Below are positions 1 to 64,000 of a stretch of 64,000 nucleotides of DNA, one piece after another. This stretch comes from Ruditapes philippinarum (taxonomy: Eukaryota). A model generated the notes under the pieces. That model was not told the DNA's origin. It searched no databases and saw only the letters and a list, made by a program, of their open reading frames with translations. The translations under genes were made by a program, and so were the position numbers. How positions within the stretch are numbered: the first letter of the stretch is position 1; each line of letters begins with the position of its first letter. The stretch is from positions 62,001 through 126,000 of the forward strand of contig NW_026862878.1 in NCBI RefSeq assembly GCF_026571515.1. The letters run 5' to 3'.

Positions 1-599
1 TAACAACACACACTTTCGGATAGGTAGATTATTTCGTCTATGTTGAATAAAAATAGATATTTTATAATTCGGAGTCAGAACTTTTACAGCTTTTGCAAAT
101 TTAATAACAATTGTCTTTTGAAATAAAATTTAGAATCATAAACGGAAAATAATTAATTCAGAACAAAAAATAAAATTGATTTATGATGTTTTAAATGGAT
201 GGCAATAGATCTTTTAACAATTATAGATACGATTTAATTTTACTTAAACTAAAAAACGTATTTTTTTTAATTTTAGGTCCGAATAACCCTGAAACAAAAG
301 AACAATAGTGGTGGGGGAAATAATGCATCCAACAAAAAATGAGTATGCAAGAGATCACCAGAACTCAACAACTGAACAACAATGATTAAAATGATATTTT
401 CTTGAGAAAACTGTTGAAAATAAAAAAATTCTTTTCGATGTCGTTTTTAGTTGTATAAAATGGTGCATAAAAGTGATAATTTCAATAAATAAATAATCTT
501 TTTGTTGAATAAAATTCATGTTAATTGGTTTATGTTATTCAAACAGCTATGTTTCAATGATCCCAATCGCTAATGATATCCTCCTACTCCAGAATACAT

Positions 600-706
600 A
601 TAATAGTAAAAATTAACATGGGTCTCCAAATTAAGACCGACTCGATAATAATAAGACCATTTTTACCAGGACCCCAAAGAGGTCTCAATAGCGAGACTTT
701 ACTGTA
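600..706. mobile_element. Right end of a Tc1/mariner (pogo/Tigger-like) MITE
   Basis: Ends ..GGTCTCAATAGCGAGACTTTACTG followed by TA, with internal TAAGACC subrepeats; the left TIR was not found. Confidence 0.4.
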
Positions 707-890
707 CAGGGTTGATAGCAAATACAGTATTGATATCTAATGATAGCCAATGTAGCGTGACAAATACAGGGTTTATAGCAAATACAGTGTTGATATCTAA
801 TGATAGCCAATGTCGCATGACAAATACAGCGTTGATAGTAAATACAGTGTTGATAGCTAACGAGGCGTGACAAATACAGTGTTGATACAC
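707..890. repeat. 60-bp minisatellite (about 3 copies) with 18-bp subunit
   Basis: AATACAGTRTTGATATCTAATGATAGCC.. recurs at 721, 781 and 841. Confidence 0.85.
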
Positions 891-1935
891 TGATATGACC
901 GTGGTACTGCTTTACTGAGGAAATGCCGAGACCATCTTTGCATATTACATGTATATTCATTACATAAATTAATGTAAAGAGTAATGAGGATTACAATATT
1001 ATTTAATGGCAGCCGATGCACAACTTATTCGTAGTTGCCTGAGCGTGTATGTACTATTATTTGACTATTTGTCATTCATTTCTGAGACCGAGGGGTACAA
1101 GGTAAACATCAAAATGTTCCGGATGTCGTGCATTTGAAATAAAAATCGATATATTGAGGACTCGTAACTTTGGGAAAATATGTTCAACATGATAAAGGTT
1201 TATTTGTTTTTTTTTTTTTTGTTTTTGTTTTTTTTTTGCAAACGACCGACTTCCAAAAAGTTTGTGTTTGGTGCGTTTTATCCATTATAACTTAACGAAG
1301 ATAAAATTTATTGATTTATGATTAATATCATTTAAATTCAGTATAAGCAAGCAGATAATAGAATGTTGATACATTGTGTACTTTGGTTGGGTTTTAATAT
1401 CAACTTTGTTGATAAGAGACCACTTCTGTCCTTAGTGTACGTATTATTTCAGGAACGAGCGTGTCATCGGCCTTCCAAGAATGCGCGTGTCTCAAAACAA
1501 GAAACACAAAATTTACTGCTGGAATAAGGAAAAGAAGCCTGCATATCACAGCCAATCATTTAAAGTCAAATTAAAAAAGCAACATATTTTAGGAGCGATT
1601 TAATATTTTTAAATTTAAATTAAAGTTATTTTTAAACGGTTACTAAAACAAATCCCTTTAAGAAAATCGCTATATTGTAGAAAGCAAAACTCCAAGAAAA
1701 GACTTAATATACATGTTTCTCCATTTTATAACCTAACTATATTCTTTAACACTCCATCAGTACCATCAACAGTAATGTCTTTGTTAACACGACGTCTATA
1801 TCTTGAATAATTAAATTTATCAATTAAAATAAATCTTTAAGGAACATCATGCTTTTTTTTTGCATGATATCCTTTTTTAAATTTTAAATCTTGAGAACTT
1901 TTCAAGGAACTTTGTAGTTATCTTATCAAAGAGTA

Positions 1936-1980
1936 CACGTGGGTTTTCATCTGTTGTAAAAAGTTAAACGTTTGACGTCA
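1936..1980 (+). promoter_or_regulatory. Candidate promoter module of helicase-RBR paralog A (E-box, kB-like site, CRE)
   Basis: CACGTG 1936-1941, GGGTTTTCAT 1941-1950 and TGACGTCA 1973-1980 cluster in an AT-rich background 1.5 kb upstream of the CDS. Confidence 0.3.
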
Positions 1981-3465
1981 TTTAAACTCACCAACACCGA
2001 AGTTGTATCTAAGTGTTGATTTACACTGAAAGTTTGTTTTATGATTTGGCGAGACTGGAATTCGTTGGAAACATTTTATACAAGTTGATGCTGATGTGTG
2101 CAACATTTCAGATCATTCATTACTTCGTTTATTCTAAAATAAAAGTTTTATTTTGTAACTCAATTCGGACTTAAATTGGCATTAAATACTGCCTTTTAAT
2201 TTTATTCTGAGAATAGTTGATCAATGTAAGATTTTTTAGATTTCATTTGTTTAGGCTTTTTTTAGGTTAGTGGAGTCCCTGTAGGTGGAAAACAACAGCA
2301 ACAATTATATTCGCATGTAAGAAAACATATATTCATTTTCAAATTTGAAATTAAGGTTTTTGTAAGGTATTTGTCTAATAAACCCATGTAGTTAAACCCT
2401 TTAAAAATGACACTGAAATTTATATTTATTTGGCCTATAAATTTTGTACAATCTGGAAAGAATCCAATTTTCCTCATTGCACATTCAACATTTTATCGGT
2501 GTGTGTATTTATAAACCTTCCAGTGAAATAAGAAAATGGATATTTAGAGGAAATGTAGTTTAGTTACAGGTAACTATTCAAACTTTGTTGTAATAATTTA
2601 TTTGTTTGTCTCTTATTTTACGTCGGTTTTACAGGTTTTGGTCATATCTCGGCGGACGTTCCGCCTAACTGGCTTTCCAGGATAACGAACTGGCAATTAC
2701 CAATTTATCTGCAAATGACCAACTACTTATTGAATCAGCAGTATAAGACTTTTTGTCCAAGATCAATTATCATGTGAACAAAAACATGTATTTGTATATA
2801 TGAAACAATTAACGTTGAAAAAAAATGATTGAAAGCGAAAGTTGTGTCAAATACAATTTTATCACATTTTGTAGGCAAGTAGTTTTATCTCATGCAGATA
2901 AGGCAAGTTTTCTAAATAAATTTGAAACGTATTACTTTTTAAAAATCGTTTAATTGTTTGAATATTGATTATATTGATTATACGTAGTTAGATAAACCAT
3001 ATTTTTCGTAGTGTTATCTTTTAATTCACAGGTTAAATATAAATCACGATAATTTATCTTGTGTAATCACGCAATGTCCTTTTGTGATTTAAACGTCTAA
3101 GTTCAACAATTAGTTCAAATATTTCAAAAGTCTATAGACAGGTTTTTCTATGCAATAATTTTTACATTGTTAATTTCATATGAACAGATACGCAATGTAA
3201 ACGCAATTCTTATTTTGTTAATATATTTTAATGTTATTCTAAAACTGAATTTTACATTAACCTACAATTATTTAACTTCAATGATTTTTTTTATTTGATG
3301 AATATCTAAATAAAATATCTTTAAATCATCAAATGAATTTTTGCTTATAGTTTTTTTCAATTTTGTACATAACCAATTGTTTCATTTCAGAAGACCTGAA
3401 ATACAATAAGATGCCGTGAAAGGCTGAATGTATAGACAGCGTTGTAAATTGCCGATTTTTGCATT

Positions 3466-6400
3466 ATGACAACCAACAAAAAGCGAGACAGAAGTATGGA
3501 ACGTATGCAAGAATTTGACAAACGATCTTTGCGAGAAAATTGGGGCCAAATCCCACCGGGTGCTGCTGTAAAGAGTTCAGGGGCAAAATCAAAGGGGGTG
3601 TACCACCACATGAAAACAGTAAATGATCCTGATTCAAGATCAGTTTGTAAACAAAGAAAAACAGTTAGATCTTATAGTGGCGAATGTAAAACTCAACAAG
3701 CAATACATAGTAAATCCCTCAACAGGTCGGAAGTAAATCAGAAAAGAAAACGGAAAAAGAAGGAACTAAGTAATCATTGTTTTACATGTAGTAAACATGA
3801 GAAAATTAAGTCAGAAACAACTGGTAAAGAAATACAAAGCCAGAAGTGTGATAAGAAATGTTCAGAAGCTGACGGAAAAAATATTTTCAGCGGAAAGAAA
3901 GCTCAAGCTAAAACAACGTATCTCTATATTGTAATAGGCGATAACATCACTAAAACCAGTAATTTAAAACAGTTTTTAGTACACAGAATGGGAAATCCGA
4001 CCGCTCTTGACTTTGAACTCAAAGATGTTGCTAATATACATTCATCACAAAATCTTTTGAAAAAGAGCATTATAAAAGTAAAATTCGAAAGTTATAAGAA
4101 AGCTTCTGCAGCCCGATACCTTCTGAATATAAGCAATAGAAACGTTTCTAGCAAAGTGCGATGTTTTTTCAAACGTACAGAGGCAGAAGGAGAGGAAGTG
4201 GACAACGCTTTGAAAAGAAAAACAAAACTTGAAAACACATGCAAGGAAATCGATGAATCAACTGAAAGAGAGCTAGACAAGCACGATAAAAAGATCAGAG
4301 ATGTTTATGAAAACTTTTCACGTGTCAATGAGCTCCTGAAAAAAGGCATTCATATGTCTGAATTTGGCAAGATTTTTAACGAACAGAATGCATTCAAAGA
4401 TAAATTACAAGAATTAGAGAGACAAAGAGTAGAATTCCTAAATTGCATAGCATGCATGAAATCATGCCTTGAAAATCTCATTACTCATGATAAGTTTGAA
4501 CAAGAAGTGAACAAAATTAGAAAGGAATTTGGGGTTGAATGCCGACGTCTTTCAGTAGCTTTACCAATTTATGCGAGGCGAGAAGATATACTGACCGCAA
4601 TAAGAAACAATCAGGTCTGCATCATTCTTGGTGAAACCGGGTCTGGCAAGTCAACACAGATGGTACAATATCTGTATCAAGCTGGCTTTGCAGGTACAGT
4701 ATAGCTCAAACAAATTCCTTTCCACACTATGAAAGTTACGTTTCCACCTCTACAGATGTTATGTGGATTGTAAGAAACGTTCTATAAATGTATTGTAGTT
4801 TATCATATATGATTTATTCAATTTCAGCAAATGGTGTAATTGCATGCACACAGCCTCGTAAAATAGCTGCCTTGAGTCTTGCAGCACACGTTGCATCGGA
4901 GCTTGCCTGTAATGTAGGTCATGTGGTTGGTTATAAGGTTGGAATGAAGACGACATCTACTGGGTTAACAAAGGTACTTTTCATGACAGACAATGTTTTG
5001 TTAAATGAATGCTTGCAGGATAGAATTCTTTCAAAATATTCTTGCATTATCATAGACGAAGCACATGAGCGTAGTATTCATACTGATTTACTACTTGGCA
5101 TGCTGAAAGAGTCAATCAGTGAACGACCTGATCTGAAAGTTATAATAACTTCAGCAACTATTGATCCCTTTATTTTCAAAGACTTCTTTGGTGGGCATAA
5201 ACAATGTCCTGTTTTGAAGATATCTGGGAAAACATTTCCTGTAGATACTTTCTGGGATGAAACAAATTGTTTCGACAATCCCTTTCCAGAAGATTATGAA
5301 GAAAAGGCTCTCAGAAAAGCAATTGAAGTACACACCAGTACCAAAATTGAAGAAGGTGATATTCTTGTCTTTGTAACAGCAGCACTAGAAGCAGACAGAT
5401 GTGTAGAAAAAATGAAAAGTCGCGTTAATGAGAAAGAAATCCAATGCTTACAGTTGCATGGAAAACAAAGAACAGCTGAACAACAGATCGTATTCGAAAG
5501 AACACCTAAATGTAAGCGGAAGATCGTATTCGCGACAAATTGCGCCGAGACATCGATAACTATTCCAGGCATTAAATTTGTAATAGATACAGGTGTTGTT
5601 AAAGAGATGAGATATGATGCAAATAAAAACATAAACTCACTCAATGTTTCTCCTGTCAGTCAAAGCTCAGCTAATCAACGCAAAGGACGTGCTGGAAGAA
5701 CGGCATCCGGAAAATGTTATAGACTTTACACTGAAGAAGATTTCAGACGAATGGAAAAGAATGCACTACCCGAAATTCTTAGAGTACAAGTTTCTAAGGC
5801 CTTACTTAATTTAATGGAGTATGGGGTTAATCCACTGAATTTTCATTACGTTCAGTCGCCATCTACTGAATCCATGCAGAATGCAATGTTAGAACTCACT
5901 GAACTTGGTGCTATACATGATCTGAGTTTGACCGATATTGGTAAATTGATTGCAAAGTTGCCTGTTGAGCCAAAGTTAGGTGTATTGATAAAAAAGGGAA
6001 TTGAAATGGATATTGGCATAGAAGCCATAGTAATAGCTTCAAGTTGTAATCAGACAGGAATGTTTTTTCGAGTTGGGACACAAGATGAAAGAAAATTGTC
6101 AGATGTTAAGAAAACTAAATTCTGTCACCAAAATGGAGACTTGCTGACACATTTGAATGTATACAGGGAATGGAATGCACAACCAGAGAAAGAGAAAGGA
6201 AAGTGGTGTGAACGAAACTACATTAATGGGAAGGTCATGAAAGAGATTAGAGAAACAATTAACGAAGTAGTATACACTCTTAACAAGGACGCAGGTGTTA
6301 AAATAAAGCATCATTTCAGGTCAACAAAAGAGGCAGATATTCTCGTGCAGGATCTTTTGTTTGAATGCATGTCCTCCGAACTCGGATATTATCTTGGACA

Positions 6401-9071
6401 CGAATCAGCCGGTTATCTAATCCTCAAAAGCAAACAAAGGGTACAGGTTCATCCATCATCAGCAATAATGTCTCTTGGATACCAACCGACATGGATTGTT
6501 TTTAACAGGACATTAAAAACAACTGCAGATTTTATTACTGGAGTAACACCAGTAAATGAAGAAGCTGTTTGTGAGGCATTGACGACTGGGAAAATATCTT
6601 TCGACTTAAATTTCCTAGAAACTCAAAAAATTACACTTGCATGTCATATTTTGGTCGGAAAACACGTATATTGGCAATTCGTCGGAAACATGCATAAAAA
6701 TCGTCAAGTCGTTGAAGATAGAATTCGAAAAGAATGCGAGGAAACTTTGGTAATCATTGAAACAAATAAAAAGCAAGGCAAAATAAGTTTATTCTGTCTC
6801 CCAGAATTTATAGACAAAGCAATCGTTATGTTGCAGAGAATTCTAGAGCCAATTCCAAGTATATTGCTCAGAGAGTCAAAAGAAATGTATATTGGTAACG
6901 AAAACAGTGGCATTCGTATTGTTTTGCGCGAAGGAGGAGAGGGTGTTGATGTTTTGCTGCCTAATGAATTCCGTTCCATCAAAATCTTTCAGAAGGAAAG
7001 TACACAGAATTATCATATAACAGAAGAAAGTGCCCGTGAATTATTTGAATTTTACGGCCAAGTTGAATCCATATCGCGGCCTTCTAAAAAGAAACGCCAA
7101 CAAAAATTACTATGGGGAAATGTGACATATTTTCATCAGACTGATGCATCCGTAGCATTAGAAGAAATTAACAACGACGCAGACATAGAAATTGTAGGCG
7201 AGCAAATAGCATTGCATAATAATATCCCTTTGAATAGCCAGTCATTCAAAATGAAACTCACGTGGTTTAGAAGGCTATCAAGGGGTTATTGTTTTGTTAA
7301 CGTAACGGAAGTAGGGGATATCCCGATACTTCTAGATTCAGCTCCGATTATTAACGGGATAAGACTCGAAGTGTCTCCTGCTCGAGAACAGTCTGATTTG
7401 TACATAACTGGTTTGACACAGGAAATAACTGAAGAAGACGTGAAAAAAGCCTTATTGGAAGTTCTTGAAAAGTCCTTCAATGATAATATGGATAGATTCA
7501 AAATAATCATCCCACGCACAAACGCAATTTTTAAAAGTAATGAACTCGAGGGAAAAAACAAACAAATTTCAAAAATGGTCTCTTTCTTTGGAAATACTGA
7601 TGACTTTGATGTTCAGGTAAAGAGATATGGAGAAAAAACGGTTATTTGCACTGCTCATGTTTGGTTTACTGACCCACAAACATGTCACGAGACTGCAGAA
7701 AGAATGATAAATGGAAATGCTCAAATCGATAGGAGTAAGGTGCATGTATCTCTTGAGTGCAATTCAACTGTTTACATTAGTAACAACTTGTTCCAGATAG
7801 TAAAAGAGGATATCGATACTTTAATAACGCGCTACAAAGACAGAGAATCAAGTACAACTATAGAAATAGTATATATGAAATCAGGTAATGTAGCATTAAT
7901 AATCAAGACACTGACCTTTCAAAAGCTTGCTAAAGCAAAGGCAAAAGTTGATGAAATAGTTGGCGGAGAAGAATTAAAATGCGAAGATGATTGTAAATTT
8001 CGAGTGATGTTTAGAAAAGATGGAAAGGAATATATTAAAGAAGTGGAAAAGGAAACTAACACAATAATATTGACTGACGAGAGAGTAATGACGGTATACA
8101 TTCAAGGACTTCAACATAACAGAAATCGTGCTGTAGATTTGATTAAAGTGTACAGCACGGAACAACAATCTTCTCTTGAAAAGGACATTCGTCTCAAAGG
8201 GGACGAAAATCCACCTGGACTGATGAAAGCGTTACTAGTTAAGTATGGCACAGATTTTGAAGTTCTTAAAGAAGAAACAGGAATAACAGGTGTTTACTTA
8301 GAGCCACGTTTACATGAAATTACTATTACTGGCACAAAAGAAGCGACTGAAAAGGCTACAGAATGTATAAATAGAATCAAAGAAAACATATGTATATCAA
8401 GCGTTGTAAATGCTTTCGAGAATGAGTTACCGGACTGTCCAATTTGTCTTTTCCCTGTTGAGGAATCAGATATGTACATACTTGAATACTGTGGACATGC
8501 ATATTGTCGAGTTTGTCTTGCGTCCCAAATACAAAATGCAGTGAAATACAAACAACTACCTATCATTTGCGCTTCAGAAAATTGCAATAAACCTTTAGTG
8601 ATAAGAGATATAAACTTTCAGTTAAAGGTGGGAAACATAAAGAAAAAGGCTCTATTGGATGCATCTTTGGCTTGTTTGGTAGGCGACAAGAGCAAACCAT
8701 ACAGATATTGCATTACACCAGACTGTAGTATTGTGTATAGGACAAGTCGAAATGGAAATGTGTTCGTATGTCCAATGTGCCAAGTCAGGATTTGTACCTC
8801 ATGTCATACACAGTATCACGATGGGCTTTCTTGCTTTATGTATAAAAACGCAGGGAAGGAAAAGTACGAAGTTGACGTATGGCTAAGGAGAGATCCAGTA
8901 AATAGAAAAAGGTGCCCGAAATGTAGATGTGGAATAGAAAAGAAAGGTGGCTGCAATAAGATATACTGTACTCTGTGTAAAGCACATGTATGTTGGAAAT
9001 GTATGAAATATTATCCAGAAGCTGATGACTGCTACAGACATTTGCAAAAGAAGCACGGTTCATTTTATTGA
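3466..9071 (+). CDS. DEAH-box RNA helicase / RRM-KH / RBR E3 ubiquitin ligase fusion (plant DEAH11/DEAH12-like), paralog A; exons 3466-4693 and 4828-9071; 1823 aa
   Basis: ORFs 3466-4704 and 4788-9071 join through a phase-1 GT..AG intron (4694-4827; GCAG|gtacag...atttcag|CAAAT), giving QAGFA-A-NGVIACTQPRK. Helicase motifs: I GETGSGKST, Ia TQPRKIAA, Ib MTDN, II DEAH, III SAT, V TNCAETSITIPG, VI QRKGRAGR. These are followed by HA2/OB-like and RRM/KH-like segments, then RING1 (CPICLFP..CGHAYCRVC, from 8436), IBR (CITPDC..CPMC..CTSC..H..C) and RING2 (CPKC..GGCNK..C..C..CWKC..CYRHL..H). A splice acceptor ttcatttcag ending at 3390 implies an upstream 5'UTR exon. Confidence 0.93.
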
Positions 9072-12000
9072 ACATCATTGCTAACATTTAATACAAAAAC
9101 AGTAATGCCGGTACGAAATATCAAATAAACCCTTTGCGGTAAATATAGAAACACACAGATACTGTGCGATTTAATCAGAGTGAAAGATACAACAGCTCAC
9201 CTATAACCATGTTTGAGTCAAAGCTGTCCAGTAAATTCATCCTTTAATATTTAAAACATTAAACTTATACATTTTGAAGAAAGAATACATGTATATTCTG
9301 ATTATGGAAACAACGAAAAAAAAAAGTATGAAGCATTAAAAATGTTCAGTCATGGCAGACAGACAGCTTTAACTACTAGTCGGTGCAGATCAACTCAATA
9401 GGTTTTGATTCGGAGTGAACAGAGTTGGAAAATTATTTTGACTATTTCTCATATTCTATCGTAATTGTTTTTTCGAGGGATGCTATTACATATGCGCGCG
9501 TGCACACATAAATCTGATACAGGTTTTTTAATCTTTATTAACTATGTATCTCGTGAGATGCAAAAATTACAAATTCATTTTTGACAATCTTACCACTTCT
9601 TAGTTGATGTAAAGTAACAAATACCTGTCTCAATAAACCCCAAAAAAACTTTTCATAGAATTTTGTCATTGATTTTATTTGTAGTTATTAAAATATTTTG
9701 ATTCTTTATTGGTACTTTTCAACTTAGAAAAATATGAAACTAGCAAAACTTTTCTTCAGATAATGAAAACATATTCTTTGTTGTTATTGTATAAAATTAA
9801 TACAACAGTTATACTTCAATTGTCAATATTTTTCAAGCAAGATAGTAAACTTTTGTATTTTTTGTATTTATTTCAAGAATAAAGTACAGTTTATTAATAT
9901 AAAGTTTTAAATGCCTTTTGAAAAAAAGGCGTTAATTATACACCCAATACCTTAAAGGAGATAAAAGAGAAGATAAATAAAAGAGGAAGACATGAAAATA
10001 ATAAGGAGAAGTCAATGTGCATTAGTTATATTTGGAATAATCAGCAAAAATTAAAACGGTCTAAGTTCGACTCGAACCCGAAGCGGCATAATATGTCATT
10101 TGGCTGTTTTCGACATTTTAACCAACTACATTATAGACGCATATGCTGAGCTTTAACTAATAAACAAAAGATAGTAGGCAAAATACTATTGATATCCCCC
10201 ATTTCTTAACCATGGGATAATTAATGCAAAAAAATGGCTGATTGATATTTTCGGACCATAATTAGAGTTTTTAGGCCATTTTCTTTAAACTATAATTGCC
10301 ATTATATAGTTGATTTATAATTTTCGTGTTTATTCCGTAGATATTAACCTTGAAATTGTATATGTAATATAAGTGAATGTTATGAATGTATGGACACTCT
10401 GCAATGCGTAAAATGTTGAATTCTTCTTAATTTACTTTCCAGTATAGTCCATGAACATAATATTTTCAATTTTGCCGTTTTAGACTTTCTTTATTGATTC
10501 CTGTTTTATATATTTTGTTAATAAATACAATTGTAATTCATTGACTGTACTGCAGGATTGAGGCAGATCATTTAAGAAAATTTAAAAAAGTGTCATTTTA
10601 TCATAAATATTTATCATTTTACAGATATGTTATCATTCAGAATGATCTTTTACAGATATTGATAAATACTTCTCCCTGTTGAAATATTTAAAGTGTTTTA
10701 AACACAAACGACACATCTGTATAGACACACTATATTATAAAGGCTGGTAAGAGTTTTGTCCCTTGAAGTTCAACCCAACAAAATAAATTTTTTTATAATA
10801 CTTCCACATTTTCAAGATCTATTTCTATTATAGAAATTTTAAATTGATACATTTTCTATTATGGTAATTTTAAATTGATACATTTAAATTATTTAACATA
10901 ATTATATACATTTTGCAAAAGAAAATGTGTTATGATTTACATGTCATTGATTGTGTATGTCGTATATTGGCTTCTATTGAAATAATATACTGTTATAAGC
11001 TTTGTAGCAAACATTTGAATAATTCACATCATTCATTCGTTTCACAATTTTTGTTAATTAATGGTGATGCTTCTGTGTATAATTAGATGATATGATTCAC
11101 CTTAGGCAAAAAGTAACCACATTATATTCATTGTAATATAAAGGTATACTTGCACTTTTAGGTTATACAAATATGTCTGCAATGAATGCAATAATAAATG
11201 ATATTTTGAAATAAACATACAGAAATAATACAGTATATGTTATTTAATGTGTAATTTTTTGGTAATTAACTAAATCATTTATTACACTCAAAATTGGCAT
11301 AATGATATTAATACTTCTAGTCGATGCTTTCATTATAGAAATTTTAAATCACTTTTAAATGTAGAAAGATACCTAATATTGGACTTACCATTTATTTATA
11401 AAAAATCTTTTTCTAAGTTTAGGTGTTCTAACCACAAACTTAAAATAGAAATCGGCAGACATTTAAATATACCAAGAGAACAACGCTTTGTGTACATATT
11501 GTTTAAATAATAGAAATATCTCATTTATAGATTGTGGAATTTCATGCTTTTTTCCATTGCTATAAAATATAATGAAGTACGCCAACTATACTTACAAATT
11601 GGTATGATGGAAAGAACAAATTTAAATGATTTCTACTCATTAATGAACTCGAGTTTGTTGATACAACAATACGTAATATATGTATTTATATACACCATAT
11701 TCTTTGTAAAGCTGACGATATTAATTAGAGGGACGTAAAATGTTTATCCATGTTGCTTTGTATATTATGGGCCGGTGGCCTTATTATCAAATAAATATGT
11801 TGTTGTTGTTGTTGTTGTTATTCAGTCAAATAGTCTAATAAACATAATTGACATGAAATATTAACGTCGCAACTGATTTTATTTAAGTGACCAGTGTAGA
11901 CCAATGTAATAACGTAATAATAGTGTTAATAACGAGACTTACTGGCACGGTCAACGTTTTCGTCCATGTTTTTTTGGTTTTTGTATTTTCTGATCGCAAG

Positions 12001-12444
12001 ATCAGTAAATACATAGCTAACATCCACGGTCTAACACAAAATTTCCTAACAGTCCTAACAACGCAAAGTAGTTCTTAACTCAAAACTGCTTAAAAACCAG
12101 CAATTTAAAAGAAGAATAATTTTTGATATAGGCATTTACGAATTACAGTGCATTGAAAGTTCAGATCAGTTCAATAGAAATATTGAGGTTACAATCACAA
12201 ATTTCGCGGGATGAATATCATTTTTTAATCAATGAAAATGCTATTTTTAGCTATGTCGAAATTACTGAATACTCCAGGGCGTAGTTACAAATAAATCTGA
12301 CTGCCGAGTAGTGGAATATATACATGTCGGACTGTTTTTTGGCGAGAAGATTTTCGCTAAATTATTTTTATCAGTGTTAAACAGGTTTATCGTGAACAAA
12401 ATACCTCGAATTGATATTGTTTTGGTTTTATTAACCTGTCAATT

Positions 12445-13473
12445 ACATACTGATTACGCAGTCGATACACCAGTATGTTAATCTTCGGTAGATGTTCGGT
12501 AAGTTCCGTGAGAAGTACGCTGTACGATAGAATTTAATTTAATTTGTATCTCTAAACTAAGTGTACTCAGCGTTCTATAGCGCAATAGGGTAAATCTAAG
12601 TGCCACACGTGTTTTAAGTTCGAGGCCTCGTTGGTCCATGTTTTTTTTCTTATTAATACTTTCAACATTATTGAATCTATATATGATTATTTTATGTTGT
12701 TCGTTTTGTTTGATTATGTTTTACTTAATTTTGTTATGCATATACTCTTTTTAAATAACATGTTTTTTTAAGAATTCATGTTTAAAATTAAAATGGATTA
12801 AAATCAATAAATGTCATTTCAATGCCGTAAAACACACTACTGTTCTATTAAAATATACTGCAAAAATAAAGAAAGAGTACTAAAACAATGGCAACAGTAA
12901 GAATCGAACCACAGACCTCTCAATTATCAGGCATTCTCTTCACCGACTGTCCTATTGTGAATTAACGAAAACTTTCACATAAAGCTGGCGTGACTTTCAA
13001 TCGATGACTTATATACTCCACATTAATTCTCGTAAAACTACACGGACCAAACCGAAGTGGGATCGATATTTAAATGAGTCCTATAATGTATTCAAAATTG
13101 ACAGGTCAATAAAATCAGACTATAAGGATTACAAACACGAAATGGAAATTCTCAATTTAGAATTACAATGTACATGTATTTGTTTTTATTCAGGCTACAT
13201 ATTACGTATTACTTCACCGTGGTGCAGGGGTATCGCGCTCGTATCGCGCTCGTTTAGGGTGTGAGAGGCCTATGGTTCAAATCCTAGTCGAGGCAACTTT
13301 TTTTTTGAAGTGTCTTTTTTAAGGAAGTAGCCACGATATGCAAGGATAAAGTGTGGCTGTCATAAAAAATGATTTTTAATGCAACTCTAGTCATGCAAAA
13401 TTCCATATGTATCAATCTCAAACTGTTATAGAAAAAAATCTTAACGCAGTCGCTGCGTAAGATGAATTATAGT
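12445..13473 (+). mobile_element. Degenerate Helitron/Helentron-type non-autonomous element carrying tRNA-like segments
   Basis: 5' TTACGCAGTCG with TTCGG/TTCCG micro-repeats; 3' hairpin ACGCAG-TCG-CTGCGT (13444-13458) about 10 nt before a CTAGT-like end (ATAGT); internal A/B-box-like segments near 12575, 12900 (minus) and 13220. Confidence 0.45.
13212..13296 (+). pseudogene. tRNA-Pro(AGG)-derived pseudogene/segment with an 11-bp internal duplication
   Basis: GGGGTATCGCGCTCG..TTTAGGGTGTGAGAGGCC..GGTTCAAATCC..CGAGGC aligns with the eukaryotic tRNA-Pro(AGG) consensus. TATCGCGCTCG is duplicated (13231-13252), the acceptor stem is broken, and a T9 run follows. Confidence 0.55.
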
Positions 13474-13604
13474 ATATAAAAATAAACCTATAGGAAAATA
13501 CATACAGATACTAGTAGTCAGTATGATTTAGATTGCAAAGATCAGAAAATACCACAGAGCTTGCAGCCCTTTGATTATTTAATTATGCGCATGCCTGACA
13601 GGAA

Positions 13605-13810
13605 GTCGACAGTACGACAGTGACAATACGACAGCACGATTTTGACAGTACGATGGTGACAATACGACAGTACGATGGTGACGAGTACGACAGTACGATA
13701 GTGATAATACGACAGTACGACGGACTGTCACTATCGTGCTGTCATGCATCTCCATTGTACTGTCGTATTGTCATCACTGTACTGTCGCACTGTCACCATC
13801 GTACTGTCAT
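13605..13810. repeat. Foldback of 22-bp subrepeats (GACAGTACGATGGTGACAATAC) in inverted orientation
   Basis: About 5 forward units (13605-13722) followed directly by about 4 reverse-complement units (13723-13810). Confidence 0.8.
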
Positions 13811-16808
13811 GTTTCGCGCGTTTCGTATAGCGAGAAAACGCGCTACCATATCAAGGTACTATTTAAAACGTCCTGGTTGAATGTTAATGTAAACAAAAAT
13901 AAAATGAAAAAAAAAAACAACACTAAAAACCGGTGCACCTGTTTGACACTTACCAACAGGAAGTGTACAGTACCAATAGTGTAAATATTACGCAATATAA
14001 TTATGAGCAATAAAATCTTATTTTCAAGAAATCCAGTTTTTTTTTAATTACTGATAAAAGTCGTCAAATGATGCTTTTAAATGATGGTTTTTGTATGCGC
14101 TTTTGGATCATCGAATTACTTAGTTCGACATGTTATATAGCTTGACATAACTTGAAGTCATGTATATATTTCAGGAACTTTCACACACCAAGTCTGTAAA
14201 TTGATTATCAAGAAAAGATGATGGTAAATAAAAGTATGATAGAACGAATCGCGTACTAAAATGGAAAACATGAAAAATAGAATACCAAACAAGTGTCTGA
14301 TATTATAAAATTGGCTCGGCTCTCAGCTTAGCCTTATAATATTTCTAATAGCAGACACTGGCATGCTCCCTTCGCAGCTCAGTTAATACACTCGCGTTAC
14401 TTCACGCTACTTTTTTTGAAGAAAGTGAGCGATAGTGATGCGCAGTAGAGTAACCATTCTCTATTTAGCAGACATATGTGACAGTTCACTTTATTAACAG
14501 TAAATTAACTGATGTGATCATTAAATTTTAAAGTAGATGTGAAGTTAATACCTAGGTCTTTTTCCTTGTCAATGACTTAAATGTCAAAATAAAGTTTGCC
14601 AGTGTAACGTTATTATTCATTTTGTAGATTTTATCAAAATTTCAGTTCCTGATACGAATTACTTTTCCATTTTTAGGGATGAAACATGAGTAATCAGTCG
14701 TTACTCCATTTATTTAGTTGTAGAAATGTGTCATCGTCATGTCAAATAAGGTATGAAATCATTAGGCTACATTTGCTCACAATTTAACATTATGACTATT
14801 CTCAGCCACCATACTATTTATGTTGTAGCAATTATGTCCCCTGATCATTACGAAGCCTGACGTAATATTGACATATTTACGAAAACGAAAGTAGAATTGT
14901 TGGAAAGCGTACAGAATTTTCTAAAAATCCCGTGACACGTTCATATCAGTATATATTCTATGTTATCATTACTTAGAAGTTTCTGTGTGGCTTAGTTAGG
15001 TAAGTGTTTAAATTATTATGTCTTTTTTCATGAAATAATGACATATTTACAATGTCGACTTTACTGCACAGTTTGCATATTGATTTATGGATATGCATGT
15101 AGTGCATCATGCATGTAGTGCATGCGTGTATTAAACAGTTTTATTTTGATACACAATTTTATGCTAACTTTATATTTTATAAAACATTGCATCACACAAG
15201 TTCTAGCAAGCTATTTATACTCATATCTATTTTCTCGTTAAATTATATACTTTTTTGACTTCTACCTACGCAATCAGGTACAGTAATTATTAATCATCTT
15301 GGTTTTAAATCGTAATATTTTCTTTTGATATCGTCAAAATATAAATTTTACTCTCTTGTGAATACAGCACTGTGTATAATTTAATATGAACGTAGTATAA
15401 AATTGTTACAGTTATTTGAATAATTTAAATTAAGTAGATCTGTGTAGGGGATACGATATTTTTAAAGTGTCGTATTATTGTAGTTGTGGATCATATTTAT
15501 CAGATTATTGGACTGGAGGGAGTTGGGTATGGGTAGTGATTGAATAACTGTATCAAATTACACCATGCTTTATGTAAATTATTCAATGTAGTCATCTACA
15601 AAAGTCTAGTTATAACATTATATACATATTTTAGATTATTTAATATCGTTGGCAAATATTATTTGGTGTTACACCATTTCCATATAGACCATAGGTGTTC
15701 GGCGCGTTGATTGTCACTACCCCCGGACCCCCGTCCCTCACCCACTCTACAACACTCGTACCTCTCAAAACCATGTAAACTGCAGTTTTCTTATTGATAT
15801 GATGATATAGACAGCCAATTTCTACAATAACTTTACTTACAACATATATAAATCATTATCGTAAATTTAAGATTATATTTGATAGCTTTTCTTACAACTG
15901 AAAACATATGTGTTGGCATCAAAAAAAATTGTTTGCAATGGAAACTCAAATAAAATTGTATAATACAAATAGATACTCATATGAATTATTTTAGTGACTG
16001 TCTAAGGATACAGTTACGGCCGTATTTCAATCGATATTTTTTATATCATCTATTTATAAAAGGGAGAGACGCGCAATGATGTATATAATATCATAAATGT
16101 TATCTCCAAATTTATCACATATGCTGACGTGTTCATATAACAAGTTAAAAGATAAATCATGTATATAATTTGTTTTACAATAACATAACCGATATCATAT
16201 TGGAATGTAAACTTTGCAAGAGGTAAATCTACATGTTTTCTTTCGTTTTGTTTTTACAGATATGATCGGTTAACCTACACCTAGGAGCGAAATTTGTCTT
16301 CTTTTTATGCGTAAAATATCAAGTTCAAATAAGTACACCGAGATTAACGCTGTATTTCATGCATGATCCAAAGTGTCACGCGCATACGGAAGCCTGTGTT
16401 GGGCATCATATCTTTATACCGATGCACCATACTGGCTTTCGTACGTGCAATATTGAGTTATTCTTATATCTTCTCACCTTGTCTTCTTTTAATAACTAAA
16501 AACTATGGCGTTCTTCTACAGAGTACTATAAATCCTTTATCTATTAAAAGAGACACTGAGGTTATATGTTGGAGAGTGCCGTAATGTCTGTTAGACAGAG
16601 CACTCCGCAAAATTTCCTGTTGCAATTTCATCCAAACTTGACAGGGTGCTTGACAAGTCCATTAAATGATTAAGTTAGGTGTAAAGTTAAGTGGTTTAAG
16701 CCGTATGATGGTGCAGATTGTAGTAAAGTACATAAATCTTGTAGTAGCACCTCTGTACATAGCATATTCTGTTTGTATAACAGAAAGAAACGTGCGTGTT
16801 CCTTAAAA

Positions 16809-17036
16809 ATTGGCTGATTTAGGGAATTGTCACGTGCATTGTGACGTAATTTGCGCTTAAGAAAGTTTTGTGTCTATCACATAAAGTTTCATTTGCGCGA
16901 TGTCACCATTTTTTTGTTTCCCCAAGAAAATAGTTCAGATGACTTAACTTTTATCAGGCGATGCTTACCTCATTCGAAAGTACGTTTAATATAATTTACT
17001 GTAGATTTAGGATTTATTTAACACAATTTAGTAAGT
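16809..17036 (+). promoter_or_regulatory. Candidate promoter and non-coding first exon of helicase-RBR paralog B
   Basis: ATTGG 16809, GGGAATTGTC 16822, CACGTG 16831, TGACGTAA 16842 and an ISRE-like AGTTTCATTT near 16885, followed by a consensus donor GTAAGT at 17031. Confidence 0.35.
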
Positions 17037-17380
17037 AAAGCTTTTGTTGAGTAGACTTAACGGTTTTATTGGATTCAGTTTTATCTCATCATTGTTGCCA
17101 GCTTAATTTCATGTATTTCTTTTTTTCCTTGACAGAATTGAGGACGAACATGTATTGTCAATGGGAAAGGATGAATGGTTAAACGCTCCTAATTTTCCTT
17201 TCATAATTTTAATAATAAGTAGGTATTTATAGAATTTTTTGAGAGTTAAAGGAAATTTTTTAAATTCAAAAAATATACCCTTTTAAAAATTTAAAAAATA
17301 GAAAAAATTTTTGTTTTTTTTTCTTTTTTCATGGGCAACACTGAGTATGTATAGGTCATATTGCGACTGTTCAGCTTTAT

Positions 17381-18381
17381 TACTGTTGTACAGCGTTCAC
17401 CGGAAATTTCCTCCAAAACATCGAAAACGAAAGTAAAAAGCACAGGAACTTGAAATTTAATCAATAGATCACAAAATATGCGTGTATTAGTGATATAGCC
17501 CTTATCTCTATATAAAAAACACCAGGAATGCAACGAACAAAAAAACGAATATGCCAACCCAACCTGAATTTAGCACTTTAACAAAGAAAAATCTTAATGT
17601 CATTCCGATTAATAATAGAGATAAGGGCTATATCACTAATACACGCATATTTTGTGATCTATTGATTAAATTTCAAGTTCCTGTGGTAAAAAGTGTACGT
17701 CGAGTTCACCCGAGGTAATGTTTCAACTTATTTCTCCATCATAACTTAATCGATTTTTACAAACTAAACAAATTTGTGAAGCTGAATATATCTGGTTTTA
17801 AGGAAGTATTTGCTTTTTCGGCAAAATGAATACTTTTTGTTAATTTGGCGATAAATTGTAGTGTTTTTGTTGACATTTGCCATGATTTGCGAACGATGTT
17901 GATATTTACCACTAAATCAAGTCCAAAACGCATTTTCTGTATCAAAATCCGTCTTTAGTACAAAATATAGACAGTCTTGCCTTGTGTACAGAGTCTAGCA
18001 GCTCTAGTTGATGGGTGACCACTGAAATATAAGTGGAGGGAAGTCTATAGTTTTTATCAAAGGCGAATTAGTTTTGATACAGAAAATGCTTTTTGGGCTT
18101 GATTTACTGGTAAAAGTCAACACCGTTGGCAAATGTCAACAAATACGCTACAATTTATCGCAAACTTAACAAAAAGTACATTTTGTATTCAATTTGCAGA
18201 ATAAAAAGAAAAGAATTCTGTAAAACCAGTTATATTCAGCTTCACAAAATTGTTTGTAAAAATCGATTAGTGATGGAGAATTAAGTTGAAACATTACCTC
18301 GGGTGAGCTCCACGTACACCTTTTTACTTTCGTTATCGATTATTTTGAGGGGCTGCTTCCGGTGAACACTGTACAACAGTG
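17381..18381. mobile_element. Foldback DNA transposon with about 330-bp imperfect inverted arms, (C)ACTG..CAGTG termini and 5-bp TSD TTTAT
   Basis: TACTGTTGTACAGCGTTCACCGG at 17381 pairs with CCGGTGAACACTGTACAACAGTG ending 18381. The arms pair inward to about 17970/18045. TTTAT flanks both sides (17376-80, 18382-86). Confidence 0.8.
17441..17685. mobile_element. 245-bp MITE with perfect 71-bp TIRs and 8-bp TSD GTAAAAAG (P- or hAT-type), nested in the foldback element
   Basis: 17441-17511 is the exact reverse complement of 17615-17685; GTAAAAAG at 17433-40 and 17686-93. Confidence 0.95.
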
Positions 18382-18779
18382 TTTATTGGTGGATAAAGAC
18401 CTCATGTTACCCTTTGAGTAGCACAACTGACAATCTGCTAGCTCGACTGGAAAGCCAGTAACAATAAAAATCAGATTATTGAAATGTATGGGTATCGTAT
18501 GTCTGGCTGTCCGGACTACTCACTACTGGTGCAATTTCATCCAAACTTTAAAGAAATTATCAATACAAAGTCTAGTTGTGTATTTCGTTGGCATTTTCCA
18601 GTTCATTGATTTTTGACACAGTTACGGCCCTTAAATGATTTTTATTTTTAAAGTTTGTCCGGACTACTCCTCTTATATCAATTGAAACTTTACTGGATTG
18701 ATTGGTAGCTCGAAAACTTACACGGGTTGTCCGCTTGATTAATTTTTGGCTGAGTTATAGCCCTTAAACAAAAAGGTTT

Positions 18780-20534
18780 TTTGAGCTCATCTGATGACAA
18801 TGTCCTAAAGGTGAGCTTGTGGCTAGAGGGACAATAGGTAACTGTTCTTTCGCTTTGATGTTACAGTCAATGCGAAAGTCAAAAAAAATTGCCAGCCACA
18901 AGGACTGGGATCCTTAGACTTATTTCCGGCCCTGATGATTTTTCCCGGCCCGGACTCTGAAAGGTACAAAGGTTGGAGAAAAAATATTTTTTGGTAAGGA
19001 AATTATCCAAGACAAGATGGTGGCTTACATTACTTAGCAAAAATTGGTTGTATCTTTTGGTGATTTTGGTTATCTGGGTCTGTGAATACAAGCAAAAATG
19101 GAAAAAAGGTCATCTTGGAAGTTTTACATATTTTAGGCCAAAAATTGTTTCAAACTAGCTGAAGTTTTGTTCGGACATGAGGACTGACTGTATCAAAATT
19201 TATCTCGGTCCTCCTTATTTTTATTTGGCGAGGTCCGAGGACTGACAGACTTTCGTACAGACTGATGTTATTCATTCCGTAATGATTTAATGTGGCTATT
19301 TTCTTTTGCGTGGCTAAAAAGAACAATAGAGAGAACAATATAGTAGCCACATTATTACTGTCCCGTTAGAAAGTCCGTCTGGCGTGCGTCAACAATTTAT
19401 TTAAACAACTTCTGCTCTTAAACCGCATGGCCAAATTTGTTGAAACTTTGCAGGGATGGTTTTTGTTTGAAGATCTACCAAATTTGGGTAAAGAATTAAA
19501 TACCATAAAGAACTCTGGTTGCCATGGCAATCAAAAGATTTTGTTTATAAAAAATCTTCTAGTAAAAAAAAAGTGCTAGAGCTTAGATATTTGGCATAAA
19601 ACATCTTGACCCAAGGGTCAAAATTGGCCTCGGCCCAGGGGTCATTGATTTTCCTTATATATACATGTATGTAGTAAAAACTTAAAAAATCTTCTTGCAA
19701 CAATAAAAAAGAGCTAGATCATAGATATTTGGCAACAAACATCTTCTAGTAAATGTCTACCATGTCTGTTCAAATAAAAGCCCTAGGGTCAAATTTGGCC
19801 CCGCCCCAAGGGTCATTGATTTTCCTTATATATATATAGTAAAAACATAAAAATTCTGTGACAATCCCAAACAGGTAGAGTTTAGGTATTTGGCATGAAA
19901 CATGTTCTAGTGTATGTGTACCATGTTTGTTAAACATAAAACCCCTAGGGTCAAAATTGGCCCGCCCCAGGTGGGGGTGGGGTCATAGATTTTACTTATA
20001 TGTATACATAAAAACCTTAAAAAACTTCTTGTGATTATAGATAAGATATTTGGCATGAATCATCTTCTAGTAAATGTCTACCAAGTTTGTTCAAATAAAT
20101 GCCCTAGGGTCAAAATTGGCCCCGCCCCAGAGGGTCATTGATTTTCCTAATATGTATATAGTATTAACTAAAAGATAATCTGCTTGTGAAAATCCAAAAG
20201 AGCTAAAGCTTAGATATTTGACCTGAAGCATCTTCTAGTGGTTGTCTACCAAATTTGTTCAAATAAAAGCCCTAGGGTCGAATTGGCCCAGGGGTCATTG
20301 ATTTTCCTTATATGTATGTAGTAAAAACCTAAAAAAAGTTCTTCTGAAAATCCAAAAGAGGTAGAGCATGACAAATCTAAACAACATTTAAAACACTGGT
20401 TCAATTTTGAAATAATTTTACACTAAAATTGCCTTGGTGAAAGTGTTTTCAAATTGTTATTCTGGGGTGGAAAGGAGCTCCATTTTGACCTTTTGACCTA
20501 TTTCTCAGGTGAGCGATCCAGAGCCCTCTAGGCC
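18780..20534 (+). mobile_element. Helentron-associated interspersed element (HINE) with about 160-170-bp internal tandem repeats
   Basis: 5' GAGCTCATCTGA..GGTGAGCT hairpin; GTCCGTC micro-repeat at 19373; repeats GGGTCAAAATTGGCCCCGCCCC at about 19615, 19786, 19948, 20107 and 20275; 3' subTIR CAGGTGAGCGA at about 20506. Confidence 0.75.
18828..19364. mobile_element. Putative TIR element nested in the HINE (GGGACA..TGTCCC, 6-bp TSD GCTAGA/GTTAGA)
   Basis: Interrupts the HINE between its 5' hairpin and its microsatellite; short terminal inverted repeat and a near-identical 6-bp flanking duplication. Confidence 0.5.
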
Positions 20535-21640
20535 AGATAAACAGGGACTTGTTCAGTTTACTCCTCAGAAACTACTGGTGCAATTTCATCCAAACTTTAC
20601 AGGAATGATCAGTACTAAATGTAGTTGTGCATATTATTTTTTTAAGTATTTTAAGGTTCAATGATTTTATATAGTTATGACCTTTTAATGTCTTTTATCT
20701 TTTTAAGTTTTGTTCGGACTACTTGTCTTATACTACTTATGCATTTTATATGAAACTTTACAGGATTGATAGGTTCCTCAAGTACTTGCATATATTAAAC
20801 GGTTTTCCAGTTGTATAACTTTTGGCTGGGTTATAGCCCTTGTATAAAAATGCGTTTTGCCTTGTTAATGATTTTTGTGTCTTCTGCTACATAGTAGTTG
20901 CAACATGCAAATGGCTATCATGAGGCGCCACATGTGATCACTGATGGCTCTTGTTACATATTCACAGTCATGATTATAATACAAGCTATTATTGTGAACT
21001 TTATCAAGCATAAAAAGATGTGCTTATCAAATTGATGTATATATTTCAATGCTATTTATAATATTATAACGTTAAATGCAATAAGAGGTAGTTAGTTATA
21101 TATTCTCAGTCATGTTATACTAATCTGAAAAGCCTGAACTAGAAGATTTTTATTTCTTCCCAGGCTTGAGTGATTAATCACAAATCTTGACAAATCAACT
21201 ATTTAAATTGTGTCTCCGCTGTAATGTTTTTTTAAAGCGAGTATGAATGGGAATAATAAGCACTTCTTTCGGCGGAATAGTAATTCACTTTACTGTATTT
21301 GGTTTATTCATTTTCGAAGCCTCTTTCCGTCTGGTCTTCCTTTTTTTAAAAAAAAAAAAATATTGATATACCATCGGCACGTATTCTCACATTCTAGAGC
21401 TTTACCGTTTTATTCAATAATTATGTAGCAAAATTCCAACCATTTTAAAATGTTTGACTGGTGTTTTAAATTTACAAAATTCATGTTATTAAAATTTCAA
21501 ATTGTTGTCATTTTCAATGTTTTATTCTTAATATATCAATAAGATGATGAAATATTTATTGTAACCATTCCCTTTTGCAATTCATTTCAGAAATACAGAC
21601 CTTTTAAAATCCAAAGGTGACCATTAGAAAAGGTGGAGTG

Positions 21641-24600
21641 ATGAACGAAGAGCCACACAATGACGGTTTGGCCGGTAGTAAAAGAGAAGAACCTGGCTCT
21701 AAGAAAGTTTCGAAAGATGATAGTAAAACTGATCAAAATGCTGATAAAACGGACACACGAAAGAAGTGGTATGCACATGGCAGAAGAAGACACACGTCTG
21801 AAACTGGATATGTTGGATATAAACAAGGTGAAAATGTGGAAAATGATCTAGGTGCAAGACCAAAGGAGTTTAGACGTCAAACATTTTTTAACAGAAAGTA
21901 TGAAAGGAGAGGATCACTGGGTAGTAAATTTCAAAGCGACATAACTAACGAGGGAGGAAGATGTTATCTAAATAAAAGCGGTAAGATTGACAGAGCAGAA
22001 AGGAAAGAACCTAAAGATTTTAAAACTACAAAAACATATTGTAGGAAAGAAGCACAAGGCGAAAATATTGAAAGACATGTTGACAAACCACAAAGTAACA
22101 TTGAGGGGAAACCACCTAAATATGTCAAGCCAGGTTTCAATAAAAATAGAAACAAAACACCAACACCAAAGTCATTCAAAGGAAGTAACATATCTTTAAA
22201 TACTGTTCTTCAAGAACATGGTGATGTAAATAGCACAAACAAAGCAACTGGAGGTCAGTCAATGAAGACAGAAGAAAATGTAATGCACAAGAAAAGAAAG
22301 AGCAAAGAGAATGTGAATAAAGTCACTGAACTTAAAAACCATGCAAAGAAGACGTGTCTTTATGTTGTCATTGGTGAAAGAATAATTAATCAAAGTAGCT
22401 TAAAAAACTTTCTACTTCATAGAATGGGGAATCCAAAAGCTCTTGAATTTGAGATTGCTGATTCCTATAATATTAACAAAGGGGGTTCTGATCGTAGTAT
22501 ATTATCTTTGAAGTTTGACAGTTACAAGAAAGCATCAGCAGCTAGACATTTGCTAAACAGAAATAATAGGACTGCTGTCGATAAAATAAGGTGTTCCTTC
22601 GATAGAGCAGAAGCAGAGGGTGTCGAAATTAATAGTGCTCAACAGAATGAGTGCAAGAAAGAAATTGCATTAAAAGAAATAGTGGCAACAGCTAGGTTTG
22701 AGATTGAAAAACACGATGAAAAAATCAATGATATCCGTGTGAAACTTGAAGCTGTTGCTGGGCACCTAGCTAATAAGCGCGGAGTCTCCCTTTTTGAATA
22801 CGACAAACTATCGAATGAAAAGCTTGCATATGAAGATAAACTGGATGAGCTAGAGAGGCAAAGAAAAGAGTTTACAAGATACTTGCAGAGCATGTCGGTG
22901 AAGTTGGAGGCTATTATTAATAATAAATGTGACAAATTTGAACACGAGCTGAAAGAAGTCAGGAAGGCATTTGGTGTGGAATGTCATAGGTTGCAATCTG
23001 CTTTACCGATGTACGCCAGGAGAGAAGAAATCCTATCAATCATTAAAGAGAACCAAGTTTGTGTGATACTCGGTGAAACAGGATCTGGCAAGTCAACGCA
23101 AATGGTTCAGTACATCTATCAAGCCGGTTTTGCAGGTATAATAGTTCAATTGTAAAATTGACTAATACGATCATATATCTTATAAGATAAACAGACATGT
23201 CATTTCTTATGTACATGTACTTTATAAATTTATATACCCAAATATTTTTAATATATGATATGGTTTTCATTTACTTCAAGACCACTTATAGTTGTATGCA
23301 AACAAACAACACACTAATGAATGGCGAGTCTAGATACTGTGTTCTTTCCTTGTCATGATGTCACTGCCCTTGCCGTCTGCAAACTTTAACGTTAATCATA
23401 ATTTTGGTATTTTTAACGGACTGCTTTCATGCTTGGACGTAACAACCTACACTAGATATTGTCCCAAAGTAATAGAAGGCGTGTGCCCTAAGTGAGAAAA
23501 CAATGGACAGAACTAGACAAAAATGAATTTTGAAAGGGGACTATATCCAAAGGGTGATTTATCACAATTTAGCACAGATTGACATAACTTTGTTAATTTA
23601 TTTACGAATTTGATTTTTACTTTGAAAACAGATCTTTTATGACAAAACTTGTAGGTTGAATAATGAAAATATAACATTGATTTTTATTCTATCTGTCAAG
23701 TTCTTTAAATTTGCTTTAATTTTTAATTTACAGGTAAGATTTATAATTCGACAAAAGAACACAAGACATAAAAATGTCATGTTGATTTATTATGTTATGA
23801 CATCGACCTTTAATTTGCCTTGACTGTTAAAGACTTTTTATTGAAGTTTACCTTCATCGTTTTAACTGTTATTTATTCTTTGATTAAAGAAAAACTTATA
23901 TCAAAACTGACATTATGATTTATTCAAATGTGACTTAAATGACCTTGACCGTGAAGGTCATATTATTGCATTTAGTTTAAAATGTTATTAACTTGTTAAA
24001 AATTAATTCATGATATATTATAATGGAGAAATTGATACTGGAAAATAGTCTTAACACTACGACAACACCTACATAATGAATTATTTAAGTATGGCCTTGA
24101 TCTGCAAATGTCAAATGTGGAAATTTAGTTGTATTTGTACAAGAAAATAATGTTTTCTAGGTGTATTATCTACCACAATATTCTTCCTCCTCCGATGACT
24201 TTGACTAAAGAAATAAGAAGAAGTTTAGCGCGGCTTATTATTGTAGGTTTGAAAATTTGTATCTATGTTCGCCGCCGTTAAGTTTAAATCCAGTACTTGA
24301 ACATTAGGTTTGATCTGTATTCATTTTCTTATGTTGCAGGTGACGGGCTAATTGCATGTACTCAGCCCCGAAAGATAGCAGCCGTAAGCCTTGCGTCACA
24401 TGTATCTTCAGAACTCGCTTCAAGTGTTGGTCAAGTCATAGGGTATAAAGTAGGAATGCAGTCGAAAATGACTGCATTAACAAAAGTAATGTTTATGACT
24501 GATCATATATTATTGAACGAATGTTTACAGGATACCATGTTGACAAAGTATTCATGTATCATCATTGACGAAGCTCATGAACGAAGTATACATACTGATT

Positions 24601-27600
24601 TACTTCTAGGTATGATTAAGGATGCCCTAAATAATAGACCAGATCTCAAGGTTGTAATAACATCTGCAACTATCGATCCAGACATCTTTGTTGACTATTT
24701 TGGCGGTTTAGACCTATGCCCTGTTCTTAGGGTGTCGGGTAGAACCTTTCCTGTAGAAGTGTTTTGGGAACAAGATAATGACGTTGACAGTTCGTTTTCA
24801 GACGATTATGAAAAGAAAGCACTTAACAAAGCAATCGAAATTCACCAGAATGAGAAAGAAGGTGACATACTTGTTTTTTTGACTTCAGCTGCTGAAACTG
24901 ATAGGTGTAAAGAAAGGATACTAAGAATGGTCGGAGAAAAAGAAGTTCAGTGCCTGCAGCTTCATGGAAAACTTAAACCAGAAGAACAACAGTTAGTGTT
25001 TGCAAATACACCAAGGGGGAAACGGAAAATTGTCTTTGCTACAAATAGCGCTGAAACATCTATAACAATACCAGGCATCAAGTATGTGGTAGATACTGGT
25101 GTTGTAAAGGAAATGAGATTTGACCCCAAAAAGAACATGAATTCACTTGACGTGGTACAAGTCAGTCAAAGTTCAGCAGACCAACGCAAAGGTCGTGCCG
25201 GAAGAACTTCGTCTGGTGTTTGTTACAGACTGTACACACACAAGATATATAGATCTTTTAAAAAGGCATCAAGCCCCGAAATCTTAAGGATACAAGTGTC
25301 ACAGGCTTTACTTAAATTGATGGAATTAGGTGTGGATCCGATGAGTTTTGATTATGTTCAGTCACCTTCTCCAATGGCGATGAAATCAGCGTTGGGGGAA
25401 CTGGAAGAAATTGGTGCGGTTGACACAAAAGGCATATCTGAACTTGGCCGATGGATTGCTAAATTGCCGGTCGAACCAAGGCTTGGGGCTTTAATTAAGA
25501 AGGGAATGGATATGGATATAACTTTAGAAACGCTTATAGTTGCATCTTGTTGCAACCAGAGTGGAATATTTTTCAGAATGGGAACACCTGAAGAGAAAAA
25601 GGAAGCAGACGCGAAAAAGATGAAGTTTTGTCATCTTGGCGGAGATTTATTGACCATGTTGAATGTTTACAGAGAATGGGATAAAATACAAGAGAAGGCG
25701 AAAGGAAAATGGTGTCAAACAAACAGTATAAATGGGAAAGCAATGAAAGGAGTAAGGGACATGATGAATGAGATGGTCTCTGTTATAAAGAAGGACTTAG
25801 ACTTAAAGATAAAGCATGAGTTTAAAAGCCCGCAAGACTCGGACGCTTGTGTACAAAACCTCATATTTGAATGCATGACATCCAAACTAGCTTATTACCT
25901 TGGACATGAAAGCGCAGGATATCTTATTGTCGATAGGCATCAGAGAGTACAGTTACACCCTTCGTCAGCGATTTTATCGCTTGCTTTTCAACCTGGTTGG
26001 GTTGTTTTCAATAGAGTTCTGAAAACTTCAGCAGATTTCATGACAGAAGTGACACCTTTGTCTGATGACGTAGTCAAAGATGCAATCATAAAAGGCAAGA
26101 TTAACGTTGACATGAAATTATTGGAGAATATGAAAGTTAAGCGTGTTCTTAAAGCTCCTGTTGGCAGGCATGTGTTTTGGAAGTTTGTAGGACCTATGCA
26201 CAAGAACAGGCGTCAGGTTGAAGAAGACATTAGTTTTGCCTGCAACGGATCCTTAATTGTTATAGAAGCTAACAAACAACGTGGTGAAATAAGTTTATTT
26301 AGCACAAATGAGTACGCAAAACGAGCTTCTTCCATGCTTCGCTCAATACTAGACGAAGCACCTCAACAGCTTCTTAACGAGTCACGCGAGGAACCAATTG
26401 GCCATGACAGAAGTTGCATACGTGCCGTTTTACGAGAAGGTGGTTCTGCGGTTGATATTCTTATGTCAGATGATTATCGGGCAGTTAACATAAAGCAGAA
26501 AGACAATGTAATGTTTGACATTAACGAAGAAAGCATCCAAACATTGCTTGAAGATTATGGACCTGTAGAACAGATATGGCAAACAACGGGGAAAAGACAG
26601 CAACAAAGTCCATTTTGGGGAAAGGCGACATTTACACACAAATACGATGCTAAATATGCTGTTGAAGAAATAAATGAAGATGAAAATTGCGAATTTAGAT
26701 TGTTACCAATAATATACGACTCCCAAATATCAGCCCCAAAACAAGGTTACACCATGAAGCTGACATGGTGTAGACGACTGGGAAAGGGACATTGTTTTGT
26801 TTATCTTAATCGGCCGGAGGATATGACGCAAATTTTAACGAATGCACCGATGATAAATGGGACATATGTTCAAGTTATGATTTCAAAACAACAGTCAGAT
26901 TTGTACATAAAAGGATTAGCACGAGATGCGACTGAAGATGAAGTCAGAGATGGACTTGGCAGTGCTCTTGGACTGTCTTCTTACGAATGTAGAAATAGAT
27001 TTCGCATAATTATTCCTCGTCTCAATGTGCCTATTGATAATAATGAAAAGGACCAAATCCAGAATGAACTTGCTTCGATTATTTCAATGTATGCTGATCG
27101 AGACTCATTTCGCGTACACGTTAAGACTTACAAACAGCAGACTGTAACGTGTGTAGCGTTTGTTACTTTTATGAATCCACAGATTTGTTACGACACAGCA
27201 AATGCTATGATAGATGATGATGTAGAAATACGGGAACATTGTATTGATGTTCAGTTAGAATGCAAGACGACGGTGCACGTAAACAAGAAGCTGCATGACT
27301 TCGTTGGACAGGATTTAACTAGTCTAGTAGACAGATACGTTCGCAAAAAATCATCAACAACTTTGAATATTAGACATCTTAAATCTGGCAATTTCTCTGT
27401 GGATATCAATGCGGTTTCACCGCAAAAACTGGCTAAGGCTAAAGTTAAGGTCGAGAATGTTGTCGGAGGGGATACGTTTGAATGCGGGGAAAAAGAAAAC
27501 TTACAGTTCTTTTTCAATAAGAATGGTCGAGATGAAGCACGACGTATAGAAAAACTAACAAGGACCCTCATTTTTGTTGACGAAAGACAAATGAAAATAT

Positions 27601-28571
27601 CTATACAAGGTCTTGTCCGTAACAGACTTCGAGCCATACAAATGATAGAAGATTATTTATCGGTCCATACACATGCTAAAGAAACAGAAGTTTGTCTAAA
27701 AGGGGAAGAAAATCCACCAGGACTTTTGAAAGATTTGATTATTAGATATGGGTTGCGTTTAACAGGACTTAAAGATGAAACTGGCATTTCTAAAGTATCC
27801 TTCAACCTACGGTTTCATGAACTAACTCTTATTGGTAAAGAGGAAAATATAATTAAAGCACAAGAACAGATAAAAAGTGTGAGAGCTGACTTGTCAACAC
27901 GGGGAAATATTAGAATTGAAGACGCAGATTTACCAGATTGTCCTATTTGTTTATGCCCAGTTGAAGAATCTGATATGTGTCGACTTGAATACTGTGGCCA
28001 TGCGTATTGCAAATGTTGTTTGGCTTCAATGATTCAAAACGCCGTATCAGATCGTGAACTTCCTGTTGTCTGTGCAGCAGAGGACTGCAATAAAGCTCTT
28101 GTCATAAGAGATATCAATACGCAAATAAAGATTGGCAATATAAAAAGAAACGCACTTCTTGACTCAGCTGTGGCAGCTTTGGTTATGAAGAAGAGTGAGG
28201 AGTATCACTATTGTATAACTCCAGATTGTGGAATAGTTTATCGAGTGACCAAGATTGGTGAAATGTTCAGCTGTCCTGTTTGTCGGGTCAGGATATGTAC
28301 AGCGTGCCATTTGCCATTCCATGAAGGTATAACATGTGCCATGTACAAGAGTGCTAAACAGAGTGGGGATTCGTTAGTGAAATGGCTGAGAGTTGACCCG
28401 AGTAATCGAAAATTATGCCCGAAATGTGGTTTAGGAATCCAGAAGACAGGAGGCTGTGAGCATATGGAGTGCAAATGTGGTGCTCATATATGTTGGAAAT
28501 GTATGAGGTATTTTAGTAGTAGCGGCTCTTGTTATGGCCATCTGAGCGAAGCCCATAATAGTTTTGTTTAA
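21641..28571 (+). CDS. DEAH-box RNA helicase / RRM-KH / RBR E3 ubiquitin ligase fusion (plant DEAH11/DEAH12-like), paralog B; exons 21641-23135 and 24340-28571; 1908 aa
   Basis: The first in-frame ATG is 21641, after an acceptor ttcatttcag ending at 21590 (same as paralog A). A phase-1 intron (23136-24339; GCAG|gtataa...gttgcag|GTGAC) lies at the identical position. All helicase motifs are intact (GETGSGKST, TQPRKIAA, MTDH, DEAH, SAT, QRKGRAGR). RING1 starts at 27939, followed by IBR and a RING2 with GGCEHM. Collinear with paralog A from the LYVVIG motif to the stop. Confidence 0.93.
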
Positions 28572-29213
28572 ATAATTATACATGTTGTCAAGTCACTTCA
28601 CGTTATGTTAAGTGTTATTTAATCTTGAAGTTTAAACATTAAATATTGTAAAAACTATGTTAAAAATAATATAAAAATAAATGTGATCAAGTTTTAATAT
28701 TCCAACAAATCACTACTTTTCGAAATCGAAAAATATATAGATGTAGCGAAATTGAACGCATCTAATATTTGTATTGATAATCTGCAAGTATTTGTTTGGA
28801 AATTATGTATGAACTGCAAATATGAACTGTTCTGTTTTGTAAAGATTATTCCATGATTAAGAAAATAGTGAAAATATTATATATTGTAATGGAATGATTA
28901 CTTAATCTTTCTTCTTCAGCAGTGTTATAAAAATGTTGAGTAAGCATAAGTTGATTTCAAAAGCAATTTGAGAGTTTTCTTAGTCTATTTCCGATTATAT
29001 TAGAATTCACCAGATCTTTTTAAATCAAAGATGCAGCAACCATGTTTTTATGTATTAGAACGGAAACACATGTGTTTAGGTAAAAATGCATTTTTGTTAC
29101 TGTGAGTCCACATAAGAAACAAAATTATTTCTGCCAAAAATTTTCATCAAAATCAAACTAATATCATCTTATGTTAATCAGTCTTTTTATTAATTGATAT
29201 TTAACATTGCTTT

Positions 29214-30813
29214 TTAGCTCACCTGAGCTTGCTCAGGGTGAGCTTTTAGGATCGGTGAATGTCCGTCGTACGTCGTCCGTCGTACGTCGTACGTCCACAA
29301 TTGCTTCTAGTCAATTGCTTGGATGAGTTCCAACATGGGTCATCTCTGATGAAAAACTAGGTCACACGAGCTAAAAATAGAAAAACCTTGTGAACACTCT
29401 AGAGGTCACATTTTTGACCCAATCATCATCAAACTTGGTCAGGATGCTTATCTAGGTGATAACTCGAATGGGTTCGAACATGGGTCATCTCGGATGAAAA
29501 AGTAGGTCACAGGAGCTATAAATAGAAAAACCTTGTGAACATTCTAGTGGTCCCATTTTGAACCAATCTTCACCAAACTTGGTCAGAATGCTTTTCTAGT
29601 CAATTGCTTGGATGAGTTCGAAAATGGGTCATCTCTGATTAAAAACTAGGTAACAAGAGCTAAAAATAGAAAAACCTTGTAAACACTCTAGAGGTCACAT
29701 TTTTGACTCAATCATCATCAAACTTGGTCAGGATGCTTGTTTAGATAATAGCTCGGATGAGTTCGAATATGGGTCATCTCTGATGAAAAACTAGGTCACC
29801 GGAGCTATAAATAGAAAATTCTTGTTAACACTCTAGCGGTCACATTTTTGCATCAATCATCATCAAACTTGGTCAGGATGCTTATCTAGTTGATAGCTTG
29901 GATGACTTCGAACATGGGTCATCTCGGATGAAAAAGTAGGTCACCGGAGCTAAAAGTAGAAAAACCTTGTTAACACTCTAGCGGTCACATTTTTGCATCA
30001 ATCATCATCAAACTTGATCAAGATGCTTGTCTAGGTGATAGCTCGGATGAGTTCGAACATGGGTCATCTCGGATGAAAAACTAGGTCACAGGAGCTAAAA
30101 ATAGAAAAACCTTGTTAACACTCTAGTGGTCACAATTTTGACTCAATTGTCATCAAACTTGGTCAGGAAACTTGTCTAGGTCATTGCTGGGAATAAATCG
30201 AACATGGGACATCTCGGATGAAAAACTAGGTCACAGGAGCTAAAAATAGAAAAATCTTGTTAACACTCTAGTGGCTACTGTTGTGATCCAAATATTTTGT
30301 TAATTGGCCTGAAAGTTTGTTTTGATGATTTCTAAGTCAAGATCGAACATGGGTCATCTTGGATGAAAAAACTAGGTCACACCGCCCAAATATGGAAAAA
30401 CCTTGTTAACATTCTAGTGTCACATTTTTCGACTCAATTATCATCAAACTTGGTCAGGATGCTTGTCTAGGTAATTGCTTGGATGAGTTCGAAGTCGCAT
30501 GTGAAACTAGGTCACCGGAGCTAAAAATAGAAAAATCTTGTTAACACTCTAGTTGCTACTGTTTTGATCCAAGTATCCTGAAAATTGGTCTGAAAGTTTG
30601 TTTTGATGATTTCTAGGTCAAGTTTGTCAAGTGTCACCTGGGTAAAAAACTAGGTCGCACTGCTCAAATATGGATAATCCTTGTTAACACTGTAGTGGTC
30701 ACATTTTTGACTCACCTGTCATGAGACTTGGTCAGAATGCTTGTCTAGGTAATTGTTTGGATGAGTTTGATAAGTCAGGTGAGCGATCTAGGGCCATCAT
30801 GGCCCTCTTGTTT
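29214..30813 (+). mobile_element. Complete HINE (non-autonomous Helentron) with about 10 x 145-bp internal satellite
   Basis: 5' subTIR AGCTCACCTGAGC plus IR GCTCAGGGTGAGCT; GTCCGTCGTACGTC microsatellite 29261-29296; ATGGG(T/A)CATCT at 29335, 29480, 29624, 29769, 29914, 30059, 30204 and 30349; 3' subTIR CAGGTGAGC 30776; palindrome AGGGCCATCATGGCCCT 30790-30806; T-rich flanks. Confidence 0.9.
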
Positions 30814-31164
30814 ATTTTGCCTTTTATTGGATTGAAATTTACATCTGAAAAACATACCCTCTGGTAATTCTCTAATATTCGGAATAATGTAAATATGTAA
30901 TGATTAAATTACATAGTTTGATTATTTTTGACATTTTATTTAAAAAACTGTAATAGTTTTTGTGTGTATGCTTTTCAATAGAAATGGACTTTATTTTTCT
31001 CTTCAACATTTTTATAACCTTTTCTCCTTTGAGTGAAAAATCAGATATTATTTAAGTTGTGCATTTTCTCGTTGTTTTTTTTGTGTTTTTTATTTGGTTT
31101 GTTTGTTTATTTTTGTTTGTTTGTTGTTTGTTTTTACTTAATAAACACCGGTTTGTTAAGTAAC

Positions 31165-31492
31165 TAGGATTGCAACGATACAGTTTTTAGCGCGGCGACT
31201 TAAAAGGAAATTATTTGTTACCAGTATCAATTTTAAAAACAAATGCTTTGGTAAAATAAAAAGAAAAAAACTCGAGTTGATGTCGTCTGTTATAGATTTA
31301 ACGACATGCAATGGCAATTCATAAAGGTTTTAACACATTAACAAGACTTAAAATAGTCAAATTACGTAAATGCATATTTTGATAAAACAGAGAGAATTAT
31401 TAAAAGAAAAAATCGCGATAAGAGGGTTTTGTACCACGGTATGTTTTGCCTGACGGTATATATCGGTATATCGCCATATCGTTGCACCTTTG
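31165..31492. mobile_element. hAT-type MITE, 8-bp TSD TAAGTAAC
   Basis: TAGGATTGCAACGATA..TATCGTTGCACCTTTG; TAAGTAAC at 31157-64 and 31493-500. Confidence 0.85.
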
Positions 31493-31821
31493 TAAGTAAC
31501 ATGAACCCTGTTTTATGTATATTTTTGTGTGTTATTTGGCTAATTGCTTTATGTCTTTACATAATAATAAACTATTTGCTGTTGTCTTACTTTATGTAGC
31601 TACTTGCTGTCCCATATAATTTTATTAAATATTGCATGGAATGGGGTTGTTATATTTTCAATGGCTAGCTATTCTTTATTAAGAATGGAAGCTTTTAAAC
31701 ATAAAATGTCTTTGGCTATTTGTTTATTACTATTTATCTAAAACTGGAGCTTGTTAACATGAAACATTTCTGCAATTTGTTCTATACATTTTGTTCTAGC
31801 TAAGGCTGTTAAACATGAAAT

Positions 31822-32055
31822 GAGCCGCGTCACGACAAAACCAACATAATGGTTTTGCGACCAGCATGGATCCACACCAGCCTGCGCATCCGCGCAGTCT
31901 GATCAGGACCCATGCTGTTCGCTATCAGTTTCTCTACTTGTTACAGGGTTTGTGAGCGAACAGCATGGATCTGATCAGACTGCGCGGATGCACAGGCTGA
32001 TCTGGATCCATGCTGGTCGCAAACGCATTACGTTTGTTTTGTCGTGATGCGGCTC
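31822..32055. mobile_element. Palindromic Sola-type MITE, GAG..CTC termini, 4-bp TSD AAAT
   Basis: GAGCCGCGTCACGACAAAAC..GTTTTGTCGTGATGCGGCTC; the whole element is an imperfect hairpin; AAAT at 31818-21 and 32056-59. Confidence 0.88.
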
Positions 32056-32259
32056 AAATATTGTTTGCTGTTTGTTCTATATAATTTGTTTGTAATAAAT
32101 TGGGGATCTTGAATATCTTTAATTGTTATATATATTTTGTTTCGTTGTATTAGTTACTGAATGACCTTAAGACATGTGACTGATGTCTGTCTGCATTTAT
32201 GATTGATAAAGTGATCATAAGCAATTTTACTGCTTAACTAGTGTGAACCTTGAATCTTA

Positions 32260-33640
32260 ATTTACTTGTATAGAACTCAAACTTTACTAGCATGTAAACC
32301 TTTAGCTTTACTGGTGTAGAACTACAGTTTTATTGGTATACTCGAGCTTTATCGGTGTACACCTCCAGCTCAACTGTTGTATACCTCTAGCTTTACTGGT
32401 GTAGACATTCTGCTTTACTGGTGTAAACTCTAGCTTTACTGGTGTACACCTCGAGCTTTACAGATGTACACCTCAAGCTTTACCGGTGTAGAACTCCAGC
32501 TTTACCGGTGTAGAACTTCAGCTTTACCGGTGTAGAACTCCAGCTTTACCGGTGTAGAACTCCAGCTTTACCGGTGTAGAACTCTGGCTTTACTGGTGTT
32601 CACCTCAAGCTTTACTGGTGTAGAACTGCAGATTTACCAGTGTATAACTGCAGCTTTACCGGTGTAGAATTTGGCTTTACCGGTGTACACCTCAAGCTTT
32701 ACCGGTGTAGAACTTCAGCTTTACCAGTGTAGAACTGCAGCTTTACCGGTGTACACCTCAAGCTTTACCGGTGTGGAACTGCAGCTTTACCGGTGTAGAA
32801 CTTTGGCTTTACCGGTGTTCACCTCAAGCTTTACCGGTGTAGAACTCCAGCTTTACCAGTGTAGAACTCAAGCTTTACCGGTGTAGAACTCTGGCTTTAC
32901 CGGTGTACACCTCAAGCTTTACCGGTGTAGAACTCCAGCTTTACCGGTGTAGAAGTCCGGCTTTACCGGTGTAGAACTTACTGGTGTTGAGCTCAACTAT
33001 TATTGGTGTAGAACTACTGATGTATAAGGCTAAGGCTTCCTATGTGCAGAACTTCAGCTTTGCTGATATAGAACAACTTTACCTGTCTAGATTTCCACCT
33101 TTACTGGTGTAAAACTCCAGCTTAACTTGTGTGGAACTCCAGCTTTACTGGTATTTAGTCCAATTTTACTGGTGAATAGTTCCAACTTTACATTTCTTGA
33201 CTTCAGACTATTCTGATGAAGACATCAAGCTATACTGGTGTAGAACTCCAACTGTACAGGTGTAGAGCTCCAGCTTCACTGGTGTAGTGGTGTAAAAATC
33301 CTGCTTTTCTCGTGTAAAATTCAGACTTAACCGAATTACAGCTCCAGCTTTATTGGTATAAAATTTAATTTTTACTTGTCTAGACCTCAAGCTTTTATCA
33401 TGAAGAAATCCAGATTAACTTGTGAGGATCTCCAGCTTTTCTGGTGTAGAACCCCGGCTTTACTGGAGTATAGCTTTAGCTTCTTGGTGTTGAACTCCTG
33501 CTTTACCTGTAGTATCTCTGTTATAGAACTCCAGCTTTACTACTTTGAAACTCCGGGAACAATAGTGTAGAATTCAAATTTAATCGTATACTCAAGCTTA
33601 ACTTAACTAGTGAAGAAATAAGGGCTTTACTCGTGTAGAA
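32260..33640. repeat. 22-bp satellite (GCTTTACCGGTGTAGAACTCCA), homogeneous core with degenerate flanks
   Basis: Period 22 (e.g. 32521, 32543); near-perfect from 32470 to 32980. Confidence 0.93.
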
Positions 33641-34110
33641 GGGGTAAATATTTTACAAGTTATTGTTCTTATTACCACTTTACTCTGTAACACGGGCAAA
33701 TTAGATCCATAACTATCATATTAATACTTTATTATGATAGAGTCACTTCAAGATTACTTTTTCGTTCTAAGGGAGACAACTTCGTTTTCGAAACAATATT
33801 TAATTTTTAAGAGTTTTGCCGTAGCAAATTTCAATGTTGAGTATATTAAAGAAATACATATGATGTTACTATTTTTGTTATTTTTATATATAGTTCTTGG
33901 CAAGTAGTGTTTATCAATAAAGTACCATTTCTTTTATGAGAATAACATTTTTGGCAGTTTCCAGAAAAGAATAGTTTAAAGCTTTAAAAAATCACCAATC
34001 TCAATTGACACATCTACAAGTTTTATCTCTGCAACTGCCTTCTAAAAACATTTAATTTATTGCTGTTTAATAAGAACGATTCGTTATTATAAGCAAGATT
34101 ATGACAGGAA

Positions 34111-35543
34111 AAAAGGTCAAAGTTGTATGAAGACTACCGCTGACTACGGCGTTATGAGTTCGGTGGTTAAGGTTATTTTGAATGTAGACTATCGCTGACT
34201 ACAGCGTTATGAGTTTGGTGGTTTAGGTTAAAATTGTATGAAGACTACTGTTGACTACGGCGTTATGAGTTTAATGGTTAAGGTTAACTTTGTATGAAGA
34301 TTACCGCTGACTACGGCGTTATGAGTTTGGTGGTTAAGGTTAATGTTGTATGAAGACTGTCGCTAAATATGGCGTTATGAGTTTGATGGTTGAGGTAAAA
34401 ATTGTATGAAGACTACCGCTGACTACGGCGTTATGAGTTTGGTGGTTATAGTTAAAGTTATATGAAGACTACCACCTTCTTCGGCGTTATGAGTTTGGTG
34501 GTTCAGGTAAAAGTTGTATGAAGACTACCGCTGACTACAGAGTTATGAGTTTGGTGGTTAAGGTTATCATTGTATGAAGACCACCGCTGACAACGGCGTT
34601 ATGAGTTCGGTGGTTTAGCTAAAAGTTGTATGAAGATTACCGCCGACTATGGCGTTAAGAGTCGCTGGTTAAGGTAATTATTGTATGAAGACTACCGCTG
34701 ACTATGGTGTTGAGTTTGCAAGTTGAGGTAAAAGTTGTATGAAGACTACCGCTGACAACAGCGTTTTGAGTTTGGTGGTTAAGGTAAAAGTTGTATGAAG
34801 ACTTCCGCGGACTATGGCGTTGAGTTTGCAGGTTGAGGTTAGAATTGTATAAAGACTACCGCTGACTATGGCGTTATGAGTTCGGTGCTTGAGGTAAAAG
34901 TTGTATGAAGACTACCGCTGACTACAGAGTTATGCGTTTGGTGGTTAAGGTTATTATTGAATGAAGACTACCGCTGACTACCGCGTTATGAGTTTTTGAG
35001 GTAAAAGTTGTATGAAGACTTCCGCGGACTACGGCGTTGTGAGTTCGGTGCTTGAGGTAAAAGTTTTATGAAGACTACCGCTGACAACGGCGTTTTGAGT
35101 TTGGTGGTTAAGGTAAAAGTTGTATGAAGACTACCGCTGACAACGGCGTTTTGAGTTTGGTGCTTGAGGTAAAAGTTGTATGAAGACAACCGCTGACAAC
35201 GGCGTTATGAGTTTGGTGCTTAAGGTAAAAGTTGTATAAAGAATACCGCTGACAACGGCGTTTGAGTTTGGTGCTTGAGATAATAGTTGTATGAAGACTA
35301 CCGTAGACAACGGCGTTATGAGTTCGTTGCTTGAGGTAAAAGTTGTATAAAGAATACCGCTGACAACGGCGTTTTGAGTTTGGTGCTTGAGGTAATAGTT
35401 GTATGAAGACAACCGCTGACAACGGCGTTATGAGTTCGGTGCTTGAGGTAAAAGTTGTATAAAGAATACCGCTGACAACGGCGTTTTGAGTTTGATGCTT
35501 GAGGTAATAGTTGTATAAAGACTTCCGCGGACTACGGCGTTAT
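34111..35543. repeat. 56-bp satellite array, about 25 copies
   Basis: Monomer GTTGTATGAAGACTACCGCTGACTACGGCGTTATGAGTTTGGTGGTTAAGGTAAAA. Confidence 0.95.
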
Positions 35544-38500
35544 GCATTTGTATCGTTTACTGAATTACATACGTCCACTTTTTATTTGGGTGACAGCAGT
35601 AGCAGTATGAGCAGTGATCGTATAAATAGCGGCGTGGTTGTACTTTCTAGTGATGGTGTTAATTGCAATAAAAGTAGTAATGGTAGTAACAAGTTATAGA
35701 AAGTGTAGTAACAGCTGCAATAATGGCGGTACACGTTTTCTTTGCTATTATTTTATTTATTTGCCAGATTACATACAATTCCTATAAATTCTATATAAGT
35801 TTAATGAACCTTTGAAGTGGTATATAGTGAAACTTTGCATTTATATAGATCGTGATACAATATTCTGTAATGTTTATCTGGTTAATCAAAGCGAAACCAA
35901 AGCGAAACAATACTAATGACTTCGGAACTTTTCGTTTGGATCACTATCTTTGCTTTGTTTTATACAAACGTATTTTGGAATTCAGCTGTTGCCAACAACG
36001 CATGGTGACAACATCCTAGAATTGAGAAAAGGTGAATATCAATGCATGCTAATCTATCAGATAATGGACATCATATGATGTGCCTTGTTCGTGCCGTTTT
36101 TTATGATAAATGTTTATGACTAGCAAGAATAGATTTATACATTGTCTGTAAAACCCGGTATACAACATTATAATATATGTTTATGACTGGTTAGAATAGA
36201 TTTACAAATGTATACTTAGTGTGTAATACCGGTATCCAACAAATGTTGTTTACTTAGTCTTGAAATCATTTTTTTTATAAAAACACCAACACTAAGATAT
36301 TTTAAACAACCCAAAAATGCTTCATTTCCTTTTTTATGATCGATAATAGAATATCCTTTTATATAACCACTGTTAATGCATAAAGGATAAGTCTGCTTAC
36401 ATCGTATATATCCAGTAACGAATTAATTTGCAAATAACATAGAAAGTGTGCAAAATTAACGCATATCTTGGATTGTGCAATTCTATAGCGACACCGAGCA
36501 CTACACCAGTGCTTTTTATTGTACATCAATAGAAAGAGATGAGCTAGCGCATACGGTTGCTGAGACAGTATATTTTGAACATCATCAAAAACATTACATG
36601 ACAGTGTTAATTTTTGAACATCATTCGTGAGAATGACGACCTGGCTTAAAATAATTGCATGTTGAATGCGAATAAGAACGTATTGATTACATCATGATGT
36701 ATTTGAGACATTTGCATACCTGCTTGTGTCATATTACACTTATATTACAGATACAGTGTGACTGAGATACAGATGCCATATTTACAAGGCAAAGTCGTGA
36801 ATGATACATCAAAGCAACAGTTGTCACCTCATAAAAAGTACCTGAATCATATTTTATATGTGTCCTATTTTTATATTGTATCATAGTTTGTGGAACCTTT
36901 CTGTTGAAAATGTGTCAGAGTTAAATCGTATACATATACATGCACTGTGCGTTAACTGGAGTGCAGGTATTAGTTACCCGCACTCCAGAGCATGCCCATT
37001 GATTTTTTGCTGGGGTTTACTTATTGTGGCGGCAGGGAAAGAAAAAGCGATAGTAATATCATATTCAGATGCTCGTTGATTTGTTTCTTTTTTTCTGGTG
37101 TTTCATATTGTGACAACTGGGGACGTGTTTTTATGTTTGACTATGATACAAAAGAGAAAGAACATCAAAACACTCGGCAATCTGAATAATACTCGGGGGC
37201 TACGCCCCCTCTTACAAATCAGATAGCATAATGTTTCGATGCTCTTTCTAAAACTTATACCTGTCTAAATGTTCAAGGTATACCGAGTAAGAAATCAAAA
37301 TAAAATCTAAAATGCGTTTTTTACTTATTAATATCGAATGAATACAAAAGGGTAGCCAGGTCATCATTTTAATATGTAGAAATATTCCTGCAAATATTTG
37401 TAATGCTGATTAGGGCATGATGTCATAGCAGCCGTATGGGTTTATTTACTTCACGCCGTTAACTTACCCTGTTACTCGTTTCGGTCATAGTTTTTCGCAG
37501 TTTCGGCGTTACTTTTACGTTAAAGCTACATGCCTCCAGATGAGTCAAACTATTTCAATAAAATCAAACTTGAGAAATATGTACTACGATTTTTGTAAAA
37601 GGAATATGATTCAAGATTCATGTAAAATTTTACATGTTATGCGTGGTAAATGACTAATTTTTCAGTATTTACCACTATGTTTCTATTGTGTATCTAACAC
37701 AGTAGGGGCTATTTATGCATATTTTGGCATTTTTTTTTTTTGTAATTTATGTGGGTTGTAAGTGCCATTGATAATGTGTAAATTGCTTCCTTTTGGTTAT
37801 TTCACAATATTATAAATTCAAATTCATTTTCAAAATTTTCATGAAAATTAGTGTCAATCTAGAGGCATGCTGTTTTAATTGCACATAACAGCGTCAATAC
37901 TTTATATGTTTGTGTTACACTAGGGAATGTAGTATATACACGGTTTATAATTTCAGAAGATACTTTATCTTTGTCCATATACAAAATGTAATAGCAACTG
38001 ATCGAGGCGTATATTCAATTTATAATTTGTTATAAGGATTTTTGGTTCTAATAAAATTCTTAATAAATGAATATGAACAATATATAAATCGCCGATCATG
38101 GCACAAATAAAAAGTTGTAAAAATTGACTTTTCAAGCGTCTTATCAAGATTCTATTTGTTCTCGTCAAACTGAGTTATGTGAGTCTTTTATCATAATGGC
38201 TTAAATTGCTATTGCAGAACTTCAACAAAATATATAAATAATAAATGCATAATCTTAATGTAGAGCTGAACGAATAAACTATTCAAGGACATTTTCATGA
38301 AACGAGGACAGTTTTCATGTTCATATAAATCAAACGATCATTCCGTGTTCTCGTGTAAAAGTACAGTCTGATGCTACATTTTACTGTGAAAAGTGCAAAC
38401 ATTAATGTCTGTCTGGCTTAGATTATAACAAAAGATTTTCCATAATTAAATCGTTGCAAAACAAATGCTTTATGTTCATTCATTCTCGTATCATTCCATC

Positions 38501-38545
38501 AGACAATCATCATCATCATCATTAACAGCAGTTTGATTCAACATC

Positions 38546-38552
38546 TATAAAA
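38546..38552 (+). promoter_or_regulatory. TATA box of EF-hand gene copy 1
   Basis: TATAAAA about 60 bp upstream of the ATG|gtatgt first exon; conserved in copy 2. Confidence 0.7.
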
Positions 38553-38607
38553 GCAATAGATGTTTCCATTTGCAAATCATCGAAGAAGGACCGGTTCCCG
38601 AATCAAC

Positions 38608-41600
38608 ATGGTATGTTAAGCTTTTCATCAATTTATTATGTCTTTATATATCATTTTGTAAAATTTATACTTTATTGCGTATAAATAAATTCTACTTTAT
38701 TTATACTATGATAGTGTCTTTATTACTACACGTACTTTCTAAGTTATGACAGAGTTAAGAAACATGTCACACAATTGCTTATTTATTATGCAGTCTCGTC
38801 AATTTCATTTGACGGTCATGAATTTTATATTTCTAATATACACGCACGGCATCAGCAGAACATAGCTCTAGGTCTGTATCAAATCATAGGGAGTAGGTCT
38901 GTATCAAATCATAAGGAGTAGGTCTGTATCGAATCATAGGGAGTAGGTCTGTATCGAATCATAGGGAGTAGGTCTGTGTCAAATCATAGGGAGTAGGTCT
39001 GTATCGAATCATAGGGAGTAGGTCTGTATCAAATCATAGAGAGTAGGTCTATATCAAATAATAGGGAGTAGGTCTGTATCGAATCATAGGGAGTAGGTCT
39101 GTATCAAATCATAGGGAGTAGGTCTGTATCGAATCATAGGGAGTAGGTCTGTGTCAAATCATTGGGAGTAGGTCTGTATCAAATCATAGAGAGTAGGTCT
39201 GTGTCAAATCATAGGGAGTAGGTCTGTATCGAATCATAGGGAGTAGGTCTGTATCGAATCATAGGCAGTAGGTCTATATCAAATAATAGGGAGTAGGTCT
39301 GTATCAAATCATAGGGAGTAGGTCTGTATCGAATCATAGGGAGTTGGTCTGTGTCAAATCATAGGGAGTAGGTATGTATCAAATCATAGGAGTAGGTCTG
39401 TGTCAAATCATGGGAGTAGGTCTGTATCAAATCATAGGGAGTTAGGTCTGTATCAAATCATAGGGAGTTAGGTCTGTGTCAAATCATAGAGAGTAGGTCT
39501 GTATCGAATCATAGGAGTAGGTCTGTGTCAAATCATTGGGAGTAGGTCTGTATCAAATCATAGAGAGTAGGTCTGTGTCGAATCATAGGAGTAGGTCTGT
39601 ATCAAATCATAGGGAGTAGGTCTGTATCGAATCATAGAGAGTAGGTCTGTATCAAATCATAGGGAGTAGTCTGTATCGAATCATTAGGGAGTAGGTCTGT
39701 GTCAAATCATAGAGAGTAGGTATGTATCGAATCATAGAGAGTAGGTCTGTATCAAATCATAGGGAGTAAGTCTGTATCGAATCATAGGGAGTAGGTCTGT
39801 ATCAAATCATGGGAGTAGGTCTGTGTCAAATCATAGGGAGTAGGTCTGTATCAAATCATAGAGAGTAGGTCTGTGTCAAATCATTGGGAGTAGGTCTGTA
39901 TCAAATCATAGAGAGTAGGTCTGTGTCGAATCATAGGGAGTAGGTCTTATCGAATCATAGGCAGTAGGTCTGTATCAAATAATAGGGAGTAGGTCTGTAT
40001 CGAATCATAGGGAGTAGGTCTGTATCGAATCATAGGGAGTAGGTCTGTGTCAAATCATGGGGAGTAGGTCTGTATCGAATCATAGGGAGTAGGTCTGTGT
40101 CAAATCATTGGGAGTAGGTCTGTATCGAATCATAGGGAGTAGGTCTGTATCGAATCATAGGGAGTAGGTCTGTATCGAATCATAGGAAGTAGGTCTATAT
40201 CAAATAATAGGGAGTAGGTCTGTATCAAATCAAAGAGAGTAAGTCTGTATCAAATCATAGGGTGTAAGATAGTTTCAAATCATAGAGAGTAAGATAGTAT
40301 CAAATTATGAGGAATATAGTTGTAGCAATTCATAACCAGAATGACTTATCAAATCATAGGGAGTAGGGCTGTATCAACTCATTGGTGTAAGATAGTATCA
40401 AATTAAAAGAAAATAAGATTGTTTCAAATCTTGGAAAGTAAGGCTGTATCAAATTATAGCGTCCAAGACAGGTTACGAAATCAAAGGGCTTTAGACACTA
40501 TCTAAAGTTTGTTACTAGCCTGTATAAAAAGCTCGGCAAAGGAAAACAAACCATAAAGCACATGGCTGTTTCAAATCATTTGTCAAAACAACAGCCATAA
40601 GTTTCTAGTGATGAAAACATACATACGGAACTTTATATAAAGTTATTTACTTAATGTAATTTTGCAGAATTTAGAATCAGTCTGTTATTCTTGTTATCAG
40701 CTAGTTTGGTTGAAATATTTACTATGTCTCTGATAAGTCTAATCGAGTTAGAAATAAGTGGATGTTAATATCTTTTGTTTCATGTAGTCAAAATGCTATA
40801 TGGATTTCAAGTCAACAAATTTGTAACATAATAAGTGTTTCTTTAACTTTGTATTCTTTTTTATTACAGATGTCATTAAGTTTCCTCGTCTTTATGTGTG
40901 TAGCCGTAAATGTCTTCGGGTAAGTTTTACCTTTCTTATTTTGTTCGATATTCTTGTCTAAAAGAGGAATTTTCCCTTATTCTTTTGTATTTCTGAAATT
41001 GATTTGCCAAGGTATGACTTTGGGACAATCCATTTAAAGGTTCTCCACTGAGATTTTTGACAACTTATGACTGGAACAATAGCATGTGTTCAAAATAATC
41101 ATTTTAATGTGCAAAATGTCACAAAAATGAAAAAGAAAAAGAAACCGAGTAATCCCTCTGCGTGTATAATCTTTTGCAAATTTTTCTGTTTTCTGCTTCA
41201 GTTTATCATTGTAAGAGTTTTAAATTTGTTTCGAACGATTTTTGGCCTTTAGACTTCACTATCATAAATAATCTTATCCGAAATTTGACGGAAAGAGCTG
41301 AGATGATGCGATTGACGTACATGTAGAAACGGCATGTATTGTTCAAGCTTTTTTCTTGATAGTAACGTTTAAAACAAATATCTCACGTTTGAAACAAATG
41401 TATTTACATGTTAAAACATCCATTTTAGGACCTTTCAGTTTTCACAATCACTGAGCGACAAAAGCTAAACGAAATAAATGAAGCAGAAAATAAAATGTTT
41501 TTGCATCAGGCTATTCCTAATTCGTAACATTGTTAAAGAGAAAAGCAGACTGATAGAATTGAGCACATGTAATCTATTAAATTTTGTCTGAAGTACATTA

Positions 41601-43691
41601 CAACTAAACAATGAACCAAGGCCGTAATTCCTTGTAACATCACTGTAACATCTGCTCAACTCAATAACAATGTAACGACTATATGTAGGTTTTAGCAAAA
41701 CAACGTAGGTCTTTGCATGCTGAGATATTGTCGTCTGCTTAACATGCTTGCTGTCTTCTTGATTTTATAATTTCATCCAAATCTATCCAAATAAAAAATA
41801 ACCATCAAGGAGCTTGACACTGTACCTGACAAGTCGTAGTATCTGACAGGTCGTAGTACCTGACAAGTCGTAGTACTGACAAGTCGTAGTACCTGACAAG
41901 TCGAAGTACTGACAAGTCGTAGTGATACTCGAAGCCTGGTCTGGTACCAAACTCTTTGCAAAGGCTATTGTGGTTGCTCCATTTATAAAAAAAACGGATT
42001 TATGTATGTAGATATCTTACGTTCATGGATTCATTATAAAATAATGATAATAATGATATGTGTCTAATGCTGCTGACTATGAATGATGAACTATTGCAGT
42101 GGGTTTACAAACCAAGAGAAAGCAGAGATGGTATATAATGCCATGGATCTTTGGTTTGTGAATGACAAACTTGGAGGTAGAGAGCGTGCGTTCTTCTTTA
42201 AACGCATGGATTGTGATGGTAAGGGTTTTTATTTCAAATGTTTTATTTAATTTTTTTTTATAAATTCTTTACCAACGAACAGGTCAAAATGAGCATGAAA
42301 GTTCTAAATGAGCATTATTTTACGTTGGCGCCCGATAGATTTTTACACATTGTTATATGGTAGATCTGTTACTAGAATTTCGTTAAAAGCTGCATGTCAA
42401 AATATTTTTTAAAAATCAAAATTAAATAAAACGTATTATAAGAATTAATAAAAAGTAAAAAAATTCAAGATTCAAGAAACAATTTTCATGTTATATGCGA
42501 ATAATGACTGATCATCTGTCATCATATTTCTACGGCGCGACTAACGCATAAAGGGCATAAAATTTTTGCATATTTTGACCTCTTTTGAGTAGTTTACGTG
42601 TATTGTACGTGTGAAATACTTTCTGTTTACTTCATAATATTTTATTTTTAAATACATTTCAAAAAAAATCATGAAAATAAGCATGAATCTGGAGTAAGCT
42701 ACGCAACGTTTAAAACTTTGTATGTACAGTAGGCAACTCGGTCGGGTCGGGTTTTACGCACCAACACTGTCAATGTGTTTGGTGTCATTGGATGGAGAGT
42801 AGAGCCACCGATGTTCTTTAAGCTAGCTGAACAGCTTTCTCACATGTTCGGAGCTATTGTCATCTGCTGAATTCGAACCCATATAGGTGAGGAGCATGTG
42901 GTTGACTCAACAAACGCCCCTAAATGTTTTTATAGAAGATTTTTTTTTCATTTTTATAATGAAATTATCGTTGATCTGTTAGCATGCTGCTTTCTGTACT
43001 GAGTCCATGAAGATAAAACGATTAAACACTTATTCCTTGAGTTTCGTATGCAATTCCATACTTATTTTAGAACGCTAATTTTTTATCAGTAAATTAAATA
43101 CTAATTTGGAAATTTATTTTCAATACTTTATAACAGGAAACGATGAAATTTCGGAAGCTGAATCATTCTGTGTTGGTAAGTTCTTAGAGGTAGGTGACAC
43201 ACTGTGGACCTTTCTCACAAGTGCCGATTCAAACAGTGACAAACTTCTTACCCTAGATGAATACAAAGCTTTTTGGGATGTCTGGGATTTCAATGGTTTG
43301 TCGATTTATTTCAAAATATCATTAAAATGATTTATCAACAGTGTGCCAACAATGTCCTACCTAATTTGATAAAATTTAAAAAAAAACATTACGTTAGATG
43401 GTAATAAAATGCTTAAACTAAAACATATCTTAGGGTTTGTTCTTTGTAAAATGCATTTACCAGCGCCGTAAATGACCAAGGTCAACCGAACAGAGTCTAT
43501 GACATTTTCAAGTTGTCTTTGTTTAGCGTGCTTTGGGGTTTTGACATTCATTTGTTTTTAATTTATTGAATTATTAGCGAAGTTTCATTTGATATTTTTA
43601 CTTGTAATTTATACACACAGTTAACAACAGAATAACTTGGAACGAGTTCGAGTCTGCATGGAACGCCACTAACTTTGACACAGCTGCTTAA
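38608..43691 (+). CDS. Secreted four-EF-hand calcium-binding protein, copy 1; exons 38608-38610, 40870-40919, 42100-42218, 43137-43295, 43621-43691; 133 aa
   Basis: All introns are GT..AG with consistent phases (0,2,1,1). Spliced product: MMSLSFLVFMCVAVNVFGGFTNQEKAEMVYNAMDLWFVNDKLGGRERAFFFKRMDCDGNDEISEAESFCVGKFLEVGDTLWTFLTSADSNSDKLLTLDEYKAFWDVWDFNVNNRITWNEFESAWNATNFDTAA*. It has a hydrophobic signal peptide and EF loops DCDGNDEISEAE, DSNSDKLLTLDE and DFNVNNRITWNE, plus an atypical DLWFVNDKLGGRE. A TATAAAA lies about 60 bp upstream, and exon lengths are identical in copy 2. Confidence 0.85.
38868..40260. repeat. 25-bp minisatellite (TCATAGGGAGTAGGTCTGTATCRAA), about 55 copies, intron 1 of EF-hand copy 1
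   Basis: Period 25 (38881, 38906); degenerate tail to about 40500. Confidence 0.95.
41820..41925. repeat. 16/17-bp minisatellite (GTAC(C)TGACAAGTCGTA), about 6 copies
   Basis: Direct tandem repeats in intron 2 of copy 1. Confidence 0.85.
42745..42921 (-). mobile_element. Degenerate copy of the tRNA-derived SINE seen at 62422
   Basis: The reverse complement matches GGGGCGT..GGGTTCGAA..CATGTGAG..AGCTAGCTTA..GAACATCGGTGG..GTAAAACCC. Confidence 0.7.
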
Positions 43692-45091
43692 ACGTTCAAC
43701 GCCAGTGAAAACTGTCAGCTGACAACGTTAAATGACCGGAAATGACCGTTGTCAATATTTATTTTATTAAACTTAGCAAAACTTATTATGTGTTTTGTCA
43801 TCATCATCATCATCATCAAGATTCCTCATTAAACGCTTATGATGCATACATTAATTTATAATGACAGTAATATTAGCAGTCAGCATATCCCATGGTTCAA
43901 GAAAGGGTATTAAACTAGGCGCCAAAAGCTTGAAAACGTATCCCCAGAAGCTTAAAATGTATCCCTAGAAGTGTAGTATCTAAAATGTGTCCCTTGACTT
44001 CGCACACCAAATCTATACTATTCACCAGAATTCCGGCTCTCATGGTCATAACTCTCCAAGCTGTTTTCGTGCGTTCTTATCTAGAGTGCATACTTTTTTG
44101 GAAATTGATAAATGATACCGGTATTTTATTTATCATACCATATCATTTCCATAGAATATAGACCCTTGTCAATTAACAAAACACAATAGGAAAAGGTAAA
44201 TAGGAATTACATTTTAGTACGAAAGTTAAAAACAGATCGGAGCTCAGTATGAGCAAAGAAAAAAAAATGAAATCCTATTCAAATGCGTATGCATCGACTG
44301 CACAAAACTACGTTTTACTTTAAATGGGAGCGATGCCCGCCACCTGTGTAAAACGATCAATTTATATACAATAACAAAACCATATATATTTATGATTTGT
44401 CCTTAAACGGCTTATTCCGGTGTACAATGTATCAAAAGTTATATGGGATAAAATGTTAAATGGGTTATCATCAATGTAACGGCAATTGAGTTGAAACCAA
44501 GCGGCCAAGGACAAAATAAGAAATGTGTGACATGACAAAAATTAAAATAAATTACAGCATCATATCGACTAAGCAAATGATGGTCCCAGTTAGTTTATTC
44601 TTCAAGGACGCATGTTAATTATATAAGAGGATAATTTTTTTCTGTGGCAGACTATAGTTTATTTCATCGAGTGAAACCCATGTCAATATTAATTTGTCAA
44701 CATATGGTGTTCACGTGATGAAATAACTTATTATAGAAAGAAACAAATTTTCTTTTTATTTTATGCATACTTTAAAGAAAATATTTGATGAATAATAAAC
44801 GGAATAAAGTAAGAGGGGTTCAATTGAAAAAGAAGTTCCGTCTAACTGTGAAAACAACTCAACCAAAATGGTAAATTCACTGTTTTGAAACAGTGAATTT
44901 TGAATTTGAATTCACTGAAAAATTTCTATAATTCATTAGTTAGCATAAAATAAATGTACATTGTACCTGTTTAACACGTAAAATCATGTGACCAAAATAT
45001 TTGGAAAATATTTCTAATTCTTATAACAAACTAGATCAAGATATACTTATATTTAAAAGGAACTTTAGAAGACTGTCAATAAACTATACAA

Positions 45092-45265
45092 GTGTTGACA
45101 TGATCGAGTAGTAATTTAAGGATCACTAGAAGCAAGGGTTCAAACCCTGTCATGTCCAAATCGTTGTTTCCAAGAGGAGAAAACTTTACACTCATTTTTC
45201 AGTACTGGTTTGTTCCAGAAACAGATTCGAGAATGTGCCGCTATACAACCGAACTAAAAAAACAT
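45092..45265 (+). mobile_element. Old CORE-type tRNA SINE
   Basis: B-box GGTTCAAACCC; the body matches the reverse complement of 58115-58310; homolog at 57847-58030. Confidence 0.55.
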
Positions 45266-46230
45266 CTGTGTAAAGTAATAAACTATACTAATGCAGGAAC
45301 GTATGTATACTCAATATAGGCAGCTTCACTATGAAACATGGAGAAAGTATGCCGAATGGATCTTAATTTATAAAGTGGTAACCATCTTAAAAATCAAGGT
45401 CAGTAATTGTTTATGAAATTGTTCTCAAGTTATCGTGCAGAAACCACGTGTTATACTGACCAACAGACTCACATTTACAAAACTATACCGTGGGGGATAA
45501 ATATTGACAAAAGATAATCATCAAACTTCAAAGTTCACAGTATTTCTTTTTAAATAAGAGCTTAGAAAGTATAAAATAATAATGCAATATAAGAGTTAAA
45601 TATATAAAATTCTTTTATTTGGAAAAAACCTTTATCATTGATATAGAAAATATCAATAACCATACATACATAAATTATCCAATGAATGAAATTTGTAATT
45701 ACAACATAACTTACAAGTTACTGCAGATGCACAAGAAATAAAACAGATCAACATTGTAAAACTATTAAAACTATACTAGCTTTATCAACACTGTAGAACT
45801 TTTATATTCACAATATATTAGTCTACTTGAAGGATCATAAACTGTCATGATAAACAATATCCCGAGTGAGTAACGCACATGAAGGTCAATTAGTTATCCT
45901 AGATAAGGTTAGAAAAAGCTTATGACAAACATATCTTTATATGATGGGCACAGGCTTTTTTAGGTAACAACAATTTATTATCATATAACTTCAAAATGAT
46001 TCAATTCATAATAATGACAGATAACCACTTAAGTTCAGCTCCTAGAGCTCATGAAAGAACCAGAAATAGTTACAACTAAAATGTTTCACTGTGCACTTCT
46101 CCTTGTCGCCATTATATGCATTCTTGTCTTGAATAATTCTGGATTCATACTACGGACAATCAAATCACAAACTGTGAAGAACACATGGCGTTGCTGTATA
46201 CCCCCACACAATTTATCAAGATAAATGAAT

Positions 46231-46520
46231 AAACAAGAGGGCCAACATGGCCCTAGAGAAACCTGACCCATTGAGCTCATACAAGCAATTACTCCTGACC
46301 ATGTTTGATGAAAATTGGGTCAAAAAAGTGACCTCTATAGTATAAACAAGGTGTTTTAATATTTTGGCTGAGTGACCTAGTTTTTGACCCAAGGTGACCC
46401 GCATTCGAACTTAACCTAGAAATCACAAAAACACACTTACAGACCAATTTCTGGGATATTTGAATACCAACAGTAGCCACTAGAGAGTGAACAAGAATTT
46501 TCTATTTTTGCTCCTGCTAC
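46231..46520 (-). mobile_element. 3' fragment of the 145-bp-repeat HINE family, truncated at the duplication junction
   Basis: AAACAAGAGGGCCAACATGGCCCTAGA..ACCTGA is the reverse complement of the end of 29214-30813; it abuts the 56-bp satellite. Confidence 0.8.
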
Positions 46521-49075
46521 GGCAATGTAAGATTGGTGGTTGAGGTAAAAGTTGTATGAAGACTACCGCTGACAACGGCGTTATGAGTCTGGTGGTTAAG
46601 GAAAACGTGTTATGAAGACCATCGCTGACTATGGCGTTATGAGTTCGGTGATTAAGGTAAAAGTTGTTTGATGACTAACGCTGACTATAGCGTAATGAGT
46701 TCGATAATTAAGGTCAAAGTTGTATGAAGACCATCGCTGAGTACGGCGTTTAGAGTTTGGTGGTTAAGGTAAAAGTGTTATGAAGACCACCGCTGACTAC
46801 GGCGTTGTAAGTTCGGTGATTAAGTTTAAAGTAAAAAATATATGAAGACAACCGCTTACTACGGTGTTGTGAGTTTGGTAGTTAAGGTTAAAGTTGTTTG
46901 AAGACCACCGCTGACTATGGTGTTATGATTTCGGTGATTAAGGTTGAAGTTATATGAAGACCATCACTGAGCACGGCGTTTAAAGTTTGGTGGTTAAGGT
47001 AAAAGTTGTATGAAGACTTCCTCTGACAACAGCGTTGTAAGTTCGGTGATTAAGGTTAAAGTTGTTTGAAAACTGCCGCTGACAATGGCGTTATGGGTTT
47101 CTTTGATTAAGTTTAAAGTTATATGAAGAATACCGCTGACTACGTCGCTGTGAGTTTGGTGGTTAAGAAAAAACAAGAATGAAGACTACTGCAGACTACT
47201 GCAGACTACGGCGTTTAGAGTTTGGTGGTGGTGGTAAAGGTATAAATTGTATGAAGACCACCGCTGACTACAGCATTATGAGTTTGGTGATAAAGGTAAA
47301 ATTTGTAAGAAGATTACCGCTGACTAGGGCGTTGTGAGTTTTGTGGTAAATGTAAAAGTTGTATGAAGGCAACTGCTGACTACCGCCTTATGAATTTGGT
47401 GGTTAAGGTAAAAGTAGTATGAAGACTTACGATGACTACGGCGTTATGAGTTTTGTGGTTAAGGTAAAAGTTGTATGAAGACCACTGCTGACTACTGCGT
47501 TATGAGTTTGGTGGTTAAGGTAAAAGTTGTATAAAGACAACCGCTGACTACAGCGTTATGAGTTTGGTGGTTAAGGTAAAAATTGAATAAAGACCACCGC
47601 TGACTATCGTGTTATGAGTTCGATTTTTAAGGTTTAAATTGTATGAAGACCACCGCTGACTATCGTGTTATGAGTTTGATGGGTAAGGTTAAAGTTATAG
47701 GAAGACTGTCGCTAACTAATGCGTTATTAGTTCGGTAGTTAAGGTTAAAATTGTATGAAAACTATCGCTGACTACGGCGTTATGAGTTTGGTGTGTGAGG
47801 TTAATGTTGTATGAAGACCTCCTCTGACTACGGCGTTATGAGTTCGGTGCTTGAAGTAAAATGAGTATGAAGACTACCGCTGACTTCAACATTATGAGTT
47901 TGGTGGTTGAGGTAAAAGTTGTATGAAGACTACCGCTGACTACGGCGTTATGAGTTCGGTGCTTGAAGTAAAATTAGTATGAAGACCACCGCTGACTTCA
48001 ACGTTATGAGTTTGGTGATTGAGGTTAAAAGTTGTATGAAGACTACCGTTGATTACGACGTTATTAGTTTGGTGGTTAAGGTAAATGTTGTATGAAGACC
48101 ATCCCTGACAACCGCGTTGTGAGTTTGGTGGTTAAGGCAAAAGTTGTATGAAGACCATCGCTGACTACTGCGTTAAGAGTTTGGTGGTTAAGGTAAAAGT
48201 TGTATGAAGACTACCGTTGACTACAGCGTTAAGAGTTTGCAGGTTCAGGTTAACTTGTATGAAGACTGCCGCTGACAAGACAACAGCGTTATGAGTTTGG
48301 TGTTTAAGGAAAAAGTTTTAAGAAGGCAACCGCTGACTACGACGATATGAGTTTGGTGTCTAAGAAATAATTGTATGAAGACTACCGCTGACTACTGCTG
48401 TATGAGTTTGCAGGTTCAGGTTAAGTTGTATGAAGACTGCCGCTGACAAGACAACAGCGTTATGAGTTTGGTGGCTAAGGAAAAAGTTTTATGAAGGCAT
48501 CCGCTGACTACGACGTTATTAGTTTGGTGTCTAAGAAAAAAATTGTATGAAGACTACCGCTGACTACTGCTGTATGAGTTTGGTGGTTGAGGTAAAAGTT
48601 GTATGAAAGCCACGGCTGACTTTGGCGTTATTGGTTTGGTGGTTAAGGTAAAAGTCGTATGAAGACCACCGCTGACTACGGCATTATGAGTTTGGTTGTA
48701 AAGATAAAAAAAAGTATGAAGACTCCCGCTGACAACAGCTTTATGAGTTTATTTGTTAAGGTAAAAGTAGTATGAAGACTATCGCTGACTATGGCGTTAT
48801 GAGTTTTGTGGTTAAGGTAAAAGTCGTATGAAGACTACCGCTGACTACGGCGATATGAGTTTGGTTGTTAAGGTAAAATTAGTATGAAGACTACCGCTGA
48901 CAACAGCTTTATGAGTTTGATTGAGGTAAAAGTAGTACTGAGTATGGCGTTATGAGTTTTGTGGTAAAGGTAAAAGTTGTAAGAAGACCACTGCGGACTA
49001 TGGCGTTTAAGGTTAAAATTGTATGAAGACTATATATGTATATAGCTACCGCTGACTACGGCGTTGTGAGTTTTT
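46521..49075. repeat. 56-bp satellite array, about 45 copies
   Basis: Same monomer; period 56 (e.g. 47461, 47517). Confidence 0.95.
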
Positions 49076-50817
49076 AGGTTTCGTTTGGTCGTTGAAGGAC
49101 ACATACATCCACTTTTTATTTAGATGGTAGCAGTAGGTGTAATGATCGTTTAAATAGCGGCGTGGTTGTACTTTCTAGTGGTGGTGTTAATTGCCATAAA
49201 ATTAGTAATGGTAGTAACAGCAGCAATAATGGCGGAATATGATTTCTTTTCTATTATTTCTTTTATTTGCCAGTTAAAACATAATTCCTATGAATTCTAT
49301 TTGTTTTATGAACCTTTGAAGTTGTATATAATGCAATTCTGTAATGTTTATCGGGTATATCAAAGCGAAACAATACTAATGACTTCGGATCTTTTCATTT
49401 GGATCACTATCTTTGCTTTGTTGCTTTATTTTATACAAACGTATTTTGGAATAACAACGTTTGGCGATAGTTAAACCAATGTTAATACATAAAGAATATA
49501 TGTGTCTGATTACATCGAATGTATCCATGCAGTCACGCAGGAATTTGCAAGTAACGCATAAATTATGCAAAATTAACGCAGATCTTGGATTACGCAGTTC
49601 GATATTAATAAAAAAAAACAAGCACTGCGAACGTTTTTGAATAAATATTTCTTTGATGTACATCAAATTGAAAGGAATGAGCTAAAGGATTAGGTTGCTG
49701 AGACATTATATTTTAAACCTCGTCGAAATGTTTATTTTTGAAGATCATTCGTGAGAATGACGACCTGGCTTAAAACAATTGCGTATTGAAAGTGAACAAG
49801 AATGTATTTATTGTATCATGTTTTTGCTATTCGGTGTATCTGAGACATTTGCAAATCTGCTTGTGTCATATTTAACTTAAGTTACAGTGTAAGCTTAAGT
49901 TTAAAATGCGTGTTTTACTTATTAATATCGACGAAACACAAAAGTCTCATTCAAAACAGTAGTCGGGTCGTCACCTTTAAAAGTAAAAAAAAAATCATGG
50001 ACATATTTGTAATGCAGATAATGGCATAATGTCATTGCAGCCGTAGGCGTTTATTTCTTTCTTTTAATTTGATTTACGGTAAAATATTTTAGCCGTTACT
50101 CGTTTCGGTCATGCTTTACACAGATTCGGCGTTACTTTCGTTAATTGCACATTCCAGCGTTACTTGGTAATCCAGTCGCAACTTTTCGACCGTAAGGACT
50201 TGAATATGGCCGAGATGTTCCGATTGTTGACAACTTCAATAAGAGTACAACGATAAGATACTATATATACTCTGTCCATATACAACATGTATTAGCAAAT
50301 GATCCAGGCGTTTATTCAATTTATAATCTTTTATAAGGATTTTTTGTATGAACAACAATATATAAATCGCCGATTATGGCAAAGTAAAAAAATGCAGAAA
50401 TTGACTTTTCAAGCGTCTTATCAAGATTCTATGTGTTCTCGTTAAACTGAGTTATGTGAGTCTTTTATTATAATGCGCTTTAAATTGCTATTGCAGAACT
50501 TCAACAAAATATATAAATAATAAATGCGTAATCTTAATGTAGAGCGGAACGAATAAACTATTCAAGGACATTTTCGTGAAACGAAGACATGTTCATATAA
50601 ATCAAACGATCATTCCGTGTTCTCGTGTAAAAGTACAGTCTGACGCAACATTTTACTGTGAAAAGTGCAACTATTAATGTATGTCTGGCTTAGATTATAA
50701 CAAAAGATTTTCCATAATTAAATCGTTGCAAAACAAATGCTTTATGTTCATTCATTCTCGTATCATTCCATCAGACAATCATCAACAGCATCATTAACAG
50801 CTGTTTGATTCAACATC

Positions 50818-50824
50818 TATAAAA
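50818..50824 (+). promoter_or_regulatory. TATA box of EF-hand gene copy 2
   Basis: TATAAAA at the homologous position upstream of ATG 50880. Confidence 0.7.
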
Positions 50825-50879
50825 GCAATAGTTGGTTCCATTTGCAAACAATCGAAGAAGGACCGGTTCCCGAATCAAC

Positions 50880-53800
50880 ATGGTATGTTAAGCTTTACAT
50901 CAATTTATTATGTCTTTATATATCGTTTTGAAAATTTATACTTTATTGCGTATGAATAAATTCTACTTTATTACTATGATAGTGTCTTGTTAATTGTCTA
51001 TATATCACTACACGTATTTTCTAAGTTCTGACAGAGTTAAGAAACATGTCACAATACTGCATGTTTATTACTCGTCAAATTTCATTAGACAGTCGTGAAT
51101 TTCATATTTCTAATATACACGCACGGCATCAGCAGAACACATTTCTACGTCTGTATCAAATCATAGGGAGTTGGTCTGTGTCAAATCATAGGGAGTAGGT
51201 CTGTATCGAATCATAGAGAGTTGGTCTGTGTCAAATCATAGGGAGTAGGTCTGTATCGAATCATAGAGAGTTGGTCTGTGTCAAATCATAGGGAGTAGGT
51301 CTGTATCGAATCATAGGGAGTAGGTCTGTATCAAATCAAAGAGAGTAGGTCTGTGTTAAATAATAGGAGTATGTCTGTATCATATCATAGGGAGTAGGTC
51401 TGTATCGAATCATAGGGAGTAGGTCTGTGTCAAATCATAGGGAGTTGGTCTGTGTCAAATCATAGAAAGTAGGTCTGTATCAAATCATAGGGAGTAGGTC
51501 TGTGTCAAATCATAGGGAGTAGGTCTGTATCAAATCATAGGGAGTTGGTCTGTGTCAAATCATAGGGAGTAGGTCTGTATCGAACCATAGGGAGTAGGTC
51601 TGTGTCAAATCATAGGGAGTAGGTCTGTATCGAATCATAGGCAGTAGGTCTATATCAAATAATAGCGAGTAGGTCTGTATCAAAACAAAGAGAGTAGGTC
51701 TGTATCAAATCATAGGGTGTAAGATAGTTTCAAATCATAGTGAGTAAGATAGTATCAAATTATAAGGAGTTTAGTTGTATCAATTCATAACCAGAATGAC
51801 TTATCAAATCATAGTGAGTAGGGCTGTATCAACTCATTGGTGTAAGATATTATCAAATTAAAAGAAAATAAGATTGTTTCAAATCTTGGAAAGTAAGGCT
51901 GTATCAAATTATAGCGTCCAAGACATCTTACGAAATCAAAGGGCATAAGACACTATCTAAACAAAGTTACTAGCCTGTTTCAAATCATTAGTCAAAACAA
52001 CAGCCATAAGTTTCTAGTGATGGAAACATACATACGGAACTTTATATAAAGTTCTTTACTTAATGTAATTTTGCAGAATTTAGAATCAGTCTGTTATTCT
52101 TGTTATCAGCTAGTTTGGTTGAAATATTTTCTATGTCTCTGATAAGTCTAATCAAGTTAGAAATAATTGGATGTTAATATCGTTTGTTTCATGTAGTCAA
52201 AATGCTATATGGATTTCAAGTCAACAAATTTGTAACATAATAAGTGTTTCTTTAATTTTGCATTCTTTTTTTATTACAGATGTCATTTAGTTTCCTCGTC
52301 TTCATGTGTGTAGCCGTAAATGTCTACGGGTAAGTTTTACCTTTCTTATTTTGTTCGATATTCTAGTCTAGAAGAGGAATTTTCCGTTATTCTTTTGTAT
52401 TTCTGAAATTGATTTGCCAAGGTATGACTTTGGGACAATCCATTTAAAGGTTCTCCACTGAGATTTTTGACAACTTATGACTGGAACAATAGAATGTGTA
52501 CACAATGTCAGATCAATCACTATACGTTTTCAAAATAACCATTTTAATGTGCAAAATGTCACAACAAGAGCTGTCGGTAGGACAGCAACGCTCGACTATT
52601 CTTAGTGCTTGATAGTAAAAAAAATGCTTGATACAATTACCTTCTACTGTTTACAGGTTGTGGTAATGATGGTGAAAAGTTGTGCAAAGTTTCAAAGCCA
52701 TATGTCAATGGACTTTGAAAATATTTGAACTATTACAAAAACTTTAACATAAATTCTAATTCGAAAAAAAGGGCATAATTCTGTCAAAATGCTTGATACA
52801 GTTACCTCCTCCTGTGTACAGTTTGGGACAATGATCGTAAACAGGTGTGCAAAGTTTAAAAGCAATATGTCAATGGACTTTGAAAATATTTGAACTATTA
52901 CAAAAACTTTAACATAAATTCTAAATCGAAAAAGGGGCAAAATTCTGTCAAAATGCTTGATACAGTTACCTCCTCCTGTGTACAGGTTGGGGTAATGATT
53001 GTGAACAAGTGTGCAAAGTTTCAAAGCCATATGTCAATGGACTTTGAAAATATTTGAACTATTACAAAAACTTTAACATAAATTCTAAGTCGAAAAAGGG
53101 GCATAATTCTGTCAAAATGCTTGATACAGTTACCTCCTCCTGTTTACAGGTTTGGGTAATGATGGTGAACAAGTGTGCAAAGTTTCAAAGCCATATGTCA
53201 ATGGACTTTGAAAATATTTGAACTATTACACAAACTTTAACATAAATTCTAAGTCGAAAAAGGGGCATAATTCTGTCAAAATGCTTGATAGAGTTACCTC
53301 CTCCTGTTTACAGGTTGGGGTAATGATGGGGAACAAGTGTGCAAAGTTTCAAAGCCATATGTCAATGGACTTTGAAAATATTTGAACTATTACAAAAACT
53401 TTAACATAAGTGGTTACGCCGACGCCGACGCAGACGCAGACGCCGACGCCGACGCTCGGGTGACTACAATAGCTAAAAATGAAAAAGAAAAAAAACCCGA
53501 ATTATCCCTCTGCGTGTATAATCTTTCGCATTTTTTTCTGTTTTCTGCTTCAGTTTATCATTGTAAGAGTTTAAATTTGTTTCGAATGCTTTTCGGCCTT
53601 TAGACCTCACTTCCGGTTCCAGCAGGTACAAACGTACATACAATCGGAACATCTCGGCTATTATAAATAATCTTATCCGAAATTTGACGGAAAGATCCGA
53701 GATGATGCAATTGACGTACATGTTAACACACTGAGGAAACGGAATATATTGTTCAAGGTTTTTTCTTGATAGTAACGTTTCAAACAAATATCTCGCGTTT

Positions 53801-56454
53801 GAAACAAATGTATTTACATGTTGTAACATCCATTTTAGGATATAATCACTGAGCGACAAAAGCTGAACGACATAAAAGAAGCAGAAAATACATGTTTTTG
53901 CTTCAGACAATTCCTATTTTCGTAACATTGTTAAAGAAAAAAGCAGACTGATAGAATTGAGCACGTTTAATCTTTTAAATCTTGTCTGAAGTAAATTACA
54001 ACTAAACAATGAACCGAGGCCGTAATTGCTGGTAACATCACTGTAACATCTGCTCAACTAAATAACAATGTAACGACTGTATGTAGGTTTTAGCAAAACA
54101 ACGTAGTTCTTTGCATGCTGAGATATTGTCGTCTGCTTAACATGCTTGCTGTCTCCTTGATTTTATAATTTACTCCAAATTTCTTCAATAAAAAATAAAA
54201 GTAACCGACAAGTACCTAACAAGTCGTAGTACTGACAAGTCGTAGTACCTGACAAGTCGTAGAACTTGAAAGTCGTAGTACCTGACAAGTCGTTAGTACT
54301 GACAAGTTGTATTACCTGACAAGTCATAGTACCTGACAAGTCGAAATACTGACAAATCGTAGTACTGACAAGTCGTAGTACCTCCTGACAAGATGTAGTA
54401 CTGAAAAGTCGTAGTACCTCTTGACAATTTGTAGTATTGACAAGGCGTAGTACCTGACAGGTCGTAGTACTGACAAGTCGTAGTGATACTCGGCCTCTGG
54501 TATGGTACCAAGCTCTTTGCAAAGGCTATTGTGATTGCTTCATTTTATCAACTGATTTATGTAGCCTATGTAGATATCTTACGTTCATGGATTCATAATA
54601 AAATAATGATATATGTCTTATGTTGCTGACTATGAATGATGAACTATTGCAGTGGGTTAACAAACCCAGAGAAAGCACAGATGGTATATAATGCCATGGA
54701 TCTTTGGTTTGTGAATGACAAACTTGGAGGTAGAGAGCGTGCGTTCTTCTTTAAACGGATTGATTGCGATGGTAAAGGTTTTTATTCCACATGTATTAAT
54801 TAAGATTTTGTTTTAATTCTTTACCAACGAACAGGTCGAAATGAGCATGAAAGTTTAAAATGAGCATTATTTTACTTACGTCGGCGCACGATTGACTTAA
54901 CACATTGTATAACGGTAGATCTGTCCTAGAATTTCTTTAAAAGCTGCATGTCAAAATATTTTTAAAAAATAAAATTTATATAACAAACTTAATTAGAATT
55001 CATAAAAAGTAAAGAAATTCAAGATTCAAGTAATAATTTACATGTTAAATGTGAAAAATGACTGATCATTTGTCATCAGCTAATGCGTGACTAACGCTTA
55101 AAGGGCTATTTTGCATATTGAGTAGTTTATGTGGATTGTCCGTGTAAATTACTTTCTGTTTACTTCATAATATTTAAATTTTAGATACATTTCAAAAACA
55201 TTCATGAAAATAAGCATGAATTTGGAGGCATACTGCTTGAAGACCGACATTGGTATTGATGAACTTTTCAAACTATAATACTCAGGAAAATATTTTTATA
55301 GTTTAAGAAATGTATAATATTCATAATCCATGTGACACTGGATCATATGTGAAAATATGACATAGAGTGCGACATGTACATGTAACTTTATCACCATATT
55401 TCTATGCCTTTTCTAAAGGGGTGACTGTACTAGTTTTTTGAACATTTTGATGTATTACCAGTTAATGTATGTTGCTACGCAACGTTAAAAACTTTATATG
55501 TACTGTAGGCAACTCGGTCGGGTTTTACGCACCAACACTGTACGTATAGGTCTTTGGTGTCAGTGGAGGGTGAGTAGAACCACCGATGTTCTTTATGCTA
55601 GGTAAACTGCTTTCTCACATGTTCGGAGCTTATGTCATCTTTGGAAATTGGAACCCATTTGGGTGAGGGGCATGTGGTTTGAAGTCAAAGATCATGACAA
55701 CTCGGCTACAGACGCCCCTAAATGTTTTTAGAAGATATGTTGGCATGCTGCTTTCCGTACTGTGTCTGTGAAAATGAAACGGTTAAAGACTAATTTCTCG
55801 AGTTTCATATGTCATTCGATCCTCACTTATATATAGAACGTTTATTTTTCATCAGTAAAGTCAATACCAATTTTGAAATTGATTTTCAATATCTTATAAC
55901 AGGAAACAAAGAAATTTCGGAAGATGAATCATTCTGTGTTGGTAAGTTGTTAGACGTAGGTGACACACTGTGGACCTTTCTCACAAGTGCCGATTCAGAC
56001 AGTGACAAACTTCTTACCCTAGATGAATACAAAGCTTTTTGGGATGTCTGGGATTTCAATGGTTTGTCAATTTATTTCATAATATCATTAAAATGATTTA
56101 TTAACAATGTGCCAACAATGTCCTACCTAATTTGATAAAATTCAAAAACCATTACGTTAGATGGTAATAAAATGCTTAAACTAAAACATATCTTAGGGTT
56201 TGTTCTTTGTAAAATGCATTTACCAGCGCCGTAAATGAACAAAGTCAACCGAACAGAGTCTATGACATTTTCAAGTTGTCTTTGTTTAGCGTGCTTTGGG
56301 GTTTTGACATTCATTTGTTTATGATTTATTGAATTATTAGCGAAGTTTCATTTGATATTTTTTCTTGTAATTTATACACACAGGTAACAACAGAATAACT
56401 TGGAACGAGTTCGAGTCTGCATGGAACGCCACTGACTTTGACACAGCTGCTTAA
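50880..56454 (+). CDS. Secreted four-EF-hand calcium-binding protein, copy 2; exons 50880-50882, 52280-52329, 54653-54771, 55903-56061, 56384-56454; 133 aa
   Basis: Same exon lengths (3/50/119/159/71 nt) and splice sites as copy 1, with an open frame. EF loops: DCDGNKEISEDE, DSDSDKLLTLDE and DFNGNNRITWNE. Confidence 0.85.
51148..51720. repeat. 25-bp minisatellite, about 23 copies, intron 1 of EF-hand copy 2
   Basis: Same monomer and the same degenerate tail as in copy 1. Confidence 0.95.
52564..53474 (-). mobile_element. Young HINE with about 5 x 164-bp near-identical repeats, inserted in intron 2 of EF-hand copy 2
   Basis: 3' end ACAAGAGCTGTCGGTAGGACAGC (hairpin); repeats at 52622, 52787, 52951, 53115 and 53279; (GACGCC)n microsatellite 53416-53456; empty site GTCACAAAAATG in copy 1 at about 41118. 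Confidence 0.9.
54200..54487. repeat. 16/17-bp minisatellite, about 17 copies
   Basis: Homologous position in copy 2, with a longer array. Confidence 0.85.
55520..55719 (-). mobile_element. Degenerate tRNA-derived SINE (homolog of 42745 in unit 2)
   Basis: GAGTAGAACCACCGATGTTC..CTCACATG..GAACCCA..GACGCCCCT is the reverse complement of the 62422 SINE. Confidence 0.7.
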
Positions 56455-56560
56455 ACGTTCAACGCCAGTGAAAACTGTCAGCTGACAACGTTAAATGACC
56501 GGAAATGACCGTTGTCAATATTTATTTTATTAAACTTAGCAAAACTTATTATGTGTTTTG

Positions 56561-56591
<31 letters not shown>

Positions 56592-57846
56592 TATCAAAAT
56601 TCCTCATTAAACGCTTATGATGCATACATTAAATTAATATATAATGACAGTAATATTAGCAGTCAGCATATCCCATTGTTCAAGAAAGTATAAACTAGAC
56701 GTCAAAAGCTTAAAAACGTATCCCCAGAAGCTTAAAAATGCATCCCCCTTAACTTCGCACACAAAATCTATACTATACACCAGAATTCCTGCTCTTAGGG
56801 TAATAACTCTCTAATCTGATTTCGTGCGTTCTTATCTAGAGTGTAGCATACTTTTTTGGAAATTTATAAATGATACCGGTATTCTATTTATCATACAATA
56901 TCATTTCCATAGAATATAGACCCTTGTCAATTAAAAAAAAACACAATAGGAAATAGTAAATAGGAATTACATTTTAGTACGAAAGTTAAAAACAGATCGG
57001 AGCTCAGTATGAGCAAAGGAAAAAACATGAAATCCTATTCAAATGCGTATGCATCGACTGCACAAAACTACGTTTTACTTTAAATGGGAGCGATGCCCGC
57101 CGCCAGTGTAAAACGATCAATTTATATACAATAACAAAACCATATACATTTATGATGTGTCCTTTAACGGCTTATCCCAGTGTTCAATGTACCAGAAGTA
57201 ATATGGGATAAAACGTTGTATGGGTTATCATCAATGTAACAACCAAGCGGTCAAGGACAAAATAAGAAATATGTGACATGACAAAAATTAAAATAAAGTA
57301 CAGCATCATATCGACTAAGCAAATGATGGTCCCTGTTAGTTTATTCTTCAAGGACACACGTTAATTATATAGAGGATATTTTTTTTCTGGGACAGGCTAT
57401 AGTTTATTTCATCGGGTGAAACCCATGTCAATATTTGTTATATGGCGTTGTTATATGGTGTTCACTAGATGAAATAACTTATTATAGAAAGAAACAAAAT
57501 TTTCTTTTTATTTTATGCACACTTTAAAGAAGTTATTTTATGAATAATAAATGGAATAAAGTAAGTGGGGGTTCAAATGAAGAAAATAGTTCCGTTAAAC
57601 AGTGGAAACAACCTAATCAAAATGGTAAATTCATTGTTGTGAAACAGTGAATTATTTATTTTAATTCACTGTAAAATTTCTTTAATTCATTAGTAAGCAT
57701 AAAATAAATGTACATTGTACCTGTTTAACTCGTAAAATCATGTGACAAAAATATTGGGAAAATATTACTAATTCTTGTAACAAACTAGATCAAGATATAC
57801 TTGTATTCAAAGGGAATTTAAGAAGGTTGTCAATAAACTATACTAG

Positions 57847-58030
57847 TGTAGGCATGATCGAGTAGCAATCTAACGATTGTTAGCGACAACGGTTCAAACC
57901 CCCTCATGTCCAAATAGTTGTTTCATAGAGCAAGAAACTTGATACTCGTTACTCAGTACTGGTTTGTTGCAGAAACAGATTCGAGAGTGTGCTGCTATAA
58001 GCTTCCTACACAACCGAACTAAAATAAATT
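57847..58030 (+). mobile_element. Old CORE-type tRNA SINE (unit 2 homolog)
   Basis: GGTTCAAACCC..GAGCAAGAAACTT..CAGTACTGGTTTGTTGCAGAAAC..AACTAAAATAAATT. Confidence 0.55.
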
Positions 58031-58114
58031 ATGTGTAAACTAATAAACTGTACTAAGGCAGGAACGGTCGTATAAAGCATTCCCCGACTAAGACCAACAG
58101 CACTGGTCAAGTAA

Positions 58115-58312
58115 TTAGTTTATTCGAATTTATTTTAGTTTGATTGTGTTGGACGCTTTAAGCTTATTGAACCACTCTCGAGTCCGTTCCTGGAAACAAC
58201 CAGTACTAAGCAATGAATGTAAAGTGTCTTGCTCAAGGAAACAACGACTTGTCCCTGACAGGCGGCCAGCAATCCTCAGATTACTAGTCCGACTCTTATC
58301 CACTGGGCCACA
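58115..58312 (-). mobile_element. CORE-type SINE, present only in unit 2
   Basis: The minus strand reads GTGGCCCAGTGGATAAGAG (A box)..CCTTGAGCAAGACACTTTAC (CORE-domain-like)..AACTAAAATAAATTCGAATAAA. Confidence 0.75.
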
Positions 58313-59196
58313 AACAAACTCAGTCAACAATTTTGATTTATTCTAGAATGATATAATAACAATGGGTCCTACAAGACATTTTACTATGACAATGGGTCCT
58401 ACAAGACATTATACATGTATTCTGATTATCATTCACCATTCTAAATATCTTAAATTGACTTATCTATCTTTCAATCTGAACGTAGCCATTCTTTTCAGGG
58501 AAATTTTCAAATAGACCATGGTCTGAACTTGGTCACTCAAAAAGCAATAGGGTATAGGCAGCTACACTATGAAACATGGAGAAAGTATGCCGAATGGATC
58601 TTATTCCATCTTAAAAGTCAAGGTCAATAATGTTTATGAAATTGTTCTCAAGTTATCGTGCAGAAACCATGTGGTCTAGTGACCAACAGACTGACATTTG
58701 CAAAACTATACCGTGTGTGTGTGTGGGGGGGGGGGTAATTATTGACAAAAGATAATCGTCAAAACTTCAATGTTCACAAGGGTATAACTTGGAAATGAGA
58801 GCTTAAAAAGTACAAAATAATAAAGCAATATATGCAAGATATATATTAAGCTTTTATTTGGAAAAAAATGCATCAGTGATACAGAAAATGTTTAACAGTT
58901 AATAACCATGCATACATAAATTATCTAATGAATGAAGTTACTGATGCACAACAAATAAACAATAAACTATACTAGCTAGTCTAGCTAAATCAACGCTGTA
59001 GAACTTTATTATTATTGCACTTTCTATTACAGTCCATACCTGAAGAGTCATCAATTGACATGATAAACAATATCCCAAGTGAGTAACACAAATGTAGGCC
59101 AATTAGTAATCCTAGATAAGGTACAAGGTAATTAACAAGACAAATATATCTTTATAAGATAGGCTCAGCCTTTCAGGATATTCAATATCTAATAGT

Positions 59197-60708
59197 ACAA
59201 GAATTTGTAACAGAGTTATCAACGTCCCCCGCCTCGGGGAAGTTTTATATGAAGCATAAAATTGTGCTATTTCAAAAGATTGAGGTATGGATCTCAGGAC
59301 TTTCAGTCCAAAATTATGACCAATGCTAGATCTGCAAATGCAACAATAACTTTATCAAAGAAATACAAGTAAAGTGAAACACGGAATTTAAAAATCTATC
59401 ATGTTAACCTTTGACCTCTAATTGTGACCTTGACCTTGAAGGTAGGGGTGCAGGTGTTGTGCATGACAAATTGTCTTACTAATATTACTTTTTGTGCCAA
59501 GTATTATCAAAATCCCTTGAACTATGAAGAAATTATAGATCGGACACAAAATATACCCTATAACAGACGTGCCAAGTATTTTCAAAATCCCTTAAACTAT
59601 GAAGAAGTTATAGATCGGACACAAAATATACCCTATAACAGACTATGTCAATCTTTGACCTCAAAGTGTGACCTTGGAGGTAGGGACGAATGTTTTGCGC
59701 CTGACATATCATGTTATTATTGTAATTATTTGTGCAAAGTATTTTTAAAATCCCTTGATCTATGAAAAGGTTATGGACTGAACACAAAATATACCCTATA
59801 GCAGACTATGTAAATTTTTGACCTCTACGTGTGACCTTGACCTTGGAGGTAGCGGCACATGTGTTACGCATGACATATCATCTTATCATTGTGACTACAT
59901 GTATTTATGCCAAGTATTTTCAAAATCCCTTGATCTATGAAGAAGTTATGGACGGGACACAAAATATACCATATAACAGATTTAGTCAACCTTTGACCTC
60001 TAAGTGTGACCTTGACCTTGGAGGTAGGGATGCAGGTGTTATACCTGACATATTGTCTTATTATTGTGACTATTTGTGCCTAGTTATTTCAAAATCCCGA
60101 AGAAGTTCTAGATCAGCCACAAAATATACCCCTCAAACAGACTATGTTAACTTTTGACCTCTAAGTGTGACCTTGAACTTGGAGGTAGGGATGTAGGTGT
60201 TGTGCATGACACATCATCTTATTATAGTGACTATTTCTGGCATGTATTTACAAAATCCTTTGATCTATGAAAAAGTTATGTACAAATATACCCTGTAATA
60301 GACTATGTTAATCTTTGACCTCCAAGTGTGACCTTGACCTTGGAGGTAGGTGACCGGTTGTTGCGCATGACACATCGTGTCATTATTGTGAACAATTGTG
60401 GCAAGTATTTACAAAACCCCTTCAAAGATAAGAAAGTTATGGACCGGACACGACATATACCATCAAATAGACAATGTTGACCTTGAATGAGCAAGTACGA
60501 CCTTGACCCTGGAGGTAGGGGTCTGGTTGTTGCGCATGACATATCATCTTATTATAACAAACATGTGTGCCAAGTTATTTCAGATTCCTTGGATAAATGA
60601 CAAAGTTATGGACCTGACACGGAAGTGTGACAGACAGCCTAACTGACAGACAGACGGACGGAGCCTATTACTATATCCCCCTTTTTTCTTCGAAAAGGCC
60701 GGGGACAA
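59197..60708 (-). mobile_element. HINE with about 160-175-bp internal repeats (GTGACCTTGACCTTGGAGG), unit 2 only
   Basis: ACAAG..GTCCCCCGCC at one end; GACA/GACG microsatellite and a TCCCC..GGGGAC hairpin at the other; absent from the homologous site near 45960. Confidence 0.82.
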
Positions 60709-60832
60709 TTAGACTAATACATAAATGTTTATGAGCCAGAGGCCTTAAGACTTATCAATAAATCAAATCAATATACAATATAATATTACTTCAAAATTAT
60801 CAAATTCATAATAATGACAGATAATCTCTTAA

Positions 60833-61187
60833 AGGCCCATTTTGCCTCAGAAATGCTTTTAATTTTATTTCTCAAAAGCTTTGTAATTTTGACGTACTTT
60901 TAAAATGTCCAAAAAGTTACTCATTGCTCAATAATTACCTGGACCATCTTTTTCATCTGTTGCTCTTTAGCAATAAGTGCAGTTATAGTTATTAATAGTA
61001 ATTAGTTATTTTGTATGGAAGTCGTTTACATTTTGCTACTATTACACATTGTTTCACATTTATCGCTACTTTCTTTAGGTAATAATCATCTAACATTCTC
61101 TTAAACCATTATTTAAACGTTATACAATACATATTTACCATTTCTAAAGAATTAAAAATTTATTTGTTTCTGAAGCATACTGTGCCT
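60833..61187. mobile_element. TTAA-targeting MITE (Kolobok-like AG..CT termini)
   Basis: TTAA|AGGCCCATTTTGCCTCAGAAA..TTTCTGAAGCATACTGTGCCT|TTAA; single-TTAA empty site at 46029-46032 in unit 1. Confidence 0.85.
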
Positions 61188-61335
61188 TTAAGCTCTGCTC
61201 TTTTCTGTGAGCTAACAGAAAAGGACCAGTAATTATAGTTACAACTGAAATGCCTTCTTATCACCATATATGCATATTTCAAATTTCACATCAACCCCTT
61301 GAATTGTTTTGGATAAAATTTACACAATGGACAAT

Positions 61336-61531
61336 GGATCTGGAGCACAGGCCGGATCTAAAGAGCACAGGTCAGATCTAAAGAGCACAGGATCGTCTAA
61401 AGAGCACAGGCCGGATCTTAAGAGCACAGGCGGACCTAAAGAGCACATGCCAGATCTAAAGAGCACAGGCTGGATCTAAAGGGCACAGGCCGGATCTAAA
61501 GAGCACAGGCCTGATCTAAAGAGCACAGGCC
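61336..61531. repeat. 20-bp minisatellite (GAGCACAGGCCGGATCTAAA), about 10 copies
   Basis: Period 20 (61343, 61363). Confidence 0.92.
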
Positions 61532-61634
61532 TTCACCTGTATACCTCCACAAACTTTATCAATATGGAGACTACAGAGAGGGATGAACAAAGAGAACATT
61601 TCCCTCTTTTAATGAGAAGGGGAATAAATCTGCC

Positions 61635-62366
61635 TCAAGTGTTACAAGAAAGGATAGATTTAACCTCTTTATTATACATAACCATCTTTTTCACACCTGG
61701 CATAACTGAGCTAACTACGAATTCTGGATTTATCTCGAAGTTTAAATGTTTCTCAGTAGGTTTTACAATCATAGGTTTGGTACAGTTTTCTTTATAAATA
61801 CAATATTTAACACCTGCTTGTTCCTTGAAATTTGACTTTTTGTAACATTGCAAAAACTCCAAGGAAGATTCAGATTCCGGCTCCATATTGTCAAAGAAAA
61901 TGTCAAAATTTAAGGCATACCAAATACTTAAAATAGTTTTAAAGTTTAAGAGGGAAACAAATTTACTACCTTCGAAAAAGAATAAATTTAAATCTTGAGT
62001 CATGATCAACCTGTCTATATCACAATTCTATACAAATTCTTATACTTTGATCTGTGGCAATAAATGAGGGAACAAAACACCTGCACAAACTTGGGTTCTT
62101 ATTCAATCCACAAAAACTATTTACGATTGTTTGTGCCAGTTCATGAGATATTGCACGAGAACCAATTACATCGTTTCTAGCTTCAACAACACTATCAGAG
62201 TTGTCTGAAGAGGAATCTTCATCATCTTCAGTGCTACCAGTTCTTATTCTTTTGTGTAAAGGTTCATCACTTCTATCCTCTTCATCAACATCATCATTAA
62301 ATCCAATCTTGACAACACTGTTTTTCACAAGAATATCTGCATACCCATGCCAAACATTACCATTTC
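61635..62366 (-). pseudogene. Terminal exon of an uncharacterised mollusc-type protein with PD-(D/E)xK-nuclease-like motifs; frameshift near 62029
   Basis: A minus-strand acceptor (atttcttttccag|GA) at 62366 opens NGNVWHGYADILV, which runs into ORF 62328-62020 (acidic loop, VVEAR, HELAQTIVNSF, VPSFIAT). The frame shifts at RIC/NCDIDRLIMTQ into ORF 62009-61635 (ILSIWYALNF..). Upstream exons are not recognisable in the window. Confidence 0.6.
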
Positions 62367-62421
62367 CTGGAAAAGAAATTCAGCTCTTTATTGTGTTATT
62401 CATTACTTTTGGTTATTAGGA

Positions 62422-62699
62422 GGGGGCGTCCGTGGCCGAGTGGTTAAGGTCGTTGACTTCAAACCACTTGCCCCTCACCGCTGTGGGTTCGAATCCCTAC
62501 AGGGACTTTGGATTCTTTCATGTGAGGAAGCTATCCAGCTAGCTTACGGAACATCGGTGGTTCTACTCAGGTGCCCGTTCGTGCCTGAAATAATGCACGG
62601 AAGGGCACCTGAGGTCTTCCTCAACCAGTAAAGCTGGAACGTCGCGATATGACATATACTGTGTTGAGGTGACGTAAAACCCAATCAAAACAAACAAAC
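62422..62699 (+). mobile_element. Full-length tRNA-derived SINE (probably the molluscan V-SINE/RUDI-type family)
   Basis: A box TGGCCGAGTGG 62433-43, B box GGTTCGAATCC 62486-96, a tRNA-unrelated body and an (AAAC)n tail. The family name is from memory and unverified. Confidence 0.85.
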
Positions 62700-62869
62700 T
62701 GCCTAAAGAAGACTGTTGTAATGAAGTAAAGAATTCTCCAAGAAAACATCATTTTTTTGTAAAAAAAATTCATATTCATCTTGCAAACAAGGTCATATAT
62801 TTCAATTATTCAACATGTTTATTTTGTCATGTCTAATGATTTCTTCAAGTATAAGGCAAATCTGTACAT

Positions 62870-64000
62870 AAACAAGAGCCACTGCCAGGCGGGGGCAATG
62901 CTCTACATTTTACTTTTCTATAAGCAAACTTGGTTAAATAGGTCTGTCTAGTTATACTTGTTGTTTTGTCCAAGTATTAATCATTTCCATAAATAAACAA
63001 CAAAGTTCAGAAAATATAAGCAAAATTCAATTAATTGACCATCAAAGTTATTTAGAGGTAAAGGTATTATCTATAAGACTATATTATTTAACATGTTCGT
63101 TTGGTCACAAAAGTTGTTATGTCTGAAGTATGTATATGTATGAATCAAATCTGTACATAAATAACAAATTATGACAACTTAACCAAAATTCAATCATTTG
63201 ACCTTGATGGTCAAGGATAAGGTCAGTTCAACCTTTTAAAAGGTCTTGTCTTTAAAGTATGTAAATAATCCTTTGATTAATTACCAAGTTTCAGCCAATT
63301 ATAGAAATAATCAGTGAAAATTCAATCATTTGACCTTCAAGGTCAAGGTCATTTATCAGTTAAAGGATCTCCACTGAGGTTCTAAGGTCTAAAAGCATAA
63401 AATTCAATTTTTAATACAGATCAGCTTGGGCACATAAAACAGAAAGACATGCCAAATATAATTACGAAATATACCAAGAAATGAATTGAAAAGCATAATT
63501 TTGTGCCTTTTAAATATGATTTTAGGGAAAAGCACTTTTCAAATTTTGGTCTTTTTTCACAATTTTTCACAAAATTTTGCACACAAGTTATTGGTCTAGA
63601 CTTACATCAAACTGAACATTTATCTTGAAAAATTATTTCAAGTCCTGTCATGTCATGTCAAAAAACCTCAGTGGAGTCCCTTTAACTTTAAGGTCTAGGT
63701 CTGTCTGGTTCACTTGAATACTAAAACAAATTTAAACAAAATGCAATTATTTAACCTGTATGGTTAGGGTCATTAAAAAGACAATTTTAATTATTCAACA
63801 TGTTGGTTTTGTCTAAAGTGTCTGTCGTTCAAGAATGAATCAAATTAATAAAAACAAAGTTATGTATAATTTAAGCATAATTATATAATTTAATATTGAC
63901 AGACAGACAAGGTAACTTAAAAAAATAAATAAAATACAAAGTTATTACAATATAAGCAAAATTCAATAATTTGGCATCGAAGATCAATGACATTATATAT
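62870..64000 (-). mobile_element. Degenerate HINE-type element running off the window end
   Basis: End AAACAAGAGCCACTGCCAGGCGGGGGCA; recurring AAAATTCAATCATTTGACCTT..GGTCAAGG units. Confidence 0.55.
63364..63681. mobile_element. TTAA-targeting MITE (Kolobok-like) nested in the HINE
   Basis: TTAA|AGGATCTCCACTGAGGTT..AACCTCAGTGGAGTCCCT|TTAA; truncated relatives begin at about 41038 and 52447. Confidence 0.85.

Follow-up and report, generated by a model that had tools for sequence, protein, structure and literature searches.

The closest described relatives of the proteins discussed here are Arabidopsis DEAH11 (AT4G01020, DCS4) and DEAH12 (AT5G10370), cotton GbDEAH12 and soybean GmHELRP1/2, which share a layout of a DEAH helicase, a spacer of ~600-750 aa and a C-terminal RING1-IBR-RING2 (RBR) ubiquitin ligase in chains of >1700 aa (PMC3904995). 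AtDEAH11/DCS4 co-purifies with Prp8, and intron retention is changed in its mutants (PMC11180117); cotton DEAH12 binds NAC072, a NAC transcription factor (PMC13407882). The combination of helicase and RBR reaches plants and characterizes an ancient subfamily, 'Helicase/Plant I', in which animals are included (PMC2904391, PMC3904995). Only three RBR subfamilies, this helicase-RBR family among them, are older than the unikont/bikont split; the ARA54/RNF14 subfamily is comparably ancient. Helicase-RBR proteins are reported on both the unikont and the bikont side, and several animal lineages have lost them independently (PMC2904391). Animal members were already described by Marin in 2009, as cited in PMC2904391, and AtDEAH11/DCS4 was termed 'apparently plant-specific' in a study whose animals were human, mouse and fly, all of which lack the family (PMC11180117).

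The window analyzed here, a stretch of 64,000 nucleotides from the Manila clam Ruditapes philippinarum, contains two intact two-exon genes of this kind on the + strand. Gene A (3466-9071) encodes 1823 aa and gene B (21641-28571, with its ATG at 21641) encodes 1908 aa, so that the earlier note's claim of two intact genes of about 1.8-1.9 k aa is borne out by both frames and junctions. Their open reading frames (3466-4704 and 4788-9071 for gene A; 21617-23155 and 24297-28571 for gene B) lie exactly where they were first reported. Open frames of ~1400 codons at ~35% GC are far beyond chance, and a pseudogene reading is ruled out by the intact frames and the retention of every catalytic residue. 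The introns, with junctions read from the sequence, are canonical GT..AG, in phase 1, and at an identical codon position not only in A and B but also in a third paralogue, copy Z, which lies upstream; helicase motif I is encoded by exon 1 and motif Ia by exon 2. RefSeq LOC132720487 corresponds to gene A, having equal length (1823 aa) and 100% identity to both exon translations, while P0007 is 99% identical to gene B. The RefSeq identity, the phase-1 GT..AG introns of the three paralogues and the splitting of motifs I and Ia lend indirect support to the two-exon model. In addition, short Logan contigs of relatives carry unbroken full-length ORFs (P0005, for example, has 1894 aa on 6784 nt). Protein searches were run exon by exon rather than on the joined spliced chain, and gave the following features.

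Gene A, residues 1-144: basic disordered N-terminus, with KRKRKKK at 93-99
Gene A, 3466..4693, +: coding exon 1 (LOC132720487), from the ORF, junction reading, RefSeq identity and structure model
Gene A, nt 3916-4167, +: N-terminal RRM-like ferredoxin-fold domain
Gene A, nt 4204-4557, +: long helical hairpin
Gene A, nt 4630-4659, +: start of RecA1, motif I GETGSGKSTQ
Gene A, 4694..4827, +: intron of 134 nt, GT..AG, phase 1, between helicase motifs I and Ia
Gene A, 4828-9071, +: exon 2, with the stop codon at 9069-9071
Gene A, 4828..6614, +: helicase part of exon 2 (RecA1/RecA2, winged helix, ratchet, OB fold)
Gene A, helicase motifs: TQPRK 4848-4862, MTDN 4983-4994, DEAHER 5055-5072, SAT 5151-5159, TNCAETSIT 5535-5561, QRKGRAGR 5676-5699
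Gene A, 6687..7721, +: RRM region overall, from Pfam, AF2 and Foldseek
Gene A, 6687-6872, +: small alpha/beta domain
Gene A, 6975-7205, +: RRM1 (RRM_1)
Gene A, 7245-7379, +: partial RRM-like module
Gene A, 7398-7721, +: RRM3, with an insertion
Gene A, 7743-7961, 7965-8162 and 8175-8402, +: three KH-like modules, the third being the family-specific KH_DEAH11
Gene A, 8436..9071, +: RBR ligase (RING1 8436-8636, IBR 8694-8831, RING2 8904-9068)
Gene A, 8952-8954: catalytic Cys codon, residue 1785, context GGCNK
Gene A, 9030-9056, +: terminal CYRHLQKKH
Gene B, 21641..23135, +: coding exon 1, with a longer basic disordered N-terminus, RRM-like domain, helical hairpin and motif I (23072-23101)
Gene B, 23136..24339, +: intron of 1204 nt, GT..AG, phase 1, positioned as in gene A
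Gene B, 24340..28571, +: exon 2, with helicase core, RRM/KH array and RBR
Gene B, helicase motifs, +: TQPRK 24360, MTDH 24495, DEAHER 24567, QRKGRAGR 25182
Gene B, RBR, +: CPICL at 27939; catalytic Cys codon 28455-28457, context GGCEH
Gene B, 28530-28556, +: terminal CYGHLSEAH

Each chain thus runs from a basic disordered N-terminus through an RRM-like domain with a helical hairpin, a DEAH/RHA helicase, three RRM-like domains and three KH-like domains to RING1-IBR-RING2. Pfam matches comprise DEAD, Helicase_C, HA2, OB_NTP_bind, RRM_1, KH_DEAH11, two IBR and RING, and the domain borders were taken from AF2 models with pLDDT values of 84.7 (the model that covers the gene A RRM region) and 89.5. 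The helicase motifs are complete in A and B (GETGSGKSTQ, TQPRK, MTDN/MTDH, DEAHER, SAT, TN(C/S)AETSIT, QRKGRAGR) and likewise intact in copy Z, and a phmmer search of the PDB matches the helicase core (exon 2 residues 2-595) to Prp22/DHX8/Prp43/Prp16 with E ~1e-105. All RBR zinc ligands are kept in A and B, together with the catalytic GGC and the terminal CYxHL...H; an alignment of 23 RBR sequences shows the Cys/His ligands and GGC to be conserved throughout, and the catalytic Cys and all Zn ligands are retained in every copy. Foldseek matches include RBR ligases (HOIL-1, HHARI, ARIH2, HOIP, parkin and RNF216; E 6e-7 to 1e-4), RRM arrays (Prp24, raver1, HuD) and KH domains (Dim2p, GLD-3), with HOIL-1 (8eaz) being the best RBR match by a marginal difference over HHARI, ARIH2 and HOIP. 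The N-terminal domain of gene A gives weak Foldseek matches to ferredoxin-fold/RRM structures (E ~6e-3), P-loop noise only in Pfam and no usable match in the ESM Atlas (score 0.76). The proposal of a full helicase, RRM/KH modules and an RBR ligase in one chain therefore stands on Pfam, motifs, AF2 and Foldseek alike, and the domain search and structure prediction that had been suggested as checks matched RBR, KH and RRM domains. The GXXG loops of the KH-like modules, however, are degenerate and lack the canonical form, so that RNA binding by these modules is putative. In addition, Lys replaces the usual His two residues past the catalytic Cys in copy A and its orthologue, this +2 site being Lys or Asn in several other family members, and the substitution may weaken discharge to lysine in copy A.

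Comparison of the clam spacer with the Pfam models built on DEAH11 gives a strong match to KH_DEAH11 (70.1 and 60.1 bits against a cut-off of 27; E 1.2e-19 in gene A), which is present in 20/20 full-length homologues, a near-threshold match to KH_DEAH11_2nd (26.2 bits, slightly below its cut-off; E 7e-6 in gene A), and weak matches to RRM_DEAH11 and KH_DEAH11_1st. Unlike the plant proteins, the clam chains have a canonical RRM_1 as RRM1 (E 2e-9 in gene A), and they carry no chloroplast connotation. The link to plant DEAH11/12 is drawn from these DEAH11-specific models and from the NCBI naming of animal homologues after DEAH12 ('DEAH12, chloroplastic-like') or DEAH11, both of which uphold the assignment made from the sequence at first reading. 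Spliceosome association (PMC11180117) and NAC072 binding (PMC13407882) are plant observations, and the likeness to the clam proteins runs through Pfam models and names. We consider it highly likely that A, B and Z, the three paralogues of venerid clams, belong to 'Helicase/Plant I', the ancient eukaryotic RBR subfamily of DEAH11/DEAH12-like proteins; the trio are new members of a known, functionally neglected family. Marin defined this subfamily by an RBR together with a DEAD/DEAH helicase domain, as in the clam proteins, but his work is a catalogue, in which the RRM/KH array, the venerid triplication and function do not appear (PMC2904391; J Mol Evol 2009).

Among animals, named homologues are spread over molluscs, annelids, crustaceans, chelicerates, echinoderms, cnidarians and placozoans, and the chains keep their helicase-RRM/KH-RBR order all the way from placozoans to molluscs. 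A homologue search with a Nematostella query returned animal matches only, and one Limulus UniRef cluster is labelled after MARF1. None of the vertebrate, insect and nematode names sampled belongs to the family, and the multiple animal losses already reported fit the observed set of invertebrate homologues. No functional study in animals was found in the literature, in agreement with the earlier note.

The clam proteins share with Prp22/DHX8, Prp43/DHX15 and Prp16/DHX38 the full core of RecA1, RecA2, WH, ratchet and OB domains and all catalytic motifs. The spliceosomal DEAH helicases, however, have TQPRR as motif Ia and TDG as motif Ib where the clam proteins have TQPRK and TD(N/H), and the latter have ~800 additional C-terminal residues, forming the RRM/KH array and RBR, and no known G-patch partner. 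Similarly, HOIL-1, HHARI/ARIH1, ARIH2, HOIP, parkin and RNF216 have the same RING1-IBR-RING2 fold and RING2 catalytic Cys but, unlike the clam proteins, no helicase, RRM or KH domain; the clam RBR in turn lacks an Ariadne, UBL or RING0 element for autoinhibition, and the +2 His is variable in the helicase-RBR family. MEX-3 (KH-KH-RING), CNOT4 (RING-RRM), ZNFX1 and RNF213 follow a similar logic, in that a ubiquitin ligase is joined to RNA-binding or NTPase modules, although they are unrelated in sequence, employ RING or RZ-finger chemistry rather than RBR, and belong to other helicase/ATPase classes.

The earlier note described a tandem pair. The tandem arrangement is correct, but the count is not, because a third intact copy of 1760 aa (copy Z, contig C11365:50108-55723) lies outside the window, ~6 kb upstream of it, and the whole 1.41-Gb assembly contains exactly three copies. 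The trio adjoins an array of C1q-domain genes. BLAST and tree place each R. philippinarum copy in a one-to-one relationship with a Mercenaria orthologue, the identity between orthologues of the two venerid genera being 63-77%, and the A lineage has both the longest branch in the tree and the lowest orthologue identity. As judged from these sequences, the triplication is old, predating the Ruditapes/Mercenaria split on the venerid stem, and has been stable since. Gene conversion or recent duplication is ruled out, the paralogues being 60-63% identical at the nucleotide level. In the trio, pS has reached saturation against a pN of 0.25-0.30, and the copies are under purifying selection. Paralogue identity is 65-76% in the RecA and RING1 modules, and 35-51% in the RRM/KH modules. 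Tandem or multiple copies are also present in Sinanodonta, Physella and Ostrea, and reflect some lineage-specific expansion. Clam 'DEAH12' primers have been published (PMC8765752), but they have no site in the clam copies at <=3 mismatches. Their best sites, with 4-7 mismatches, occupy homologous positions in the three paralogues. Those of the reverse primer (4-5 mismatches) alone exceed background, and the primer spacing in copy Z reproduces the 441-bp amplicon.

The best overall explanation, to which we attach about an even degree of confidence, combines this family identity with a ligase coupled to ribonucleoprotein (RNP), most probably in nuclear pre-mRNA/RNP remodelling or regulation. Clamping and translocation on single-stranded RNA is known behaviour of DEAH/RHA helicases, and the clam helicase would act in this way within an RNP. 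The RRM/KH array would supply further RNA or protein contacts and, being the most diverged part between paralogues, probably sets paralogue specificity. The RING2 cysteine of the tethered RBR would then receive ubiquitin from an E2 and hand it to an RNP protein, and RNA or ATP could plausibly switch on the ligase. Under this explanation the trio would consist of long-established, subfunctionalised variants rather than an inducible immune effector. The nuclear setting is favored by the spliceosome association of AtDEAH11/DCS4 and by a helicase core whose nearest relatives are Prp22/Prp43/Prp16; the spliceosome link comes from one plant paper, and plants and animals are very distant.

The same domain logic would also serve in the cytoplasm, with the clam proteins being ligases for quality control of RNPs or translation, or regulators of germline mRNA, whose helicase and RRM/KH modules find stalled or marked mRNPs so that the RBR tags trapped proteins. 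RNF14 on stalled ribosomes and MEX-3/CNOT4 on mRNPs are functional parallels. Arrays of RRM and KH domains are a usual feature of cytoplasmic mRNA regulators, the MARF1 label of the Limulus cluster points in the same direction, and the RNF14 subfamily is of comparable age (PMC2904391). We nevertheless regard this setting as unlikely, given that both the nearest helicase relatives and the sole functional data point to the nucleus and the spliceosome (PMC11180117) and that an NLS-like basic cluster is present in copy A.

The earlier note had favored invertebrate antiviral or RNA-surveillance effectors, in which foreign RNA would trigger the ligase in the manner of ZNFX1/RNF213 and the tandem copies would represent immune-type diversification. 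The three tandem copies beside C1q-domain genes, venerid orthologue identities of just 63-77% with the RNA-binding modules diverging fastest, the additional copies in some other molluscs, and the absence of the family from the vertebrate, insect and nematode names sampled, with multiple losses reported (PMC2904391), are all consistent with this idea. The old triplication with strict one-to-one orthologues and no later turnover, the purifying selection on the copies and the spliceosomal role of the plant orthologue (PMC11180117) argue against it. C1q genes are extremely numerous in bivalves, so that adjacency to them carries little weight. Immune domains (DEATH, TIR, CARD and others) are found by Pfam in 0/20 homologues at E<=1e-4, NF-kB and ISRE consensus matches are at chance level within the window with none upstream of A or B, and we found no papers in the literature that tie the helicase-RBR family to infection. 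The tandem duplication, which had been taken as one sign of an immune-type family, predates the Ruditapes/Mercenaria split and was followed by no turnover, so that the trio does not look like a rapid-turnover family. The note had also held that a conserved splicing-type role would speak against immunity; the spliceosome association of AtDEAH11/DCS4 (PMC11180117) is such a role, albeit one seen in the plant rather than the clam. The immune interpretation gains no support from copy number, orthology, saturated pS, domains or motifs, and we consider it doubtful.

Helicase and ligase might also act independently on one scaffold, or paralogue A might be an attenuated regulatory ligase; the fusion would then do no more than bring two activities together, and ubiquitin transfer would not be gated by RNA. 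The Lys at the +2 site of A and its orthologue, the Lys or Asn in several other members, the divergence of the A lineage and the action of cotton DEAH12 through transcription-factor binding (PMC13407882) are compatible with such an arrangement. Every copy, however, has all Zn ligands and the catalytic Cys, and functional coupling is argued for by the retention of helicase-RRM/KH-RBR order from placozoans to molluscs and of helicase plus RBR in plants; we give independent action only a slim chance. Equally slight is the prospect that the venerid trio are RNA-gated ligases whose diverged RRM/KH arrays read different RNA classes, possibly viral or transposon-derived, with ATP engagement of the helicase freeing the RBR to ubiquitinate RNA-bound proteins or RNA, in a surveillance arm lost in vertebrates, insects and nematodes and hence never studied. 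That the RBR ubiquitinates a ribose hydroxyl of RNA or another non-protein group by HOIL-1-like ester chemistry, the helicase feeding in an RNA end, is very improbable, for although HOIL-1 (8eaz) is the top Foldseek RBR match by a marginal gap, seven RNA-directed modules surround the ligase and the general-base His varies across the family, the Foldseek ranking is non-discriminating, RBR action on RNA has no biochemical precedent, and the idea is pure inference.

For this locus the outcome is mainly correct annotation, namely a stable, ancient three-gene cluster in which we found no immune mark. The clam genes, together with many invertebrate homologues, provide clear animal relatives of a spliceosome-linked plant factor. 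A possible direct coupling of RNA helicase activity to RBR ubiquitin transfer thereby becomes testable in animals, for example in Nematostella, sea stars and bivalves.

Four long open reading frames on the forward strand of the window, lying where the earlier note had placed them, form two genes, A and B, each with one predicted phase-1 intron whose junctions read as canonical GT..AG and which falls at the identical codon, between helicase motifs I and Ia. When the C-terminal 423 aa are searched in six frames against the whole 1.41-Gb Ruditapes philippinarum assembly, a third copy, Z, appears on the same contig (C11365) upstream of the window, and the family-specific Pfam model PF24471 matches the genome at the A, B, and Z sites and nowhere else. 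The tandem pair described in the earlier note is a trio.

Gene A: forward strand; exon 1, 3466-4693; intron, 4694-4827; exon 2, 4828-9071; predicted, 1823 aa
Gene B: forward strand; exon 1, 21641-23135; intron, 23136-24339; exon 2, 24340-28571; predicted, 1908 aa
Copy Z: C11365:50108-55723 (L008:2108-7723 in a stretch outside the window); intact, 1760 aa, exon structure as in A and B

The RefSeq entry "uncharacterized protein LOC132720487" (1823 aa) is 100% identical to the translations of both gene A exons. Protein searches were run exon by exon. Both A and B match the Pfam models Helicase_C, OB_NTP_bind, RRM_1, KH_DEAH11, RING, and IBR (twice), with KH_DEAH11 scores of 70 and 60 bits (cut-off, 27). 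Helicase motifs are complete in both (GETGSGKSTQ, TQPRK, MTDN/MTDH, DEAHER, SAT, TN(C/S)AETSIT, and QRKGRAGR), as is the set of zinc ligands of the RING1-IBR-RING2 ubiquitin ligase (RBR), and the catalytic GGC and terminal CYxHL...H are kept. Residues 2-595 of exon 2 match Prp22, DHX8, Prp43/DHX15, and Prp16 at E about 1e-105, and thus constitute a full RecA1-RecA2-WH-ratchet-OB DEAH/RHA core. In the AlphaFold2 model of exon 2 residues 620-1413 (pLDDT 84.7; 21 homologues as input), a small alpha/beta domain precedes three RRM-type modules (in order, one canonical, one partial and RRM-like, and one carrying an insertion) and three KH-like modules, after which come RING1, a helix, IBR, and RING2. 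In Foldseek searches, the hits for the RBR are HOIL-1, HHARI, ARIH2, HOIP, parkin, and RNF216, and those for the middle region are multi-RRM proteins and the KH domains of Dim2p and GLD-3. RNA binding by the KH-like modules is not assured, however, because their sequences lack canonical GXXG loops. The ordered part of exon 1 (model pLDDT 89.5) adopts a weakly RRM-like beta-alpha-beta-beta-alpha-beta fold and then a long antiparallel helical hairpin leading into RecA1; the basic disordered region that precedes it, with KRKRKKK in copy A, is strongly divergent among the copies. Open reading frames, junctions, Pfam matches, and motifs bear out the claim of two intact genes with helicase, RRM/KH-like modules, and full RBR.

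The RING2 active site of copy A (window 8952-8960) reads GGCNK where most family members have GGC-x-H, placing Lys at +2 from the catalytic Cys, a position usually occupied by His. The closest orthologue also has Lys, and Lys or Asn stands at this site in Portunus, Mactra, Haliotis, and further members, some of them distant, so that the general-base His is not invariant in the helicase-RBR family.

Searching 1.84 billion representative proteins with a profile built from the RRM-KH-RBR region of A, B, and Z retrieves 664 proteins at E<=1e-30; the best 150 of these all have E below 1e-59, and the majority span nearly the whole region. A sample of homologues across Metazoa includes bivalves (Mercenaria, Mactra, Dreissena, Sinanodonta, Tegillarca, Ostrea, Saccostrea), gastropods (Haliotis, Physella, Elysia, Patella, Lottia), an annelid (Paralvinella), crustaceans (Portunus, Cherax), chelicerates (Limulus and three spiders), echinoderms (Acanthaster, Antedon), a cnidarian (Nematostella), and a placozoan (Trichoplax). 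Many carry the NCBI name "DEAH12, chloroplastic-like", which, with the KH_DEAH11 matches, upholds the assignment to the DEAH11/DEAH12-like family. Marin reported that this family was lost several times among animals (PMC2904391, citing J Mol Evol 2009; see also PMC3904995). In Arabidopsis, the gene cloned as Dominant cop1-6 Suppressor 4 (DCS4) is AtDEAH11 (AT4G01020); its product co-purifies with Prp8, and all six DCS proteins are described as parts of the spliceosome that affect intron retention (PMC11180117). DCS4 was termed "apparently plant-specific", with fly, mouse, and human as the only animals screened (PMC11180117). The matches obtained here place helicase-RBR proteins with a DEAH11-type KH domain in at least seven animal phyla. 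In cotton, GbDEAH12 binds NAC072, a transcription factor, and represses it (PMC13407882). Functional data come from plants only; as the earlier note had supposed, our literature search found no functional study of the family in animals. A clam transmissible-cancer study (PMC8765752) used a venerid "DEAH12" fragment as a nuclear marker. For the primers of this marker, the best sites occupy homologous positions in A, B, and Z; those of the reverse primer alone (4-5 mismatches) exceed background, and copy-Z primer spacing reproduces the 441-bp amplicon. The marker appears to correspond to the RecA1-RecA2 region of this family (window 5096-5584; L008:3757-4242).

BLAST and a maximum-likelihood tree pair A, B, and Z with Mercenaria LOC123554059, LOC123554061, and LOC123554058, respectively (SH-aLRT 100). 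The three pairs form one clade branching after Mactra, implying triplication in the venerid stem and retention of all three copies since. Synonymous sites are saturated among the paralogues (pS 0.74-0.79; pN 0.25-0.30), nucleotide identity is 60-63%, and A evolves fastest; sequence comparison indicates that the duplicates are old, evolve under purifying selection, and have not undergone gene conversion. Identity is 65-76% in RecA1-2 and RING1 and just 35-51% in the RRM and KH modules, a pattern of catalytic cores held and recognition modules diverged.

In the A-B spacer, a 160-bp unit is repeated in tandem about five times (19544-20400), and an inverted repeat with perfect 71-nt arms and a 103-nt loop (17441-17685) resembles a MITE or hairpin element. 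The 35 kb that follow gene B are rich in repeats, with no ORF >145 aa found, and include a tandem segmental duplication (~34000-45100 and ~46400-57900; about 11.4-12.8 kb, 87-97% identity). Minus-strand C1q genes lie outside the window, each with one exon for a signal peptide and coiled coil and one for the C1q domain (Pfam C1q E = 4e-16).

34114-35544 and 46533-48919: satellite, 56-bp unit, both duplication copies
38869-40382 and 51149-51837: satellite, 25-bp unit, both duplication copies
41822-41923 and 54211-54484: satellite, 17/33-bp unit, both duplication copies
29306-30767: satellite, 145-bp unit
32304-33287: satellite, 22-bp unit
52621-53409: satellite, 164-bp unit
59569-60620: satellite, 161-bp unit
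61343-61531: satellite, 20-bp unit
L010:9238-9702(-), L011:789-1202(-), L011:9364-9828(-), L007:918-1223(-): at least three tandem C1q-domain genes

The tandem arrangement, the fairly high orthologue divergence (63-77% identity), and the three or more C1q-domain genes arrayed upstream of copy Z in head-to-head orientation are what might be expected of immune-type genes. Bivalves, however, have exceptionally large numbers of C1q genes, and this adjacency therefore means little. Moreover, the triplication is old and stable, purifying selection acts on the copies, genome copy number is exactly three, no immune-signalling domain is found in 20 homologues at E<=1e-4, matches to the NF-kB and ISRE consensus occur in the window as often as expected by chance and are absent upstream of A and B, and the plant orthologue has a splicing-type role. 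The immune or antiviral role proposed in the earlier note is thus unsupported, and we consider it improbable.

By sequence and models, a single chain combines a complete RBR and a catalytically complete DEAH helicase with as many as seven modules of RNA-binding type, an arrangement conserved across Metazoa. An RNA-coupled ligase is a reasonable putative mechanism: the helicase and RRM/KH array would engage an RNP, of which the tethered RBR would ubiquitinate a protein, RNA or ATP might gate the ligase, and recognition targets may differ among the paralogues. The setting is most likely nuclear and spliceosomal, given the analogy to DCS4 and a helicase core closest to Prp22/Prp43/Prp16. The annotation of A and B as helicase-RBR genes is solid, and their sequences identify them as well-conserved, new members of a family already known and functionally neglected.
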